Shown here: positions 1-64,000 of the stretch, one piece after another | Layout of the letters: every line of letters starts with the position of its first letter | Numbering within the stretch: position 1 is the stretch's first letter | Source: Bdellovibrionota bacterium | GTDB lineage: Bacteria > Bdellovibrionota_C > UBA2361 > CAKMMH01 | Reading direction: 5' to 3' | Assembly (NCBI GenBank): GCA_050952645.1 | Contig: JBMNLI010000010.1 | Coordinates: 160,001-224,000, forward strand | Length of the DNA stretch: 64,000 bases | The notes under the pieces: model-generated | Seen by the model: only the letters and a program-made list of their open reading frames with translations | Databases searched by the model: none | What the model was told of the DNA's origin: nothing | Position numbers and translations under genes: made by a program

Positions 1-345
1 TAAAGCTTCGAGTATGCTCAGAAACACGAGGAACAGCCTTAGGATCACTAGGAGGACGACCAAAAACAATACTTTTACTAGTAAAATAAATATTAAAAGA
101 GCCAATACTCTCTAAATCTTTACTTTCAAAGCCACACCCTTTAATACAGAACCGCTTATTAAACGCATTAATAATAGCAGTGCATCGGTCTAATTTTCAC
201 CCCTGATAGGGACACGACACGCAAAAAGCAAACCCTGTCCTCTGTATATAGGCTCAGTCTGACGCAGGAGCACACAACTTGCTACGTTACTTCCTTCTTC
301 TTCTTCTTCTACCTTATACGGCATAACAATGCTCCAATCAGCCAT
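1..345 (-). pseudogene. Hypothetical gene running off the window start, apparently split by a 1-nt frameshift near 194-197
   Basis: ATG at 345 with purine-rich RBS (GAGGGAAAGG) gives MADWSIVMPYKVEEEEEG...GEN then TAG at 190-192. An overlapping frame (DRCTAIINAFNKRFCIKG...) stays open to base 1 with no start of its own. Confidence 0.4.
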
Positions 346-677
346 ACCTTTCCCTCATTGTTAGGCTTTCTTTATTAAACCTAAAAGACTTTTTGCCAAA
401 AATAACAACTAAAGACTAATATTATTTTTCTAAAACCCTTTACGCTAATTTCTATGCTTAAAATAGGAACGCCTTTCGCTCCTTAAAAAAATTTTAAGCA
501 AAACAACATTATATTTTACAATGATTTTAATCCCTAAAGTCAAGCATATCTTATACTATAAAATGTTAAAAGATATAAAAAAAGCCTTAGGCTTAATAAA
601 GTTTTGCTTTTTAAACTTTATTTTCAAGCATTACTCCTAGCATTACCATCTATTTAACTACTTACTTTACCATCTAT

Positions 678-1478
678 CTAACTATCCTTCTGATTATTTA
701 CTTGATTATTTAATAAACTAGCTTCTGATTTCTTAGCTTTTTTCTTATCTAAATATGAAATAACGGGACCACTTACGCAATATATCGCCGAGATAGCGAG
801 CAAAACTACCTTTGGATACCACCAAAGTAAACCTAAAAATATAGCTATTAAAATAATACTATTCATTTGAGAATGGTTAGGAAGCTTTAAAAGCTTTATA
901 CTTATAAATCTATAATTTGAAACCATCAAAAATGATACATAACACATAACTACCGAAACTACACAAGAAAGCGCAAACGATGGCTCAACTCCCGGCTTCC
1001 TAAAAGCAAAAATTAAAGACATCATAACTACCGCCGCAAAAGTAGTAGGAAGCCCCTCAAACGATTTTAAATTTTCTGCGGAACTATTAAACCTTGCAAG
1101 CCTACAAGCCGCACACACTACATATATAAATGAAATAAAAATTCCAAGCTCATCATAATACATAACCATCGCCCAATTATAACATAAAATTGCAGGTGCT
1201 AATCCAAAAGAAACTAAATCTGAAAGTGAATCAAACTCAAAACCAAACTTCGTGCATGCATCTAGTTTTCTTGCCGTTCGCCCATCTAACCCATCTAATA
1301 TTACGGCTAAAAAAACGTAAAATATAGCCTTTTTAAAATTTCCTCCATACGCATAGCAGATAGCTAGAAAACCACAAAACATATTTCCAACGGTTAAAAG
1401 ATTAGGAAGCAAAAATCTCCCCTTATACATCTTTTCCTTTAATCTCGCTCTCTTAGTAATTAAACGCTCTTTTGCCAT
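678..1478 (-). CDS. pssA: CDP-diacylglycerol--serine O-phosphatidyltransferase
   Basis: LPNLLT and DGLDGRTARKL...FGFEFDSLSDLVSFGLAP CDP-alcohol phosphatidyltransferase motif; RLARFN. Confidence 0.9.
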   Translation of the reverse strand: MAKERLITKRARLKEKMYKGRFLLPNLLTVGNMFCGFLAICYAYGGNFKKAIFYVFLAVILDGLDGRTARKLDACTKFGFEFDSLSDLVSFGLAPAILCYNWAMVMYYDELGIFISFIYVVCAACRLARFNSSAENLKSFEGLPTTFAAVVMMSLIFAFRKPGVEPSFALSCVVSVVMCYVSFLMVSNYRFISIKLLKLPNHSQMNSIILIAIFLGLLWWYPKVVLLAISAIYCVSGPVISYLDKKKAKKSEASLLNNQVNNQKDS

Positions 1479-1610
1479 ACACGAAACTCCTAAAATGCCA
1501 ATCGTAAAATTAAAACTTAAAGAATTATTATAACATATTAAATTATTTCTATGAATACATACTAAAATTAAAAATTAAAGATTTTCTCCCTTTAGAAATA
1601 CACTAAGAAC

Positions 1611-1695
1611 TATGAAAAAAAATAATATGAAAAAAAAATAATATGAAAAAAAAATAATATGAAAAAAAATAATATGAAAAAAAATAATATGAAAA
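1611..1695. repeat. Tandem repeat of ~15-16 bp (TATGAAAAAAA(A)ATAA), 5-6 copies
   Basis: Directly visible. Confidence 0.9.
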
Positions 1696-1748
1696 CGATA
1701 AATAAAAAACAATAATATAAAAAAGAATGCACAAAGCAAACTTTATAT

Positions 1749-2732
1749 TTAACTTGCTAAAATTTGATTATTTAATACGACGTAAAAAAACACTGAAACT
1801 AGCATGGCAATTATCGGAGTTAGCACCCAAGCTTTGCACATTGAATGAATCCTCTTATACTTAATTTCAGTCCCCCCTCTAACTAATCCAACGCCTAGAA
1901 GTGCTCCTACTATACTATGACTACTACTTACAGGAACTCCTATAATAGCAAAAATATGTAGCGTTATCGCAGAACTTAACACTGCTACTAAAGCTCCAAA
2001 ACCATCTATTTTTAACACCCCTTTTCCGACTACTAACATAATTTTTTTACTATACGTTATAACACCTAGTGATATCGCTACTCCTGCTAAAAAAGCTATT
2101 TCTTTATCTATAAGACCATAGCCGTAAAATACATCGATAGGTAAGACACCAACTATATTTGCTACATTGTTTGCCCCTAGTGTATACGAGGCATAGCAAC
2201 CTATTAAAATTAAAAAATATTTTACTATAATATCATAATCGAGTATGCCCACTTTTAATCTTTTAAAAATATTATGCATTACATAATAAACGGCAAACGA
2301 TGTTAAAACGGATATTACGGGAACTAAAATCCAGCATAATAAGATTTTTAAACAAGCATCAATATTAAAAGATTTATTTACGATAGACACTCCTAATATC
2401 GCTCCTACTACTACTTGCGATACGCTCACAGAAAACTTTAAAGAGTTTGCTACAAATATACAAAACGCACTAGCAAAAGTAATACTTAGAGCCATATTAT
2501 ATTCGTTTACTACACTCTTACTTTTTGCTAAAGCGCTATAAGTTTTAATTCCAGCTTCCCCTTGAAGATACGCACCTAAAATAATAAAGCAAGAACACAG
2601 CGACACTGCAAGCACGTAGCTTACTATCTTTTCAGAAACTGCTAGTCCAAAACAATTCGATGCATCGTTAGCCCCTAAATTCCAAGCTAAAAGCGTAGCT
2701 CCTAAAAGAATAAGAATTACTTGCACATCCAT
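1749..2732 (-). CDS. PiT-family inorganic phosphate transporter
   Basis: GANDASN and GANNVAN signatures, PVSSSH motif, multiple TM helices. Confidence 0.9.
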   Translation of the reverse strand: MDVQVILILLGATLLAWNLGANDASNCFGLAVSEKIVSYVLAVSLCSCFIILGAYLQGEAGIKTYSALAKSKSVVNEYNMALSITFASAFCIFVANSLKFSVSVSQVVVGAILGVSIVNKSFNIDACLKILLCWILVPVISVLTSFAVYYVMHNIFKRLKVGILDYDIIVKYFLILIGCYASYTLGANNVANIVGVLPIDVFYGYGLIDKEIAFLAGVAISLGVITYSKKIMLVVGKGVLKIDGFGALVAVLSSAITLHIFAIIGVPVSSSHSIVGALLGVGLVRGGTEIKYKRIHSMCKAWVLTPIIAMLVSVFFYVVLNNQILAS

Positions 2733-2736
2733 ATTT

Positions 2737-3381
2737 TTACAAACCTCTCTTTGCTACTATTACTCTTATTATATCCGAGGCGTCTTCCGCTTTATCACAA
2801 ATCCTAGATAAAATTCTTATCCATTCGCTTAATATTATTTTTTTATATGAATCTATATCACTCTTAAAGATTTTCTCGACTAAAAATATTTCCACATCAT
2901 CGGCATCACTTTCAATTTGAGAAATTTGCCCAATTAAAGGAAGGGCTAAATGATAATTTTTAAAAAGATGCGCCTCGGCATCGCATAATGTTTGAGTAAT
3001 ATTTACACCATAATTTACGATCGCCAAAATTGAACTAATACAAAAATCTGGGAAACTATTTATATTATGTGTTTTTAACATTAGCGCAACACTTTCCGCA
3101 TGGTTAGCAACTTTATCTGTCGCCTCGACTAGCCCAATTATATCTCCTCTAGATTCTGGAAATAAAGACTTGCCATAGAGAAGCACCTCGAGTTCGCCCC
3201 TTATCGTGTCTGCCTTAGCTTCTGAAATTCTAACTAAGCTTATCGTTTCATCAATATTAGCAGTAAGAGGGTCGATAACCGTTAATATAGCCCTCTTAAG
3301 TGCTACGACAGAATTTACTACCTCTAGCCTAAACTCTGCAAATAAATTTTCTATTTGTTTCTTTTTCTTATAATCAAACAT
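2737..3381 (-). CDS. DUF47 / PhoU-like phosphate transport regulator
   Basis: Two E..AD..R/E repeats, LFPESRGD and D.AED motifs; immediately upstream of PiT, the canonical pairing. Confidence 0.85.
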   Translation of the reverse strand: MFDYKKKKQIENLFAEFRLEVVNSVVALKRAILTVIDPLTANIDETISLVRISEAKADTIRGELEVLLYGKSLFPESRGDIIGLVEATDKVANHAESVALMLKTHNINSFPDFCISSILAIVNYGVNITQTLCDAEAHLFKNYHLALPLIGQISQIESDADDVEIFLVEKIFKSDIDSYKKIILSEWIRILSRICDKAEDASDIIRVIVAKRGL

Positions 3382-3384
3382 TTT

Positions 3385-3458
3385 TACCTTTTATTTACCT
3401 TTTATTTACTTTTTATTTACTCTTTATTTACTCTTTATTTACTCTTTATTTACTCTTT
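3385..3458. repeat. Tandem ~11-12 bp repeat (CTCTTTATTTA-like), about 6 copies
   Basis: Directly visible. Confidence 0.85.
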
Positions 3459-3704
3459 AACTTACCTTATATTTTATCTGTTAATTTTGCTTTATATTTT
3501 GCTTTATATTTTACCTTATATTTTACCTTTTAATTTTATAAAAATCATATAAAATAAACCTTATAGCGACGAGAATATACTATAATATATAGCATATTCC
3601 TGCGCTAGAACATACCCATTTTGCATGCAACTTTTATATTAAAAAATATATAAAATAACTATAAAATAAATAAAAAATAATAAAATCGCCTAGGCTTTTA
3701 AACT

Positions 3705-3734
3705 TTGACTTTACATATAAAAATATAGTATGAT
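3705..3734 (+). promoter_or_regulatory. Putative sigma70 promoter of the TetR gene
   Basis: TTGACT-18 bp-TATGAT, ending 21 bp before the ATG; AT-rich context lowers specificity. Confidence 0.45.
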
Positions 3735-3755
3735 AATAAATTGTGAGGCGCCATT

Positions 3756-4424
3756 ATGAATACTGCAAAAACAAATACAGCAAAAATAAATACAGCAAAT
3801 ATAAATACTGCTAAAATTTTTAAACACACCGAAGACTTATCGCTATGCAATGCTAGTTCAAAAGAAAGAGTTCTTGCTGCCGCTTTAAAATTATTTGTAG
3901 GTCAAGGTTATTTTAATACGAATATTCCAGACTTAAGCAAAGAGAGTAGATGTAGCGTAGGTTCAATTTATCATCACTTTAAGAATAAAGAAGAAATAGC
4001 AAAAGCACTTTATGATTTATGTATATCAATTTTTAGAAAAGAGCTAGAAAAATCGATCTCAGGTATAACGGACACCGAAGAGTTTATAAAAAAATTAGTT
4101 AAAGCATTTCTAAGATTTTCTGAAGTTAATGTTCAAACCTCTAAATATATCTGGCTTTGTCGTCATAGTGAATTTTTAGATGGGCTTATTATGAGACCTA
4201 CGACATTAGGCTTTGATAATTTTGGAAGAATGCTTACAAGAGTTTTAAAGCAAGGAATAAAAGAAAATAAGATACGTGCCTTAAATGCTAATATCATTTG
4301 GAGTATTATTTTTGGAATTCCTTTAGAATACGTAAGAGATTGGCTAGATGGCTACAACAAAATTGCTCCATCAAAAGTAGCAGATGAGATTGCAGATGCT
4401 TGTTGGCGAGCATTAAAAATATGA
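3756..4424 (+). CDS. TetR/AcrR-family transcriptional regulator
   Basis: LAAALKLF...GY..T.I..L......SVGSIYHHFKNKEEI HTH. Confidence 0.92.
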   Translation: MNTAKTNTAKINTANINTAKIFKHTEDLSLCNASSKERVLAAALKLFVGQGYFNTNIPDLSKESRCSVGSIYHHFKNKEEIAKALYDLCISIFRKELEKSISGITDTEEFIKKLVKAFLRFSEVNVQTSKYIWLCRHSEFLDGLIMRPTTLGFDNFGRMLTRVLKQGIKENKIRALNANIIWSIIFGIPLEYVRDWLDGYNKIAPSKVADEIADACWRALKI

Positions 4425-4478
4425 ATTATAAAAAAAAAGGTTTTAAAACGATAATTAAAAAATAACAAGAATATCATA

Positions 4479-5987
4479 ATGGACAATATTTACACACTTA
4501 GCGTTTTCTTTATAGTATTTAGTATTTTACTAATTTTCTTTACTATATCTAATTGGACTTTAAGTAGGACTAAAAGCACTAAACTAAAAAATCTAGAAGA
4601 AGAGTTAAAAAAAACATCTTCCCTTAAATTTACGAAACACTTAATAAAAAACCGCGATAAAAACATATACTCTACCTACATCTACATTATAATTATAAGC
4701 TTTTGTCTTGGCGTTTGTTTATATAAAATACTAAACCTTACATCGCAATATTTTTTAAAAGATTCACTAAACCCCTTATTTTTAAACTTTAAATTAGCAC
4801 TTATCTTTCCTATAACTTCAATTATATTTTTAAGCGTGATGATTTTTATAATCGATTTATTAAAAGGCATATCTTCCTTTAATGCTGAAAAAACATTAAC
4901 TATTATATCACCAGTATTATACATATTTTGCAAGCTTCTCGCCCCTATTCCAGTAGTTATAATAAATATAAATAATAAAATTTTGCAAAGTTTGGGCAAA
5001 GCAACCACAAAAAGATCTCCTACTAGCATGCTTTCGCAAAAAGAGATTGAAGCTCTTTTAGAAGAAAGCACACAAAATGGTCTAATAGAAGACGAAGAAA
5101 AAGAACTTATAAAGGGCGTTATAAATTTCTCAGACACTACCGTAAGAGAAATAATGATTCCACGCCATAAAATTGCAGCGGTAGAAATTGATGATGAAAT
5201 CTTAGAAGTGTCAAAAATATTTTCAAGTGAAGGATTTAGTAGGTTAGTAGTCTATGCAAAAGAGCTAGACGATGTAAAAGGTATGGTTTTAGCAAAGGAC
5301 GTTTTAACTTACACATCAAATGAAAACCATGATATAGAAGCTTTAAAAAAACCTATAAAAACTCTTATGAGGCAAGCATATTTCGTAAGAGAAAACAAAC
5401 AAATAGATTCTCTTTTGCAAGAATTTAGAAAACAAGGAATCCATTTAGCGGTAGTTTTAGATGAACACGGTGGCGTTGAGGGCATTATTACTATCGAAGA
5501 TTTATTAGAAGAAATAGTTGGGGATATCATGGATGAGCACGACGTGCTTGAACAAAAGCAAAGCGAGCCAGACGTAATCGAAAGCAAAGAGGGAGTTATT
5601 ATCGTTTCAGGAGCACTGTCTATACATGATTTTAACGAACACCATAAACCAACGCTTCCAGAGGGAGAATATGAATCTATAGCAGGTTTTATGCTAAAAA
5701 TGTTTTCTAAAATGCCTCAAAATGGAGAAAATTTTGAGTATAATAACCATTTATTTATAGCGGCTAAAGTCGATAAATATAAAATAGATAAAATTAAAAT
5801 AGTAGCACTTCCAAAGCTAGAACTAGAAAATAAAGAAAAACTAGAAGATAAAAAAGAGCAAGAACAAGATAAAGATACAGAAAAAGATAAAAATAAAGAG
5901 CAAGAACAAGCCAAAAAAGAGCAAGAAAAAGAACAAGAACGTAAAGAAAAAGAACAAGAACAAGAAGATAAAAAACAGGGAAAATAA
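4479..5987 (+). CDS. HlyC/CorC-family (CNNM-CBS-CBS-CorC) transporter-associated protein with acidic/basic tail
   Basis: N-terminal TM region, VREIMIPR, FSRL, VLDEHGGVEGIITIEDLLEEIVG. Confidence 0.9.
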   Translation: MDNIYTLSVFFIVFSILLIFFTISNWTLSRTKSTKLKNLEEELKKTSSLKFTKHLIKNRDKNIYSTYIYIIIISFCLGVCLYKILNLTSQYFLKDSLNPLFLNFKLALIFPITSIIFLSVMIFIIDLLKGISSFNAEKTLTIISPVLYIFCKLLAPIPVVIININNKILQSLGKATTKRSPTSMLSQKEIEALLEESTQNGLIEDEEKELIKGVINFSDTTVREIMIPRHKIAAVEIDDEILEVSKIFSSEGFSRLVVYAKELDDVKGMVLAKDVLTYTSNENHDIEALKKPIKTLMRQAYFVRENKQIDSLLQEFRKQGIHLAVVLDEHGGVEGIITIEDLLEEIVGDIMDEHDVLEQKQSEPDVIESKEGVIIVSGALSIHDFNEHHKPTLPEGEYESIAGFMLKMFSKMPQNGENFEYNNHLFIAAKVDKYKIDKIKIVALPKLELENKEKLEDKKEQEQDKDTEKDKNKEQEQAKKEQEKEQERKEKEQEQEDKKQGK

Positions 5988-5999
5988 GAATAAAAAATA

Positions 6000-6078
6000 G
6001 GCTCTTCACGTTTTAAGGTAGGTTTTAGACCTTAAAATTAGTATCACTCACCTCGACGAAGCACAAAAGAAAATTGAC
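6000..6078 (-). mobile_element. Partial copy (one end plus internal segment) of the TIR-bounded MITE-like element
   Basis: GGCTCTTCACGTTTTAAGGTAGGTTTTAGACCTTAA is the reverse complement of the right end of the 39.8-40.5 kb copies, and internal homology continues to ~6078. Confidence 0.8.
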
Positions 6079-6311
6079 TTTAAAGAAATTTTAGAACTAA
6101 AAATTTTTAAACTAAAAAAGTAGCGACAAAAAACTTTTTAAAAACTTATTAAAAATCTTTTAGTTAGCCGCCTTGTAAGCCATTATTAAAACAAAAACTG
6201 AAACCTTTTAAATAAAAACTCATCTTATTTTTACAGAAGTTCTTATCATCTCTAAGGATTTCTTTTACGATTTTAATCTAAAGGTTCTTTTTATAATAGA
6301 GGCGTAAAATT

Positions 6312-7151
6312 ATGGCAAAAGAAAAATTAAGTAAAAAAATAGAAAAAATTTCAACCGACAGTAAGCAAGGAAAATCAAAACAAGCAAAATCTTCATTAAA
6401 AATAAGCAAATCTGTAGTGCCTAATAAGGTTGAGGTTTCAAATAAGAAAAGCTATAAGAAGAGTTATAAGATAGATCTGCGCATACTTCCCCCTACAAAC
6501 CTAGGGCCCTTTGCGATATCTGGGCTTGCGGTTGCGCCAGCTATTATAAAATTGTGTAAAGTAAAGAAGATCGATGTTATAGGTATTATAGATAATTTCC
6601 AAGGTGATTTTTTAGATAGGCTTCAAAAACTAAGCTTCGACTATCCACTTACGATTTTGCCAGCTATCGATTTACAAATAAAAGTGGATAAGTATGAGGA
6701 TATAATTTTAACTTGTTTTTTTGAAAGTTCTGAAACATCATCGACCATTAAGGATTTTTTAAATTTATTAGAAGTGCCATCGTCTTGCTATGGGAAAGAG
6801 GCTTACCCAGTTAAATTGCCATTAGATATTATATTAGAACATTTAGAAGCGTTTGATGGGTTTGCTATTCCAAGTAGGGTAGACAAAACTCCTAATAGAA
6901 AATGCGCCATTCCTATTTTAGTAGAAAAATATGGTTTTAGGACGTTTGAGGTAGTGTATCAAGACGACACGAAAGCGTTATTTAAAAAACTATGGCCTAA
7001 AGAGCACTTTAATATCTTTAGTTTCTCAAATGCAAATGCGTTAGCTCAAGTTGGGAACAGAGCCGAAAAGATTAAACTAGCTGAACTAAATTTTTCAGGC
7101 ATCAAAAACTTTATGATGAGAAGCGATGCTATATCTTTTGATATAAACTAA
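6312..7151 (+). CDS. PHP-domain-like protein lacking the metal-binding histidines
   Basis: DLRILPP / IGIIDNF / ILPAIDL / IPSRVDK align with PHP DLHxHT / AITDHN / PGxE / IPAH motifs. Confidence 0.6.
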   Translation: MAKEKLSKKIEKISTDSKQGKSKQAKSSLKISKSVVPNKVEVSNKKSYKKSYKIDLRILPPTNLGPFAISGLAVAPAIIKLCKVKKIDVIGIIDNFQGDFLDRLQKLSFDYPLTILPAIDLQIKVDKYEDIILTCFFESSETSSTIKDFLNLLEVPSSCYGKEAYPVKLPLDIILEHLEAFDGFAIPSRVDKTPNRKCAIPILVEKYGFRTFEVVYQDDTKALFKKLWPKEHFNIFSFSNANALAQVGNRAEKIKLAELNFSGIKNFMMRSDAISFDIN

Positions 7152-7162
7152 ACAAATTATTT

Positions 7163-7244
7163 AGTTCTTTAATACGCTTTAAGTGAACCGATTAAGACGG
7201 CAAAAAATCTATTTAACTAGAATAGCTTAAAACGTGAAAGAGCC
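7163..7244. mobile_element. Degenerate short copy of the MITE-like element
   Basis: AGTTCTTTAATACGCTTTAAG ... CTTAAAACGTGAAAGAGCC ends, between convergent genes. Confidence 0.65.
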
Positions 7245-7264
7245 GTTTTTTAATATATAACGCC

Positions 7265-10200
7265 TTAAACAAAATCAACATTTACGCTTGCAAAGTTTTG
7301 TTCTAATTCATCGCTAAAATCGTCAGTTGCCGATACGTTTATATTATTACTAGAGATGTCTTTTAATTGTAATAAAACCCTTTCATCATCTAAATTAAGC
7401 ATTATCTTTAATGGACAATTCCCCTCGTTTTTTCTTACTATCTCTTTAAAATCCTTTTTCTTACTCCTAAACTCTTCTAAATCATCGATAGTAATAATAA
7501 CTGAGCTAGCTTTGCCCCTTCTAACCTCAGATAACACCTTTGCCTCACTAGCTATAAATGTAGTCCTATTTTCCGTTATATCAAGCTTCCCTGATACCAA
7601 TAAAGGCTCTTCCCTTTCTAAAGATTCTCCAATCTTTCTATAAGCATCAGGCCAAACAAAAGTTTCTATCGAACCCGTGTCATCTTCTAATAAAAAATTA
7701 GCATACCTCTCCCCTTTCCTAGTGTTTTTTAATTTAAGAAACGTTACGACACCCGCAAGAGAAATGGAATTTACATTTTTAGGAGGCTTCTCTTTTGCTA
7801 CATTTATACTTATTACATTCAACTTTTTTAACAACATTTTATACTTATAAAGTGGATGCCCAGAAATATAAAAACCTAATGCTTCCTTTTCTAAAGATAA
7901 CAACACATTACTTGAAAACTCTAGCATATTACTTCTTTTTCTCTCTATGGTATAAGAGCCTTCACAAAAATCAAAAAGAGAAACCTGCTCAGCATCTTTT
8001 TCTTTTTGAATAGCAGAAGCTTGCTTTAAAACGAAATCTAAAATCATAAGATTCTCATTTTTACTAACCCCTGAAAAATCGAATGCTCCAGATTTTATTA
8101 AATTCTCTAATACTCTCTTATTTAAAGCACTAACTGGAACCCTTAAAACTAAATCCTCTAAATCTTTATACTCACCACACTTTTCTCTCTCTTCAATAAT
8201 AGCTAAAACGGCTTTTTCACCTACCGCCTTTATCGCGGAAAGCCCGAACCTAATCTTTCCTGCATTGACAGAAAAATTCGCATAACTCTTATTCACATCG
8301 GGAGGTAAAATCTTTATCCCATGCTTTTTACACTCATTAAAATTCTTCAAAACCTTGTCCGTATCATCCGCCTCATGGCTCATCACAGCAGCCATAAACT
8401 CTACTAAATAATGCGCCTTTAAATACGCCGTCTGATACGTAATTAAAGCGTAAGCCGCCGAATGGCTCTTATTAAAACCATACCTAGCAAATGTTTCCAT
8501 TTGTGAAAATACAGTTTCAGCTACTTTTTTACTAATATTGTTAGAAACACAACCTTTTATAAAGGCAGGCTTCTGCTCTGCCATTTCTTCTGCTATCTTT
8601 TTACCCATCGCACGCCTTAAAAGATCTGCTTCGCTTAGAGTAAAATTAGCTAGCGTTCTTGCGATTTGCATTATTTGCTCTTGGTAAATCATAATGCCAT
8701 AAGTATCTTTTAAAATATCCGCAAGCAAAGGATGCTCATACTCTACCTTTTCTCTTCCATGCTTTCTTTCTATATACCTATCTACCATTCCAGCATCTAA
8801 GGGACCGGGGCGATAAAGCGCATTTAACGCCACTAAATCCTCAAACCTAGTAGGCGCAATTCTAACCGTAATATCTGTAATCCCTGAAGATTCTAATTGA
8901 AACACACCTACTGTATCTCCAGCTCTTAAAAGTTCAAAAACTTTCTCATCATCTAGCGGTATATGTGAAAGGTCAACGGTCTCCCCTCTTGAGCCCTTTA
9001 TAATATCTAAAGCCGTTTTTATAACCGTTAAAGTTTTTAAACCTAAAAAGTCAAACTTTACTAAACCTACTTTCTCTACATACTTCATCGAGTATTGCGT
9101 AACGTCGTGCCCGAACTTATCGATCATTAGTGGCACTATATCACTTAACGGTCTATCTGCGATTATAACACCTGCCGCATGCGTCGAAGCGTGACGCGTC
9201 AACCCCTCTAGCTTCATCGCATGTCGCATCAGTTCTTGCCCGTCATTTTCAGCATACTCTTTTAGTTTAGGCTCTAATTCTAACGCTCTTTTAATATCAA
9301 CCTCGGCTCCTTGCCTTTGATTTGGAATAAGACTTGCTACTCTATCGGTTTCTTGGTAGCTTACTCCTAAAACTCTACCCACATCTTTTATAGCATTTTT
9401 AGCTTTTAACGTTCCAAATGTCGCTATTTGTGCTACGTTATCTTTACCATATTTATTAGACACATACTCTAAAACTTTCTCACGCCCTTGAACGCAAAAA
9501 TCCACATCTATATCTGGAAGCGTTATGCGGTCGGGATTTAAAAATCTTTCAAAAAGCAAATCATGCCTTATAGGATCTATATCAGTTATTTGCATAGCAT
9601 ACGCAACTAAAGACCCTGCGCAGCTTCCACGCCCTGGCCCTACGGGAACTCCATTTTGTTTTGACCATACAATAAAATCTGAAACTACTAAAAAATACCC
9701 TGCAAACCCCATGCTATCTATTAGCGATATTTCTCTTTCTAGCCTATCTATATAAACTTTTTCTAACTCTTTAGTGTAATCCTTACTCTTACTTATAATT
9801 TCTAATCTCGCCTTTAAGCCATTTCTAGCTTGCTCAGACATTATCTCTATAAAAGGACGATTTTTTAATTCAGGATCATCACTCTTATACACAGGCATAT
9901 AGTGAATAGAAAAATTAAATTTCGTTTCACACATATCTGCAATTTTTACAGTATTTGCCATCGCCTCTTTTATAGGATAATCCTTAAAATCTTCTAGAAT
10001 TTCTTTAGTGCTTCTTAAATGAAGATCAAACCCTTCAAATGACATTCTGTTTTCATCTGAAAGCTGTTTTTGTGTCGCTATGCACATTAAAATTTCTTGA
10101 GACATACTATCTTCTTTTTCTAAATAGTGGGCATCACAAGTAGGAATAATCGGGATATTATATTCTTTTGAAAGTTCAAATATTCGTTTATTTGTCTCTT

Positions 10201-10771
10201 GTTGCTCTCGATTTTGATGAGGCTGAATCTCTAGGTAAAATCTATCTTTAAAAGTCGTGTTATAAAAGTCTAGCGTGTTTTTAAGTTCTTGCTCTTTGCC
10301 GGCCCTGATAAGAAAGGGAATCTCTCCTTGCAAACAAGCACTACTAATAATAAGCCCTTCGTTATATTTTGATAAAAGTTCCCAATCGACTCTCGGTTTA
10401 AAATAAAAACCCTCTTTATAAGATAAACTAGTAAGCTTACATAAATTTCTATACCCAGCATCATCCATCGCAAGAGCGATTATATGAAACGTTCCACCGC
10501 CACCATTTGCTAAAGTTTTTCTTTCAAACCTATCTTTTGGGGCTACATAAAGCTCACAACCTATAATAGGTTTAACATTAAAATCTTTTGCAGTTATATA
10601 AAACTCTACCGCTCCATGCATATTCCCATGGTCTGTCATAGCGACAGCTTTTTGATTAAAACTTTCCGCTTTTCTTAATAAATCATCTAGTTTTATAGCG
10701 CCATCTAGCAAACTATAATGAGTGTGAACGTGTAAATGAACAAAATTTATATCTTCTTGCACAAAAAACAT
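7265..10771 (-). CDS. dnaE: DNA polymerase III alpha subunit
   Basis: FVHLHVHTHYSLLDG PHP, GPGRGS, PDIDVDF, KFDFLGL, YGFNKSH, C-terminal OB fold. Confidence 0.98.
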   Translation of the reverse strand: MFFVQEDINFVHLHVHTHYSLLDGAIKLDDLLRKAESFNQKAVAMTDHGNMHGAVEFYITAKDFNVKPIIGCELYVAPKDRFERKTLANGGGGTFHIIALAMDDAGYRNLCKLTSLSYKEGFYFKPRVDWELLSKYNEGLIISSACLQGEIPFLIRAGKEQELKNTLDFYNTTFKDRFYLEIQPHQNREQQETNKRIFELSKEYNIPIIPTCDAHYLEKEDSMSQEILMCIATQKQLSDENRMSFEGFDLHLRSTKEILEDFKDYPIKEAMANTVKIADMCETKFNFSIHYMPVYKSDDPELKNRPFIEIMSEQARNGLKARLEIISKSKDYTKELEKVYIDRLEREISLIDSMGFAGYFLVVSDFIVWSKQNGVPVGPGRGSCAGSLVAYAMQITDIDPIRHDLLFERFLNPDRITLPDIDVDFCVQGREKVLEYVSNKYGKDNVAQIATFGTLKAKNAIKDVGRVLGVSYQETDRVASLIPNQRQGAEVDIKRALELEPKLKEYAENDGQELMRHAMKLEGLTRHASTHAAGVIIADRPLSDIVPLMIDKFGHDVTQYSMKYVEKVGLVKFDFLGLKTLTVIKTALDIIKGSRGETVDLSHIPLDDEKVFELLRAGDTVGVFQLESSGITDITVRIAPTRFEDLVALNALYRPGPLDAGMVDRYIERKHGREKVEYEHPLLADILKDTYGIMIYQEQIMQIARTLANFTLSEADLLRRAMGKKIAEEMAEQKPAFIKGCVSNNISKKVAETVFSQMETFARYGFNKSHSAAYALITYQTAYLKAHYLVEFMAAVMSHEADDTDKVLKNFNECKKHGIKILPPDVNKSYANFSVNAGKIRFGLSAIKAVGEKAVLAIIEEREKCGEYKDLEDLVLRVPVSALNKRVLENLIKSGAFDFSGVSKNENLMILDFVLKQASAIQKEKDAEQVSLFDFCEGSYTIERKRSNMLEFSSNVLLSLEKEALGFYISGHPLYKYKMLLKKLNVISINVAKEKPPKNVNSISLAGVVTFLKLKNTRKGERYANFLLEDDTGSIETFVWPDAYRKIGESLEREEPLLVSGKLDITENRTTFIASEAKVLSEVRRGKASSVIITIDDLEEFRSKKKDFKEIVRKNEGNCPLKIMLNLDDERVLLQLKDISSNNINVSATDDFSDELEQNFASVNVDFV

Positions 10772-11087
10772 CCTTTAATAAAACAAACTCTAATATAACT
10801 CTAATATAAAAGGATAAACTAGAATAAGTTTAACCGCAACAATGTAAGAAAAAGAAAATAAAGATATTTTTTAAAAAAAAGTTTCTTTTAATAACTACTT
10901 TAAATTAAAGATAATTTTACTCGAAAAAATAAATTTTACGCTAAGCTTTATATACAAAACTTTTACAAAAAATTACAAAAATTAAAGCAACGATTCTAAA
11001 AAAATATCATTTTACTTATATACATAAAAAAACATACTAAAAAAATATTCAAAAAAAAAAATACAAAAAAATAGGAGAATAGTTAAT

Positions 11088-11300
11088 ATGAAAAACAATG
11101 ATAAAATCAATTTAGAAGAGTTTATAAATAGCCAAATTGAAACTGTGGAAATTACTATCGGAGACTTAATCGAAGCTATTTCAAATATTTCATTAGGCAT
11201 TTGTAATAATAAAGAAGAGGCTTATAAATTAACGTCTGAAAGAATATCTGCAATCTTAGCTCAAAACGATAAAGACCTTGAGAGCATAGAAACAAAATAA
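11088..11300 (+). CDS. Small hypothetical protein
   Basis: AGGAG RBS before ATG; 70 aa with helical amphipathic character; first gene before the ABC pair. Confidence 0.65.
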   Translation: MKNNDKINLEEFINSQIETVEITIGDLIEAISNISLGICNNKEEAYKLTSERISAILAQNDKDLESIETK

Positions 11301-11331
11301 TCTTTTTATAAAATCTTTTTATAAAATCTTT

Positions 11332-12054
11332 ATGCTTAAAGTAAAAAATATTTCTAAAAATTTTGAAAATTTCAATGTTTTAAAAGATTTAAACTTTGAA
11401 GTAAAAAAAGGTGAAATCTCCGTTTTTCTAGGCGTAAATGGCGCTGGAAAAACTACTACTCTTAAAATTATAACTGGAATTTTAAGCCCTAGTAGCGGAG
11501 AAATTCTAATAGATGATAAAAACTTTAAAGAGCATTCAAAGTATATAAAAAGCATTACTGGGTACGTTCAAGACAGACCTTTTTTTTATGAAAAGCTTTC
11601 AGTTAGAGAATTTTTAAGATTTATAGCAGGGCTTTATAATCTAGAAAAAAAGTTTGCAGATAATCAAATTGAAAAACTACTTACCCATTATAAAATAGAA
11701 AACAAGATAGATGCTCTTATAGAGAGCTTATCTCATGGCATGAGGCAACGCCTCTCTATCTGTGCTTCGCTTATCCACTCCCCAAAGCTTTTAGTTATCG
11801 ATGAACCCATGGTTGGGTTAGACCCTAGTGGTGCTAAACTTTTAAAAACCTCTTTAAAAGAGTACGCAAAATCTAGCACTGCTATTTTAATATCTACACA
11901 TAGTTTAGAAGTCGCAGAAGAGCTTGCCGATAATATTCTAATAATAGATAAGGGGCAAATAGTAAAAAATGCGCCTCTTAAAGATATTAAAAATGATAAA
12001 AATTTTACTTCATTAGAAGAACTTTTTATAAATATTACCTCTAATGCATTATAA
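11332..12054 (+). CDS. ABC transporter ATP-binding protein
   Basis: GVNGAGKTT Walker A, LSHGMRQR signature, VIDEP Walker B. Confidence 0.95.
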   Translation: MLKVKNISKNFENFNVLKDLNFEVKKGEISVFLGVNGAGKTTTLKIITGILSPSSGEILIDDKNFKEHSKYIKSITGYVQDRPFFYEKLSVREFLRFIAGLYNLEKKFADNQIEKLLTHYKIENKIDALIESLSHGMRQRLSICASLIHSPKLLVIDEPMVGLDPSGAKLLKTSLKEYAKSSTAILISTHSLEVAEELADNILIIDKGQIVKNAPLKDIKNDKNFTSLEELFINITSNAL

Positions 12055-12064
12055 TTAAAATATT

Positions 12065-13687
12065 ATGAAAATTTTTTTAGCAATAAAACCACGCATTTTA
12101 GAACTATTAAATAGCATTAAGCAGAAAATAAAAACACCTAAAGGGTTTGGCCGAGATTTCTTCTTAATTTTTATCGCATCACTTTTATTATATGCAACAT
12201 TTAAAGGAACTTTGTTTTTAGCTAACATTTTTTCTGTTCCATTTTTTCCACTTAATATGATATTTACAATGCTATTTGCGCTAATTTTATTTTCAGGCGC
12301 CATAATTTCTATAAACGAGTTTTTCGTTTCAAAAGATTTAAGTGTTTATTTAACCTCTCCTATTTCAAATTTTAATTTTTATATAGGAAAAATTATTATT
12401 ACTGTTTTTACCGCTTCTTGGATGCCCTCTCTTCTCCTTATTCCTATCTTGCTAGCGTTTGGCGTGCACTATAATCAAGGTTTAATTTATTATTTACTTT
12501 TTCCACTTGTAGTTTTACCGATACTAGCAATACCTATTTTTATAGGCAATATCGCTGTTTTTATCTTAGCGAAACTTATACCTTTAAAAGTATTTAAAGA
12601 AGTGTTGTTTTTCTTTTATATTACCATGTTTCTTTTAGTAGGAATTTTTGTAAAAAACTTATTTACTTTAAAATTTGATAATAATATTAGTGGGAATATT
12701 AATGGAATAGAAGCCGCTTCATCTCTTTCAAGTTATATGCCTTTTGAGTGGGGTGCTATTTTTTTAAACAACTTATTAAAAGAAAATAGTATTTCATTAA
12801 ATTATTTTCTACTTTTATATATAGTTTTTTTTACACTTCTTTTTATTTCATATTTAGTTTTTAAGAAATATTATTTTATCTCACTAAATGCAGCACATTC
12901 TTTTTCATCTGCTAAGACTCACAGAGTAAAAATATTAGAAAACGCTATATATAAAATTACTAACTTTTTAGGCACTGCAAGGCAAGAGATACTTTTAAAG
13001 GAATACAAAACTTTTCTTAGAAATATTGGGCAATCTTCTCAAATATTTTTATTACTCGGCATCGTGTTTTTATATTTTAGTAATTTAAGATTTATTACGA
13101 CACTTTCTTCATTAAATAATATTTACATGGCTATTATAAGTCTAGGAGTATGCACTTTTATTTTGATAGCTTTTTGTTCAAGGTTTGTTTTTCCATCTCT
13201 TTCACTAGAGGCAAAAGCTTACGATATATTTTTACAAAGCCCTATTAGTTTAAGATTATTTTATAATTCAAAAAAATTATTTTGGTTTGTTTTTTTAAGT
13301 TTAATATCTACTACCATTTTCATCGCAACCTCTTTAGCGCTATCGCTTTCTCCTATATATATTTTTGCAAATTTTTTTATAGGTCTTATCTTTTCTTACG
13401 GACTTATAAATATTGCAATGTTTGTAGGGAGTTCTTTTTTAAAATTAAATTGGAAAAATCCTTACGAACTTTGTTCTTCAGTTGGAAGCCTATGCACGAT
13501 GCTTTTAAGTATTTGTTATTTAATTATTTTTAGCATTCTTATTTATTATTTGTTTGATTATATAAGCTTAAACTACTTACCTTTAAAATTAACCATTATT
13601 TTGCTTGGAGTATTGTTTTTAAATATACTACTTTCTAATATCTTAACTAATATCGGCTTTAAAAATTTAAAGCAAAAAATTTCCTAA
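12065..13687 (+). CDS. Putative ABC exporter permease (two-repeat, ~12-14 TM)
   Basis: Highly hydrophobic; DL..YLTSP, KE.K.FLR and FPSLSLE motifs; follows the ABC ATPase. Confidence 0.8.
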   Translation: MKIFLAIKPRILELLNSIKQKIKTPKGFGRDFFLIFIASLLLYATFKGTLFLANIFSVPFFPLNMIFTMLFALILFSGAIISINEFFVSKDLSVYLTSPISNFNFYIGKIIITVFTASWMPSLLLIPILLAFGVHYNQGLIYYLLFPLVVLPILAIPIFIGNIAVFILAKLIPLKVFKEVLFFFYITMFLLVGIFVKNLFTLKFDNNISGNINGIEAASSLSSYMPFEWGAIFLNNLLKENSISLNYFLLLYIVFFTLLFISYLVFKKYYFISLNAAHSFSSAKTHRVKILENAIYKITNFLGTARQEILLKEYKTFLRNIGQSSQIFLLLGIVFLYFSNLRFITTLSSLNNIYMAIISLGVCTFILIAFCSRFVFPSLSLEAKAYDIFLQSPISLRLFYNSKKLFWFVFLSLISTTIFIATSLALSLSPIYIFANFFIGLIFSYGLINIAMFVGSSFLKLNWKNPYELCSSVGSLCTMLLSICYLIIFSILIYYLFDYISLNYLPLKLTIILLGVLFLNILLSNILTNIGFKNLKQKIS

Positions 13688-13808
13688 AAATTCCTATAAA
13701 TAAGTTGATTGAAACAAAAATAAATTGCATAACCTTTCTAATAGCGTTTGCTAAAGGTTAAAGATAATAAAAAGGTTTTAACATAGCCTTTAACATAGAA
13801 AGGATATT

Positions 13809-14999
13809 TTGAATACCATGCGAAATAAAAGAAAACGAGGCGAAAATAAGCAAGCACGTGAGTTTAGGGACGTGATTAAGCTTCTTCCTCCTTCTTCTAT
13901 TTGGAATTATGCGCATTATTATTACATAATTGAGTTTATTAAACTAAGGAGACAACCTGAAAAAACGAATGAAGGTAATTTAGAATATAAACAACAGTTA
14001 GATGCCTTAGAAGAACTCGTTAATACTTGGGCTAAAATCAAAAAATATTTTGCTATAATTCTATTAAGTTTGCTTAAAATAATATTGCGCTTTTTTTGTC
14101 TTTTCGGGCTTACCTCTAAGTCTATAAATAAAAGCATAAAAGATATTGAAAATGCCTTTGACAGACAGGCTACAAACTTAAAGAATGGAGCTTCTCTTAA
14201 TACTAAGACTGACGATGAAATTTCGGCAGAAAAAGCTATTGCGCGCTTTGAAGAAAAGATAGAAAAGCTTACTAAACGCTACGAGAAAAATGACAATATA
14301 TCATCATATATAGATATATTCTATTCTAGCGTGATAAAATTTGGAACTCAAAAAGCTAAAACTGAAATCGTTTATCTTAAGGCTAAAGAAGAAAAACAAC
14401 GAAGTCAAGCTTTATGGAGAGATAGTTTTATAATAAGAGCTTTCGGGTTTGGAACTTTTAAGCTTGCTAAACGCCTTCTTGCGATCTTAGCTGTAGGTAT
14501 GGCATTGCCTTTCCTAATTAACTTACTAGTAAAACCAACCCCCGACTACTCAAGCGCAGAGAGTTTCGTTCATGGGATAGGGTGGACAGCAATTTTTTGG
14601 GCAATTACGCTTGCGATAACTCTATATTTTAACAATAAACGTATGATTAAAATATGGGATCGGGCAGAAGGTGCTATCTTAGAGGCTCAATTACTTCACA
14701 TCGAAAGCACTGCTACTCTTTGTGATGAAACTCTAGTAGATATTAAAAACTGCCTTAATTTGCCTTTAGAACTTATCGAAGACAAAATGGCTAAAACTAT
14801 AATTGAAGACAACTTTAAATCTATATATAATATGATAAAAGGATATGAAGAAAGAGCAATTTCCTTAAAAAGAGAAATAGCTAGGCACAATAAGAAAGTT
14901 AGCCTTCTTGGAATCATAAGAAACTTACTCGACCAAGCGGCTCAAGGTGGTGCAGTGTCAGAAGGCGCAGATATATTTGAAAGTATGTTTGGTGGTTGA
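13809..14999 (+). CDS. Hypothetical membrane protein (coiled-coil, 3 hydrophobic segments)
   Basis: 396 aa ORF with RBS AAGGA; no family recognised. Confidence 0.7.
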   Translation: MNTMRNKRKRGENKQAREFRDVIKLLPPSSIWNYAHYYYIIEFIKLRRQPEKTNEGNLEYKQQLDALEELVNTWAKIKKYFAIILLSLLKIILRFFCLFGLTSKSINKSIKDIENAFDRQATNLKNGASLNTKTDDEISAEKAIARFEEKIEKLTKRYEKNDNISSYIDIFYSSVIKFGTQKAKTEIVYLKAKEEKQRSQALWRDSFIIRAFGFGTFKLAKRLLAILAVGMALPFLINLLVKPTPDYSSAESFVHGIGWTAIFWAITLAITLYFNNKRMIKIWDRAEGAILEAQLLHIESTATLCDETLVDIKNCLNLPLELIEDKMAKTIIEDNFKSIYNMIKGYEERAISLKREIARHNKKVSLLGIIRNLLDQAAQGGAVSEGADIFESMFGG

Positions 15000-15113
15000 T
15001 AAAAATCGCTCACTCATTCTCGATACCATATAGCGAAGCTAAAGACGCTATTATCTATAAGTATAGAGAGTCACTAAACTTAAAATTTAATGGCTCTCTA
15101 TTTTTTTATATTT

Positions 15114-15902
15114 TTATAGCTCATATTTTTTATAATTACTTGGGATTTTAATTATATAAATTTTAGGGTCTAGAGTGGCATCATACTCTTGTTTTATAAT
15201 ATTAAAATTCATATATAAATTAGCCTGAGGGAATATAACAAATACCATATTATCCGATTTTTTTAATCTCATTTTTAACTCTTTACCCTTATCCCATAAA
15301 TCGTAATTTAGTAATTTATAATTATTTAAATCAAACTCTATATACTCATTTTTATCCTTACTTATAACTTGAAGCAATTTTTCTTTTTTATTCGTAGAAT
15401 TATTCGTAGAACTTAAAATATAGAAATCGTAATTTTTTAAATTTTCATAACTTAAATCGCTATTTCCTACAAAACTCTCTAATAGTGATTTATAATCAAC
15501 TTCTTCTTTCCATAATTTTTTTAAAATATCATTTGCGCTATCAGATGTTAGCACTATTTTTTGTTGTCTATCTAGAAACACTGCACCACATTTATTTTGG
15601 GTTAATATATGTAGTGATAAAAAAGTATCTGGTGGGAAAGCCTCAACTCTTAAATACCCATTTTTATCGTATAAAAATAGATACCTAAATTTATACCCTA
15701 CGCCGTTTTCTACTACCACTACATCTGTTAAAAATCTTACATTAGAAAATTCTTTTTTATTTTTACTTATCTTATTAAAAATTTCTTCTTTCTGATTATC
15801 CCCTAAAGCCATCTCGCTAGGTGTAGGAAACTTTGCTTTCTCTCTTACAGCACAAGCTGAAAAACAAAAACTTATTACTATAAATAAAAAATATTTTTTC
15901 AT
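15114..15902 (-). CDS. Putative lipoprotein, LolB/DUF4292-like
   Basis: Signal peptide with lipobox FSA-C; LRVEAFPP; downstream of a TPR lipoprotein, a common arrangement. Confidence 0.55.
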   Translation of the reverse strand: MKKYFLFIVISFCFSACAVREKAKFPTPSEMALGDNQKEEIFNKISKNKKEFSNVRFLTDVVVVENGVGYKFRYLFLYDKNGYLRVEAFPPDTFLSLHILTQNKCGAVFLDRQQKIVLTSDSANDILKKLWKEEVDYKSLLESFVGNSDLSYENLKNYDFYILSSTNNSTNKKEKLLQVISKDKNEYIEFDLNNYKLLNYDLWDKGKELKMRLKKSDNMVFVIFPQANLYMNFNIIKQEYDATLDPKIYIIKIPSNYKKYEL

Positions 15903-15933
15903 AACTATTATTAAATTTCAAATATTAAATTTT

Positions 15934-17691
15934 TTATTTTAGATTATTTAACTTTTTTTCCATTCGCTTTATCGATTTTTGATCCTCTTTACCTAAATTA
16001 TCACTCTTTTTTGCTAATCCTTGTTTATAATATCTTTTTGCAAGAGTCTCATTTCCATCGGCTAAATACGCATCTCCTATATGCTCTAAAATAACTATAT
16101 CATCATCTGCTAAATTAAGTGCTTGCAAAAGTAAGTCGAGTGCCACTTTATACTTTTTTTTCTTATACTTTACCCAACCTAACGTATCTAGATAATATGG
16201 ATTTTTAGGTTCTTTTTTTATCGCTCTTTTAGCGTATTCTTCCGCCTTGTCTAAATTTATATTATCTTCTGCCCAAGAATAAGCTATATAGTTTAAGGCC
16301 TCAGCATGCTCTGGATTTTTAGTTAACACATACTTCATCTTTTCTAAAGCCACATCTTTTTTACCCATTTCATATTGCAAAATTGCGTATTGAAATATCA
16401 TGTCTATATCACCAGGGTTTTTTTCTAGGTATTCGAGAATTAAATCTTCAGTCTTAGATTTTTTATCTAATTTCCTATAAACCATAATAAGTGTCATCGC
16501 TATTCTTTTATCAAATGGCACATTCTTATAAGCTTCTTCTAAAACTTTTTGCGATTCAACATCTCTATTTAATTTTCTTAAAACGTAAGATAAAACCAAT
16601 TTTGCATCGACGTAATTGCTCGCATCGTTTTCAAATTTCACTTTTTCTAATTCGATTGCGGCTTCTTCATATTTTTTTTGTGCCACATAGACCGTTCCTA
16701 AAGCGTATCTTGCGCCTAAATGATCGGGATTAGAAGCTAAAAGCAAATTTAATGCTTTAGCTGCTTGCTCAGGCATATTTTTTTGCATATATATTAAGGC
16801 TATCTTATATCTAACCTCAACTGAAGCCTCTTTAGTTTCATTTAATGTATTAAAATGAGATAGAGCCTCATCTAAATTATTATCTTGAAGCGATAACTCT
16901 GCTAATATTCGTCTAGCTAATGCATGATTTGGTTTTTCTTCTATAACCTTTAAAGCTACTTTTTTAGCTTCTTCTAGTTTGCTTTGTAAAATTAGCACTC
17001 TACAATATTCCATAGCTAAAATATCGTTATCTTGCTCTAACTCATAGGCTTGTTTTAATATGCTTTCAGCTTTTTCAGTTTCTTTTTGTTTCTCATATAC
17101 TCTAGCTAAATATTGGTATGAAATTATCTCATCTGGAAATTTTAAAATCATTTCTTCTAGCAACTCTTGAGCTTTCTTTATATTCCCTTCTTCTCTATAA
17201 ATATCTGCTAGTAAAAGATAAGCATTTTTTTGTTTTTCATCACTCTGTATAATGAATTTATAAGCTTTTTTAGCTTCATCACTTTGCGAAAGTGCCTCAC
17301 AAAGCCCGGCTTTGATGTAATAGTGGTCTAATTTTTTAGGTGCTTCTTTTATTGCAATATTTATTTCTCCTAAGGCTTTTTCTAAAAGCCCTTCTCTTAA
17401 ATACAGCTCTGCTAATTTAGCATGCACCGTTGCCGAGTTATCCTCAGAAAGCTCACCAGCTTTTTTAAGATTATCGAGCGCTGACTCAAAATTTTGCTCC
17501 GACAGCTCCATATTCCCCATTAAAAAATGGTGAAAAGACGAAGATTGCTTTTCCATGTTATCTTTCATTAAGTTTAATTTAGTATTTTTTATATTGACAG
17601 TCGGCGGAAGCTCTGTTCGTTGCGTATTAGAACAAGCTACTATTACAGTGGTAAAAACGAATATGGATGCAAATATTATCTTTCTTTTCAC
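15934..17691 (-). CDS. TPR-repeat lipoprotein
   Basis: Lipobox IVA-C; many TPRs; ALNYIAYSWA...YLDTLGWV C-terminal motif. Confidence 0.88.
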   Translation of the reverse strand: MKRKIIFASIFVFTTVIVACSNTQRTELPPTVNIKNTKLNLMKDNMEKQSSSFHHFLMGNMELSEQNFESALDNLKKAGELSEDNSATVHAKLAELYLREGLLEKALGEINIAIKEAPKKLDHYYIKAGLCEALSQSDEAKKAYKFIIQSDEKQKNAYLLLADIYREEGNIKKAQELLEEMILKFPDEIISYQYLARVYEKQKETEKAESILKQAYELEQDNDILAMEYCRVLILQSKLEEAKKVALKVIEEKPNHALARRILAELSLQDNNLDEALSHFNTLNETKEASVEVRYKIALIYMQKNMPEQAAKALNLLLASNPDHLGARYALGTVYVAQKKYEEAAIELEKVKFENDASNYVDAKLVLSYVLRKLNRDVESQKVLEEAYKNVPFDKRIAMTLIMVYRKLDKKSKTEDLILEYLEKNPGDIDMIFQYAILQYEMGKKDVALEKMKYVLTKNPEHAEALNYIAYSWAEDNINLDKAEEYAKRAIKKEPKNPYYLDTLGWVKYKKKKYKVALDLLLQALNLADDDIVILEHIGDAYLADGNETLAKRYYKQGLAKKSDNLGKEDQKSIKRMEKKLNNLK

Positions 17692-17898
17692 GAGAGAAAT
17701 ACCCTTAAAACAAAAACTTTAGTAAAAACTTAAAATCTCATAAGGTATACTAACTTATAATTATTTTCTTAACAATTAGATATTTATTTTAAATACTAAA
17801 AAATAAACTTAAAAGCATCTTAAATTTTTATTAAACCTTTACATATTTTTTTTATATTGGTATATTGTGGATTGTTCAAAAAATCAATTTTTAAGTTT

Positions 17899-17971
17899 GA
17901 CCCTATCGTCTAGTGGTCTAGGATGCTAGCCTCTCACGCTGGAGACACGAGTTCGAACCTCGTTAGGGTCA
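17899..17971 (+). tRNA. tRNA-Glu(CTC)
   Basis: GACCCTA/TAGGGTC acceptor stem, CT-CTC-AC anticodon loop, GTTCGAAC T-loop; CCA not encoded. Confidence 0.93.
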
Positions 17972-18220
17972 TACATTTTTTTCCTTCTTCTTAACTTTTC
18001 TTTTTTATTTCCTTTACTCTCTTAATTCTCTTATTCTCTAATTATGTTCTCTAATTATTCTCTGATTTTTTTCAGAAAATGTATAAAAAATATATATCGT
18101 GTAAATTATATATTGAAAGTCCTTTATTAAAAGCCTTTGTCTTAAAGTAAACATCTTTAAAAAGACTTTTCAATATATAAAATTAACTATAAAAACTAAC
18201 TCATAAGCCGTTAAGCTTAA

Positions 18221-19120
18221 TTATTCATCTACTGCTTCAACTAATGATTTTGCTGGTGCAAATCTAACACGGTTTTTAGCCTTTATATGAACTACCTCGC
18301 CAGTAGATGGGTTTCTTCCTAATCTAGCTTTTGTTTTTCTTATATAAAGTTTGCCAATACCTAAAAATGGAACCTTATATCCTTTAGAAAGAGCATCTAC
18401 TATAAATGAAGTGATATCATCACATATTTCTTTAGCTTGAGTTCTTTTTTCTAATCCACAAAAAGCTTTAACATGATCATAAAATTCTAATTGAGTATAG
18501 CTAAGCGTCGACTCATTGTTAGGTTTCATAGCAGACGTCATTTTCGCATTTTCTTCTTTTTCCACAGCCTTAGTTGCCTTAGTAGTTTTTGTAGCCTTTG
18601 CTTGTTTCTTATCGCTTACTACGCTACTTTTAGCTTCTTTAGTTTTAGTTTCTTTCGTTTTGGCTTCTTTCTTAGAAGCTACTTTTTTATTCTCTGCTTT
18701 TTTAGGCTCTGTTTTTTTAGTTTCAGTTTTTTTAGCTGTCCCTTTCTTAGCGGTAGTTGTAGCTTTTGCTTTAGTAGTAGTTTTAGAAGCGGTAGCTTTC
18801 TTTGCTACTTTAGTAGCTTTAGTAGAAACTTGTTTTTTTGCTTTATCTGCCGTAGTTTTATCTTTAGTAGCCTTACTAGTTTTTTTAGCAACACTTTCTT
18901 TTTTAGCACTAGTAGTTTTAGCTGTAGCCTTTTTAGTCGTAGTTTTCTTAGGCTCTGCTTTCTTAGCAGTAGTTTTCTTATCGACTACTTTTTTCTCTGT
19001 AGCTTTCTCTGCATTCTTTTTAGCCGTAGTTTTTTTAGTCGTCGTTTTCTTTTCTGCTACTTTTTTCGTTGTAGTTTTCTTCTCTGCTTTCTCTTTTTTA
19101 GTCGAAGTTGACTTTGCCAT
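18221..19120 (-). CDS. HU/IHF-family DNA-binding protein with long Lys/Ala/Thr-rich N-terminal tail
   Basis: C-terminal GIGKL...RLGRNPSTGE...RVRFAPAKSL HU fold; start MAKST at 19120 follows AGGAG. Confidence 0.88.
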   Translation of the reverse strand: MAKSTSTKKEKAEKKTTTKKVAEKKTTTKKTTAKKNAEKATEKKVVDKKTTAKKAEPKKTTTKKATAKTTSAKKESVAKKTSKATKDKTTADKAKKQVSTKATKVAKKATASKTTTKAKATTTAKKGTAKKTETKKTEPKKAENKKVASKKEAKTKETKTKEAKSSVVSDKKQAKATKTTKATKAVEKEENAKMTSAMKPNNESTLSYTQLEFYDHVKAFCGLEKRTQAKEICDDITSFIVDALSKGYKVPFLGIGKLYIRKTKARLGRNPSTGEVVHIKAKNRVRFAPAKSLVEAVDE

Positions 19121-19328
19121 TTTAGCTCCTTTATAAAATAACAAGATAAAAGATGTATGTAATTATAATAAAAATAACACTACTAAAAAAAAATAACACT
19201 ATTGCTATAAATAATAAAAAATTGATATATTTACATAGATATATTTACATAGTGTTTAATGTCTTTTTACTTAAAAACTATACACAAACTAATTTTACTA
19301 AAATCACAAATTTATACAACTTATAAAA

Positions 19329-19973
19329 ATGCTAAAAACAAGATTTTACACAACTTTTCTGGCTTTTTCGTTCTTTTTTACAGCTTTTGCAGCTTTTAGC
19401 CAAGAAATAATAGAACAAAAAGATATTTTTATAGATATTCCAAGTCAAATGACTAGTGTTAAAAGCGATAATCCATACGTTGTCGCTCAAATGAAATTTA
19501 AATACAAAAATTTTCCTACCGTTACTATTACTAAGGACGAGGGTAAAGGAAGTGTTGGTTTTTTACCGCAAGAGTTAGAGATAAAACTAAAAGAAACTTA
19601 TGAAAAACTTAGGTTCTCGGTAATTTCTTCAAAGTATTTAAAAAGTCAAAAAATTTCTAACATAACGACTAATTTATTTCAAATAGAATATACTTATGGG
19701 GATATGCTATTTATTTCTCTTATAAATATTTTTACTTATAACGACACTCTTTATTACATAACTACTATAAACGAGCTAAACGAAGAGAACCCATTAGAGC
19801 TAACTCTTCAATTTCAAGAAAGTTTTTTAAATAATATTTCTCTTAAGAAAAAAGAAAATAAAAAGTTTAAAACTACTAAAAACGGCGATAAAACTGCTAC
19901 TAATGTAATGCTTGCTTGCGTTGCCGTGTTAGCTATGGCCATTTTATACGGTGGAAGTAAAGCTAAAAGCTAA
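19329..19973 (+). CDS. Exported hypothetical protein with C-terminal TM anchor
   Basis: Signal peptide (AFS-QE) and C-terminal hydrophobic helix. Confidence 0.7.
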   Translation: MLKTRFYTTFLAFSFFFTAFAAFSQEIIEQKDIFIDIPSQMTSVKSDNPYVVAQMKFKYKNFPTVTITKDEGKGSVGFLPQELEIKLKETYEKLRFSVISSKYLKSQKISNITTNLFQIEYTYGDMLFISLINIFTYNDTLYYITTINELNEENPLELTLQFQESFLNNISLKKKENKKFKTTKNGDKTATNVMLACVAVLAMAILYGGSKAKS

Positions 19974-20043
19974 CTTCTTGCAATCATAACTTGCCTATAA
20001 TATAGTATTTAATTATAAAAAAGTTATATTATAAAAAATTTAA

Positions 20044-20136
20044 ACTTCTTTGCGTTTTAAGTGGGTTAGATTAAGTAGATTGAAAAAATTTATCTTTTTT
20101 TTGTTAGCTTTAAACCACCTTAAAACGTAAAGAGTG
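20044..20136. mobile_element. MITE-like element copy with 8-bp TSD AAATTTAA
   Basis: ACTTCTTTGCGTTTTAAGTGG ... CCACCTTAAAACGTAAAGAGTG, flanked by AAATTTAA at 20036-20043 and 20137-20144. Confidence 0.75.
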
Positions 20137-20168
20137 AAATTTAATATATCAAAATCTGAGGTAAAAAA

Positions 20169-21611
20169 ATGTTAGAAAATATTCGTGAAGAAAAAATTAA
20201 AAAAATGCAAAATTTTATAGATGCAGGTATTGAACCTTACCCTGCAGGTCCATATAAAAAAGAACCTACCACGGAAGCCTTAAAAAAAAGTGTAGGAGAA
20301 AATGTAAGAATAGCTGGAAGAATTATGCTTTTTAGAGAAATGGGCAATATCACTTTTCTTACTATTCAAGACGAAGCTGGAAGAATGCAAGCCGTGCTAA
20401 GTAAAAAAGAATTAGAAAATCAAGATTACAAATTTTGGATTAAAAATTTAGATATGGGAGATTTCGTAGGTCTTAAAGGGTCTAGGTTTACTACTCAAAA
20501 AGGCGAAGAGTCTGTTTTAGTTAAAACTATTACACTCTTATCTAAGTCTTTACTCCCTCTTCCAGATAAGCATAAAGCTTTACAAGATGAAGAAAAAAGA
20601 TTACGTAAAAGATATTTAGATATGATGTTTAACTCTGATGTAAAAGATTTAGTATACAAGAGAGATAAATATTGGAATGCGATAAGAACTTTCTTAAAAG
20701 AAAGAGGATTTACTGAGGTTTACACTCCAGTTTTAGAAACTACCCCTGGAGGAGCCGATGCACGTCCTTTTATTACGTATCACAACGCACTCGATATGCC
20801 CGTATACTTAAGAATCTCTATGGGAGAGTTGTGGCAAAAAAGATTAATGGTAGCAGGATTTGAGAAAACTTTTGAAATTGGCAGGCAATTTAGAAACGAG
20901 GGCATGGATGCCGAGCATCTCCAAGATTACAGCCAAGTTGAATTTTACTGGGCTTATGCAAACTATGAAATGGGCATGGAACTCGTCGAAGAAATGTATA
21001 AGTATATTGCAATGCAAGTTTTTGGAACTTTAAAATTTTCTATAAAAGGCTGGGATATCGATTTAGGGAGCGAATGGAAAAGGTATTCTTATTCTGAAAC
21101 CATCGAAGAAATGACGGGAATAAATATAAATAATGCTTCACTAGAAGATATCACGAAAAAACTTGCCGAGCTTAAGGTAGACTACGATAGAAAAGGTTGG
21201 AATATAACTAGAGCGATCGACACGCTATGGAAATATTGTAGAAAGCATATTTCGGGCCCTGGATTTTTAATACATGAACCCGTATCGATTTCTCCATTAG
21301 CAAAAAGAATGAGTTCGGATCCTAATTTAACTGAAAGATTTCACGTTTTAATTGGCGGAAGCGAGATAGGAAATGGATATAGTGAGTTAAACGACCCTTT
21401 AGATCAAGCTTCTAGATTTGAGGAACAACAAGCTCTTCGTGATAGTGGCGATGAGGAAGCACAAATGCACGATAAAGATTTTGTTGAAGCTTTAGAATAT
21501 GGAATGCCTCCTACTTGTGGTTTTGGAACTAGTGAAAGGCTTTTATGGTTTCTATTAGACAAGAGTGCTAGAGAATGTCAAACATTCCCTTTAATGAAAC
21601 CTGAAGCATAA
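20169..21611 (+). CDS. lysS: Lysine--tRNA ligase (class II)
   Basis: GGADARPF.T.HN, FEIGRQFRNEG, EIGNGYSELNDP, ALEYGMPP. Confidence 0.97.
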   Translation: MLENIREEKIKKMQNFIDAGIEPYPAGPYKKEPTTEALKKSVGENVRIAGRIMLFREMGNITFLTIQDEAGRMQAVLSKKELENQDYKFWIKNLDMGDFVGLKGSRFTTQKGEESVLVKTITLLSKSLLPLPDKHKALQDEEKRLRKRYLDMMFNSDVKDLVYKRDKYWNAIRTFLKERGFTEVYTPVLETTPGGADARPFITYHNALDMPVYLRISMGELWQKRLMVAGFEKTFEIGRQFRNEGMDAEHLQDYSQVEFYWAYANYEMGMELVEEMYKYIAMQVFGTLKFSIKGWDIDLGSEWKRYSYSETIEEMTGININNASLEDITKKLAELKVDYDRKGWNITRAIDTLWKYCRKHISGPGFLIHEPVSISPLAKRMSSDPNLTERFHVLIGGSEIGNGYSELNDPLDQASRFEEQQALRDSGDEEAQMHDKDFVEALEYGMPPTCGFGTSERLLWFLLDKSARECQTFPLMKPEA

Positions 21612-21630
21612 GTAAAAATTTAAAAAAATG

Positions 21631-21900
21631 GGTTCTTCACGTTTTGAGTGGGTTAGAGTCTATCTTCTAATGTAAATTGACAAAATTATTTTATAAAACT
21701 GTTGTTGTTTTATTAAAATAATAGTTAATTTTATTGGTAAAAATAAATATTAGAGTTATTAGGAAAAGTTATCCCCATAACTGATAACTTGGCCTAGCAA
21801 TTAAAAGCTAAAGATCAAGCTGTGGATAACTTTCATAAAGACCCCATTAAACAGAGTGGCGTTTTGTTTCTCCCTAGGGCCACCCAAAACGTGAAGAACC
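21631..21900. mobile_element. 270-bp MITE-like element with perfect 16-bp TIR
   Basis: GGTTCTTCACGTTTTG ... CAAAACGTGAAGAACC. Confidence 0.8.
21769..21829. promoter_or_regulatory. Inverted pair of DnaA-box-like sites
   Basis: TTATCCCCA at 21769-21777 (1 mismatch) and TGTGGATAA at 21821-21829 (perfect reverse complement of TTATCCACA). Confidence 0.5.
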
Positions 21901-21920
21901 AAAAAAGAAGAAAGATTCTC

Positions 21921-23384
21921 TTAAGAAAGAAACTTATGGATAGATGCGGCTGCTTTTCTTCCTGCTCCCATAGCTAAAATTACGGTAGCAGCCCCAGAAA
22001 CTATATCTCCGCCAGCGTAAACGCTGTCTAGCGATGTTTTTAAATTTTCATCGACTTTGATGCGTCCTTTATTATCGACTTCAATTTCGGGGGTTGTTTT
22101 AGAAATAAGTGGATTAGGCATATTACCTAGTGCCATAATAACGGCATCGGTTTCGATAATAAACTCACTTCCTTCTATAGCTTTAGGGCTTCTTCTTCCT
22201 GAAGCATCGATTTCGCCTAGTTCATATTTTAAACACTCAATACCTACTACGCTACTCTTATCATCTCCTAGGATTCTTTTCGGGTTCGTTAATAGTAAAA
22301 ACTCGATACCCTCTTCTAAGGCATGCTCTATCTCTTCTTTCCTTGCAGGCATCTCATCTCTTGAACGCCTATAAACTACCTTAACCTCTGAGCCTAATCT
22401 TCTTGCTACTCTCGCTGCGTCCATAGCAACATTTCCGCCCCCTACTACGACTATTTTTTTTGCACTATATAAAGGAGTATCGGCTTCTTCTTTATATCCA
22501 CTCATTAAATTTACTCTAGTTAAAAATTCATTAGCACTAAATACACCTACTAAATTTTCTCCCTCTATTCCCATAAACAATGGAAGCCCAGCGCCAGTGC
22601 TAATAAAAATAGCCTGAAACCCGTATTCCTCTTTTAACTGTTTAAGCGTCGCCGTGCGTCCTATAACAAAATTAGTTATGAAATTAACGCCCATTTTTTT
22701 TAATTTTTCTATTTCTTTTTCTACTATAATATTAGGCAATCTAAACTCTGGAATACCATAGATAAGCACACCACCTAATTTATGAAACGCTTCAAAAACA
22801 GTCACTTCATAGCCTAAACGCCTTAGGTCTGCGCTTGCAGCAAGGCCACAAGGCCCACTTCCTACAACGGCTACTTTTTTCCCATTGCTTTTTATTTCTT
22901 CAAAATTATCATCAAAATTATGCTCTCTTGCATAATCCGCTACAAATCTCTCTATTCTTCCTATCGATACTGCCTTATTAACATCTTTTAAAGATTTTCC
23001 TAATACGCATTCTTGTTGGCACTGCTTTTCTTGGGGACATACCCTACCACAAATACTAGGAAGAAGCGTATCTTTTTTTAGCACTTCGTATGCTTCTTTA
23101 AAATCACCTTTAGCAACGTTTTTTAAAAACTCTGGGATCTTTACGCTAACTGGGCACCCTTTTATGCAAGCTGGATTTTTGCATTGCAAACATCTATTAG
23201 CCTCTACTTGTGCCTTTTTAGCAGAGTAAGTATACGTAACCTCGTCCATATTAGAGATTCGCTTTTTCGGGTCTTGTTCATCTGCTACTTGCAAAGAAAT
23301 GCTTTGGCGTTCTTTGACAGTCAACTCATTAGAATTTTCGTTACTAACATCATTATTAAAAATTTTTGATAAGATTTCTTCCAT
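21921..23384 (-). CDS. NfnB / SudA / GltD-like NADPH-dependent oxidoreductase large subunit
   Basis: RCLQCKNPACIKGCP and CGRVCPQEKQC Fe-S motifs, GSGP.G and GGGNVAMD dinucleotide folds. Confidence 0.9.
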   Translation of the reverse strand: MEEILSKIFNNDVSNENSNELTVKERQSISLQVADEQDPKKRISNMDEVTYTYSAKKAQVEANRCLQCKNPACIKGCPVSVKIPEFLKNVAKGDFKEAYEVLKKDTLLPSICGRVCPQEKQCQQECVLGKSLKDVNKAVSIGRIERFVADYAREHNFDDNFEEIKSNGKKVAVVGSGPCGLAASADLRRLGYEVTVFEAFHKLGGVLIYGIPEFRLPNIIVEKEIEKLKKMGVNFITNFVIGRTATLKQLKEEYGFQAIFISTGAGLPLFMGIEGENLVGVFSANEFLTRVNLMSGYKEEADTPLYSAKKIVVVGGGNVAMDAARVARRLGSEVKVVYRRSRDEMPARKEEIEHALEEGIEFLLLTNPKRILGDDKSSVVGIECLKYELGEIDASGRRSPKAIEGSEFIIETDAVIMALGNMPNPLISKTTPEIEVDNKGRIKVDENLKTSLDSVYAGGDIVSGAATVILAMGAGRKAAASIHKFLS

Positions 23385-23410
23385 TATAAAAACTCATTAT
23401 TTTATAATTA

Positions 23411-24346
23411 TTAGCTATTGCTAACACTCTTATTATTATTGTAATTACTATTACTACTATTACTACTATTATTACTACTACTATTATTATTATAAGCGTT
23501 ACTATTTACAGCGGCCTCTAATCTGCACTTGTGGTCTTTTTCACGCTCTACATCCTTAAAGCTCGATTGTCTTGCTAGTAGATTATCGAAATCTACCCCG
23601 CTAGCATCAAACTCAGGTCCATCGACGCAAACAAATTTAGTTTGCCCATCGACTACCACTCGGCACCCTCCGCACATTCCCGTTCCATCAATCATTATAG
23701 TATTTAAAGATACGACCGTTTTAACATCGTATTTCTTTGTAGTTAATGCGCAAAACTTCATCATGATAAGAGGACCTATAGCTATAACTAGATTAGGCTT
23801 AGTTTGCTCATCTTGACAAAGCTCTTCTAGAGGCAAGGTTACTACCCCCTTTCTTCCATAGCTTCCATCATCCGTACAAATCGTAAGATTATGAGAAACT
23901 TCACGAAAGCGTTCTTCGAACAAAATTAAATCTTTCGTTCTAGCGCCTAAGATAACGTGAACCTCATTCCCTGCATCATACAACGCTTTACATATCGGAT
24001 ACAAAGGAGCAACACCTACGCCACCTCCAACGCATACCACTTTTCCAAAGTTCTCTATATGAGTAGGAGTGCCAAGGGGACCTACTACTAAAATCTCATC
24101 ACCTACATTTAATCTTGATAATTTAAACGTGGTAGCTCCTATCGCTTGAAATACTAAGGAAATACTCCCCTCATCTACATTAGCATCGGCGATAGTTAAA
24201 GGAATCCTTTCTGCGTAATCCTCGTTTAACATTACTATAACGAACTGCCCTGCCTTTCTATTTTTAGCAATTTCCTTTGCGTATACTTTTATATGGTAAA
24301 CATCTAAAGAAAGTTGCTCTTTAAAAAAGATTTTATTCATTCGCAT
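23411..24346 (-). CDS. NfnA / SudB-like ferredoxin-NADP reductase subunit
   Basis: AGQFVI, ERIPLTI, GPLG, GGGVG, DGTGMCGGCR...CVDGPEFD. Confidence 0.9.
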   Translation of the reverse strand: MRMNKIFFKEQLSLDVYHIKVYAKEIAKNRKAGQFVIVMLNEDYAERIPLTIADANVDEGSISLVFQAIGATTFKLSRLNVGDEILVVGPLGTPTHIENFGKVVCVGGGVGVAPLYPICKALYDAGNEVHVILGARTKDLILFEERFREVSHNLTICTDDGSYGRKGVVTLPLEELCQDEQTKPNLVIAIGPLIMMKFCALTTKKYDVKTVVSLNTIMIDGTGMCGGCRVVVDGQTKFVCVDGPEFDASGVDFDNLLARQSSFKDVEREKDHKCRLEAAVNSNAYNNNSSSNNSSNSSNSNYNNNKSVSNS

Positions 24347-25058
24347 TTTCTTTTGCTCCTGGCAATAAACTTACAATATTATTTTCCTCATTTACATATA
24401 CATTAAACTCATCACCATAACGGCAAAAACCATACCTTACGGCTCCACCATTATCTCTTAACAAATCTCTACAAGCCTTATCTTCTCCTTTCTCCCAAAG
24501 TTCTTGATATTTTTTTAAAAGAGAGTTGTCATCTAAAAGCTCTCTATCTACCATTGCAATGCAACGAGTATCTACAAAAACGTTTCCTATCGCATTTTCT
24601 TCTTTAGATAGTGCGTTCTTATCAACCTTAATATTGCTAGGGTGGATAATTATTGAAAGTGCATACGGGTCTCTTTGAATGCCGTAAGTATCTGGTGCGA
24701 TATCTATAACCTCACCACCATAATCTCTAACTATCTTATCTTTAACTACTACATCTTCGTCGATATTATCAAGCATTTTCTGAATAAATTGTGGATTAGC
24801 TAACATAAACTGATCTATTAACACTAAAGCTCCGCTTTCTACGGCAATTCGCTCTCTTTTATTTCCTGCGTCTGCCTGATTTGCATCGCCTCTTCTACCG
24901 CGATTATAATTATGGCTTTTTCTATTTGAAGAATACCTATCGTTATTTCTCGAAGAATACCTACTATCTCTTCTAGAATTTTTAAAATAACGATTATCTC
25001 TAGACCCTCTAGAACCTCTATCATCTCTACTATATCTACTATTGCTACTTCTTCTCAT
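24333..25058 (-). CDS. Hypothetical protein with Arg/Ser/Asn-rich N-terminal tail
   Basis: Low-complexity N-terminus plus globular acidic domain; overlaps the nfnA-like start. Confidence 0.7.
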   Translation of the reverse strand: MRRSSNSRYSRDDRGSRGSRDNRYFKNSRRDSRYSSRNNDRYSSNRKSHNYNRGRRGDANQADAGNKRERIAVESGALVLIDQFMLANPQFIQKMLDNIDEDVVVKDKIVRDYGGEVIDIAPDTYGIQRDPYALSIIIHPSNIKVDKNALSKEENAIGNVFVDTRCIAMVDRELLDDNSLLKKYQELWEKGEDKACRDLLRDNGGAVRYGFCRYGDEFNVYVNEENNIVSLLPGAKENANE

Positions 25059-25687
25059 TTTTATTTCATCCCTTTAACTAAATATAAAAATATTAAATAA
25101 ATAATTATTAAATATAATGCTAGACACGCTACGAACGCTTTCTAAATCCTTACTCTTATCTTTTAGACCCTTATCTTTTAGATCCCTTATCGTTGTAAAA
25201 TTCAATATACAAAAAAAGCGTTAAGCTTAAGAAAGCTTAAAATAAAAGTGGAAAACTATCTTGAATGCTTAAAAAATAATTTTTTAATTTGAAATCACTA
25301 ATCATTAGAAAAATACACTTTTAACTATTTTATTTAACTTTTATTTTTTTTGTATTTAACGAAATTCACACGCTTAATATAGAATTTTTTTAAAAAGCGT
25401 TTCTTATTTTAATCATATTTTAATCATATTTTAATAAAATTGTTTAAACTAAATACTTATATAAAATTTATCAAAATTTTAAACTTATATCTCTTAAGGG
25501 GTTTAAAATTACCTATACTTTTTTATTTTAAATTTTAATTTAAAAAATCTCTCACTTCTTTTATTGTATATAGCTTAACCTAACCCCACTTCTCTTTTAT
25601 AACGTATGGTAACTAGTATAGTTTAATTTGCAAATTATTTAAAGTTGCTATCTATAAATTTTTAAAACTTGCCGATAGTAGCTTTAT

Positions 25688-26296
25688 ATGGAAATTATTC
25701 AATACACTAACAACAACGCATCTAAAAATATTACTCATAACAATCAAGATGTTATATCATTTGGCTTCGTTTCATACAATAAAAATGCTTATGAAATTGT
25801 AGGCGAATATTCAAACGAACTACTTCTTTTTAGAGCAAAAAAATTTTGGAAAGCAGCTCTTTTAGATACTTTTTTGCTAGAATATGCCACAGATTTCAAA
25901 TTAAAAGTAAAAAGGAACTCAAAAAATAGCATTTATCATTTGATATGTACTTTTCATAGTGCTTGCGGACGATACGCTTTTTGGCGTATAAACAACGACC
26001 AAAATCCAGAGGTTAGATACATCATTGAAACTGCACATCAAACGCAAACTGCCGATAATTACGATAAAATATTAAATAAATTTCCTAAATTTACTATTTT
26101 AACGGATCAAAGCCTTATTTGTGATATTGAAGATCAAACTAGCAATATATCAGACGTTTTAAAAAAAATAGTAAAAAGAATCTGCAAAGTTAATAACAAT
26201 ATGTTTGAAAGTAACGATATCGACGATAATAACAAGAATAATAATATAAAAAATAATAATATAAAAGATAACGATAACGACGATAACAAACAATAA
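25688..26296 (+). CDS. Hypothetical protein with Asn/Asp-repeat C-terminus
   Basis: 202 aa ORF; no family recognised. Confidence 0.65.
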   Translation: MEIIQYTNNNASKNITHNNQDVISFGFVSYNKNAYEIVGEYSNELLLFRAKKFWKAALLDTFLLEYATDFKLKVKRNSKNSIYHLICTFHSACGRYAFWRINNDQNPEVRYIIETAHQTQTADNYDKILNKFPKFTILTDQSLICDIEDQTSNISDVLKKIVKRICKVNNNMFESNDIDDNNKNNNIKNNNIKDNDNDDNKQ

Positions 26297-26454
26297 TAAT
26301 AATAAAAAACAATAATAAAAAATAAGAGCAATAAAAGAGGCAAGCTAACTTCTATTTATCTATCTTTACTTTCTATCCTTTTATCTTTTTATCTTTTCGC
26401 TATTTTTTCTTATAACTCTAAAATTTCCTTTTAGAACTTTTTATAATTATTATT

Positions 26455-27702
26455 TTAATTATTAGGATTTTTTAAAATAATGCTCGCATTAGTCCCACCA
26501 AAACCAAACGAATTTGAAAGAGCGTATCTTATCTTCTTTTCCTTAAATTTATTAGGCGTATAATCTAAGTCGCACATAGGATCCTTATTTTCATAATTTA
26601 TTGTAGGTGGCACTATACTATCCTTAATTGCTAGCGTGCAAAACAAAGCTTCGATAGCACCCGCCGCTCCTAGCAAATGTCCCGTCATCGATTTTGTAGA
26701 ACTTACACTTAGGTTATAAGCATGCTCCTTAAAAACTTCTTTTATAGCTAAAGTTTCCGTTTCATCATTAGCCTTTGTAGATGTTCCATGAGCGTTTATA
26801 TAATCGACCTCTTCTTTATTTATATTAGCGCTTTCTAATGCCATACGTATGCAAGCGATAGCCCCCTCACCGTCTTTAGATGGTGCCGTGATATGGTAAG
26901 CATCACAAGAATAACCATATCCTACAACCTCAGCGTAGATATTAGCTCCCCTTTCTTTAGCCTTTTCATATTCTTCTAAAACGATAACTATGCCCCCTTC
27001 TCCCATAACGAACCCATCTCTATCAGCATCAAATGGGCGAGAGGCACGTTTAGGCTCATCATTTCTAGTTGAAAGCGCTTTCATAGCTGCAAAGCCTCCG
27101 ACTGCCGTCGGTGTAATAGTGCTTTCCGCACCACCAGTAAGCATAACATCGTGCACACCATCTCTTATCATTCTATAAGCTTCGCCAATAGCATGAGTAG
27201 AGGAAGCACAAGCACTAGTAATAATGTAATTTGTACCCTTTAGACCGTGTTCAATTCCTAGATATCCAGCGGCTAAATTGCTTATAAGAGCAGGGATCAT
27301 AAAAGGCGATATTTTTTTAGCTCCTCCATCTTTATAAGCATCGTAGTATTTTTCTAAAACGGGAAGCCCCCCCATACCTATACCTAAAATACACCCCATT
27401 CTTTCTGGATCATAAATTGAAACGCCGTCTAACTTCGCATCGACCATGGCTTGCTTTCCTGCAGCTATGGTATATTGAGTAAAATAGTCTACTTTCTTAA
27501 CTTGCTTTACTTCCATGTAATCCTCAGGACTAAAATCTTTTACGATACCCGCTATTTTTATTGGAAAATTTTCAGTGCTAAATTGAGTTATGTAATCTAT
27601 CCCAGAAACGCCATTAACAATATTATTCCACGCATCTTTAACATTATTTCCACAAGGACAAACGCACCCTAAGCCCGTAATCGCCACTCTTTTTTTATCC
27701 AT
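26455..27702 (-). CDS. fabF: Beta-ketoacyl-ACP synthase II
   Basis: SACASS catalytic Cys, NAHGTST, TGHLLGAAG, NSFGFGGTN. Confidence 0.96.
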   Translation of the reverse strand: MDKKRVAITGLGCVCPCGNNVKDAWNNIVNGVSGIDYITQFSTENFPIKIAGIVKDFSPEDYMEVKQVKKVDYFTQYTIAAGKQAMVDAKLDGVSIYDPERMGCILGIGMGGLPVLEKYYDAYKDGGAKKISPFMIPALISNLAAGYLGIEHGLKGTNYIITSACASSTHAIGEAYRMIRDGVHDVMLTGGAESTITPTAVGGFAAMKALSTRNDEPKRASRPFDADRDGFVMGEGGIVIVLEEYEKAKERGANIYAEVVGYGYSCDAYHITAPSKDGEGAIACIRMALESANINKEEVDYINAHGTSTKANDETETLAIKEVFKEHAYNLSVSSTKSMTGHLLGAAGAIEALFCTLAIKDSIVPPTINYENKDPMCDLDYTPNKFKEKKIRYALSNSFGFGGTNASIILKNPNN

Positions 27703-27832
27703 AATAAACTTACTCCATCTTCTAAATATTATAAAATATTATTATCTAAAAATATTATGCAAAATACATTTTAACTCTATTCTTTTAGAATATCTTTTAG
27801 AATATCTTTTTTTTATTATTGTGTAAACAGGG

Positions 27833-29374
27833 TTAAAACTTAAAAATATGGGCACTATATTTAGAAAGCTTTACAAATAAACCAAAATCCGCTAACTCGC
27901 TTCCCGTTCTTTCGTACTTAACATCGTTTAGCAAATCTTCTAAAACGTAATTTTTATCTCTTTCAAAATTAAACCTATCAAAATTAAATTTTATATGTGC
28001 GCTCGATTCGTATTCTGAAAAATTTACTACTACTATTCTTTTTTCTTTATTATCTTCTTTATTATATTCTTTATGATTTTCTTTATGATTTTCTTTATTT
28101 ATTTCTTTACTATATTCTAAATATTCTAAACTCCAAGCTAAAATATTATTTTGTGATAAATCATCCATTCCCTTTTCTACATCTAATAAACGCCAAGTGC
28201 CTTTTTTAAACACATCATTATTGACAATCTTAAGTAGCTTTAGATAAAAACTTTTTATATCCGCATCCTCATTAAAAATAGGTTCTCTTCTTAATTGCAC
28301 GGGAAGCCGTATAGGAGCCCCTTCGAATTGCCCATCGTAGTAAAATCTCATTCCTAAAATCGTGCTTATAATTATAGCCCCCATCTTGGCCTTTTCTTTT
28401 CCTAACGACGCAATGGACCTTTTTTCATCGTGGTTTTCTATAAACCTTACAAGCTTTTTTTGATATGAAATTTGTGCTTTTAAATGATCTCTAATATCAT
28501 TAGCATTAGAATGAGTTATTCTATCTAATAGCCTTTTATCATACGTATAATCAAACCCTAATTGCTGCATCTCCCATTCCATGTCCCAATAAACTTCTGC
28601 TATAAATATAAAACTAGGACTCTCCTTTTTTACCTCCGCTATGGCCTCTTGCCAAAACTCCCCACTTAAAGTTTTAATATTTTGTGCCTTTAAGACTTCT
28701 CCCCAAGTTTTTTTAAATACTTTATTTACTGCAAGCATTGCCATATCGCATCTTACACCATCTGCAACTAGGCACAAACCTTTTAAGATATCTTTCATAA
28801 ACTTTCTTGCATTATCGTTAAAATAATTTACCTGCACAGTATCTTGCCAAGCAACATAATTAGGGTCTTTACCATGGGCAAAATATTTTCCTTTATTATT
28901 ATCAGGTTCAAAAAAAGTTATACCATCTCTATCGAAATCTTCTTTCCTGCATTGTAAAAAAACCTCTTCATGAGTTTTAAGTAAAGGCGTGCTAGCTCCA
29001 AAATGATTAGGCACGAAGTCTACTATTAGCTTTAAACCGATATCGTTTAATTTTTGTTTAAGTATCTTTAAATCTTCTCTATCGCCTAAAGATTTATTTA
29101 ATACATAATTAGAAATAGCATAAGGAGAACCGATTATATCTTTGCTTTCAACATCGAAAAGTGCACTCTTATACTCCTTTAAAAGTCCATCAGTTTTACA
29201 GTATTTATCGATATAAGTCTGCAAAAGAGGCTCCCAAAGCCCCATAAGCCAAATATATTCAATTCCTAAATCTTTTAAATTTTCAAAGTAGGACATCGGA
29301 ATTTCTAGCAAAGTTTTATTATGCTTATGACAAAAAGCACGAGTATTTATTTGATATAGCGATGTATTCGTCAT
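27833..29374 (-). CDS. GH13 alpha-amylase-family glycosyl hydrolase
   Basis: DFVPNH, DGVRCDMA, FIAEVYW, RFIENHDE conserved regions. Confidence 0.92.
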   Translation of the reverse strand: MTNTSLYQINTRAFCHKHNKTLLEIPMSYFENLKDLGIEYIWLMGLWEPLLQTYIDKYCKTDGLLKEYKSALFDVESKDIIGSPYAISNYVLNKSLGDREDLKILKQKLNDIGLKLIVDFVPNHFGASTPLLKTHEEVFLQCRKEDFDRDGITFFEPDNNKGKYFAHGKDPNYVAWQDTVQVNYFNDNARKFMKDILKGLCLVADGVRCDMAMLAVNKVFKKTWGEVLKAQNIKTLSGEFWQEAIAEVKKESPSFIFIAEVYWDMEWEMQQLGFDYTYDKRLLDRITHSNANDIRDHLKAQISYQKKLVRFIENHDEKRSIASLGKEKAKMGAIIISTILGMRFYYDGQFEGAPIRLPVQLRREPIFNEDADIKSFYLKLLKIVNNDVFKKGTWRLLDVEKGMDDLSQNNILAWSLEYLEYSKEINKENHKENHKEYNKEDNKEKRIVVVNFSEYESSAHIKFNFDRFNFERDKNYVLEDLLNDVKYERTGSELADFGLFVKLSKYSAHIFKF

Positions 29375-29436
29375 AAAAAAAACATTAAATAAAAAAACAT
29401 TAAATAAAAAACGTATTTAAAATTCTTTTAAAAAAA

Positions 29437-31800
29437 TTATTTTAATGGAACGCCTTTTCTAGCTAAACTATCTACGATTTTATCTACTACCTCTTGCACT
29501 TCCTCTCTTGTAAGCGTCCTGTCTAAACAAGAAAATGTCAATCTTATAGTAATAGCTTTCGTGTCGTTTTCATTGTAAATATCTATAACTTTTACTTTAG
29601 TTATTAAACTTGAGTTAATCTCATCGATAGTTTTTCCTATAACATCATAAGTATTAGAAACAAAATTTAAATCCACTTCTACGCTAGGATATTTCGATAT
29701 TTCATCGTAGACCAATTCTTCTTTTTCAATACTAGAAAGCGTAAAAACATCTATTTCTAAAAATATTATCGAAGCTTTTTTATCTATATTTTTACCTACG
29801 CTAGGATGCACTACACCAATTACACCAAGTTCTACATTATCGCAAATTATAGTATTTAAATTTTTAGGATGTTCAAAACTTCTAGTAGCCACTCTAGGTT
29901 TTAAAGTTATATCTTTTCTAACTACCTCTAAACCGATAACAAACATCATATCTCTTAAGTTAAAAAATAATTCTTCCGTGCTCTTAGTCTTACTAAAAAG
30001 CGTTATAGCGAGCATCTTATGCTCATCACAAAGATTATCTTTATTAAGTCCGTTTACAACGCTTCCTATTTCAAATATACCAAAGTCGGAGGCAAAAAAG
30101 GTATTATTACTAACTTGACATAGCGAGGTTGGAATTATCGAGCGACGAATAGTTTTTATGTTAGGATTTATCGAATCTGATATTTCTATATTATCTTCTA
30201 TCTCAATTCCTAAATTTTTACATTCGTCGTAATATGCCCAGATGTATGAATGAACCTCATGAAGCAAGAAGCGTTTAACGAGGATATCCTTTATTTGCTC
30301 TTCGACTAGTTTTTTTCTTTCTATATTTACCGGATAAAGACTAGACTCTAAAGGTTGAGGCGTAAAATTGTCGTATCCATAAATTCTAGTGATTTCTTCC
30401 ACTAAGTCGACTTTCATAGTAACGTCTTTAGTAGCACGCCAAGATGGAACTTTCACGCTGAAATTATCTCCCTTTCTTTTAACCTCAAAGCCTAATGATT
30501 TTAAAGTTTTCTCTATACGCTCATTCGTTATCGCATCTCCGATACCCGTATATCTATCGACGTAAGCTTTATCAAAACTTATAGTTTTTCTTTCATAACT
30601 TCTTTTATATTCGTCCGTGAGTGCTGAAACTACTTTTACATTTTTATCAATACTAGTTAAAAGCTCTACTAGTCTAGCTACGGCTAGCGTAGTCATCTCG
30701 GGGTCTAAAGTTTTTTCATATCTTTGAGATGCATCGGTTCTATGATTTAACCTTGTAGCAGATTTTCTTACAGATGGCGCATCAAAACACGCAGACTCTA
30801 AAGTAAACGAAGAAGTATCTGTGGCTATCTCTGAGTCGAACCCTCCCATTATACCTGCTATTGCAACTGGAGTATCGTCGCTACAAATCATTAAAGTTTG
30901 AGTATCTATGTTTCGCTCTACGCCATCTAGAGTTTTAAATTTAAAAGGCTTATCAAACTTTTTGATTCTTATTTTATCTATCTTTCTTGAGTCGAAAGCA
31001 TGCATCGGTTGCCCCATCTCTAGCATTAAATAGTTTGTAAGGTCTGTTAAGAAATTTATTGCTCGCATGCCGCAATAATAAAGCCTTATTTTTATATTCA
31101 CAGGGCTTACTTTTACGTTTACATTTTCAAATTTTATTGAAGCGTATCTTAAACAATCATCATCCATTATTTTTAAATCTACCTTAGGCAATCTATCGTA
31201 TTTTTTTAAATTAGCTACTTTCATTTCCTTTAACGGACGCCCTGAAAGCACTGAAAATTCTCTTGCTATGCCGTAATGTCCCCATAAATCAGGGCGATTC
31301 GTAAGCGACTTATTATCTATTTCAAAAATGATATCATCTATATCAAAAATTTCTTTTAAATCTGTTCCATTTTTTAAATTAAGTGGCAACTCCATTATTC
31401 GAGAATTATTATCACTTATGCCGAGTTCTTTTTCACTACAACACATACCGCTAGACATTACACCTTGAAAGTCTTTAGGCTCTATATCGATGCTACCTAT
31501 CTTGCCACCTACTTTTGCAAATGCGGTTTTCATATTAACTCTAACATTAGGAGCACCGCACACTACATCTATTAAATCCTTTTCTCCTATATCTACTTTT
31601 AGCACATGATATTTTTTATTCTCTAAGTGTTCTCTTACTTCCTTAATTTCACCTACAACGACTCCCTTTATATCGCTTCCTTTATAAAATATTTCATTTT
31701 CAACCTCGGCAGTCGATAAGGAAAACTTTTGAATTAGTTTATCGATATCTAATCCATCTAAATCAACGAAATCTTTTATCCAATTTATCGAAATATACAT
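29437..31800 (-). CDS. pheT: Phenylalanine--tRNA ligase beta subunit
   Basis: VVCGAPN, NRPDL, GQPMHAFD, DLVEEITRIYGYD, RTLT.EEV. Confidence 0.96.
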   Translation of the reverse strand: MYISINWIKDFVDLDGLDIDKLIQKFSLSTAEVENEIFYKGSDIKGVVVGEIKEVREHLENKKYHVLKVDIGEKDLIDVVCGAPNVRVNMKTAFAKVGGKIGSIDIEPKDFQGVMSSGMCCSEKELGISDNNSRIMELPLNLKNGTDLKEIFDIDDIIFEIDNKSLTNRPDLWGHYGIAREFSVLSGRPLKEMKVANLKKYDRLPKVDLKIMDDDCLRYASIKFENVNVKVSPVNIKIRLYYCGMRAINFLTDLTNYLMLEMGQPMHAFDSRKIDKIRIKKFDKPFKFKTLDGVERNIDTQTLMICSDDTPVAIAGIMGGFDSEIATDTSSFTLESACFDAPSVRKSATRLNHRTDASQRYEKTLDPEMTTLAVARLVELLTSIDKNVKVVSALTDEYKRSYERKTISFDKAYVDRYTGIGDAITNERIEKTLKSLGFEVKRKGDNFSVKVPSWRATKDVTMKVDLVEEITRIYGYDNFTPQPLESSLYPVNIERKKLVEEQIKDILVKRFLLHEVHSYIWAYYDECKNLGIEIEDNIEISDSINPNIKTIRRSIIPTSLCQVSNNTFFASDFGIFEIGSVVNGLNKDNLCDEHKMLAITLFSKTKSTEELFFNLRDMMFVIGLEVVRKDITLKPRVATRSFEHPKNLNTIICDNVELGVIGVVHPSVGKNIDKKASIIFLEIDVFTLSSIEKEELVYDEISKYPSVEVDLNFVSNTYDVIGKTIDEINSSLITKVKVIDIYNENDTKAITIRLTFSCLDRTLTREEVQEVVDKIVDSLARKGVPLK

Positions 31801-31986
31801 TTTTTTTGCCTTTATAAATATAACTTATAAAAAAATTTTATCTCTATTTAAATTATTTTTTAGCTTCTTTATTTTAACTTATTTATTTTAACTATTTTAA
31901 CTTCTTTATTTTAATCTTATTTATTTAATCTTATTTATTTTTTATTTAATTTATTTATCTAAATTTTTTTTATCCTCTATCTTTTT

Positions 31987-33063
31987 TTATCCCCTATCTT
32001 CATTAAATTCACTTAAAAAATTTAAGTTTCCACCATTTAAATCACGAATATCGGTTATGCCGTATTTCATCATAACTAGTCTATCTAGTCCTAAGCCAAA
32101 AGCAAAACCTATATATTCTTCAGGGTCTATTCCTCCTTCTTTTAATACGTGCGGATGGATCATTCCACAAGGGCAAAGCTCGAGCCACCCTCCCCATTTA
32201 CATGACGGGCACCCTTTCCCTTTGCAAATCCTACAACTACAGTCTAGCTCGAAGCCAGGTTCTACGAATGGGAAAAAGCCAGGACGAAGTCGGACTTTTA
32301 AGTTTTTATCTTTAAACACTTCTACTAACATTACTTTCATAGAATATATTAAATTTGCGATTGAAATATTTTTTCCAAGCATCACTCCTTCCATTTGAAA
32401 GAAAGTGTTTTCATGACAAGCATCTAAAGACTCATTTCTAAAGCAACGTCCTGGGAATATCGCTTTAATGGTTTTTCCCTCTCGCACTAAACTATCTCTA
32501 TATTTTTTGTATACCGCATTTTGCCCAGCAGACGTGTGTGTTTTTAAGAGTTCTCCATTTTCTAAATAAAAAGTATCTTGCATATCTCTTGCTGGGTGAA
32601 ACTCAGGAATATTCAAGGACTCGAAACACTCATAGTCAGATACTATTTCGCTGTAATCTTCGATAGTAAAGCCCATAGAGCGAAACACCTCTGTGCAATG
32701 TCTTAGCACTAACGTTCTAGGGTGGTAGGAGCCTGATTTTATATTTGGAGGAAGTGAAATATCAAAATCTTTAGTTTCGTTTATTATTTTTTGCAACTCT
32801 TTATTTTTTATTATCTCTTGTCTATCTGCGATAGTGCTAGTAGCGTAATTTTTAAGTTCGTGCACTTTGCTTCCAAAAGATTTTTTTTCTTCTATTGAAA
32901 GTTTTTCCATATCTTTTAAAAGAGATGTTATTAAACCTTTCTTACCTAAATATTTTACTCTTAAATTTTCTAACTCCATTTCGCTAGAGGCTTTTAAGAT
33001 ATCGTCTTGTAATTTTTTTCTAATTTCACTAACGGAAGCGCACATTTTAGATATATCCTCCAA
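31987..33063 (-). CDS. pheS: Phenylalanine--tRNA ligase alpha subunit
   Basis: HPARDMQDTFY, FRNE, FPFVEP, CxxC-G-G-CxxC, GFAFGLGLDRL. Confidence 0.96.
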   Translation of the reverse strand: MEDISKMCASVSEIRKKLQDDILKASSEMELENLRVKYLGKKGLITSLLKDMEKLSIEEKKSFGSKVHELKNYATSTIADRQEIIKNKELQKIINETKDFDISLPPNIKSGSYHPRTLVLRHCTEVFRSMGFTIEDYSEIVSDYECFESLNIPEFHPARDMQDTFYLENGELLKTHTSAGQNAVYKKYRDSLVREGKTIKAIFPGRCFRNESLDACHENTFFQMEGVMLGKNISIANLIYSMKVMLVEVFKDKNLKVRLRPGFFPFVEPGFELDCSCRICKGKGCPSCKWGGWLELCPCGMIHPHVLKEGGIDPEEYIGFAFGLGLDRLVMMKYGITDIRDLNGGNLNFLSEFNEDRG

Positions 33064-33254
33064 ATAATTTGATATATATATTTTTGATATATTTTTATGT
33101 ATATATATGGAAAAGCGTTATAAATACGCTACAATCAAAACTATTTTAACATAAAAAAAAGATTATTGATATAATCAAAAAGTTTAAGGTTAGAGAAAGG
33201 ATAACAAAACTTTTGTAAAAATTTTTTAATAAGATTTAGTAAGAAAATTTAAAT

Positions 33255-33302
33255 AAAAAAGAGCTTCCTAAAATACTAATATAAATGCATCTTAAGAAGC
33301 TC
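33255..33302 (-). terminator. Putative intrinsic terminator after the 33.3-34.2 kb gene
   Basis: GAGCTTC...GAAGCTC stem followed on the minus strand by T6; long loop. Confidence 0.5.
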
Positions 33303-33350
33303 AAATATTGATCAATCACCGCTGACCACATCTACAGAATGTTGCCGTTA

Positions 33351-34205
33351 TTACGGTTGTCGTTTTGGCACTACTACTTTTGGTATTTCGTCAGTGCCAG
33401 CTGCCTTACCCATAACATAGGCTTTCTGTTCTCCATTTACTGACTTAAAGAAGACTGTTTCTGGCTTACCCATACCAAGCTTATTTTCCCAGTATTTTTT
33501 AATATGATCGGAAAATTGCATACAAATGCCAGTGCAGATATCTTTTATCTGCCCAAGTACTTTGTCCGCTTTATCTATCGGCTCTTTTATCTTATCTGCA
33601 GCTTTTCGCGAGTTCTCTTCTATTATTCCCAAACCCCAAACAGAGTCTTCGCAATGAAGCTTTATTTCTGCAACGATATACAGAATCTCAGGGTCGTTCC
33701 ACAAACTCGCTTCTAGTTGCTCCCTTGCAGACCGTCTTTTAGGCACGCCTTCAGACATTCTAATTTCAAGGCTCTCAGCAACTTTAAACAATTTCGATGA
33801 TTTCTCAGTCTCGCAATCTTTTTTTACTACGTTATCATCGTTCTCAATACCTATAGCTTGTATCTCATCTATCTTATCTCGATAGATGGCAATACCCTTT
33901 TGAATAAAGCCAAGCCTTTCAAGCAAAGACCTATCCAAATACATAGTATCCTTGATAGGCTCTCTCTTCACCATTCTAGCATAGATAAGCGTCAGATGAT
34001 TATAGTTAACTTGTTCTTGCGTCAGTGGAAAACCATCCGCTTGAGCATCAGCCTTATTATGAGCGTTATCCTGCGGGACAACTCTCTCTACCTTCTCTCC
34101 GCCTTTAGGGGCAGGATTTCCTTTTTGCCCAAAGCAAGTCTGCAAAGTGCCAAAGGAAATAATGCACACCCAAAACCAAACAGCAACATGTTTTTTTTTA
34201 CACAT
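33351..34205 (-). CDS. Exported hypothetical protein
   Basis: Likely start MCKKKH at 34205 after GAGGAGG; signal-peptide-like N-terminus; visibly higher GC than flanks. Confidence 0.7.
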   Translation of the reverse strand: MCKKKHVAVWFWVCIISFGTLQTCFGQKGNPAPKGGEKVERVVPQDNAHNKADAQADGFPLTQEQVNYNHLTLIYARMVKREPIKDTMYLDRSLLERLGFIQKGIAIYRDKIDEIQAIGIENDDNVVKKDCETEKSSKLFKVAESLEIRMSEGVPKRRSAREQLEASLWNDPEILYIVAEIKLHCEDSVWGLGIIEENSRKAADKIKEPIDKADKVLGQIKDICTGICMQFSDHIKKYWENKLGMGKPETVFFKSVNGEQKAYVMGKAAGTDEIPKVVVPKRQP

Positions 34206-34417
34206 AACCTTCCTCCTCTCTTCTAGAAATTCCTTGAAAAAGAGAGCAGATGAAAACCATAAAAGAATTTGCAAGTCAATTAAATCTTAACTGTAAATCC
34301 TAAAAAAACCGTTCTTTAAAGAACACAACATAAATTTTATTATACTGAAAATAAGCTTTTTAGACAAGAAAAATATATAATAAGAACACTTAAAAATTAG
34401 CACTTAAAAACATCTTT

Positions 34418-37400
34418 CTATTTTCTTTGACAAGTCCTAGTAGCGCCATTGCAACTAGCCCCTACACATAATTCACAAGTTAGACCTTCACAACATATCG
34501 TACCGCCTTGAAAGTTATCTCCTTCATAAAAACAAGACATCCCTTCACTATAACAGGAGCCAAAGCCACAGCAATATTTATTATCGTACTGGCATAAATA
34601 ATACTTATATTGCGTATTATGCTTACTACAAGAATTAGCATCACAATCTTCTCTTATACACCCAGGATGTATATCTTCACAAACATTATTTTTACATTCT
34701 TTTCCATCTTCGCAACATACGCCATTACATAAATCTTGAGAGCAACAATATTGTTCGTTATTATAATTATATATTCTACCAGTTTTGCAACACGCTTTTT
34801 TACCGCTACTATCTGTATACTCTGTTTCATCACTAGAACAACCACACCTAGCGCCATCACCATCACCTATACATCTATTTACAGGACAACATTGCCCTTC
34901 ACCGCCACACATTATATCTAGCTCTCCAGGGCAACACACTCCATCAGCTCCATAATTGCTACCCTGATTTTTAGTTTCTGTATAATTTGGAGCATCTACA
35001 CTACAACATTGACCTAAATACTTATTATAATCTACATTTGTAGGGCAGCAAGCAAATATCTCTGTTTCCCAATTGCTATATGCGCAATACTCTCCAAGTT
35101 TACAACAAGAAGAGCCACACGATACAGCTGTATCATCTGTAAGTGGATCGCAACAAACTTCTATTAGTTCTCCTGTGAAACTATTCGTAACACTCCCAGC
35201 ATGATAATCGTTTGGCTTAGCACAACAACCCTCTGTTCCATCTTCATTTGTATATACACCACCATCACAACAAGCTTGAGTGCCATCGTCTTCTTTATTA
35301 TAAACTTTACCATCTCCACAGCATAAGTAAGCACTAGCTGCGAAATCGCTACTATAATTTCCCGGCTTCTCTTCTAGTTTAGGCACTAATCTTGCACATT
35401 TATTAGCATCACAACATGTGCCACCACAATGAACTTGCCCCTCTTTTCCGCAACACGTTTGTGCTGGCAACTCTTCAAATTCCACTATCCCAGTTTCTTC
35501 ATTTATTCCAACTTTAAAAGATCTTATTGTGCCTTTTATATCAGTGCAATATTGATTTTCTTCACAACACGCACTACGACAGAGAAGTTTTTCTTGGTCA
35601 TCGCAACAAACTTCATCACCTTGCATATCATAACCTGTAAACTTAGGAGCATCATCTGGGCAACAAACTGTCTTAGGATAACTTTCGCCTTCATCTTCTA
35701 CAATCTCTCCCGTTTCATTTCCGACACTACCTTCAGGGCATTCCGAATCACATACAAAAGATTTGTTATCATATACATCGATTACATACCCTGCCGTCTC
35801 TCCATCTTCACAGCATAATTTTTCATCATTATTTCCTTCAAAATAATTATCTTCTTTACAACAGCTATCTCCTGGTTCTCCATTTTCTTTATCACAACAC
35901 CCATTGTTTTCGCCACCACTAGGATCATTTTCTCCGCTAGGGTCTAACATGCACACATAACCGCTAGGACATAAACACCCAGACACACTTAATGACGAAC
36001 TACTAGAATATTCTTCAGGATTTTCTCTAGAACTAGAAGAAGATTTAGATGACTCTAAGCTAGATTGACTACTAATATAAAAATTACTTCGAGACGAACT
36101 ACTTTTACTAGATGACGCAGACACTCTACTTAACGAAGACGAAACACTTCCTAGAGATATAGAAAAACTACTAGGTGCCGAAGAATAATTGCTAGACTTA
36201 CTAGACAATGAAGAACCACTAAACAAAGAACCGCTAGATATACTAGATACAGATGATATAACACTACTTAAGCTACTAAAAGAACTACTACTAGGCGATA
36301 AGCTTTTACTACTTAAAGAACTAGATGAACTGCTACTAGGTGATGAACTCTTACTAGAAGAGCTAGACAAACTACTCTTACTACTAGATGATAAACTAGA
36401 ACTTAAAGAGCTAGATGAGCTACTTTTACTCGAACTAGATGAACTAGAACTGCTTTTACTAGAACTACTTAATGAACTAGATGAACTGCTCTTAATACTA
36501 GCTGATGAGCTCTTGCTAGATGAAGAGCTAGATGAACTACTACTACTTGGCGATGAACTAGAACTGATTTTACTAGAACTAGGACTTAAAGAACTACTAG
36601 AACTGCTAGGTGATGAACTCCTACTAGAACTCGAACTTAAAGAACTAGAAGAGCTACTTTTACTAGATGAACTTGATAAGCTACTTTTACTTGAACTAGA
36701 TGAACTACTCTTACTACTAGACGGACTACTACTAGATGAAGAACTCTTGCTAGATGAACTACTACTAGGCGAAGAGCTCCTACTAGAACTCGAACTTAAA
36801 GAACTAGAAGAGCTACTTTTACTAGCTGAACTTGATAAGCTACTTTTACTAGATGAACTTGATAAGCTACTTTTACTTGAACTAGATGAACTACTCTTAC
36901 TACTAGACGGACTACTACTAGATGAAGAACTCTTACTAGAACTGCTTGAACTAGGGCTACTAGAAGAACTTAATGAACTACTCTTGCTACTAGAAGATGA
37001 ACTCTTACTAGAAGAACTACTCTTGCTTGAACTAGGACTTAAAGAACTACTTGACGAAGAACTCTTACTAGAGCTACTTTTGCTACTAGAACTACTACTA
37101 CTTAATGAACTAGATGAATTGCTCTTGCTACTAGAAGAAGAACTAGAACTTAAAGAACTACTAGATAAACTTAACGAACTGCTACTACTAGAACTTAAAA
37201 AGCTACTAGAAGAACTTGGCGAACTACTCTTGCTAGAACTAGAACTTTTCTTACTAGAACTACTACTACTAAGCGAACTACTAGAACTGCTAGGCGATAA
37301 TGAACTACTACTGCTAGAAGAACTAGGAGATGAGCTACTACTACTAGATGCACTGCTACTAGATAAACTGCTCCTACTAGACGATGAACTGCTAAAAGAC

Positions 37401-38186
37401 GAACTGCTACTAGACGAACTCCCCTTAGGTGAACTAGATGTATCGAAAATTTGCGCAGTCCTAAAAAAACCTACATGAAACGAATCTGCTATGAGAGGCT
37501 CATCATCTAACAACTTAAATATATCTAATATTATACCAGACTTAATAAAAATCTTCCCTCCCTTCATTGTCCTAAGTTTTATCGTCTCACTTTCTTTATC
37601 AACGGGAACAAAATCTACATATTTTTCCTTCCTCCACAAACTCCCAGGGAGTTTAGTAGTCTTTATACTATCATTATCTAATTTTATACCAGGAATTAAA
37701 ATACCATACTTAGCTATACACGGCTCCCCTCTTAACTCAAAATATTTAAAGCCTAGTTGCTTAGGTGTCGCCACCTTTTTCGATAATGCTAAATTATAAG
37801 CCGTAATCCAAAATTTACATATAGTAGGACAATCTTTAGATAGAGCTTGCACCTCAGGCACTTCGCATACTTCATCTATTTCACTTCGAGTTTTCCCCCT
37901 TATAGACTCACAATTAGGAACGTCTTTCTCTCTTAAACCGTCTAGGCAATACTCTCTTAAAGCTACCATAAAATGAGGTGAAATATCGACTACAAATTGC
38001 ACTGGTCTATTTTCTACAGCTATTAATAATCTTAGATTCCTATCATCTAAACACATCATATGAAAAACAAATACGAAAACATTCGTCACTACCCATGTAA
38101 GTACAAAATAATAAAAACAAACTATAGCCTGTTTCTGTTAAAACGCTACCACGACTCGAATGGGACTTTTTATATTTATTTTTCAT
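34418..38186 (-). CDS. Giant TadE/pilin-like-anchored, poly-Ser stalk, Cys-rich protein; 5' end frameshifted at ~38128
   Basis: ORF 34418-38089 plus upstream frame MKNKYKKSHSSRGSVLTET. Removing one base gives RGSVLTETAIVCFYYFVLTWVVTNVFVFVF. Confidence 0.65.
35990..37440 (-). repeat. Poly-serine coding tract with internal block duplications
   Basis: AGT/TCT/AGC/TCA codon repeats; blocks near 36600-36760 and 36770-36930 are near-duplicates. Confidence 0.9.
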
Positions 38187-38564
38187 CAAATTTTTATTTT
38201 GAAAGAAATTTTTAAAGAAATTTTTTAATCGACTGTTTGAGGTTAAAAGGAATTTTAACATAAGAAGATTTTTTACTTTTTTTATATATTATTTAATAAT
38301 TAAAATTCAAAAACGATGTATAGCAAACTTTCTATGATATATGCTCAAATATTTCTTAAGAAAAATCTGCTCTATAAAATTTGTCTAAAATATGAACTAA
38401 CAATATAAATTTATAATACTTACTTGCAAATAACAAGATTAACATTTTAAGAGTAAAGCAAGGCTTTTAAAAATAACCTTAAAAATACAAAGAACCAAAT
38501 TAAATAAAAATCCGATAAAATCTCTACCTTTTTAAAGATATTTTTTTAAGTTATATTTAGCTTT

Positions 38565-39800
38565 ATGGAAAATAATATACTAATTCGCAGAATAGAAAAA
38601 ATTAAAAAATCTTTAAGCAAGCTTTCTAGCAATGCTACTTTACTTTTATCGAGTGCCCCAGAAATCATAAAGTCTCGTGATATAACTTTTGATTTTAAAC
38701 AAGACACTAATTTTTATTATTTTACAAACTCACAAATAAAAAACGCTGTGCTTTTAATAAAATCAAATAGTGATGCTCCCATCTTGCTTTCACCTAGCCA
38801 AAGTAAAGAAGACATATTGTGGCATGGAGAAAGTGAGTCGGCAAAATCTTTAGCAAAAAAAATCGGTGCCGTTTACAAAGACTGTGAACTTAATGAGAAA
38901 GACATTATCTCTTATTTAAAAGAGTGCAATACTCTATGTTATAGCTCTTATAAATATTCTTTATCTAATAAAGTAGCTAAGTTTTTATTAAAAGAAAACA
39001 CTTCTACATTAGAGCGATTAAAGCTTCCATATAAATTTATAAATCAAGACTTTATAATATCACCGCTAAGACAAATAAAAGAAAAAGGCGAAATAGAAAA
39101 TATAAAAACCGCTGTAAAGATTACGCTCAATGCCATAGAGGAATTAAAAAACTTTTTACGCCCTGGGCTTACCGAACTCGAAGTTAAGCACTTTTTTGAA
39201 AATGAAATAAAAAAACAAGGAGCAAGCATAGCGTTTGATACTATTTGCGCAAGTGGTAAAAATGCAGCAACGCTTCATCACACTAGTTCTAATAAAGTGC
39301 TTAAAAAAGGAGAAATGCTTCTTATCGATTGTGGTGCTGAATATAATATGTATGCGGCAGATATTAGTAGAACGCTTCCAGTTTCTAGCACGTATTCTCC
39401 TATTCAAGAAATACTTATAAATGGAGTCAAAAAGGCTAAGCGTGATGCTATAAATAAGGCCGTTGTAGGTGCAAAATTTAAAGATGTGCAACAAGCTTCA
39501 GAGCTAGCTATTATAGAGTTATTAAAAGAGCTAAAAATTTTAAAAGGAAATAAGCTAAACATTTTAAAACAAAAATTACATAAAGAATTTTATCCTCACG
39601 GCGTTGGGCACTCTCTTGGGCTTGATACTCACGACTTAGGGAAACTTTTCGGCGATACTATTTTAAAAGAAAATATGGTTATTACGATAGAGCCCGGAGT
39701 TTATTTTAGTAAAAAGATTAACGATATCGTGCCGTGTGGAGTTAGGATAGAAGATGATATTATAATTAGAAAGAAAGAGTCTAAAGTGATAGAGTTTTAA
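38565..39800 (+). CDS. pepP: Xaa-Pro aminopeptidase (M24B)
   Basis: LIDCGAE..Y.ADISRT, HGVGHSLGLDTHD, TIEPGVY, GVRIEDD. Confidence 0.9.
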   Translation: MENNILIRRIEKIKKSLSKLSSNATLLLSSAPEIIKSRDITFDFKQDTNFYYFTNSQIKNAVLLIKSNSDAPILLSPSQSKEDILWHGESESAKSLAKKIGAVYKDCELNEKDIISYLKECNTLCYSSYKYSLSNKVAKFLLKENTSTLERLKLPYKFINQDFIISPLRQIKEKGEIENIKTAVKITLNAIEELKNFLRPGLTELEVKHFFENEIKKQGASIAFDTICASGKNAATLHHTSSNKVLKKGEMLLIDCGAEYNMYAADISRTLPVSSTYSPIQEILINGVKKAKRDAINKAVVGAKFKDVQQASELAIIELLKELKILKGNKLNILKQKLHKEFYPHGVGHSLGLDTHDLGKLFGDTILKENMVITIEPGVYFSKKINDIVPCGVRIEDDIIIRKKESKVIEF

Positions 39801-40457
39801 ATAAAATGGTTCTTTGACGTTTTAAGAGGGCTTAGAAAAATTGTTTTTTTAGGGGTTAGCTTAAAAGAAAATCGGAGCTAGTTAAAGCTTGCGGAGATTT
39901 TCTTTTGGGCTTCGTCGGGGTGAGTGATACTTCTTAAGGTCTAAAACCTACCTTAAAACGTGAAGAGCCAGTTTATTTTAGTAAAAAGATTAACGATATC
40001 GTGCCGTGTGGAGTTAGGATAGAAGATGATATTATAATTAGAAAGAAAGAGTCTAAAGTGATAGAGTTTTAAATAAAATGGTTCTTTGACGTTTTAAGAG
40101 GGCTTAGAAAAATTGTTTTTTTAGGGGTTAGCTTAAAAGAAAATCGGAGCTAGTTAAAGCTTGCGGAGATTTTCTTTTGGGCTTCGTCGCTGAGTTATAC
40201 TAATCTTAAGGTCTAAAACCTACCTTAAAACGTGAAGAGCCAGTTTATTTTAGTAAAAAGATTAACGATATCGTGCCGTGTGGAGTTAGGATAGAAGATG
40301 ATATTATAATTAGAAAGAAAGAGTCTAAAGTGATAGAGTTTTAAATAAAATGGTTCTTTGACGTTTTAAGAGGGCTTAGAAAAATTGTTTTTAGGCTTCG
40401 TGGAGTTGGTGATACTAACTCTTAAGGTCTAAAACCTACCTTAAAACGTGAAGAGCC
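39698..40457 (+). repeat. Tandem array of three units (110-bp pepP 3' end and flank + MITE): 39698-39969, 39970-40241, 40242-40457
   Basis: Identical pepP-derived segments AGTTTATTTTAG...GTTTTAAATAAAAT, each followed by an element copy (162, 162, 106 bp). Confidence 0.93.
39808..40457. mobile_element. Three MITE copies (39808-39969, 40080-40241, 40352-40457); 8-bp TSD AATAAAAT
   Basis: GGTTCTTTGACGTTTTAAG...CTTAAAACGTGAAGAGCC ends; AATAAAAT precedes every copy and follows the last one (40458-40465). Confidence 0.85.
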
Positions 40458-40520
40458 AATAAAATCAAGCCGTTAGAACTTTTCATAAAACTAAATAGAA
40501 TAAAATAGAAATACTATAAG

Positions 40521-40570
40521 GGCATTATTTTAAACTTGAACTTGAAAATAATGCCATTATTTAGTATTAT
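40521..40570 (+). promoter_or_regulatory. Promoter (TTGAAA-17-TATTAT) overlapped by inverted repeat GGCATTATTTT/AAAATAATGCC
   Basis: -35 at 40542-40547, -10 at 40565-40570, IR 40521-40555. Confidence 0.6.
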
Positions 40571-40604
40571 AAGCTTAAATTTTATAAAGGAGAGTTTGAG
40601 TTAA

Positions 40605-41786
40605 ATGATAGAAAGGAATATTTCTAATAAATTAGTAGAGCTTGCTAACCTAGTGCCCGTCATAACTATTATTGGCCCTAGGCAATCTGGGAAAACGACT
40701 TTAGTAAAAAACTCTTTTCCAGAATACAATTACGTCAATTTAGAAGATCCTGCAAATAGGATGTTTGCAAAAGAAGATTATAGAGGTTTTTTTGAAACGT
40801 ATAAAGAGCCGATAATTATAGATGAAATTCAAAGAGTGCCAGAGCTTCTTTCCGCAATACAAGTTATGGTCGATAATGATAGAAAAAAAAATGGTCGCTT
40901 TATACTTACAGGAAGCCATCAACCTAGTTTGCAAAGAGGAATTGCGCAATCCCTAGCAGGTAGAACTAGCATCTTAACCCTACTTCCTTTAAGTATGAAT
41001 GAACTTGCTAAAGAAGGACTATTAGAGAAATTATCTATCGACAAATTACTTTTAAAAGGCTTTATGCCAGAACTTTATAGAAAAGGAGCTAGAACTCCCG
41101 TCGTTTATTATCGCGACTATTTAAATACTTATGTTGAAAAAGATTTGCGAGAAATGTTAGAGATTAAAAACTTAGATAAGTTTTTAAGATTTTTAACTTT
41201 ACTTGCAGGCAGAGTTGGGCAGGTAGTAAACTTATCTTCCATGTCTGGGGATGTAGGAGTTTCATCTACGACTTTATCCGATTGGCTATCTGTGCTTGAA
41301 GCCTCTTATATAGTTTATAAATTAAAACCATATTTTTCTAATATTACTAAACAACAAATTAAGTCGCCAAAAATTTATTTTACAGAAATTGGCTTAGCAA
41401 CGTATCTTTTAGGGATAGAAACTGAAAATCAGGCAACACGAGACCCGCTACGAGGAAATCTTTTTGAAAATTTAATCGTTTCAGATATTCTAAAGTCTAG
41501 GCTAAATGAAAATCTAGACCCGAACATCTATTACCTAAGAACTGCTAAGGGGACTGAGATAGATTTAATTTTGAAAAAAAATGAAAAACTTTATCCATTT
41601 GAAATAAAATCATCGATGACGCCTAATAAATCATTTTCAAGACATCTATCATCTTTTACTAAAACACATGAGAATGCTACAAACCCTAGAATCATTTACC
41701 AAGGACAATCTTATCCGCAATTTTGCGGTGTTGAATACGTTAATTATAAAGAATTAAATAAATTAGCATCACTGTTAGCATTATAA
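40605..41786 (+). CDS. AAA_14 ATPase with DUF4143 domain
   Basis: GPRQSGKTT, IIDEIQ, LTGS, SLAGR, KSPKIYF, ENLIV, EIDLI...FEIK. Confidence 0.92.
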   Translation: MIERNISNKLVELANLVPVITIIGPRQSGKTTLVKNSFPEYNYVNLEDPANRMFAKEDYRGFFETYKEPIIIDEIQRVPELLSAIQVMVDNDRKKNGRFILTGSHQPSLQRGIAQSLAGRTSILTLLPLSMNELAKEGLLEKLSIDKLLLKGFMPELYRKGARTPVVYYRDYLNTYVEKDLREMLEIKNLDKFLRFLTLLAGRVGQVVNLSSMSGDVGVSSTTLSDWLSVLEASYIVYKLKPYFSNITKQQIKSPKIYFTEIGLATYLLGIETENQATRDPLRGNLFENLIVSDILKSRLNENLDPNIYYLRTAKGTEIDLILKKNEKLYPFEIKSSMTPNKSFSRHLSSFTKTHENATNPRIIYQGQSYPQFCGVEYVNYKELNKLASLLAL

Positions 41787-41851
41787 TTAGTGCTAATAGG
41801 AACAGCATCTTGCAATAATGGTATCGCCCCACTTTACACGTATAAGGGAGC

Positions 41852-41908
41852 AAAAAAAAAGCTGACTTAAAAACTTAACCTCGCTAAAAGTTTCATCTTA
41901 AGTCAGCT
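41852..41908 (-). terminator. Hairpin with poly-T on the minus strand between the convergent ATPase genes
   Basis: AGCTGACTTAA (41860-41870) / TTAAGTCAGCT (41898-41908), preceded by an A-run on +. Confidence 0.55.
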
Positions 41909-42381
41909 CAGGCAAACAAAAGAAACTTGATTTACAAGTCCCTATTTTAACGGACGTTGCTTGCCCCGCCCTTTCTCTGTTTGTTTGTATCTGCACAATA
42001 GCTATGATGAAAAACATCTTAAAAAGGTTTCAATTATTATCGATTTTAATATTAAGCTAAAAGGTATGAATGTGTGTGTGCGGTAAATAGGAGGAAAACT
42101 TTTAGCTTTTAAATCGTATTAAAAGAAAAACCAAAATAACACGTGTGCATCTACTCGGTAGTAAAATAAGCAAGCATCGTGCCACAAGAAGATTTTTGAT
42201 GTAATATGCTGAAATTATTAAAGTTTTTATATTTTATTAAAGATTTTTAATTTATTTAAGTAAACAACGGCAAAAATTTCCCAAGTTTTTTTGACATATT
42301 AAAAGGGCATAATGACGTATAAATGACGTATGGCTTAAAAACATAATAAATAAATTTTTTCTTTTAACTTAAGCTTTCAAC

Positions 42382-43701
42382 CTAGCTCTCAAGTAGCCAA
42401 GTTATAATATTTAGAGATTTTATCCCATCATAGCAAGTCTCCATGCCTGTATTTAATGAGAGAACTATTTTTTCATGATTGTCGCTAATTTTTCGCAAAG
42501 GTGCTAACTCTCTCTTACGAACTCTTTCCTCTGCCATCGATTCCGTAACTTGAATATACTGCTTGCTATCTGCTTTAGTAGCTATAAAATCTACTTCAAA
42601 ATTATCTATTTTTCCGATCGCCACATCGAAACCACGCCTTAGCAATTCAAAATAAATTACATTTTCTAAAGAGCGACCACTATCTCTATCCCTAAATCCT
42701 AAAATGAAATTTCTTAATCCTATATCGACTATATAATATTTACCAAGAGTACGAAGAAAATCTTTTCCTTTAATGTCGAATCTTTTTATTTCATAAAAAA
42801 AATACGATTCTAATAATGCACTTACGTATGCCTGAACCGTGTGGGCACTCGGCGTTCCTTTTCTTTTACCATTTTCGAGCATACCTTCATTTACGAGAAC
42901 ATTCCCTATGGAAGAAACTGAAATATTACTACCGATATTATCCGCAAGAAACATTACTATCTTTTTAAATAAAAACCAATCTGTAATTTGCCTTTGCCCT
43001 CTTATCTTCTCTCTTTCTAAAATGTCTCTTACTATTACCGTAGAGTATATACCTTCTAATAAAACTAGCGCTTTTTCTTGATCTAATCCGACATCTACAA
43101 TTCCTGGCATTCCACCAAAACGCATATATGCTTTAAATAAATCTTTAAGTTCATAATGTTCTTTATTTTCATCATAAACTTGTTTTCTTATATCCCCTAA
43201 AGCACTCCTTGTTTCTCTCATTTCAAAACCATGAAAATATAAAAACTCGCTAAATGAAAGTGGAAACATTTTAATTTCTATGCATCTTCCAGATAAATAA
43301 GTTGCATACTCCGAGGAAAGTAGATATGCGTTAGAACCAGTAATGTAAATATCACAATTAAAATCCACTCTAAATGAGTTAATCGCATCTTCCCATTTTG
43401 GAACACGCTGAATCTCATCGAAAAACAAATACATTCTCTTATTTGGAACGATAAGTTTTTTCACGTATTCATAAAGCTCATCGCTATTCATTTTTTTAAA
43501 TACATAAGACTCAAAGTTCATCTTGACAATTTGTTTATCTGAAATGCCATTGTCTTTTAAATAAGAAATCATTAATTTAAGCAAGCTAGATTTTCCGCAT
43601 CTTCTTATACCAGTTATCACCTTTACTAGCTCTGTATCTTTAAAAGCTATTATCTTATTTAAGTATAAGTCTCTTTTTTTAAGTTTACGTGTATTATTCA
43701 T
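42382..43701 (-). CDS. AAA_14 ATPase with DUF4143 domain
   Basis: GIRRCGKS, FFDEIQ, ITGSNA, KYYIVD.G, LENVIY.EL, EVDFIA...YIQV. Confidence 0.92.
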   Translation of the reverse strand: MNNTRKLKKRDLYLNKIIAFKDTELVKVITGIRRCGKSSLLKLMISYLKDNGISDKQIVKMNFESYVFKKMNSDELYEYVKKLIVPNKRMYLFFDEIQRVPKWEDAINSFRVDFNCDIYITGSNAYLLSSEYATYLSGRCIEIKMFPLSFSEFLYFHGFEMRETRSALGDIRKQVYDENKEHYELKDLFKAYMRFGGMPGIVDVGLDQEKALVLLEGIYSTVIVRDILEREKIRGQRQITDWFLFKKIVMFLADNIGSNISVSSIGNVLVNEGMLENGKRKGTPSAHTVQAYVSALLESYFFYEIKRFDIKGKDFLRTLGKYYIVDIGLRNFILGFRDRDSGRSLENVIYFELLRRGFDVAIGKIDNFEVDFIATKADSKQYIQVTESMAEERVRKRELAPLRKISDNHEKIVLSLNTGMETCYDGIKSLNIITWLLES

Positions 43702-43726
43702 TGCCCTACAACCCCTTTTTAATATA

Positions 43727-43785
43727 TATTTATAGCATAAACTTTTAAAATTAATAAGTTTTTGCTATAAATAGCACAAACTTTT
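43727..43785 (-). promoter_or_regulatory. Operator-like inverted repeat plus extra half-site upstream of the second ATPase
   Basis: TATTTATAGCATAAACTT (43727-43744) / AAGTTTTTGCTATAAATA (43756-43773), 17 of 18 match; third half-site ATAGCACAAACTTTT. Confidence 0.6.
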
Positions 43786-44610
43786 AATATTTTAACTTTT
43801 TTTCTATATAAATTTGCTCTATTTTTGTTCTATACTTTTTGCTCTATATTTCTTGCTCTATATTTTAATTTATATTTTAGCTTAGTAGTTTTTTTTAATC
43901 CTTTTTTTAAAAGCAAACCCTTTTTTAGCCTAGTAGCATCAAATATATTAAAGAGAACGTTATTTATAATACTTACATGATGTGTAAGTATTTACAAAAT
44001 ATAACTATTAAATTAAAATCTTAGAACAGATATTTTATTTTAGTTAGAAATTCTTAAATTTAGTGTAAAAGAATTTCTTTGAATTTGACTATTGTGGAAC
44101 TCTTGCAAAATATAAATGCGTAAGTTAAAGAGAGGCAAATATTTTTAAAAAATAATAAGCATTTAACCTACAGGAATTCCAATTTATAAAAAAGTTTTTA
44201 AACTTAAGTTTGTTCTTATAGATAATTTAGTTAGATAATTTAATTAAAGATTATTTTATTATAAATTATTTATAAAGTATTCGCTTAGAATTTTGTCTTA
44301 AGCTTTGCCTTAAGAGGCTATCTTAAGAGGCTTTTGTCTTATTTAGTTTTAGAGTTTAGTTTTAAAGTTTTAGTCTTAGGGCGTTTAAGACTTAGAAGCT
44401 AAGTGATTTTTAATAACAGATTTTAAATAACAGATTTTAAATAACAGATTTTAATGAGCATTTTTATTTAATAATTTATTTAATGATGATTTTAAAAGTA
44501 AAAAGAACATATATCAAAAAAACTGATAATAGAAAATTATCCTATACGAATTTTAGGCTAAAAACAAATAGATCAAATAGTCAAATTCCTATAATTATAG
44601 GAGCAAATTT

Positions 44611-46230
44611 ATGGAACGCTATATGCTTATCAATGCAGTTCATCCAGAAGAATGTAGAATTGCGATTATCGAGGGGAACAAGCCTATTGAGCTTGAAATA
44701 GAATCAAATGCTGGAAAAAAATTAAAAGGAAATATTTATAAGGCGAAAATCGCTAGAGTTGAGCCTAGTTTACAAGCGGCATTCGTAGATATAGGTGCTG
44801 AAAGAAATGGATTTTTGCAAATAAACGATATTCACCCATCGTATTTTAAAAAGGGTTATACTAAAAAGAAATCCGTTTCTCAAATAAAAATTCAAGATGT
44901 CGTTGAAACTGGACAAGAGGTAATAGTGCAAGTAGTAAAAGAAGAGCGAGATTTAAAGGGCGCTACATTAACTACCTATCTTTCACTCCCAGGAAGATAC
45001 ATCGTCTTAATGTTAGGAAATGATAAAGGCGGAGTTTCTAGAAAAGGAAGTGCAAACGAAAGAAGCAGGCTAAAAAAACTTACTCAAGAATTGAAACTTC
45101 CAGATGGAATGGGAATTATAATAAGAACCGCTGGGCTTGATAGATCTCATAGCGAACTTTCTAGAGACTTATCGATACAATTAGACCTATGGAACAAGAT
45201 TCAAAATAGAGCTAAAGAATCCTCAACCCCTACTATCCTTTATACAGATGGCGATTTTGCAACGAGAGTTATTAGAGACTACTTTACCCCAGCAGTAAGA
45301 GAGATAGTTATAGATAACCCTAGCACTTATGAGTTAGTAAAAGAGTTTGTGCAAGAGGTTATGCCACGCTATCGCTCTAGAGTAAAATTGTATAACCATC
45401 CAGAGCCTATTTTTACGCATTATAATATCGAAGATAGCGTAATTGAAACTTTTGAAAGAGAGGTAAAACTCCCTTCGGGTGGAGCTATCGTAATAGAACC
45501 AGTCGAAGCGTTAGTTGCTATCGATGTAAACTCTGGAAAGGGTACCGATGGCGAAGGAATTGAAGATACGGCCTTTAGAACTAACATGGAAGCTGCCGAG
45601 GTGATAGCATCCCAGCTTAGGCTAAGAGACTTAGGCGGACTTATAGTAATAGATTTTATAGATATGCTCGACAAAAAGCATCGCATAGAGCTTGAAAAAA
45701 AGATGCTAGAAGTTATAAAGGAAGACAAGGCGAGAATTGAAATAGGCACTCTTTCAAGATTTGGGCTTTTAGAAATGTCTCGCCAAAGGATACGTGCTTC
45801 TCTAGCTAGTCAAAGCCATATTACTTGTCAAAGTTGTAAAGGGCTAGGAAAAATAAGAAACCCAGAACTTATAGCGCTTGAGGTATTAAAGAAAATTCAA
45901 GCAGCCGTTATTTTAGGAAAAGTTTCTTTAGTGCAAGCTAGACTTTCGACTGCTCCTACGGTATTTCTTTTAAACAACAAAAAAAGAGAATTAACTAGAC
46001 TAGAAGCAGAATATGAGGTAAGAATTTTAATCGTTCCAGATGCGAGACTTCGAGTTGACGAGTACGAGTTAGTGCTAAAAGCTCATGAAGATGATGATAA
46101 TGGCAAAAAGCATTTAATCGATAGCAATAAAGCTAAAGAGTTAACGACAAAAAGCAAAAGCACATTTAAAAATAAAAGAAAAACACTTACTAAGAAAAGA
46201 CGTTTCCCCACTAAAAAGGCAGAAAAATAG
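44611..46230 (+). CDS. rne: Ribonuclease E/G family
   Basis: MLINA..PEECRIA, GNIYK...RVEPSLQAAFVD, IDVNSG, LRDLGGLIVIDFIDM, CxxC Zn-link; short C-terminal tail. Confidence 0.92.
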   Translation: MERYMLINAVHPEECRIAIIEGNKPIELEIESNAGKKLKGNIYKAKIARVEPSLQAAFVDIGAERNGFLQINDIHPSYFKKGYTKKKSVSQIKIQDVVETGQEVIVQVVKEERDLKGATLTTYLSLPGRYIVLMLGNDKGGVSRKGSANERSRLKKLTQELKLPDGMGIIIRTAGLDRSHSELSRDLSIQLDLWNKIQNRAKESSTPTILYTDGDFATRVIRDYFTPAVREIVIDNPSTYELVKEFVQEVMPRYRSRVKLYNHPEPIFTHYNIEDSVIETFEREVKLPSGGAIVIEPVEALVAIDVNSGKGTDGEGIEDTAFRTNMEAAEVIASQLRLRDLGGLIVIDFIDMLDKKHRIELEKKMLEVIKEDKARIEIGTLSRFGLLEMSRQRIRASLASQSHITCQSCKGLGKIRNPELIALEVLKKIQAAVILGKVSLVQARLSTAPTVFLLNNKKRELTRLEAEYEVRILIVPDARLRVDEYELVLKAHEDDDNGKKHLIDSNKAKELTTKSKSTFKNKRKTLTKKRRFPTKKAEK

Positions 46231-46233
46231 AGT

Positions 46234-48495
46234 ATGCATTGGGAGAATGAAAAAAATATAACTAAAAAAGAAGAGACCGTAGAAGGCTATATAAAAAGGA
46301 TTCGATTTCAAAACGAAGAAAACGGATTTAGTATTTTAGTAGTTGAAGACGAAGAAGCTTTTGAAGATGTGATAGTTACGGGAACTTCTTTTACAGTTTA
46401 TGAGGGTTGCTACATAGTAGCTTCGGGATATTACGTAGTGCATCCTAAATTTGGTAAACAATTAAAAGCTAGCTCAATTTTAGAAACCATTCCATCGGAT
46501 GTTAAAGGCGTAGAAAAATATTTATCTAGTGGAATTCTTCCTGGCGTTGGAGAAAAAACTGCTCAAAAAATCGTTGGATTACTAGGCAAAAATGCCGTTG
46601 AAAAAATCATAGAAGACCCTTTAGTTTTAAAAAACATAAAAGGGCTTTCAAAAAAAAAGATAGACAGTATTTACAATATTTTATTAAATGAGCAAAACGC
46701 TGGAAAAGCTCTAAGGTTTTTAATCGAGCATAATATAAGCACTGCTCTTGCAAATTTAATTTTTCAAAAGTATGGCGAGAAAAGCATCGAGATAGTTTCA
46801 AACGACCCTTACAGACTTTGCCTTGAAATTTCAGGAATTGGTTTTATAAAGGCGGACGATATAGCCTTTAAAATGGGCTTTGAGAAAAATGATAGACGAC
46901 GAATAAAAGCTGGCATTTCTTATACATTAGAAAAGGCTACGCAAGACGGGCATTGTTATTTAGAAGAAAGTGTTTTAAAAGAAAGAGCAAAACAGCTTTT
47001 AGAGTTAGACGAAGATATCGCTTCGATAGATGTTTTAATAGATGAGCTAACGCAGGAAGATATTTTAATAAGGCGAGATAAGAATATTTTATTAAAAGAG
47101 TTTGACGAAGCAGAAAATTTTATTTCAAAGTATATTATAGAAAAAAGTTTAGTAAAAGATTTAGATTCGCTCTCAGAAAAGTTTATAGACGCCGTTATTC
47201 CTAGAATTGAGCTTTCGCAAGATATAAAATATTCAGATGAGCAAGTAAACGCTATAAAGTCCGTAAATAAAAACAAGGTACTTCTTATAACGGGAGGTCC
47301 TGGGTCTGGAAAGACGACTATTATAAACGGTATTTCTAAAATCTTTTTAGCTGCAGGAAAAACCGTGAAGCTTGCAGCGCCTACGGGAAAGGCGGCACAA
47401 AGGCTAAGCTCTGTTTGTGGAATAAGTGCGCAAACGATACATAGACTATTAAGATACGATCCTATAAATCAAGTATTTTTGCATAATTTAGAAAAGCCGA
47501 TACAGGCCGACATATTTATTATCGACGAGTGTTCTATGATCGACATTCTTCTTGCTAAATCCTTACTAGAAGCCATTCCTAGAACTGCGACGCTAGTAAT
47601 GGTAGGAGACAAAGATCAGCTTCCGCCAGTAGGTCCAGGGAGAGTGTTTGCAGATTTATTAGAGTTAGAGAGCGTGCCTAGAATTTTTTTATCTCAAATT
47701 TTTAGACGAAGTGAAGCATCGAATATAAACCAAGTAGCCTTTAATATAAATAAGGGGCTAACTCCTAGCATTCCTATTCCTGATGGGAACACTAAGTCGG
47801 ACATATTTTTTATCCCTAAGGAGTCTCCTTTTGAGATATCTAATCTTATTGAAAAACTAGTTTCTTATCAGATACCTAATAAGTTCGGTTTTTCGCTAGA
47901 TGATATTATGGTTTTAACTCCTATGAACAAGGGGCCATTAGGAACTACAAGGCTTAACAATAGGCTTCAAAGCATTATAAACCCGATAGAGGCTTTAGGA
48001 AGTGAGCAAGAGATTTTAGTAAACGACACATCGTTTAGGTTAAATGATAGAGTTTGTCAAAGGGTAAATAATTATCAACTAGGAAAATCGGGGGTTTTTA
48101 ATGGCGACACTGGTATTATTACAAGAGTTAACTCTATCACTCAAACGCTTCGAGTGCGGCTTTGGGATGAAGAAGAGGTAGAGTATCAAAAAAACAACTT
48201 AGCACAATTGCAGTTAGCCTATGCGTTAAGCGTCCATCGTTCGCAGGGAAGTGAAATACCGTGTGTCGTTTTAGCACTTCATAGTTGTCATTATACGTTA
48301 TTAGAAAGACAACTTATTTACACTGCTATTACTCGTGCTAAAAATCTTTTAATTATCGTAGGGCAGATGAAAGCTTTAAATTACTCTATAAAAAACCAGC
48401 AAGCTATAAAAAGAAATAGCATGTTAATAGAAAAAACCAAAGCTTTAGCGATGAATACATCTTATGTGAAATTTAAAGAAGAAATAGCAGAATAA
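46234..48495 (+). CDS. recD2: ATP-dependent RecD-like DNA helicase
   Basis: N-terminal OB/HhH region, GGPGSGKTT, APTGKAA, IIDECSM, VGDKDQLP, AYA.SVHRSQGSE, YTAITRAK. Confidence 0.93.
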   Translation: MHWENEKNITKKEETVEGYIKRIRFQNEENGFSILVVEDEEAFEDVIVTGTSFTVYEGCYIVASGYYVVHPKFGKQLKASSILETIPSDVKGVEKYLSSGILPGVGEKTAQKIVGLLGKNAVEKIIEDPLVLKNIKGLSKKKIDSIYNILLNEQNAGKALRFLIEHNISTALANLIFQKYGEKSIEIVSNDPYRLCLEISGIGFIKADDIAFKMGFEKNDRRRIKAGISYTLEKATQDGHCYLEESVLKERAKQLLELDEDIASIDVLIDELTQEDILIRRDKNILLKEFDEAENFISKYIIEKSLVKDLDSLSEKFIDAVIPRIELSQDIKYSDEQVNAIKSVNKNKVLLITGGPGSGKTTIINGISKIFLAAGKTVKLAAPTGKAAQRLSSVCGISAQTIHRLLRYDPINQVFLHNLEKPIQADIFIIDECSMIDILLAKSLLEAIPRTATLVMVGDKDQLPPVGPGRVFADLLELESVPRIFLSQIFRRSEASNINQVAFNINKGLTPSIPIPDGNTKSDIFFIPKESPFEISNLIEKLVSYQIPNKFGFSLDDIMVLTPMNKGPLGTTRLNNRLQSIINPIEALGSEQEILVNDTSFRLNDRVCQRVNNYQLGKSGVFNGDTGIITRVNSITQTLRVRLWDEEEVEYQKNNLAQLQLAYALSVHRSQGSEIPCVVLALHSCHYTLLERQLIYTAITRAKNLLIIVGQMKALNYSIKNQQAIKRNSMLIEKTKALAMNTSYVKFKEEIAE

Positions 48496-48696
48496 AAATA
48501 ACAAAATAAAAGTAGCAGAAATAGTAGAAATAAAAAAACACAAGCGATATCTCTTTTAGACGTTTACAATCCTTAGAGACATCTTTAGATTGCGTTTTGT
48601 ATGTGCGGAATTTTACGCAAATTGTAAGAGCAAAAAGCTTTCAATTTTTCGATACTCCCTCAGCGTGCTTCGACCAAGTTGCTTTGAATTGCTTAT

Positions 48697-48768
48697 CTAC
48701 CAACTCCTTCGGTATAATTCTTCCAAGTGTTCTCGGCTTGCTTCTTCCGCTTCCCAACTATTCATCAT
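48697..48768 (-). CDS. Putative 23-aa small protein MMNSWEAEEASREHLEELYRRSW
   Basis: GGAGG RBS at 48773-48777 upstream of ATG ATG; higher-GC segment between hairpins; below the ORF-track length cutoff. Confidence 0.35.
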   Translation of the reverse strand: MMNSWEAEEASREHLEELYRRSW

Positions 48769-48936
48769 TAAACCTCCAAACGCATAATACGTAGTACTTT
48801 AGGAACAAACTATTAACCAGTGAAAAACGCTTATTATAACTACAACCTTATCATTATTTGCGTCTTTCGCACGAACTTTATACTAGTCGTGCAAATACAC
48901 AAAAATACTTCTTAAAAAAATTAATTTTAAAATCTC

Positions 48937-51153
48937 CTAAAACTTATCTACCCTACACCTAAACAAACTTAAAAAGATGATTGAAAACGCAGAAACCGCT
49001 ACCATTAAAAATATCGGATTGAATGATAAAGCTATAAAAACTAATAACGATATAACTAAATATATAAAAAAATGATTTAAAAACTTTTTATAAGATTTTA
49101 TATAACTAACTATCTTCTCAAAACTTAAAAGATTATCACCAAAAATAACTACACTTAAATTATCCGTCTCACAAATCAAAGGATCAAACACACCGATATT
49201 ATGACGAACCTTTCTCATAACTTGCCTATCAGTCTGTAAATTACTAAAAAATAGCCCCTCTCCTATCGCATCTAATTTATCAAAATAACTCTTTATAGTT
49301 AAACCACCAAAAATATTTGCTAAACCTATACCTGCTCTTTTTCCAAGCTCCTCAACCCTATCTTCCGTCTCAGTGCTAACTAAATAAAAATTATCGCCTT
49401 GCTCACTAACATCTTTTACAAGCTTTTCTAAAGCCAATGTAAACTCTTCTTTAAGATCGAAATACCCTATAACCACATCATTTAACGCTACATAAATCTT
49501 CTTACTTTCCTCTTCTTCAGGCATAAAGTCAGACTCTTGGGCTTGAACTTTCATCTCGATCATAAAAGACTCTTCACCAATAACAAAACGAGCCCCTGCT
49601 AATAGTGCCACTACATTATAATCACTATACTCCACGTAGTCTTCAATTTTATACGCTTTAATTATTTCTTGCTTCTTTGCGATAAATGTATTTAATTTTT
49701 TTAATAATGGATTATCTGATTTAGCAAAAATAGAAAATAAAGCTTCTAATAAATACGCCTCATCTATTCTTTCATCATATAGTCTAAACTTATTTACACG
49801 AAAATCTTTCGAGAAAACTCCATCTGAAAAATCAAATATATAATTTTTAAGCGTTAGAAATTTATCGAGCAAAGATCTTTTAGTTATAAGAATATTACTA
49901 GAAAATGCTTCCTTTAATAAAAATTTTGAAAACGCATTTTTTAAAATAAAAACTTTTAAAAATGAAAATAACACTAAACAAGAAACTAAATATAACAAAA
50001 TAGATTCAAATGAAATTTTAGAAATAAATAAAAAATTTATAGCAAAAGATATTAAACACGCTAAGAAAAAATAAAAATATACTTTCTTATTTAAAATTTG
50101 CTGTTTTTCACAAATAGCATTTTGACACTTAGATATATTATCATAGATGAACGTATCTTCCCACAAATTATCGACTTTAATTATAAGCTCGCCATTTAAA
50201 ATTTTACTTCCACCAAAAGCATAAAGCTTTTTAGTTAGCATATCAGCCTCTGCCTCTCCTGCGTAAATTCTCTTAGAAACTATGGCTTCACCATCTACAA
50301 CCTCGCCATCGAAAGGTAGCGTATCACCAATTTTTACGTATACTAAATCTCCACGCCTTAAATCTTTTAATAGCTTTTTTTGAACCGTTGCACTTTGTAA
50401 ATTATCCGTGCTAGTTATATACACATAATCATCTAGCAAATAATCTTTCTCTATATTTAAACTCTCTTTTACCTTTTTTAAACCTGCTGTAAAACATATA
50501 TTTTCAAATATAAAAACGATAGTACCCCAAAAAAAGAAATTTAAAAATATAGAACTAAAAGGCACAGACACGCTTTTTGTAGCTATTTGAAATGTGGCAT
50601 ATAGCCCAGAGATGATAATAGCTAAAATGGGTGCAAGGGAAATTTTATCTAAAACGCCTAACGTGCTATTTAAATATTTTTGGTATATAGGTTTAAGTAA
50701 ATAATAAGAATTTACTATAAGCACGACTACGCTTAACGCTACTAATCCATTATGCTTATAAGTTTGCGTTAACTCTACCTTACTTAAATAATTTGAAGTG
50801 ATATAAAAAAATAGATACGAAAAGAAAACTGCTAACAAATCGGCAAACGAATAATCACTATCTAAAAGACAACTTTTTTTGTTGTTTAGTTTTTTATTTT
50901 TTTTGTCTGAGAACTCATCATAATCACTCGCCTCTTTCTCTCCTAGTTTTTTACTAGTTTTCTTGCTAGCAAAAGAATTAGAAAAAAAATTAGAAAAAGG
51001 ACTAGCAAGAGGGTCTGTTAAAATACGCCTATCTCTACTTTTTGCACTACTAGCCTCACTGCTAGTTTTGCTTTTATTATTTTTGTTTAAATCATTTTTT
51101 CTTGAAAATTCATCTAAACTACTATCATCTAAACTACTATGATGAGTCCCCAT
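48937..51153 (-). CDS. Degenerate P1B-type (heavy-metal) ATPase-like membrane protein
   Basis: GDTLPFDGEVVDG actuator motif retained; TGES, CPC, DKTGT, HP and GDGxND motifs eroded. Confidence 0.7.
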   Translation of the reverse strand: MGTHHSSLDDSSLDEFSRKNDLNKNNKSKTSSEASSAKSRDRRILTDPLASPFSNFFSNSFASKKTSKKLGEKEASDYDEFSDKKNKKLNNKKSCLLDSDYSFADLLAVFFSYLFFYITSNYLSKVELTQTYKHNGLVALSVVVLIVNSYYLLKPIYQKYLNSTLGVLDKISLAPILAIIISGLYATFQIATKSVSVPFSSIFLNFFFWGTIVFIFENICFTAGLKKVKESLNIEKDYLLDDYVYITSTDNLQSATVQKKLLKDLRRGDLVYVKIGDTLPFDGEVVDGEAIVSKRIYAGEAEADMLTKKLYAFGGSKILNGELIIKVDNLWEDTFIYDNISKCQNAICEKQQILNKKVYFYFFLACLISFAINFLFISKISFESILLYLVSCLVLFSFLKVFILKNAFSKFLLKEAFSSNILITKRSLLDKFLTLKNYIFDFSDGVFSKDFRVNKFRLYDERIDEAYLLEALFSIFAKSDNPLLKKLNTFIAKKQEIIKAYKIEDYVEYSDYNVVALLAGARFVIGEESFMIEMKVQAQESDFMPEEEESKKIYVALNDVVIGYFDLKEEFTLALEKLVKDVSEQGDNFYLVSTETEDRVEELGKRAGIGLANIFGGLTIKSYFDKLDAIGEGLFFSNLQTDRQVMRKVRHNIGVFDPLICETDNLSVVIFGDNLLSFEKIVSYIKSYKKFLNHFFIYLVISLLVFIALSFNPIFLMVAVSAFSIIFLSLFRCRVDKF

Positions 51154-51159
51154 GATACA

Positions 51160-51366
51160 CTACTCTCCACGAACAAATTTCTTTTTTGTTGGAACTAATT
51201 TTGATTTTTGTTCAAAAAGCACCCTTTTTCCTGCTACTGGATCGTATTTCATTAAAGAAAGTTTTTGTTCGCCTTTATTTTTTTTCTTATTTCTTCTAAC
51301 AGTATAAAAATATCCCGTATCTGCCGAAGACATTAAAAATATAGTTTCTTTTGCAATCTTAGCCAT
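51160..51366 (-). CDS. rpmG: 50S ribosomal protein L33 (Cys-free form, extended C-terminus)
   Basis: I.L.SSA.TGYFYT..N....KL..MKYDPV..KRVLF.; start MAK at 51366. Confidence 0.9.
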   Translation of the reverse strand: MAKIAKETIFLMSSADTGYFYTVRRNKKKNKGEQKLSLMKYDPVAGKRVLFEQKSKLVPTKKKFVRGE

Positions 51367-51583
51367 TTCTACCTTTATATATAAAAAAATCACGTAAACA
51401 ATTTATTTAACAATTTATTTACATTTATGTAATTACAATTATTATAATTAAAACTAAACTTAAATTAAAATTAAAAACGTATCTTACTAATATGCCTTAA
51501 TATTACTAAAGTATCAAGTTTTATAACTAAAAAAAATATATAAAATAACGAAAAAACAAGCTAAAAGGACGAGATAAATAAAT

Positions 51584-52051
51584 ATGTTTAAAGAAAATCA
51601 AATAGTATTCGTAAAAACATTTAGAAAAGAAGGACGAATCGTCAAATCATTAAATAATAACTATTATTTAGTTAATGTTGGGGAGATTTCCATAAAATTG
51701 CGTAGCGATGCACTAGAAAACACCCCGAAAAACATAAATGCAAAGAGCACCGAAACCATCTCAAAAAAGCAAAAAAATAGAAAGAAAGACTCTGAGATTA
51801 GTAAAGCTTACGCAAACTCGATAAAAGTAAAAACCATAGACTTACACGGCGTAAAGGCTAAAGATTTAGAAGAAATAATACTACGTGAAATTAGCAAAGC
51901 GATTCTAGAAGGCTACAAGCAAATAAATTTAATGCATGGAATAGGGCACGGAGTCTTAAAAAACTCACTCCCTAAAATTTTAGATAAAATTAGCGCAGTA
52001 AGCCACTATAGAGAAACGAACAACTTAGGAGTTATGGCAGTGTATCTATAA
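51584..52051 (+). CDS. Smr/MutS2 C-terminal-like protein (KOW-like + Smr)
   Basis: IDLHG and MHGIGHGVLK Smr motifs; N-terminal KOW-like segment. Confidence 0.82.
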   Translation: MFKENQIVFVKTFRKEGRIVKSLNNNYYLVNVGEISIKLRSDALENTPKNINAKSTETISKKQKNRKKDSEISKAYANSIKVKTIDLHGVKAKDLEEIILREISKAILEGYKQINLMHGIGHGVLKNSLPKILDKISAVSHYRETNNLGVMAVYL

Positions 52052-52150
52052 CATATAGAACATATATAGCTAGAAAACGTGTATCTATAAATTTTGACGC
52101 TTTAAGCAAAAGATGGCATTTATTTATTATTCATCATTATTTACAATTAC

Positions 52151-53164
52151 TTATTTATTCATCATTTCCATTAAACTTTCATAAACTTTTATATGCGATA
52201 TTTTTTGACAAGCATTCGTACCCGTTTTGCAAACTTTCGTTCCGTGGCGTCCGCAAGGCCTACACTTTAAACTTTTATCCTCAACTACTACTGCCCTATC
52301 GTTTTGCCAAGGACCAAAACCAAACTCTGGCACAGTTGCACAAAAAACTACGACATTAGGAACTTTAAAAGCAGATGCTAAATGTAGCATCATGCTATCA
52401 TTACAAACTATCCCTTTAGCATTACTAGCTAGATACATCGTCTGCTCTAAAGATGTTTCGCCAGCTAAATTTAACGCCTTAGTATCCGAAGCTATATAAT
52501 CACAAAGCTCTCTTTCACCTTTTGAACCCGTAAGAACAACGGAAAAATTATTTTCTAATAATTTTTTTACTAATGCTTTATATTCATCTGCATCCCATCT
52601 TTTAGTATTCCAAACACTCCCTGGGGATAATAAAACATAACCACCTAAATTTTTTATTTTTTCTATAAACTCTTTACCTATAATATCATCTGAAGCGGGA
52701 TATAATTTTAAGTCTAATTTAAAATCATCTTTTATATTTAATCTTTCTTTTTCTTTTGAAAGTATAGATAAATTTCTTAGTGCATCGTGTCTCGATGTAT
52801 CCCTTAACACTCTATCGGTATGCAAAAAAGAAAACTTAGCACTTTTAAACCCGATTCGTCGCTTAATTCTAGATAAGAATAGCAGCACCGCCGTTCGATA
52901 AGATTTTTGTAATACAAATACCATATCGAAATTATAACTTTTTATCTCTTTTAATTTTTCTAAAAATGGTTTTAACCCCTTTTGTTTTTTATTATAAACT
53001 AGCGTCTTTGAAACATTAGGATTATACTTAAAAAACACCTCTGCTAGCGGAGTAGTCAAAGTGTAAATCTCTGCATCTTTATAAAGCATCTTTATATTTT
53101 CCACTACTGGTGTCGACAAAATTACATCGCCTAAAAAGGCTGTTTGAAATATTAAAATTCTCAT
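52151..53164 (-). CDS. waaF: GT9 LPS heptosyltransferase II-like
   Basis: MRILIFQTAFLGDVIL, PGSVW.TKRW, NDS..HLA; ATG at 53164 overlaps the upstream TGA (ATGA). Confidence 0.8.
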   Translation of the reverse strand: MRILIFQTAFLGDVILSTPVVENIKMLYKDAEIYTLTTPLAEVFFKYNPNVSKTLVYNKKQKGLKPFLEKLKEIKSYNFDMVFVLQKSYRTAVLLFLSRIKRRIGFKSAKFSFLHTDRVLRDTSRHDALRNLSILSKEKERLNIKDDFKLDLKLYPASDDIIGKEFIEKIKNLGGYVLLSPGSVWNTKRWDADEYKALVKKLLENNFSVVLTGSKGERELCDYIASDTKALNLAGETSLEQTMYLASNAKGIVCNDSMMLHLASAFKVPNVVVFCATVPEFGFGPWQNDRAVVVEDKSLKCRPCGRHGTKVCKTGTNACQKISHIKVYESLMEMMNK

Positions 53165-54108
53165 TTTACCATTACTAAATAAATTAATATAAAAAATAAC
53201 AATATTAAGCCAAAGGTCAACATTATCCAAAATAAATTTTTCTCTATTTTAGCATAATTGATTTTTTCCTCTTCTTCTTCCTGCTCTAAATCTGATAAAG
53301 AAAGAGGCTCTATCTTTTCAAAAACATCTTTCCTTTCCGCCATTTTACGCTTAAGAACATCCGTCGCATCAAAATCACTATCTTCCCAAGATTTTAGGCT
53401 TTTTATAATTTGCTTTGCATTCTTATTTCTAGTTATCTGCTCTACATCAGCTTCCTTTTCCTTAGTAGGTCTCTCTTGACAAACATTTTCTTTATAAAAT
53501 AAAACGTAAATAATGTAATCATCGATTGCAATTATATCTTTCGATATAACACTTTCCCTATCTGAAATTTCTTTATCATTTACGTAAATAGGAAGTTCTT
53601 TAGAAATACTATACACTAAAACTTGTGATTGACGAGACTCTATCACACACGCAGGCTTTTTGCTAGCACTATTAGCATTAAGATTTAACTGTCCGCCAAT
53701 GCCACCTATAACTAAAGATTTGCCTAATTTGTTTAAAGGAAAATGAGTGATAAAATTATCTTTTTCAAAAACTGCAAGCACTCCAAATACACCATCGGGG
53801 ACGTAATTTACATCTTGGGAAAAACCTATCACAACATTTGCTAACTGCAAAAACGTAGGATATGAAGCGATTTGCCACTTATTAGGCGTTGCCACTTCCC
53901 CCTCTACCCAAGAACCATTAGTGCTTTCTAAATCTTTATACATTAAAAATTCTTCAAACACCATCAACTTTCCGTGTTCACGAGAAATGCCAGACTCATT
54001 TTTTATTATATCGACATCCCCTTCCCTGCCTAACGTGTAATTGCCGACTGCTATCTCTTTTTCATTAGCAATCTTGCCCTCTTCTATTAATGAAATTTTT
54101 ACACTCAT
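53161..54108 (-). CDS. Tandem FHA-domain protein with C-terminal TM helix
   Basis: LGR...ISREHG...DLESTNG canonical FHA; second degenerate FHA; C-terminal hydrophobic helix. Confidence 0.8.
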   Translation of the reverse strand: MSVKISLIEEGKIANEKEIAVGNYTLGREGDVDIIKNESGISREHGKLMVFEEFLMYKDLESTNGSWVEGEVATPNKWQIASYPTFLQLANVVIGFSQDVNYVPDGVFGVLAVFEKDNFITHFPLNKLGKSLVIGGIGGQLNLNANSASKKPACVIESRQSQVLVYSISKELPIYVNDKEISDRESVISKDIIAIDDYIIYVLFYKENVCQERPTKEKEADVEQITRNKNAKQIIKSLKSWEDSDFDATDVLKRKMAERKDVFEKIEPLSLSDLEQEEEEEKINYAKIEKNLFWIMLTFGLILLFFILIYLVMVK

Positions 54109-54223
54109 CTATTATTTCCTAATATTATTTCCTAATATTATTTCCAAATATTATTTTTAAAAGTATAATTTATATTTTATATTTTATACGATCATTTTAC
54201 ACAATCTTAATTTCAAAAAAAAC

Positions 54224-54814
54224 TTAATTTCCAAATAAATCTTCAAAAATCCTAGCCTTATTTTTTTCATCTCCTTTAGCAGTTTCTGCAACGCTTTGAA
54301 CACCACCAAAACGTCTCATAAAAGGCTCTTTAATATATTGCGAAAGCATATCGAAATATTCTTTTTCCCCTTTAGACATTTGCGAAGAGTTTTTTAAAGA
54401 ATAAGATAGCATCATAGAAATTTTAGTTGCGCTATCGTAAATTTTTTCATCTGATGCAAGCTTATTAAAAAGATTTATAGTAGTGTAAATTGCGGTAAGA
54501 CTAGGTTCTCTTTGCACACGATTTTTTTTCTTTGCCACCTCGCCCATTTGGCAAAATATTCTAGTCTTTAAGAAAAAATCATTACATAAACTACAAGGCG
54601 ATCTTCTATCAAAATTACTACTAGCTATTTCACTTACTCTCCATGCACGTCCATCTTTTTTAATCTCTTTACAAAACTGCTTTATTAGCTTTACATAACT
54701 TTTATCAAGCTTTTCTCTTTTAAAAAGTTTCGTATTATCTGCTTCAGCATAAGCGCCACTTACAAAAATAGCTTGCAAAAAAACTATAAAAACGGCAAAC
54801 GAAACGGCAAGCAA
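54224..54814 (-). CDS. Exported hypothetical protein (CxxC)
   Basis: Signal peptide AYA-EA; four Cys including CSLC. Confidence 0.65.
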   Translation of the reverse strand: MLAVSFAVFIVFLQAIFVSGAYAEADNTKLFKREKLDKSYVKLIKQFCKEIKKDGRAWRVSEIASSNFDRRSPCSLCNDFFLKTRIFCQMGEVAKKKNRVQREPSLTAIYTTINLFNKLASDEKIYDSATKISMMLSYSLKNSSQMSKGEKEYFDMLSQYIKEPFMRRFGGVQSVAETAKGDEKNKARIFEDLFGN

Positions 54815-54934
54815 AAGAAAAGAAACATCACTATGCGTGCGATATGTTAATTGGATCTTATCCTTTATATTTTCTATTATATTTTCTACGTTCTCGCCTC
54901 TATTTAAAACTAATAAAAAATTTTTTAAACTTAC

Positions 54935-55705
54935 TTAAAAAATTATTTTTTTAGACTTTGCATTATAAAAATCTATCTTACTTAATTTTTTAGCTGCCAC
55001 TTTATCTGCTATAATTTTTACGTGTGGGTGCATTTGCAAAATCGACGCTGGGCACATAGCACTAATAGAACCTTCTACACAACCTAGCACTGCATCTTGC
55101 TTGCTTTCCCCAAAAGCAAGTAGCACTATCTCTTTTGCTTCCATAATAGTCGCTATTCCCATAGTTATCGCATAATATGGCACTAAGTCTAGCGCACCGA
55201 AATCCGAAGTGTTAGCCTCCCTAGTATCTTCCATAAGGGCCTCTAGTCTAGTTCTTGAAGCGAGCGAACACGATGGCTCATTAAAACCTATATGAGCATC
55301 CCTTCCTATACCTAAAATTTGGATATCTACTCCACCTAATTTTTTTATTTTTTCTTCATACTCAGTGCATTCCTTTACTACATCTTCTGCCATACCATTT
55401 GGAATATTCGTATTTTCCTGCTTTATATTTACTTTTGAAAAAAGATGATGATTCATATAATAATGGTACGAGCCTTTATTCGTAGGAGGAACTTGGTAGT
55501 ATTCATCTAAGTTAAAAGTTTTTACATTTGAAAAATCTAACCCCTCTTCTTTATGTAGCCTTGCGAGCTCTTCATATAATGGAATTGGCGTTTTTCCCGT
55601 AGCAAGACCTAAAACCGCATCGTTTTTTCTCTTTATAAAATTAGAGATTATTTTAGCACCTAAATTACATCCCACTATATTATCATCAACTATTATTACG
55701 TCCAT
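54935..55705 (-). CDS. nagB: Glucosamine-6-phosphate deaminase
   Basis: LGLATG.TP, FNLDEY, LGIG.DAHIGFNEP, CPASILQ.H. Confidence 0.95.
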   Translation of the reverse strand: MDVIIVDDNIVGCNLGAKIISNFIKRKNDAVLGLATGKTPIPLYEELARLHKEEGLDFSNVKTFNLDEYYQVPPTNKGSYHYYMNHHLFSKVNIKQENTNIPNGMAEDVVKECTEYEEKIKKLGGVDIQILGIGRDAHIGFNEPSCSLASRTRLEALMEDTREANTSDFGALDLVPYYAITMGIATIMEAKEIVLLAFGESKQDAVLGCVEGSISAMCPASILQMHPHVKIIADKVAAKKLSKIDFYNAKSKKIIF

Positions 55706-55758
55706 TTTAAAGCACCTTTTAAAAAATATTTTTTATTCGTTAATTTTTTAAACTAAAT

Positions 55759-56601
55759 TTACCAAGGCATTTTAACTATATTATCTCTTACTTCACTAGA
55801 AAAATTATTTAAAATTTTATCTACATAATCCTTAGTAGATATCTCTTTTAGTGCAACACTCGTTAAGTCTAAAAAGCAAGATACGTAATTGCTTTTATCT
55901 AGAGAATACGGGTCTGCATAAGTAGAGTTTGCCTGAAGTCTAGCGATGGCCGCCTTATCATACCTTTTGCCACTAGCTATCTGTGATTGGTAAGTTCCAA
56001 GTAAAATTTCTAATAAAGTAATATCATTGCCGATAGAAGCATTTTCCTTTATACCATCTGGAATCCAATCTAAATCTCTCCAACACTCACCACCTAAAAC
56101 TTTCGCTGGTTTATATTGGTCGCTTATATTATGCAAGGCTTTCATCGTTGCACAATATACCGCTAAGTGCGTTTTATGTTTATCAAATGGGTTGTGAGTA
56201 TAAATCTTTTTAGGGCGATATTTTAAAATCACCTGCTCGATATCTTTTGAAAGAAAATCGTTAGTTTCCTTAGCCATAGCTTCCCTGCTCGTGTAGCCTA
56301 GCTGTATTAGAAATGCGTAATCTCCAAGCTTTGCTGCATTTCTTTCTTCTTGTTTTCTACACTCTATCATTTCCTCTCTAGTATAACTCGCATAAGGACC
56401 CGAACTCGGGGAGCCTGCTCCATCCGTGCAAGTGATAGCTCCAAATTTTTTATCTGAATGGTAAGCTTCTAATATGGGCGGAAAGGACATTATCTCGATA
56501 TCATCTTGATGAGCACCAATGGCTAAAAAATCGACATCTATTATATCTTGCTCATTATTTTTAGGAAAAAAAACATCTACATTACTATTATGGAATTTCA
56601 T
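55759..56601 (-). CDS. PIG-L/LmbE-family deacetylase
   Basis: AHQDDIE, TDG.GS, R..E...AA, THN.FDKH.TH, SQI. Confidence 0.88.
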   Translation of the reverse strand: MKFHNSNVDVFFPKNNEQDIIDVDFLAIGAHQDDIEIMSFPPILEAYHSDKKFGAITCTDGAGSPSSGPYASYTREEMIECRKQEERNAAKLGDYAFLIQLGYTSREAMAKETNDFLSKDIEQVILKYRPKKIYTHNPFDKHKTHLAVYCATMKALHNISDQYKPAKVLGGECWRDLDWIPDGIKENASIGNDITLLEILLGTYQSQIASGKRYDKAAIARLQANSTYADPYSLDKSNYVSCFLDLTSVALKEISTKDYVDKILNNFSSEVRDNIVKMPW

Positions 56602-56705
56602 AACTACACCTTTAAATTATAAAATATAAAAATATATATAATAATTTAATAGATTATTTAAATTATGTAAAGATGCTTTAAAATACTTTAAATTATAAAC
56701 TCTAA

Positions 56706-57533
56706 TTATAAACTCTTAATATCGATAGAACTTATGATTTTTAAAAACGTATCTTCCCACTGCTCGGACATTTTGAAAACCTCTTCTTTTGATTTGTCGT
56801 TTATCACGCCACAGCTAAGAAAAACCACCTTATCTTCTTTAAATGGAAAGCTTGCACCAGTATTAACGCCATATTTTTTCTCACCGCTACTTTTTTTCTC
56901 TAGCATTCTAAAAAAAGTGAGTTCTATGCCCTTATGGCCGTTATAATGGACTATTTTATAATCTAAAGCCTTATGAGTTTCTTTTTCGTACCAAAACTCT
57001 TCAGTTTTGTTCATTTCTGAAAATAATTTATCTTTATCTTTATCCGTTGCTGCAAGCATTTCTAAGTTGTGCTTCTTTGTAGATTCTTGAACAGATAAAC
57101 TACAGAAAACGTCTATATTAGAAGAAATAGCAAGGGAAGATGGAAAAAAATTAATTTCTACTAGATAAGGCTTCTTTTTGTCTTTTTTATTGTCTTTACT
57201 ACCGCCTTTATCGTCATCATAGCTATCGAAATCTTCTATATAAGATGCATACTCTGAGGCTTGCCAAACGGTTGGGATTTGCAATTTTACATCTATTCCA
57301 AGTATGTCTTTTGCTTTATCCGACAAGGAATAAGTTTTATAAACATACTCCTTAGTAGGTGTAGAAACAGTTTTAGTAGCATCTTTTTTAGCATCTTTTT
57401 TAGTAATATCTTTATCGTCTTTAGCAAATGCAATACTAATAGAAATAAATGCCATAAATATAAATATGGTAATAGTAAGAAACCAAGGTTTCATCGAAAC
57501 TAGCAAAGTAGAGTTTTTATTAAATATTTTCAT
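56706..57533 (-). CDS. Exported hypothetical protein
   Basis: Signal peptide AFA-KD; no family recognised. Confidence 0.7.
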   Translation of the reverse strand: MKIFNKNSTLLVSMKPWFLTITIFIFMAFISISIAFAKDDKDITKKDAKKDATKTVSTPTKEYVYKTYSLSDKAKDILGIDVKLQIPTVWQASEYASYIEDFDSYDDDKGGSKDNKKDKKKPYLVEINFFPSSLAISSNIDVFCSLSVQESTKKHNLEMLAATDKDKDKLFSEMNKTEEFWYEKETHKALDYKIVHYNGHKGIELTFFRMLEKKSSGEKKYGVNTGASFPFKEDKVVFLSCGVINDKSKEEVFKMSEQWEDTFLKIISSIDIKSL

Positions 57534-57682
57534 ACTAAAAAAATTATCAAATACTTATCTTTTTGTCTATAATATTTTACCTATAATATTTTACCTATAA
57601 TATTTTACCTGTGATATTTTACTTGTGATACTAAAAAATTACGCACTAAAGCTTTACACACTAAAGCTTAAAGTTATATAAT

Positions 57683-58291
57683 TTAAGATTGCTTAAAAAC
57701 CTTTCCAAGCGTTCCTTTAGCTAGGCTATAAGGAACGTCTACGACTTGCCAAGCATTGTTTTCATTTTTTTCTACCGTATAACTTTTACTATCGCTTTCA
57801 CTAAAATAGATGGTAAATTTTACCTTATCTTTTCTAATGTATTCTTTAGTTAGCTTAGTGCTTCTAAGCGATTTAGTAATGAAAAACTGCATTAACTCGC
57901 ATCTTGAAATATTTTGTAAAGCTTTATTGCCATATTTAAGTTCACTTTGAACGACATTTTCAAACTCTTTTCTTGCTATATCTCTAATTTCACTTGCGAC
58001 CTTGTCTGCGAGTGTTAGGATAAAGCTCTTTTCTTCTTTATTCGCTATCTTATTATCGTCTATTTTTTTCTCTTCTTTCTCTTTTTTCTCTTTTTTCTCT
58101 CCTAGGCTTCCTAATTTATTTTCTACAATTTTTTCAAGATTAATACTTAAAGAGGCTTTAGCTAAATTACCATTTTTTATATCTTTACATAAATTATAAG
58201 CAAACAGCTCTGGCGACTTTATTGTGCAAACGCGTAAATAGCATAGAAAGACTACAACTAGTAAATAAAAAATTTTCTTTAAGCAAGCAAT
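57683..58291 (-). pseudogene. DUF2939-like exported protein lacking an in-frame canonical start
   Basis: Frame open from ~58324 to 57683 (KKIFYLLVVVFLC...SPELFAYNLCKDIKNGN...MQFFITKS...WQVVDV). The nearest TTG at 58286 is 1 nt out of frame; an in-frame ATT lies at 58291. Confidence 0.55.
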
Positions 58292-58416
58292 TAGATAAGC
58301 AAATAGATAAGCAAATAGATAAGCTTAATAAAAAATAAGCCTAATAAATAAACTTAAATTTAAATATTAAAAATAAGATTAAATCTTTAATGCAAGGATT
58401 AAAATGAATAAAAAAA

Positions 58417-58501
58417 TGCCGGGGGCGGGAATCGAACCCGCACGGGATAAAATCCCACAGGATTTTAAGTCCTGTGTGTCTACCTATTCCACCACCTCGG
58501 C
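58417..58501 (-). tRNA. tRNA-Leu(TAA)
   Basis: GCCGAGG acceptor, CT-TAA-AA anticodon loop, long variable arm, GTTCGATTC; no CCA. Confidence 0.94.
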
Positions 58502-58610
58502 AAATTATGTCGACGATTATATAAAAAGAATAAAGAAAAATCAATATTAAGAAATTATGTTTTTTAGGAGGGCTTCCCTCTTTATCTATCTTCTTTACCT
58601 ATCTTCCTTT

Positions 58611-60479
58611 TTAATACCATTTTTTAACATCACATTCAATATCTTCTTTTATATCTTCTTTTATATCTTCTTTTATATCTTCTTTTACATCTTCTTTAAT
58701 ATCACTTTTATCTATAATTAAATGAAGTTCTTTTAATTGCGTCTTAGTTGGCTCTGAAGGAGCACCCATCATTAAGTCTTCAGCAGTTTGAGAAAGTGGA
58801 AACATTATTACATCTCGCACAGTTTCAACATTAGCAAGTAGCATTATAACTCTATCTATCCCAAAAGCCATTCCACCGTGAGGAGGAGCTCCATATCTAA
58901 AGGCTTTACACAAAGAAGAAAAACGTTGCTCTACTACTTCTTTATCGTATCCTACAACCTTAAAAGCCTTACAAAGCGACTCAAAATTATGGTTTCTTAT
59001 AGCACCACTTGCAAGCTCATTTCCATTTAAAACCAAGTCGAATTGATACGCTAAAATATCGTAAATATTTTCCCTTTCAAAATCCTTTTCTCCTCCTTTT
59101 GGCATAGAAAATGGATTATGGCAAAACTCTGGCTTTAAAGTCTCTTCATTTTCCTCATAAAGTGGAAAATCTACTACCCAGCAAAACTTGTATGTGTTTT
59201 TTTCTATTTTATCAAAATCTTTAGCTAGTTTTAATCTTAAATTTCCCATATATTTTAAAACTTGCTTTTTTGTTCCCATTGCAATAAACACTAGCGAAAC
59301 ATCGCTATTTTTAATCTCGCAAAGTTCCTTTATCTTACATGCTTCACGCTCGCTTACGACCTTGCTTAAACTTCCTTTCATTTCGCCACCTTGAAACGTA
59401 AGATATGAAAGTTTTTGACCTTTAGAAATTTTATCAAAATAAGCTAAAATCTCATCAAACATTTTTCTTGATGGACAGGTTTTTACATTAAACTCTAATG
59501 CTATAATTTCTAGATTATTTTTTACTCCGTCTGCAAAAATTTTAAACTCGCTATCTTCAAAAACGCTCGTTATATTTTTAAGTTTATTTTTAATTCTTAA
59601 ATCTGGTTTATCTGTGCCATAATCTCTTAAAGCATCTTTATAAGAAATCTTTGGAAACTCTGGTTTTGTAGTTTCATAATTAGAAAACTTAGAGAAAATC
59701 TCGTATGCTACTTTCTCACCTACTCTAAATATATCTTCCTGCTCACAAAATGCCATTTCTAAATCGAGCTGATAAAACTCCCCTGGCGACCTATCTGCCC
59801 GAGGGTCTTCATCTCTAAAGCAAGGTGCTATTTGAAAATAATTATCAAACCCAGAAACTACAATAAGCTCTTTAAAAATTTGTGGAGCTTGAGGTAGTGC
59901 GTAAAATTTCCCTGCGTGTAGTCTAGAGGGAACTAAGAAATCTCTTGCTCCTTCGGGAGATGAGCTAGTTAAAATAGGAGTGTGAAACTCTGTAAAACCT
60001 AAATCCCACATAATATCACGCATTTTTTTAGTAACGTAAGAACGCATTTTAATAATTTTTCTTACGCTCTCTTTCCTAAGTTCTAAAAATCTATACTCTA
60101 GTCTTATATTTTCTGGGGCGTTATCCTCCTTAGAAACTGTAAAAGGTAGCACATCACAAGCACTTAAAACCTTAAAACTTTCAACGCTTATTTCTATCTC
60201 ACCCGTTGCTCTTTCTTTATTAACGAGTTCACCCCTTGAAGCCACCACGCCTTTTACGTGAATAACCGCCTCTACTCTTACCTCGCAAATCTTTTCAATT
60301 AGTTCGTCGCTAAAAACTAATTGCGTAATGCCATAATCATCTCTTAAGTCTACGAAAACTAAATGGCCTAAATTTCTTAAACTATCTATCCAACCAGATA
60401 GTAAAACTTTCTCACCTATATTTTCTTTTCTTAATTCGCCGCAAGTGTGTGTTCTATATTTATTTTTAACGAAAGTCAT
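58611..60479 (-). CDS. aspS: Aspartate--tRNA ligase
   Basis: RTHTCGEL, PEGARDF, LPQAPQ.FK, CFRDED.RADR, GAPPHGG.AFG.DR; EDIK repeats at the C-terminus. Confidence 0.97.
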   Translation of the reverse strand: MTFVKNKYRTHTCGELRKENIGEKVLLSGWIDSLRNLGHLVFVDLRDDYGITQLVFSDELIEKICEVRVEAVIHVKGVVASRGELVNKERATGEIEISVESFKVLSACDVLPFTVSKEDNAPENIRLEYRFLELRKESVRKIIKMRSYVTKKMRDIMWDLGFTEFHTPILTSSSPEGARDFLVPSRLHAGKFYALPQAPQIFKELIVVSGFDNYFQIAPCFRDEDPRADRSPGEFYQLDLEMAFCEQEDIFRVGEKVAYEIFSKFSNYETTKPEFPKISYKDALRDYGTDKPDLRIKNKLKNITSVFEDSEFKIFADGVKNNLEIIALEFNVKTCPSRKMFDEILAYFDKISKGQKLSYLTFQGGEMKGSLSKVVSEREACKIKELCEIKNSDVSLVFIAMGTKKQVLKYMGNLRLKLAKDFDKIEKNTYKFCWVVDFPLYEENEETLKPEFCHNPFSMPKGGEKDFERENIYDILAYQFDLVLNGNELASGAIRNHNFESLCKAFKVVGYDKEVVEQRFSSLCKAFRYGAPPHGGMAFGIDRVIMLLANVETVRDVIMFPLSQTAEDLMMGAPSEPTKTQLKELHLIIDKSDIKEDVKEDIKEDIKEDIKEDIECDVKKWY

Positions 60480-60518
60480 TTTATATAATTTCCCTTAAGT
60501 CTTTTTTAAAATATTTTA

Positions 60519-61616
60519 TTATTTATCGATAAATTTTAGCACTTCATCTTTAATTTTTGAAGAGCCATCTAATATGACTCCACTAAATTTTGTATTAACT
60601 ATTTTTTCATAATATTCTTTATTAGATAATTTAATTATAATATCTTTTAACTTTTCTATGAACTCTTCATCGTCTTGTTTTACGATAAAAGCTTTATTAG
60701 CATCTGCTAAAAACATAGCGTTAGGGAGTTGGTGATTTCCAGCCCCAGGAAGTGGAATAAAAATAGCAGGCTTATTTACCGCTAAAACTTCCATCACACT
60801 AGATGCTCCTGCACGTGAAATAATAATATCGGCAAACTTATAGGCCTCTACCATATCATCTATAAAGCCTACGATTTTTCCTTTAAAGTCGAGTTTTTTA
60901 TATTCTTCTTTTATATCTTCTAGCGATTCTTTTCTACATTGATGATAAATAATAAAATTATTTTCTTTAAAAAATGGGATTAGTTCTAAAACCGTTTCAT
61001 CTAATTTTTTTGCACCTTGGGAACCACCTAAGATTAAAATATTTTTTATTTCATCTCTTATTTTAAAATCTCTTAACTCTAAAAGACCTTTTTTAAGAGT
61101 ATGGCCAGTATATACGGCTTTTTTAGATTTTCTTAATTCGCAATTAGGAAAAGCCACCATTACTACGTTTGCTATTTTTGAAAGCACTTTATTGCTTATC
61201 CCAGGGGATAAATCGAGTTCATATATAAATGTAGGCACTCCTTTTAATCTTCCTATTAAAACTGGCAAAAATGATACGTAGCCCCCGACGCCTATTACTA
61301 TATTTGGCTTATACTCTTTAAATATTTTTATCATTTGAAAAATCGCTTTAGGAAGCATTTTTAAAAATTTTAAAAAGCCTTTTATCCCTAGATTTCTAAT
61401 GCCTACTATTTCAACAACTTTTCTATTAAAACCAAAATCGTCTATCAATTTTTTTTCTAACGGGCGTCCTGCTCCTATGAATAAAATTTCTAGATTTTCT
61501 ATATTATTTTTTAACTCTTCTGCGATAATTCTTGCGGGGAATAAATGGCCTCCAGTGCCACTAGCCGCTATAATTACTTTCGTTATTTTTTTTGTATTTG
61601 AGATATCTCTTGACAT
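60519..61616 (-). CDS. murG: Undecaprenyl-PP-MurNAc-pentapeptide GlcNAc transferase
   Basis: GTGGHLFP, GVGGYVS.P, GGSQGA, ISRAGAS, HQ..NA. Confidence 0.93.
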   Translation of the reverse strand: MSRDISNTKKITKVIIAASGTGGHLFPARIIAEELKNNIENLEILFIGAGRPLEKKLIDDFGFNRKVVEIVGIRNLGIKGFLKFLKMLPKAIFQMIKIFKEYKPNIVIGVGGYVSFLPVLIGRLKGVPTFIYELDLSPGISNKVLSKIANVVMVAFPNCELRKSKKAVYTGHTLKKGLLELRDFKIRDEIKNILILGGSQGAKKLDETVLELIPFFKENNFIIYHQCRKESLEDIKEEYKKLDFKGKIVGFIDDMVEAYKFADIIISRAGASSVMEVLAVNKPAIFIPLPGAGNHQLPNAMFLADANKAFIVKQDDEEFIEKLKDIIIKLSNKEYYEKIVNTKFSGVILDGSSKIKDEVLKFIDK

Positions 61617-61638
61617 ATGAAAAACACGTTTGAAAGAA

Positions 61639-61711
<73 letters not shown>

Positions 61712-61753
61712 ATAAAAACTTTTTTATTTAAGCTTAGCTTAAAAAATTTAAAT

Positions 61754-61826
61754 AGCCTACAACGGGAATTGAACCCATAACCCCTTCATTACGAATGAAG
61801 TGCTCTACCAATTGAGCTATGTAGGC
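61754..61826 (-). tRNA. tRNA-Thr(CGT)
   Basis: GCCTACA acceptor, TT-CGT-AA loop, GGTTCAATTCC; no CCA. Confidence 0.92.
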
Positions 61827-62009
61827 CTAAGCTAAAAATAAATAAAAAAAATAAATAAAATAAAAAACTATAAATATAAATTAAAAAAATATATATATAA
61901 ATATATGTATATAAATATATAAAGAACAATAAATACAATATATTTATTTAATAATATTTATTTAATAATATTTATTTAATAATATTTATCTAAATATTAA
62001 CTAGATATC

Positions 62010-62050
62010 AAAAAAGCTTCAATACACAATAAAGATACTGAAGCTTTTTT
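62010..62050. terminator. Intrinsic, possibly bidirectional, terminator downstream of rpsI
   Basis: AAAAAAGCTTCA / TGAAGCTTTTTT. Confidence 0.6.
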
Positions 62051-62089
62051 TATAATAGTCTATACCATAAAATATATTTACGATGCGGA

Positions 62090-62485
62090 CTAACGTTTAG
62101 AAAATTGAGGACGTTTTCTAGCTTTATGTCTACCGTATTTTTTACGTTCTACCTCTCTTGCATCTCTAGTAAGGTATCCTTCTTTTTTAACCGCAGGGCG
62201 CAACTCTTCTTCCATCATAACTAGAGCTCTTGCGATACCGTGTCTTACAGCGCCAGCTTGTCCCGACTTTCCACCACCTTTTACGTTAACTAAAACATCA
62301 TATTTTTCTAGAGTATTAGTTAAAACTAAAGGTTGTTTTAAAATCATTTGCAGGGTTTCTCTCGGGAAATATTCGACTAATGGCATTCTATTAACTATGA
62401 TATTTCCGTTCCCGTTTCTTAAATATACTATAGCAACGGAGGTCTTTCTTTTTCCTACTGCTTGAATTCCTTCACCTTTGATCAT
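62090..62485 (-). CDS. rpsI: 30S ribosomal protein S9
   Basis: [40 protein letters not shown]. Confidence 0.98.
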
Positions 62486-62514
62486 TTTTTAATTTTCCTT
62501 AAAAATAATTAAAT

Positions 62515-62973
62515 TTAATTTGAAACTTTCGCGCTTTTTACCACATACGTTTTAGGATTTTGAGCTATATGAGGATAATTAGCATCTTTATAAACTTTTA
62601 GTTTAGTCATAAGCTTACGACCAAGAGGACCTTTAGTTAGCATACCCTTAACTGCGCTAGTAATAATTCTTTCAGGGGTTTTTTCGAGCATTTTACTAGC
62701 GGTTTGTGATTTAATTCCCCCAACGTAGCCAGTGTAGCGATAGTAATTTTTATCTTGAAGTTTATTGCCAGTTAATTTTACTTTACTTGCGTTTATTACG
62801 ATAACGAAATCACCGCAATCAACGTGAGGGGTATAAGTAGGTTTGTGTTTTCCTCTAATTAAGGTAGCCACTTCAGAAGCTAATCTTCCAACGGGGATAT
62901 CCGTTGCATCTACTACATACCACTCTCTATTTTTCAAAGCTTCTTCTTTACTTAAAGATTTAGTCGTTTTCAT
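62515..62973 (-). CDS. rplM: 50S ribosomal protein L13
   Basis: WYVVDA...[24 protein letters not shown]. Confidence 0.98.
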
Positions 62974-63209
62974 TTAGAGTAATCTTCCAAAAAAAATAAA
63001 TATCAAATTTTAAAAATAATAATAAATAAAAAATCTTAAACTTAATAATTTTAATTTACTTAAATAATTTACATTTAAATAACTTACACTTAAATAACTT
63101 ACATAGTAATTTATTTTATATAGATCTTTATCGCAGAGTAAGACTATAAACTAAAAAGCAATAATACTCAAGGACATCGAAAGAAATTTTTTTTCCTAGA
63201 ATTTTTAAA

Positions 63210-63283
63210 TGGCTATAAGTGGGCTTGAACCACTGACCTCGGAATTATGAGTTCCGCGCTCTAGCCAGCTGAGCTATATAGCC
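63210..63283 (-). tRNA. tRNA with CAT anticodon (elongator Met-like; Ile2 not excluded)
   Basis: GGCTATA/TATAGCC fully paired acceptor (not initiator), CT-CAT-AA loop; no CCA. Confidence 0.9.
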
Positions 63284-63573
63284 AAAATTTCCATAGCAAT
63301 AGTTTTAAAGAACTAAAAATTGCTTTGTTATTCTCACAGTATTTTTAATAAAAATCAAGACTTATAAATAAAAAAATTATTAGCCCCGATAGGTTAGCAA
63401 GGCGAGCCTTCAAAGTTTAAAAAGCTAAAAGTTATTTATCTTGCCTAAAATAATGCAAGATGATAGAAATATTTAGTAAATATAAATCAATCTCTGCAAA
63501 GGATTCTCTTTAAAAGGATTTTTAAAAGATATAAACAAGAAATAATAAGAAATAAATAAGATAGGTTTCAGTT

Positions 63574-64000
63574 ATGGCAGTAACGATATTTTTTTTTAAA
63601 CAAGATAGCACTTTTGAGGTTTCAAATAAAATTTCTAGTCTTTCAAATATGAAAGCCGATTACTATTGGGTAAACGTTCAGATAGAAGACACGGCAGAGC
63701 TTCCTCAAATTGCAAAGTTTTTCAAACTCCACGAATTATCTGTCGAAGACTGTATGACGCCTCGCCACTTTCCAAAGATTGAAGATCATGGAGCGTATAT
63801 TTTCGCTATATTTAGAGGATTAAAATCAAAACTAGATATTTGGGAAGATTTAGTAAAGTATGAAGATATAACTCGTGAAACAGAGGAAGAAAATTTAACT
63901 CACAAGCTTGCTTTATATTATTCTAAGAGTTTTTTAATAAGCGTGCAGACTATCCAAATTCCTTGGCTTGAGGCTCTTATAAGGCAGATAAAATCTCAAG
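63574..64000 (+). CDS. corA: CorA-family Mg2+/Co2+ transporter, N-terminal part (runs off the window)
   Basis: YWVN...FKLHELSVEDC...HFPKIEDHG.YIF. Confidence 0.8.
   Translation, partial: MAVTIFFFKQDSTFEVSNKISSLSNMKADYYWVNVQIEDTAELPQIAKFFKLHELSVEDCMTPRHFPKIEDHGAYIFAIFRGLKSKLDIWEDLVKYEDITRETEEENLTHKLALYYSKSFLISVQTIQIPWLEALIRQIKSQ

Follow-up and report, generated by a model that had tools for sequence, protein, structure and literature searches.

The ISL3 family of IS is defined in ISfinder by 8-bp direct repeats and by ends beginning GGCTCTT. The closest described system to the repeats analyzed here comes from Microcystis. The accessible part of that account (PMC11448079) gives the same hallmark for ISL3 and describes a 187-nt MITE paired with ISL3 elements whose repeats begin GGCTCTTCG and which have direct repeats of 8 nt. 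This Microcystis aeruginosa MITE is non-coding, occurs in many copies, folds into a stem-loop, and carries 8-nt direct repeats and inverted repeats matching an ISL3 IS of the same genome. ISL3 members make circular intermediates, as stated in the available portions of two reports (bioRxiv 10.1101/2023.06.07.543989; PMC3812183), and IS1411, ISPst9, and ISPpu12 are named in reference lists as circle-forming members.

Several other repeats are similar in kind. ERIC, Correia/NEMIS, RUP, BOX, and SPRITE are, in the accessible sections of PMC3184786 and PMC3049150, short intergenic elements with terminal inverted repeats and long hairpins, found in excess downstream of genes and in spacers between convergent ones, and for which effects on mRNA stability or termination have been proposed. 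The elements reported here resemble them in these respects but belong to another transposase family and are 85% co-oriented with their flanking genes. REP/REPIN repeats (RAYT, Y1) are likewise abundant intergenic palindromes with an orientation relative to genes, whereas the present elements have 8-bp duplications and DDE-type terminal repeats and reside in a genome with no Y1 transposase. A REP/REPIN identity was considered and rejected: PF01797 (RAYT, Y1 transposase) is unmatched in this genome, which is 93.75% complete, while control genomes do match. An intrinsic terminator family (G+C-rich stem followed by a T run) was also rejected, as 0 terminator-like sites occur in 39500-40700; the only such site in 19800-22100, at 19923-19939, lies outside the elements.

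The window, that is, the whole stretch of DNA analyzed, comprises 64,000 nt of a Bdellovibrionota bacterium (GCA_050952645.1, contig JBMNLI010000010.1, positions 160,001-224,000 of the forward strand), and counts were extended to the genome of 1.95 Mb. Its dispersed repeats are very probably a non-coding MITE family with the ends and 8-bp target duplications of an ISL3-family IS of the same genome, whose transposase is predicted to move it, this being the best explanation of the evidence. The end motif GGYTCTTYRCGTTTTRAG, searched with up to 3 mismatches, has 9 matches in the window compared with 0.98 expected, a number reached in 0 of 100 shuffles. They lie at 6000, 7226-7243(-), 20044, 20119-20136(-), 21631, 21883-21900(-), 39952-39969(-), 40224-40241(-), and 40440-40457(-), and the genome holds 251, so that the repeated ends recognized in the original prediction are borne out. 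BLAST with subfamily consensuses (E <= 1e-3) finds 184 loci totalling 23.8 kb, or about 1.2% of the genome.

Inverted pairs of the conserved 18-24 bp end motif within 450 bp define 60 paired elements genome-wide, 40-278 bp in length. Exact 8-bp target duplications flank 13 of these, compared with 0.77 expected from a shuffled-partner control on the same 60 elements (a 17-fold enrichment), and another 10 have a single mismatch (2.5 expected), while the flanks of 37 differ at two or more positions. The 23 best duplications are 95% A/T, A-rich first and T-rich after. None of the 60 lies inside an ORF, although ORFs cover about 81% of the genome; all are intergenic, and overlap with ORFs of at least 90 aa is likewise zero, which makes them non-coding. 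The family thus shows the features by which MITEs are recognized: short, non-coding sequences in many copies, terminal inverted repeats, and target duplications of fixed length.

An autonomous element with the same ends is also present, although its ORF is frameshifted. It is an ISL3-family IS of 1,860 bp, found as a single copy outside the window (C10:339480-341339), with terminal sequences GGTTCTTCACG and GGCTCTTCACG, the same 24-bp ends as the MITEs, and the 8-bp duplication AAAAATTT on both sides. It has both the 8-bp direct repeats and the ends beginning GGCTCTT of the family, and with other ISL3 members (NF033550, PF01610) it shares a DDE transposase, an 8-bp duplication, ends starting GG, and one main ORF. 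Its transposase scores 228.7 bits against NF033550 (ISL3 family transposase; cut-off 180) and 172.9 bits against PF01610 (cut-off 23). PF01610 is matched just once in the genome, at C10:340180-340968, and the statement that the window contains no transposase holds for the ISL3 type. Unlike in known members, the ORF is broken by a 1-nt frameshift at an A6 run, and a comparison with 5.8 billion proteins gives nearest matches of only about 54% identity; for the latter reason the IS, judged by its sequence, counts as an undescribed member of the ISL3 family. An ATG at IS position 204 opens a frame of 32 codons, and the main frame, of 423 codons, begins out of phase with it at IS position 281; joining them is possible at the A6 run, the first 26 transposase codons then lying in a different frame from the main ORF. 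Homologues of 443-450 aa have one frame and carry the N-terminal part. As assembled, the gene would need recoding, or may be dead, or may contain a homopolymer error.

The MITEs fall into subfamilies of about 266, 222, 160, 104, and 93 bp, and the interior of each is conserved genome-wide. The original prediction had described the interiors as largely unrelated and only the ends as constrained. Neither part can be retained: every locus in the window but one (7163-7244) matches a subfamily with a conserved interior, the copy at 6000-6091 and the three MITEs at 39808-40457 have a common right arm, and internal deletions between short TTTTGGG repeats relate the 222, 160, and 104-bp forms as a nested series. 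The subfamily of about 266 bp is the ISL3-family IS minus its interior; IS positions 1642-1860 are 83-93% identical to it, and identity between IS positions 1-24 and the ends of the other subfamilies is 92-100%. Only about 24-31 bp are common to the IS and the 104/160/222, 93, and 65-bp forms, for which reason their proposed descent from the IS relies on the ends. The general identification as MITEs therefore stands and can be made specific, given the enriched 8-bp duplications, the intergenic position of 60 of 60 elements, the ISL3 IS with identical ends, and the subfamily that is its deletion derivative. Compared with the Microcystis aeruginosa MITE as described in the accessible part of PMC11448079, the repeats here start GGYTCTTCACG rather than GGCTCTTCG and show no sequence relation past the first 8-9 nt; at least five size classes exist, one of them visibly cut from the parent IS; the parent is single-copy with a split reading frame; and an orientation bias and tandem arrays occur, which that part does not report.

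Parent IS, deletion derivative, and further reduced forms in one small genome make this a clean, internally documented case of MITE birth. The ISL3 transposase would mobilise the MITEs, and the IS may have arrived by horizontal transfer, with the MITEs multiplying only in this lineage. The family is missing from every relative searched: the end motif is absent from 5 relatives, one of the same genus included, neither the 266-bp nor the 162-bp form occurs in 40 relatives, and a search of 123 further genomes in the phylum (E <= 1e-20) yielded no transposase of this type. Of the two signs of mobility named in the original prediction, 8-bp duplications are enriched genome-wide, and empty alleles were not found, because no relative is close enough. 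Neither empty sites nor transposition events were seen; the same-genus genome has about 82% nucleotide identity in lysS and its intergenic DNA is too diverged to align, and the nearest metagenome lysS locus has 81% identity at the protein level. Logan contigs of four runs contain no joint that skips an element, and at the elements the contigs of runs X1-X5 show only filled sites or breaks at repeats. The family also serves another element. Class C group II introns insert after terminator-like hairpins, and the intron found here inserts directly past the inner palindrome of the 222-bp MITE, on both strands, which makes the MITE its landing pad. The intron, of which the window holds no copy, is a passenger of the MITE and not the MITE itself.

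Within the window, the distances to the nearest preceding stop codon are 12 (6000), 11 (7163), 70 (20044), 19 (21631), and 7 (39808) nt, in agreement with the earlier observation that four of five loci start 7-19 bp past a stop. The locus at 6000-6091 (minus strand) is a truncated copy of the 222-bp type (136 bits to the consensus by BLAST) that keeps the right (B) arm and about 30 nt of the interior, its other end being lost or decayed; it follows a CNNM/CorC-type gene (4479-5987) and is among the minority of copies oriented against the flanking genes. At 7163-7244 there is a degenerate short copy, one end of which has 3 mismatches and an extra A, with no target duplication and no BLAST match to the subfamily consensuses at E <= 1e-3. 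Its neighbours are the ORF 6312-7151, whose stop it follows, and dnaE (7265-10771, minus strand), whose stop is 20 nt away. The copy of the 93-bp subfamily at 20044-20136 (plus strand; 20036-20144 with its duplications) has, as first noted, the exact 8-bp AAATTTAA on each side. It lies between the stop of the ORF 19329-19973 and the start of lysS (32 nt away), pairs with C10:261760-261854, and is bridged as a filled site by Logan contigs of runs X1 and X5. The 266-bp subfamily is represented by the copy at 21631-21900 (minus strand), an internal-deletion derivative of the IS: 21631-21842 aligns with IS positions 1860-1643 at 86.8% identity, and the other terminal repeat occupies 21877-21900. 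Its flanks, AAAAAATG and AAAAAAGA, match at 6 of 8 positions, and it lies between converging stops, 19 nt from that of lysS and 20 nt from that of an oxidoreductase gene.

The last locus had been described as three copies at 39808-40457. Three MITEs are indeed present, at 39808-39969 (162 bp), 40080-40241 (162 bp), and 40352-40457 (106 bp, short form); they are not three insertions but parts of a tandem array with a period of 272 (39698-40457, plus strand), each unit of which consists of 108 bp from the 3' end of an aminopeptidase P gene with the left duplication AATAAAAT, and a MITE. The gene itself (Peptidase_M24 and AMP_N; 38565-39800, plus strand) is intact; one base of its stop codon falls within the left duplication, and the array repeats the final 103 nt of the gene. 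A single pair of duplications flanks the whole array, AATAAAAT being present at 39800-39807 and, as the right copy, once only after the last unit (40458-40465), where the original prediction had placed them. The right terminus of each array MITE abuts AGTTTATTTT exactly. The array would have formed after one insertion, the likely cause being a break or strand transfer at the right terminus, rejoined 116 bp upstream, and then unequal crossing-over.

It is possible, if on balance doubtful, that assembly created the three-unit array, or that its copy number and variable patch at least are artefactual: a real single duplication or a repeat tangle would have been threaded three times through bubbles of near-identical MITEs or strain variants. 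The units are identical save for a right-arm patch of about 20 bp and a 58-bp interior that is absent from unit 3, two places that resemble such bubbles. About ten differences in the patch, in a region well conserved across 63 right arms of the family, with none in the other 250 bp, do not look like neutral decay. No Logan contig crosses a unit junction with 31 nt on each side, and runs X2 and X3 each have a contig that passes unbroken through 39698-39728. However, the junction between the MITE end and AGTTTATTTT must be in the reads for the contig to be built, six further MITE-linked tandem arrays exist in the same assembly, and the two unusual patch variants occur nowhere else in it.

The kind of element is ordinary; its orientation bias with transcription is new and was not part of the original prediction. 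By our own ORF calls (at least 90 aa) rather than an annotation, of 100 same-strand contexts of the 104/160/222 lineage, 85 have the element in the direction of both neighbouring genes, far above chance. The bias persists after clusters are collapsed (75 vs 12) and within 100 bp of a stop (66 vs 11), and orientation follows the gene, not the 60-kb GC skew, in 25 of 33 discordant loci; in divergent spacers it is gone (8 vs 8). Such a pattern is a simple, testable sign of a use for the RNA or of an effect of transcription on which insertions survive. Since orientation is not something that a DDE transposase should determine, the 85% bias calls for the added assumption of selection. The copies that survive would mostly be those lying downstream of genes, in intergenic DNA, and facing one way, perhaps because harm arises from the transcript of the opposite strand or from reading the element backwards.

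A rather unlikely alternative to such purging is that the 104/160/222 lineage, once a MITE, has been domesticated, as the original prediction had tentatively proposed for 3' UTR structure, and is kept for a putatively useful sense transcript, a long G.U-containing hairpin at gene 3' ends or between genes. By analogy with proposals for ERIC, REP, BOX, and SPRITE, its tentative roles would include protection of mRNA 3' ends, ending of transcription, or setting of processing sites; if true, this would show how fast a bacterium gains a common 3'-end structure for many genes. The orientation counts agree with this reading, as does the loss of bias in divergent spacers, out of reach of read-through. 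On average the sense RNA is more stable than the antisense by 13.9 kcal/mol, an advantage seen in 29 of 30 copies and due to some six stem positions that form G.U pairs in the sense strand; this asymmetry is inherited from the family consensus, so the 29 are not independent tests. Enrichment near stop codons was found genome-wide, but only mildly (15 of 60 elements within 20 bp of a stop vs 10.2 expected, p ~0.03), and convergent spacers hold 14 of 60 elements for 14% of intergenic length. MITEs co-transcribed at gene 3' ends alter mRNA stability, according to the accessible part of a review (PMC3184786). Against a useful RNA, there is no terminator-like site at the window copies, no Rfam family matches (best, ar15, 22.7 bits vs a gathering score of 40), and single-copy stem changes are of the G.U type in 10 cases and the A.C type in 5, which is not significant. 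Older copies show no greater bias (82%) than younger copies (88%), the absence of the family from all relatives searched would make any role young and dispensable, and counter-selection of a harmful antisense orientation yields the same pattern without benefit.

A joint reading, speculative and in our view unlikely, would connect these observations. The 104/160/222 lineage would be kept or purged by the strand copied in read-through, about 86% of copies giving the same G.U-stabilised hairpin RNA at gene ends; within one species, an ISL3 element would have given rise to a genome-wide RNA module of 3' UTRs or intercistronic regions. The arrays, with junctions at the right terminus, would be fossils of the ISL3 copy-out step, in which the right end becomes linked either to the left end or to a position left of it, and abortive retrohoming would account for the mutated patch that lies just 3' of the group IIC intron site.

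Orientation might also be set at integration, by transcription or an asymmetric target feature, and not by later selection, which we consider quite improbable. The bias is of similar strength in the least diverged (44 of 50) and the more diverged copies (41 of 50) and holds in all size classes (61 vs 9, 10 vs 3, and 14 vs 3), as such a process would predict. The duplication and flanks, oriented by the element, are symmetric, however (A-rich, then T-rich), divergent spacers show 8 vs 8, and we know of no orientation control in ISL3 elements. That the family is not mobile at all, but a protein-binding palindrome, REP/REPIN-type repeat, or terminator family spread otherwise, would suit its palindromic ends, intergenic position, and many copies near stop codons, but is extremely improbable given the 17-fold enrichment of 8-bp duplications (which the shuffled-partner control argues is no artefact of A/T-rich flanks), ends identical to those of the ISL3 IS with one subfamily built of IS sequence, ends of 24 bp of specific sequence unlike G+C-rich REP stems, a genome without Y1/RAYT transposase, and window copies without terminator-like sites. 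For annotation, these MITEs account for many odd intergenic palindromes and assembly breaks in this lineage.

Within the window, the end motif GGYTCTTYRCGTTTTRAG was found nine times when up to three mismatches were allowed, and all nine matches lie at the loci where the original prediction had placed a dispersed family with conserved ends. Shuffled sequences gave a mean of 0.98 matches, and none of 100 shuffles reached nine. The proposed genome-wide search for these ends was run on the host genome (1.95 Mb in 17 contigs, approximately 31% G+C; the window is C10:160001-224000) and returned 251 matches, or 270 with the last-but-one base relaxed, which yield 60 inverted pairs spaced by under 450 bp; BLAST with subfamily consensus sequences located 184 loci with a combined length of 23.8 kb. 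The predicted 8-bp target duplications are likewise enriched across the genome. When 8-mers were taken at the exact motif edges of the 60 paired elements, the flanks were identical in 13 cases and one base apart in 10, versus 0.77 and 2.5 with shuffled partners, and 37 pairs showed two or more mismatches. The best 23 duplications have a 95% A/T composition and pass from an A-rich first half into a T-rich second half. In the window, the element at 20044-20136 has the exact duplication AAATTTAA on both sides, AATAAAAT precedes position 39808 and again follows 40457, and the flanks of 21631-21900 agree at six of eight positions.

The genome contains a single match to Pfam DDE_Tnp_ISL3 (C10:340180-340968, on the contig of the window), enclosed by a 1,860-bp insertion sequence (IS) at C10:339480-341339. 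This IS begins with GGTTCTTCACGTTTTAGGTGGGTT, carries GGCTCTTCACGTTTTGGGTGGGTT in reverse complement at its other end, and is adjoined on either side by AAAAATTT. Its protein scores 228.7 bits against NCBIfam NF033550 (ISL3 family transposase; cut-off 180) and 172.9 bits against PF01610, and tblastn found no second transposase gene of this kind in the assembly. The approximately 266-bp subfamily is 83-93% identical to IS positions 1642-1860 (86.8% for window 21631-21900), so at least this subfamily is the IS without its middle; the ends of all other forms are 92-100% identical to IS positions 1-24. The predicted MITE family is thus well supported as ISL3-derived, given an ISL3 IS with matching ends and a subfamily derived from it by deletion, and its members would be mobilised in trans. 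The pairing follows the same logic as in Microcystis, where, according to PMC11448079, ISL3 repeats begin with GGCTCTTCG, are flanked by 8-nt direct repeats and are accompanied by a 187-nt MITE.

The ATG at IS position 204 opens a stretch of 32 codons, and the main frame, of 423 codons, starts at position 281 in a different frame. The two can be joined at an A6 run by a 1-nt frameshift 78 nt past the ATG (C10:339480-341339; locus L001, 801-2660). Because the closest homologues among 5.8 billion proteins (approximately 54% identity, 443-450 aa) are encoded in a single frame and include the N-terminal stretch ahead of the zinc-finger cysteines, the transposase gene is not clean as assembled: it needs a frameshift, is defective or carries a homopolymer error. 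The A6 frameshift itself could reflect programmed slippage, decay or such an error. The left end of the IS recurs in truncated form at C17:340019-340300 (89% identity across 288 bp), stopping at the same A-run.

The original prediction regarded the interiors as unrelated between loci. Clustering of the 60 paired elements instead resolved subfamilies with conserved interiors: 23 copies of 136-262 bp (mostly about 222 bp), 15 of 102-114 bp, nine of 242-278 bp, two pairs (65-66 bp and 93-95 bp) and nine singletons of various lengths. Removing from the 222-bp form the 118 bp between two TTTTGGG repeats gives the 104-bp form, and the form of about 160 bp has another, shorter middle. Five types are present in the window: a truncated 222-type (6000-6091), a 93-type (20044-20136), a 266-type (21631-21900), two copies of the 160-type (39808-39969 and 40080-40241) and a 104-type (40352-40457). 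The interiors therefore looked unrelated because the window draws on different subfamilies, not because they vary freely. A composite in which some 59 bp from the left end of the 266-type adjoin a 222-type copy ending TGTTCTTCACTTTTAAAG recurs at C10:336129-336410, C14:7676-7916, C15:84896-84972, C17:233760-233836 and C17:234052-234128; the sharing of one junction by all five loci suggests copying of an element that was already nested or chimeric. Just ahead of the fragment at 6000, a CNNM/CorC-type transporter gene (4479-5987) has a low-complexity, Glu/Lys/Gln-rich tail at 5890-5987.

Placement was assessed against our own set of 1,506 ORFs (at least 90 aa, overlaps resolved greedily), which together span 81% of the genome, and not one of the 60 paired elements falls inside any of them. 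The predicted tendency of copies to start shortly after stop codons holds genome-wide but is mild: a stop codon is no more than 20 bp away for 15 of 60 elements, versus 10.2 expected when each element is randomly placed in its own spacer (p ~0.03), and a start for three, versus 6.0 expected. Convergent spacers hold 14 of 60 elements versus 14% of the intergenic length, and divergent spacers seven versus 22%. This is the usual mild pattern of tolerated insertions.

Orientation, assigned through homology of the asymmetric arms at 147 loci of the 104/160/222 lineage, is strongly biased with transcription. Counting an element as co-oriented when its GGTTC end comes first along transcription, 85 are co-oriented and 15 opposite where both flanking genes lie on one strand (75 to 12 after collapsing clusters closer than 400 bp, p = 3e-12), and the ratio is 66 to 11 for elements no farther than 100 bp from a stop codon. 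At the 33 loci where gene strand and 60-kb GC skew are discordant, 25 elements follow the gene and eight the skew. Convergent spacers give 18 to 9 relative to the nearer stop, and divergent spacers 8 to 8. The ratio is 61 to 9 for elements of up to 125 bp, 10 to 3 for those of 126-190 bp and 14 to 3 for longer ones; the less and more diverged halves give 44 to 6 and 41 to 9 (88% versus 82%, Fisher p = 0.58). In the window, the array at 39698-40457 and the element at 20044-20136 run in the direction of their genes, and 6000-6091 is among the exceptions.

The favoured explanation of this bias is that the antisense orientation would be counter-selected in read-through transcripts. A positive role for the RNA, as suggested by the original prediction, is a live minority reading, and co-transcribed MITEs that change mRNA stability are described in PMC3184786. 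The co-transcribed strand has a mean folding energy of -53.7 kcal/mol versus -39.8 for the other strand, a difference due to some six stem positions that form G.U pairs in the sense strand; 29 of 30 copies show the lower energy on this strand, and the copies are not independent tests because the asymmetry belongs to the family consensus. By our own count, single-copy stem changes favour G.U in 10 cases versus 5, which is not significant. Covariation in the hairpin was rejected, with hardly any double changes and with stem polymorphisms that switch between Watson-Crick and G.U pairs and are inherited, not independent. In an Rfam scan of the window, only tRNAs reached the gathering score, and the sole match at 39700-40500, ar15 at 22.7 bits against a gathering score of 40, was rejected as chance. 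Fixation of the bias by oriented insertion is less likely, since the insertion target is symmetric and untranscribed divergent spacers are unbiased.

The array at 39698-40457, which takes in the 3' end of the aminopeptidase P gene (Peptidase_M24; 38565..39800, + strand), was detected by Tandem Repeats Finder with a period of 272, 2.6 copies and 98% matches. Its unit consists of the final 108 bp of that gene, including the left duplication, followed by the MITE. The right duplication occurs once, past the last unit, so the three copies of the original prediction go back to a single insertion that was then duplicated in tandem, with the right boundary exactly at the right terminus of the element. 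The units differ at two places only, a 58-bp interior that is missing from unit 3 and a right-arm patch of about 20 bp (39917-39936, 40189-40208 and 40396-40417) with about ten differences. Because the same stretch is well conserved across 63 right arms of the family, the variation is not neutral decay; it reflects either a real local process or assembly threading bubbles, and both readings are kept. The compared Logan contigs of five metagenome runs (X1-X5) end at repeats, and none spans a junction between array units.

Six further MITE-linked tandem arrays, each of 2-4 units at a period between 130 and 280 bp, lie at C7:144944-145558, C9:42988-43744, C10:104139-104592, C10:293794-294233, C12:187287-187662 and C17:71302-71734. 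The right-arm terminus is at the junction, within 1 nt, in five of the seven arrays (that of the window and four of the six others), and one array has an interior-to-interior junction. On one reading the junctions may be made by the transposase, since ISL3 elements form circles with abutted ends, as reported in bioRxiv 10.1101/2023.06.07.543989 and PMC3812183. On another, the candidate cause is polymerase stalling at the hairpin base. For the window array, simple slippage at GAGCC microhomology was rejected: the motif is present near both break points with an offset of 3 nt and would not give the observed junction. A 5-bp ATTTT spacer separates head-to-tail copies in two arrays (C12:187287-187662 and C17:71302-71734). 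As general background, to which we give no weight as evidence, ISL3 circles have a spacer of a few base pairs. A variant left end with TTGACG is common to the window array, C12:187287 and C10:293794.

Five 222-bp MITE copies contain a group II intron, at C10:227972-230085 (locus L168, 4 kb past the right edge of the window), C6:23218-25333, C7:128297-130391, C17:116391-118509 (ORF shortened) and C12:308748-310870 (ORF broken). The intron matches Rfam RF02001 (106.7 bits) and RF00029 (42.1 bits), and its 442-aa ORF has RVT_1 and GIIM domains and no endonuclease domain match. It is always positioned directly past the inner palindrome of the MITE, TTTTGGGC^TTCGT or, on the other strand, TTTTAAGC^TAAC, and the array patch begins 5 nt 3' of this site. 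Within the patch stretch, each of the three copies with the intron in that orientation has a different single substitution.

Relatives were searched in genomes that are 55-98% complete and often lack assembled repeats, so absences mean not found in those searched. The end motif, with at most one mismatch, was found in none of five relatives (one of the same genus, two of the same family and two of the same order). A 266-bp copy gave only weak partial matches in two of 40 relatives (E 2e-5 to 5e-4), a 162-bp copy had no match in the 40, and a search for a transposase of this type through 123 further genomes of the phylum returned none at E <= 1e-20. Orthologues of lysS in same-genus and same-family genomes have 91% and 87% protein identity; the intergenic DNA beside lysS does not align with theirs, so empty and filled sites cannot be read there. 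A metagenome scan with LysRS returned 80 loci (best 81% identity), with no same-species contig and the end motif in none. Searched against genome contigs, the 18-nt end motif gave at least 72 single matches, with about 140 expected by chance on our own arithmetic; among the matches listed, none continues past 18 nt or has an ISL3 gene next to it, and many fall within a coding motif conserved in other phyla.

DNA nearly identical to the window is present in digester or bioreactor metagenomes from four studies. A 15,630-bp Logan contig of X1 is identical to window 6033-21663, and a contig of X5 crosses the filled 20044 site; among the contigs of X1-X5, which break at repeats, no joint skips an element. 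In the X2 digester metagenome, the strain covering window 5500-22500 is about 2% diverged, with 139 substitutions listed and a 14-nt deletion at 19224. Its sequence takes in a portion of the degenerate copy at 7163-7244, bearing a 1-nt insertion at 7187, which places the origin of that copy before these strains diverged.

Follow-up and report, generated by a model that had tools for sequence, protein, structure and literature searches.

The gene at 34418-38089 on the minus strand, annotated as a 1223-aa ORF with a GTG start, is best read as a full-length, leader-frameshifted copy of a giant TadE-type minor pilin family, whose in-frame relatives would be cut and pilus-anchored and of which the copy studied here is likely silent. 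A probability of roughly 60% can be given to this reading. The called ORF begins within the pilin helix, which masks the nature of the protein. In the proposed scheme, the sole PilD-type prepilin peptidase of the genome would cleave in-frame relatives behind RG, and the hydrophobic N-terminal helix would likely anchor the mature protein within a Tad pilus or at its tip, from which a serine stalk of ~480 residues, putatively glycosylated, would hold out a cysteine-rich head that may be disulphide-bonded and adhesive. The copy in the window (the whole stretch of 64,000 nucleotides that was analyzed) would remain silent unless recombination with an in-frame leader restored the frame.

Gene Organization and Reading Frames

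Upstream of the annotated start, the minus strand carries a leader frame of 72 codons at 38043-38261 (MLKFLL...MKNKYKKSHSSRGSVLTETGYSLF...), which differs in frame from the main ORF and reads ...KKSHSSRG/SVLTET, the slash marking the predicted cleavage site. Its first ATG is at 38261 and its second at 38186 (MKNKYKKSHSSRG...), and a TGA terminates it once it is outside the pilin frame. The leader frame is conserved in four other copies at 90-94% amino-acid identity. The main frame, one base on, holds 1239 open codons, with AIVCFYYFVLTWVV... running into the annotated 1223-aa ORF. Around the break the minus-strand text is ...acagaaacaggctatag..., with GG at 38128-38129, and a single four-letter step at this point yields MKNKYKKSHSSRGSVLTETAIVCFYYFVLTWVVTNVFVFVFHMM... 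in the read-through translation. Counted from the ATG at 38186, the read-through product is 1255 aa long (19 + 13 + 1223), in agreement with the sequence-only reading, according to which the upstream frame joins the ORF to give ~1255 aa if one G of 38128-38129 is removed. The span of the gene is ~3.8 kb.

The composition count likewise agrees with the earlier division of the protein into an N-terminal domain, ~480 mostly-serine residues and ~520 cysteine-rich residues. Residues 1-216 of the 1223-aa ORF are of mixed composition and correspond to an N-terminal globular module of ~216 residues (37442-38089, minus strand), in which the alignments reveal conserved C..FW..A and LPG motifs. Residues 217-700 make up the stalk (35990-37441, minus strand), 484 residues of degenerate tandem repeats that are 75% serine, and residues 701-1223 the head (34421-35989, minus strand), 523 residues with a cysteine content of 14% (72 cysteines, with 22 CC pairs).

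Downstream, at 33351-34274 on the minus strand, lies a companion gene for a product of 284-307 aa with a hydrophobic N-terminus. It accompanies several copies of the family, the homologues found being paralogues from the same genome only, and its protein has no match in Pfam. A promoter and terminator scan was uninformative, with 15 promoter-like sites against 17.3 expected.

The TadE-Like Leader

The features of a class III signal are present, namely a basic leader, Gly at -1 and Glu at +5, with the hydrophobic segment in the other frame. The predicted cleavage motif R-G/S-V-L-T-E (38133-38153, minus strand), which is read from the sequence, aligns with the G/xxxxE leaders of relatives that pass the Pfam TadE model. 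The hydrophobic alpha-1 helix segment AIVCFYYFVLTWVVTNVFVFVF (38063-38128, minus strand) lies in the main frame, and the annotated GTG is inside it.

Direct profile matches are lacking in the close clade. The window N-terminus read through the break gave no family at E<=10 in Pfam or NCBIfam, nor did the in-frame paralogue on contig C17 or its pieces, and neither the 1223-aa ORF nor the 72-aa leader frame gave a relevant Pfam family. The TadE HMM had been put forward as a check on the repaired N-terminus, and neither this nor the in-frame paralogue obtained a TadE or N_methyl match. The protein is accordingly called TadE-like on the strength of its homology to relatives that do pass. With a gathering cut-off of 22.9 bits for Pfam TadE (PF07811), the orthologues in genomes G036 and G037 score 26.3 and 23.1 bits and begin NG/STIIEFAL... 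and YG/AVLVEFAL..., respectively, and a paralogue on contig C12 remains under the cut-off at 14.3-20.1 bits. Across 1.84 billion representatives searched, a TadE-type start was found in 7/7 family hits that bear an N-terminus. TadG-type PF13400 and N_methyl PF07963 gave no match on the family, PF13400 being present elsewhere in the genome, at the C9 locus, and the nine N_methyl proteins of the genome likewise lying elsewhere.

A non-circular HMM built from eight relatives, all of them outside the window clade, matches the window main frame with 74.1 bits over HMM positions 17-227. This match begins at AIVCF, 13 codons 5' of the GTG and near the break. The same HMM scores 88.2 bits against the C17 copy, with positions 3-227 aligned to residues 31-269, leader included. 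On the other side, alignment by hhalign to the genome's own 209-aa TadE covered only 23 columns, comprising leader and helix, with a probability of 61. The hidden TadE-like leader that the sequence-only reading had claimed upstream of the annotated start is supported, through in-frame paralogues, Pfam-passing orthologues and all seven family N-termini. That reading had named two observations as telling against it: the lack of a TadE match on the repaired N-terminus was indeed observed, whereas homologues starting at the annotated GTG were not, none occurring among in-frame paralogues, orthologues and other relatives.

Were the GTG genuine, the product would lack a signal and have nothing to do with the 72-codon frame upstream. 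A start codon is present and the ORF is the longest that can be called, but homology to relatives reaches 13 codons 5' of the GTG, no in-frame paralogue or orthologue begins there, and the resulting N-terminus, MTNVFVFVFHMM, has no charged n-region. In addition, the 72 cysteines in CC motifs call for export, for which the leader frame offers the sole signal, and a head of this kind is implausible in the cytoplasm. A true start at the GTG is accordingly regarded as extremely improbable.

The Frameshift Is Real DNA

The frame is broken within a 17-nt patch, ACAGAAACAGGCTATAG (38122-38138, minus strand), which exceeds by one base the in-frame ...CAGAGATGGCTATAG of the two C17 copies. The window copy has one additional base at 38128-38130, and its frame is not continuous from leader to body. 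The patch occurs exactly five times in the genome and each of the in-frame forms once, such that 5/7 leader-bearing copies have the extra-base patch and 2/7, both on C17, are in frame. Three substitutions besides the indel separate the frameshifted and in-frame forms.

The sequence-only reading had treated the break as a slip in the GG to be repaired, and had proposed a check on the reads at 38128. Public contigs from four independent studies bear on this point: those of X1/X2, X3, X4 and X7 (studies P1/P2, P3, P4, and P7) agree with the window form and show no gap at the break, with zero differences in X1/X2, X3 and X7, and with three substitutions and no gap in X4. The form with one base omitted at 38130 is also contained in X1/X2, X3 and X7, so both leader forms are present in these contigs, which are short and not assignable to a locus. 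The unique flank at 38263-38600 was matched gap-free by public contigs with 0-2 differences. The frameshift is real DNA and not an assembly error, and in place of a slip to repair there is a genuine break common to 5/7 leader-bearing copies. As it stands, the window copy therefore probably makes no pilin.

Two other accounts of the break were considered. Under one of these, the extra base is an error of sequencing or assembly and the organism itself has an unbroken gene, to which it may be added that the contigs cannot tie the patch to the window locus specifically. The gap-free matches from the four studies, the three accompanying substitutions, the identical patch at five loci with unlike flanks, and the closely matched unique flank nonetheless make such an error highly improbable. 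The other account, in which programmed +1 ribosomal frameshifting or another form of recoding bypasses the break and the window copy is made as a full prepilin of 1255-1280 aa, is also very unlikely, though it has more to commend it. The identical patch is retained in five copies, the 1239-codon frame downstream stays intact, and the overlap of ~30 codons has U-rich runs (TTT TTA TTA TTT T), at which a +1 slip would still give G/SVLTE followed by the hydrophobic helix. On the other hand, four of the five patch copies have additional lesions (frameshifts, stops, truncation or an insertion), which fits decay and not a conserved signal, and orthologues and two paralogues are plainly in frame. Inspection by eye did not reveal a Shine-Dalgarno-like element upstream of a stop or hungry codon here, and the site has no homopolymer that would permit transcriptional slippage. 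As a point against the preferred reading, the 1239-codon frame is open in a genome of 31% GC although additional lesions disrupt four of the five copies that bear the patch, which fits a very recent frame loss or, alternatively, some means of being read.

A Family of Broken and Mosaic Copies

The sequence-only reading had suggested looking for tad genes and paralogues in the genome, and both are present, as two Tad loci and about 11 family loci. Most of the latter are broken. The close clade has one intact copy, a 1107-aa gene at C17:323835-327158 (MLKF...KKSHSSRGSILTEMAIVCFYYF...) with a continuous frame from leader to body, and ~10 further loci are frameshifted, truncated or leaderless. Tandem head cassettes are found at C17:313414-322152. 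In one related genome, G036, the copy on contig C43 adjoins smc; in the genome studied here smc is at C14:38667, with no leader-bearing copy beside it.

The copies resemble one another in a patchwork manner. Sliding 60-nt identity delimits an approximate conversion island in the head (35090-35269, minus strand), where the window shares 63-70% identity with C10:332064, its closest copy, but 87-92% with the C17:120727 cassette. The leaders at C10:335725 and C17:327158 share 260/261 positions before the patch, 23/26 within it and 261/265 after it; in this alignment the frameshift patch is an island of difference inside two otherwise near-identical leaders. Judged from these comparisons, heads and patch alike show the marks of short-tract gene conversion, and the copies are mosaic. 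Estimates of dN/dS for three N-modules (0.59-0.70, on 13-22 changes) decide nothing.

The family shows two features of a cassette system, namely one intact expression copy next to silent or partial copies, and segmental gene conversion; within it, the window copy is most likely a reserve cassette, silent but full-length. Its silence, and its reactivation by gene conversion, would follow the pattern seen in Neisseria pilE/pilS, in which a single intact expression copy stands beside numerous partial copies that are broken or lack a promoter, and segments pass between them by gene conversion. The likeness extends to the single intact copy, the many broken partial copies and the segmental conversion, switching itself not having been observed here. 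The two systems differ in that pilE/pilS concerns a T4a major pilin, whereas the present family would be a Tad minor pilin with cassettes that are whole genes of 3-4 kb or heads. It is possible, although on balance doubtful, that a pilE/pilS-like variation acts on a Tad tip protein, in which ~11 giant stalk-and-head cassettes would swap heads and the 17-nt patch by conversion, and the window copy would be a complete reserve, switched on by a single short tract, altering what the tip binds. If the copies are used, recombination would vary the binding end of the Tad pilus, and the family would offer a handle on the display of very large cargo by type IV filaments.

Structure of the N-Terminal Module

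The mature N-module of an in-frame paralogue was modelled by AlphaFold2 with a pLDDT of 77.5 and a pTM of 0.75; with five sequences only, the pLDDT was 45. The model contains a 44-residue N-terminal helix (residues 2-45), a helical insert and seven strands, and this predicted order, a helix and then a seven-strand sheet, is the general layout of pilins. Fold searches were less specific. Foldseek, which had been proposed earlier for the N-terminal domain, returned nothing for the model at E<=0.001, and a sequence profile search of the PDB with the N-module gave 0 matches at E<=1. VIA-align reached a best Z of 4.8 overall, with no chain at Z>=5, and 10 of the 50 rows listed were pilins or pseudopilins, at Z 3.4-4.2. 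Complex predictions of the mature N-module with a TadE protein from contig C5 (P0019) and its 305-aa neighbor (P0018) gave 0.33, 0.00 and 0.01 in three runs, no evidence either way.

Relatives in Other Genomes

The giant TadE-type minor pilin family is lineage-restricted, its N-module having only 14 hits among 1.84 billion representatives. The G036 orthologue, from the same genus, has 37% identity, and the G037 orthologue, from the same family, 26%. G036 also has an intact gene encoding 1301 aa, with leader, N-module, Thr/Pro stalks and a homologous cysteine head, matched by the window head in BLASTP at 4e-28; cassettes in the window's own genome are homologous as well. Thr/Pro-rich stalks in the orthologues stand where the window copy has its serine stalk. 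In G056, from another family of the order, a 1732-aa cysteine-rich TadE protein (36.6 bits) is encoded immediately 5' of a VWA protein whose N-terminus is pilin-like, the usual make-up of TadG.

Several further searches were negative. For head residues 701-1223, 0/2672 candidates reached E<=0.001 in a homologue search of proteins of 672-2141 aa, and the ESM Atlas gave no usable match. None of 102 pattern matches was confirmed in genome contigs searched with a single protein, and none of 510 in metagenome contigs searched with an alignment.

Tad Machinery and Location of the Protein

The two Tad loci of the genome, on C9 and C12, each encode a TadZ-like ATPase, RcpC, a CpaF-type ATPase and two T2SSF proteins, the C9 locus having the PF13400 protein in addition. 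Two Flp pilins adjoin these loci. A search of the genome for the A24 family found a single PilD-type peptidase, with the bacterial N-terminal domain, and no dedicated TadV, which may be compared with B. bacteriovorus, where, in the available part of the source, Flp1 is processed by PilD without TadV (bioRxiv 10.64898/2026.07.08.737194). The same text describes the Tad machinery as required for prey invasion by Bdellovibrio. Genome searches for A24, T2SSE, N_methyl, TadE, Flp and Secretin gave no match inside the window, and there is consequently no operon link to tad genes at this locus; N_methyl and TadE searches likewise gave the gene no pilin neighbors in the window.

The absence of an adjoining tad gene in these family searches leaves room for a different location, with the class III signal serving export or membrane anchoring only and the protein acting outside the pilus filament, either as a stalk adhesin on the cell surface or as a surface protein dependent on Tad/T2SS. 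The fold searches, with no confident pilin match, are compatible with such a location, as is a protein length beyond the 860-residue extreme of the N_methyl modular-pilin survey, as given in the accessible portion of that survey (PMC8179133). It is nevertheless unlikely, because the TadE leaders of relatives pass Pfam, the model has a long N-terminal helix and then a sheet, the giant TadE protein of G056 adjoins a TadG-like partner, and Tad tip pilins with large distal domains are on record in the available text of PMC12075869. A Tad minor pilin, anchored within the pilus or at its tip, remains the preferred reading for the in-frame relatives. Incorporation into a pilus, attachment to host or prey, and O-glycosylation, as proposed in the sequence-only reading, are putative for this protein.

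Comparison with Known Systems

The portions available of two studies describe Tad minor pilins as tips that can be exchanged and whose distal domains vary (Herrou 2025, PMC12075869) and modular pilins as widespread (Raynaud 2021, PMC8179133), and the former adds that exchangeable tip pilins of Tad pili determine the prey that a predatory bacterium can kill. The closest parallels are the TadE/TadF/TadG and KilL/KilM/KilN Tip complexes of the Tad (Kil) pili of Myxococcus xanthus. As far as the available text goes (PMC12075869), these likewise combine a TadE-type leader, Gly at -1 and a hydrophobic alpha-1 helix with a large, variable, disulphide-rich distal domain, exist in several paralogous versions per genome, and are often encoded apart from the tad machinery loci, with two Tad loci in the carrier lineage. 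Unlike the Kil proteins as described there, those of the present family are 1107-1332 aa long, place a 480-residue Ser (or Thr/Pro) stalk between pilin module and head, have a TadE (PF07811) and not a TadG (PF13400) N-terminus on the large subunit, lack an adjacent L/M/N triplet, and come from copies that are mostly broken and mosaic. The narrow spread of the N-module, with its 14 hits, is a further difference from Kil.

PilB of Streptococcus sanguinis similarly grafts a functional module onto a small pilin module, with an expected tip position and a role in adhesion, in the part available of PMC8179133; there the class III signal is of the N_methyl type and a short linker leads to a VWA module, whereas the present family has a TadE-type signal, a giant stalk of low complexity and a head that matches no family. 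The family would take the idea of an exchangeable tip to an extreme, as a TadE-type pilin of 1100-1300 residues whose stalk is mucin-like and whose head belongs to no known family, kept, under the preferred reading, as one live gene and a store of mosaic copies. A literature search turned up neither a Ser-stalk TadE pilin nor Tad pilin cassettes.

Very long Ser-rich stalks that present a binding region away from the cell are also a feature of GspB and Fap1 of Gram-positive bacteria, where the stalk is O-glycosylated, export is through the accessory Sec system and anchoring is by sortase. Here, a prepilin-type leader takes the place of both accessory Sec and sortase, and glycosylation of the stalk is putative. 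The tandem CC repeats of the head are similar to galaxin-like di-cysteine repeats (PF24748), a resemblance only: the window protein has no match at E<=0.1 to PF24748 or elsewhere in Pfam, and the G036 orthologue scores 20.3 bits (E 5.5e-4), below the 28-bit cut-off.

Reading frame of the predicted pilin gene

The predicted pilin gene lies on the minus strand of the window, where the ORF listing gives a main frame of 1223 aa with a GTG start (34418-38089, minus) and, in another frame, a leader ORF of 72 codons (38043-38261, minus) reading MLKFLL...MKNKYKKSHSSRGSVLTETGYSLF.... The minus-strand text across the break is acagaaacaggctatag, with the GG at 38128-38129, and a single four-letter step there fuses both frames as MKNKYKKSHSSRGSVLTETAIVCFYYFVLTWVVTNVFVFVFHMM..., exactly as the sequence-only reading had joined them; its estimate of about 1255 aa is likewise reproduced, as 1255 aa counted from the second ATG. 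The three parts it described were recovered by composition analysis, these being an N-terminal module of ~216 residues, a stalk of 484 residues (75% Ser) and a Cys-rich head of 523 residues with 72 Cys and 22 CC pairs. The stalk is made of degenerate tandem repeats. Opposite it lies an antisense Leu/Glu-rich ORF (36189-37478, plus, 429 codons), a mirror of the AGT/TCT-rich Ser codons with no evidence for a gene.

A search for paralogues in the source genome (G000; 1.95 Mb, 31% GC, 17 contigs), in which the window corresponds to C10:160001-224000, found pieces of the gene at about 11 loci, with the leader present in seven. In DNA alignment, the patch at the break, ACAGAAACAGGCTATAG, is common to the window and others (five of the seven leader-bearing copies), whereas both copies on contig C17 read (A/T)CAGAGAT-GGCTATAG, one base less, and so leader and body there share one frame; exact-word counts in the genome were five for the frameshift patch and one each for the in-frame forms. 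The reading frame is settled by this family. The sole copy open from leader ATG to stop is C17:323835-327158 (1107 aa, starting ...KKSHSSRGSILTEMAIVCFYYFALTWVV...), and the remaining copies are further disrupted, by frameshift, stop, truncation or the insertion of an ORF. If its leader break is set aside, no copy is better preserved than that of the window, whose frame stays open for 1239 codons.

Public sequence data were checked at 38128 by aligning Logan contigs of four runs, with a further study supplying X7, to 37600-38600. Runs X1 and X2, which look like one data set filed twice, gave a 112-nt contig identical to the window over 38057-38168, X3 a 71-nt contig with 0 differences, and X4 a 122-nt contig with three substitutions and no gap. 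In X1/X2 and X3 there is a second contig, lacking one base at 38130 and carrying C17-form substitutions, and in X7 the window form and the one-base-shorter form are both present, the contigs being too short to assign either leader form to a particular locus. Over the unique flank (38263-38600), the contigs differ from the window at 0-2 positions and show no gaps. The break is a genuine feature of the DNA.

Exchange between the copies

The window head is 93-100% identical to C10:332064 except in an island (nt 720-900), where identity falls to 63-70% and the C17:120727 cassette is closer, at 87-92%. Comparison of the leader of C10:335725, a frameshifted copy, with that of C17:327158, an in-frame one, showed 260/261 positions shared from -150 to +110, 23/26 in the patch and 261/265 beyond it. 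The patch has therefore been transferred from copy to copy as a short tract. Downstream of the intact gene on C17 there is a tandem series of head cassettes that lack leaders.

The copy at C6:22740-25801 is interrupted by an inserted ORF of 442 codons, which, from its motif, we take to resemble a group II intron reverse transcriptase. A leaderless open frame of 1107 codons (C14:19228-22536, plus) begins mid N-module, shares 99.7% identity in the head with the intact gene on C17, and adjoins four clustered genes for N_methyl (T4a) minor pilins.

Identity of the N-terminal module

The hidden TadE-like leader proposed from sequence is supported through the relatives, which settle the matter; direct tests on the N-termini of the window and C17 copies themselves fail. 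The TadE HMM did not match the repaired window N-terminus at E<=10, nor did any other family when this was read across the break, and no Pfam or NCBIfam family matched the in-frame protein of C17, whole or as N-terminal pieces, at the same threshold. Among the 124 genomes of the phylum, the C17 N-terminus had matches in just three, namely G000 itself, G036 of the same genus and G037 of the same family. The G036 relative begins MLKKINGSTIIEFALALSVFF... and the G037 relative ...WQYGAVLVEFALVSLIF..., scoring 26.3 and 23.1 bits on Pfam TadE (cut-off 22.9), and in both the homologous N-module is followed by Thr-rich stalks. Profile A3 matched six of the 124 genomes at E<=1e-5, with the helix alone matching outside family f1. 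A profile of five N-modules gave 14 matches at E<=0.001 among 1.84 billion representative proteins; with 11 of the 14 examined, all seven family matches that include the N-terminus have a basic leader, Gly and hydrophobic helix, and the three weakest are ordinary TadE proteins (149-203 aa) aligned over the helix only.

An HMM of eight relatives, with the window clade left out, aligned positions 3-227 to residues 31-269 of the C17 protein (88.2 bits) and positions 17-227 to the window main frame (74.1 bits). The latter match starts at AIVCF, near the break and 13 codons before the GTG, and therefore places the annotated GTG inside the ancestral pilin helix.

The predicted model of the mature C17 N-module (10 sequences; pLDDT 77.5, pTM 0.75) opens with a helix (residues 2-45), continues as a helical insert as far as residue 122 and is completed by seven strands, a layout that is pilin-like, but Foldseek with this model found nothing at E<=0.001. 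The best VIA-align Z was 4.8, with pilins and pseudopilins making up 10 of the 50 listed rows at Z 3.4-4.2, within noise.

Relatives and pilus machinery

A second, divergent member on C12 is intact (1304-1331 aa, depending on the start) and reads G|EVLVS, scoring 14.3-20.1 bits on TadE, under the cut-off. Within the region C12:26000-42000 it adjoins fliG and is flanked by GT9 heptosyltransferase-like, Glyco_trans_1_2/DUF3880, hexapeptide acyltransferase and GT2 genes, of which the fliG and GT9 neighbours are kept in G036 (C41:1-9000). These glycosyltransferase surroundings offer a lead for stalk glycosylation. The syntenic orthologue of the C12 member in G036 (1301 aa) has Cys modules and Thr/Pro stalks, and its head is homologous to that of the window copy (BLASTP 4e-28). 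In G056, from another family of the same order, there is a 1732-aa TadE protein rich in Cys (36.6 bits; 3934-9132 of locus C2:386000-398000), and the gene immediately after it (9161-11113) specifies a 650-aa VWA protein whose N-terminus is pilin-like; the two make up a further giant Tad minor-pilin pair in the order.

A search for tad genes found two Tad loci in G000, on C9 and C12, each with a TadZ-like ATPase, RcpC, a CpaF-type ATPase and two T2SSF proteins, and adjoined by Flp pilins; the C9 locus additionally has a PF13400 protein. The genome also encodes one A24 peptidase (with the bacterial N-terminal domain), seven T2SSE ATPases above cut-off, nine N_methyl pilins and two secretins. The family search found no TadV-type peptidase in G000, and none of the machinery families matched within the 64-kb window. 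According to a 2026 preprint, B. bacteriovorus likewise lacks TadV, and PilD processes Flp1 (bioRxiv 10.64898/2026.07.08.737194).

Orphan Tad-type pilins were also observed, namely an 832-aa TadE protein without a stalk on C3 (L021:9198-11696) and an overlapping pair on C5 (L022:7068-8605), comprising a 209-aa TadE protein and a 305-aa protein that is Cys-rich, has a pilin-like N-terminus and bears a leader of Asp/Asn/Ile/Lys repeats.

Interpretation

The family most likely comprises TadE-type modular minor pilins. In its in-frame form the protein would be cleaved after RG, its N-terminal helix would hold it in, or at the tip of, the Tad pilus, and the disulphide-rich head would be presented on a long, possibly glycosylated stalk. 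A surface protein using the signal only, with no pilus, is an unlikely alternative reading of the same leader. The window copy is most likely a complete yet silent member, whose reactivation we infer, as we do cleavage, pilus location, adhesion and glycosylation. Programmed +1 frameshifting across the break, by which this copy would be expressed as it stands, seems quite improbable. That the extra base is a sequencing error is more doubtful still, as Logan contigs from four runs and X7 carry the window form, and a genuine GTG start is scarcely credible given that the relatives' HMM aligns upstream of it.

The principle has already been described, both for Tad pili, whose tip complexes vary in their distal domains (PMC12075869), and for modular pilins (PMC8179133). 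Relative to these two descriptions the present proteins are a new variation, in their size, their stalk, a head without a known family, an N-module that is rare and a family that is cassette-like.

Other genes in the window

Just downstream of the window copy, a gene (33351-34274, minus) encodes a protein of 284-307 aa with a hydrophobic N-terminus. It recurs downstream of other family copies (e.g., C12:90800-91669), and about five copies or pieces of it follow one another in tandem on C10 (327811-331917); the protein matched no Pfam family, and the homologues found were G000 paralogues only. A further gene (18221-19144, minus) encodes an HU-type domain (Bac_DNA_binding, residues 220-305) after an N-terminal extension of ~200 residues, which overlapping opposite-strand ORFs hint may be low-complexity. 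Two AAA_14/DUF4143 ATPase genes, neighbours of each other, lie near the pilin gene (40605-41786, plus; 42382-43701, minus).
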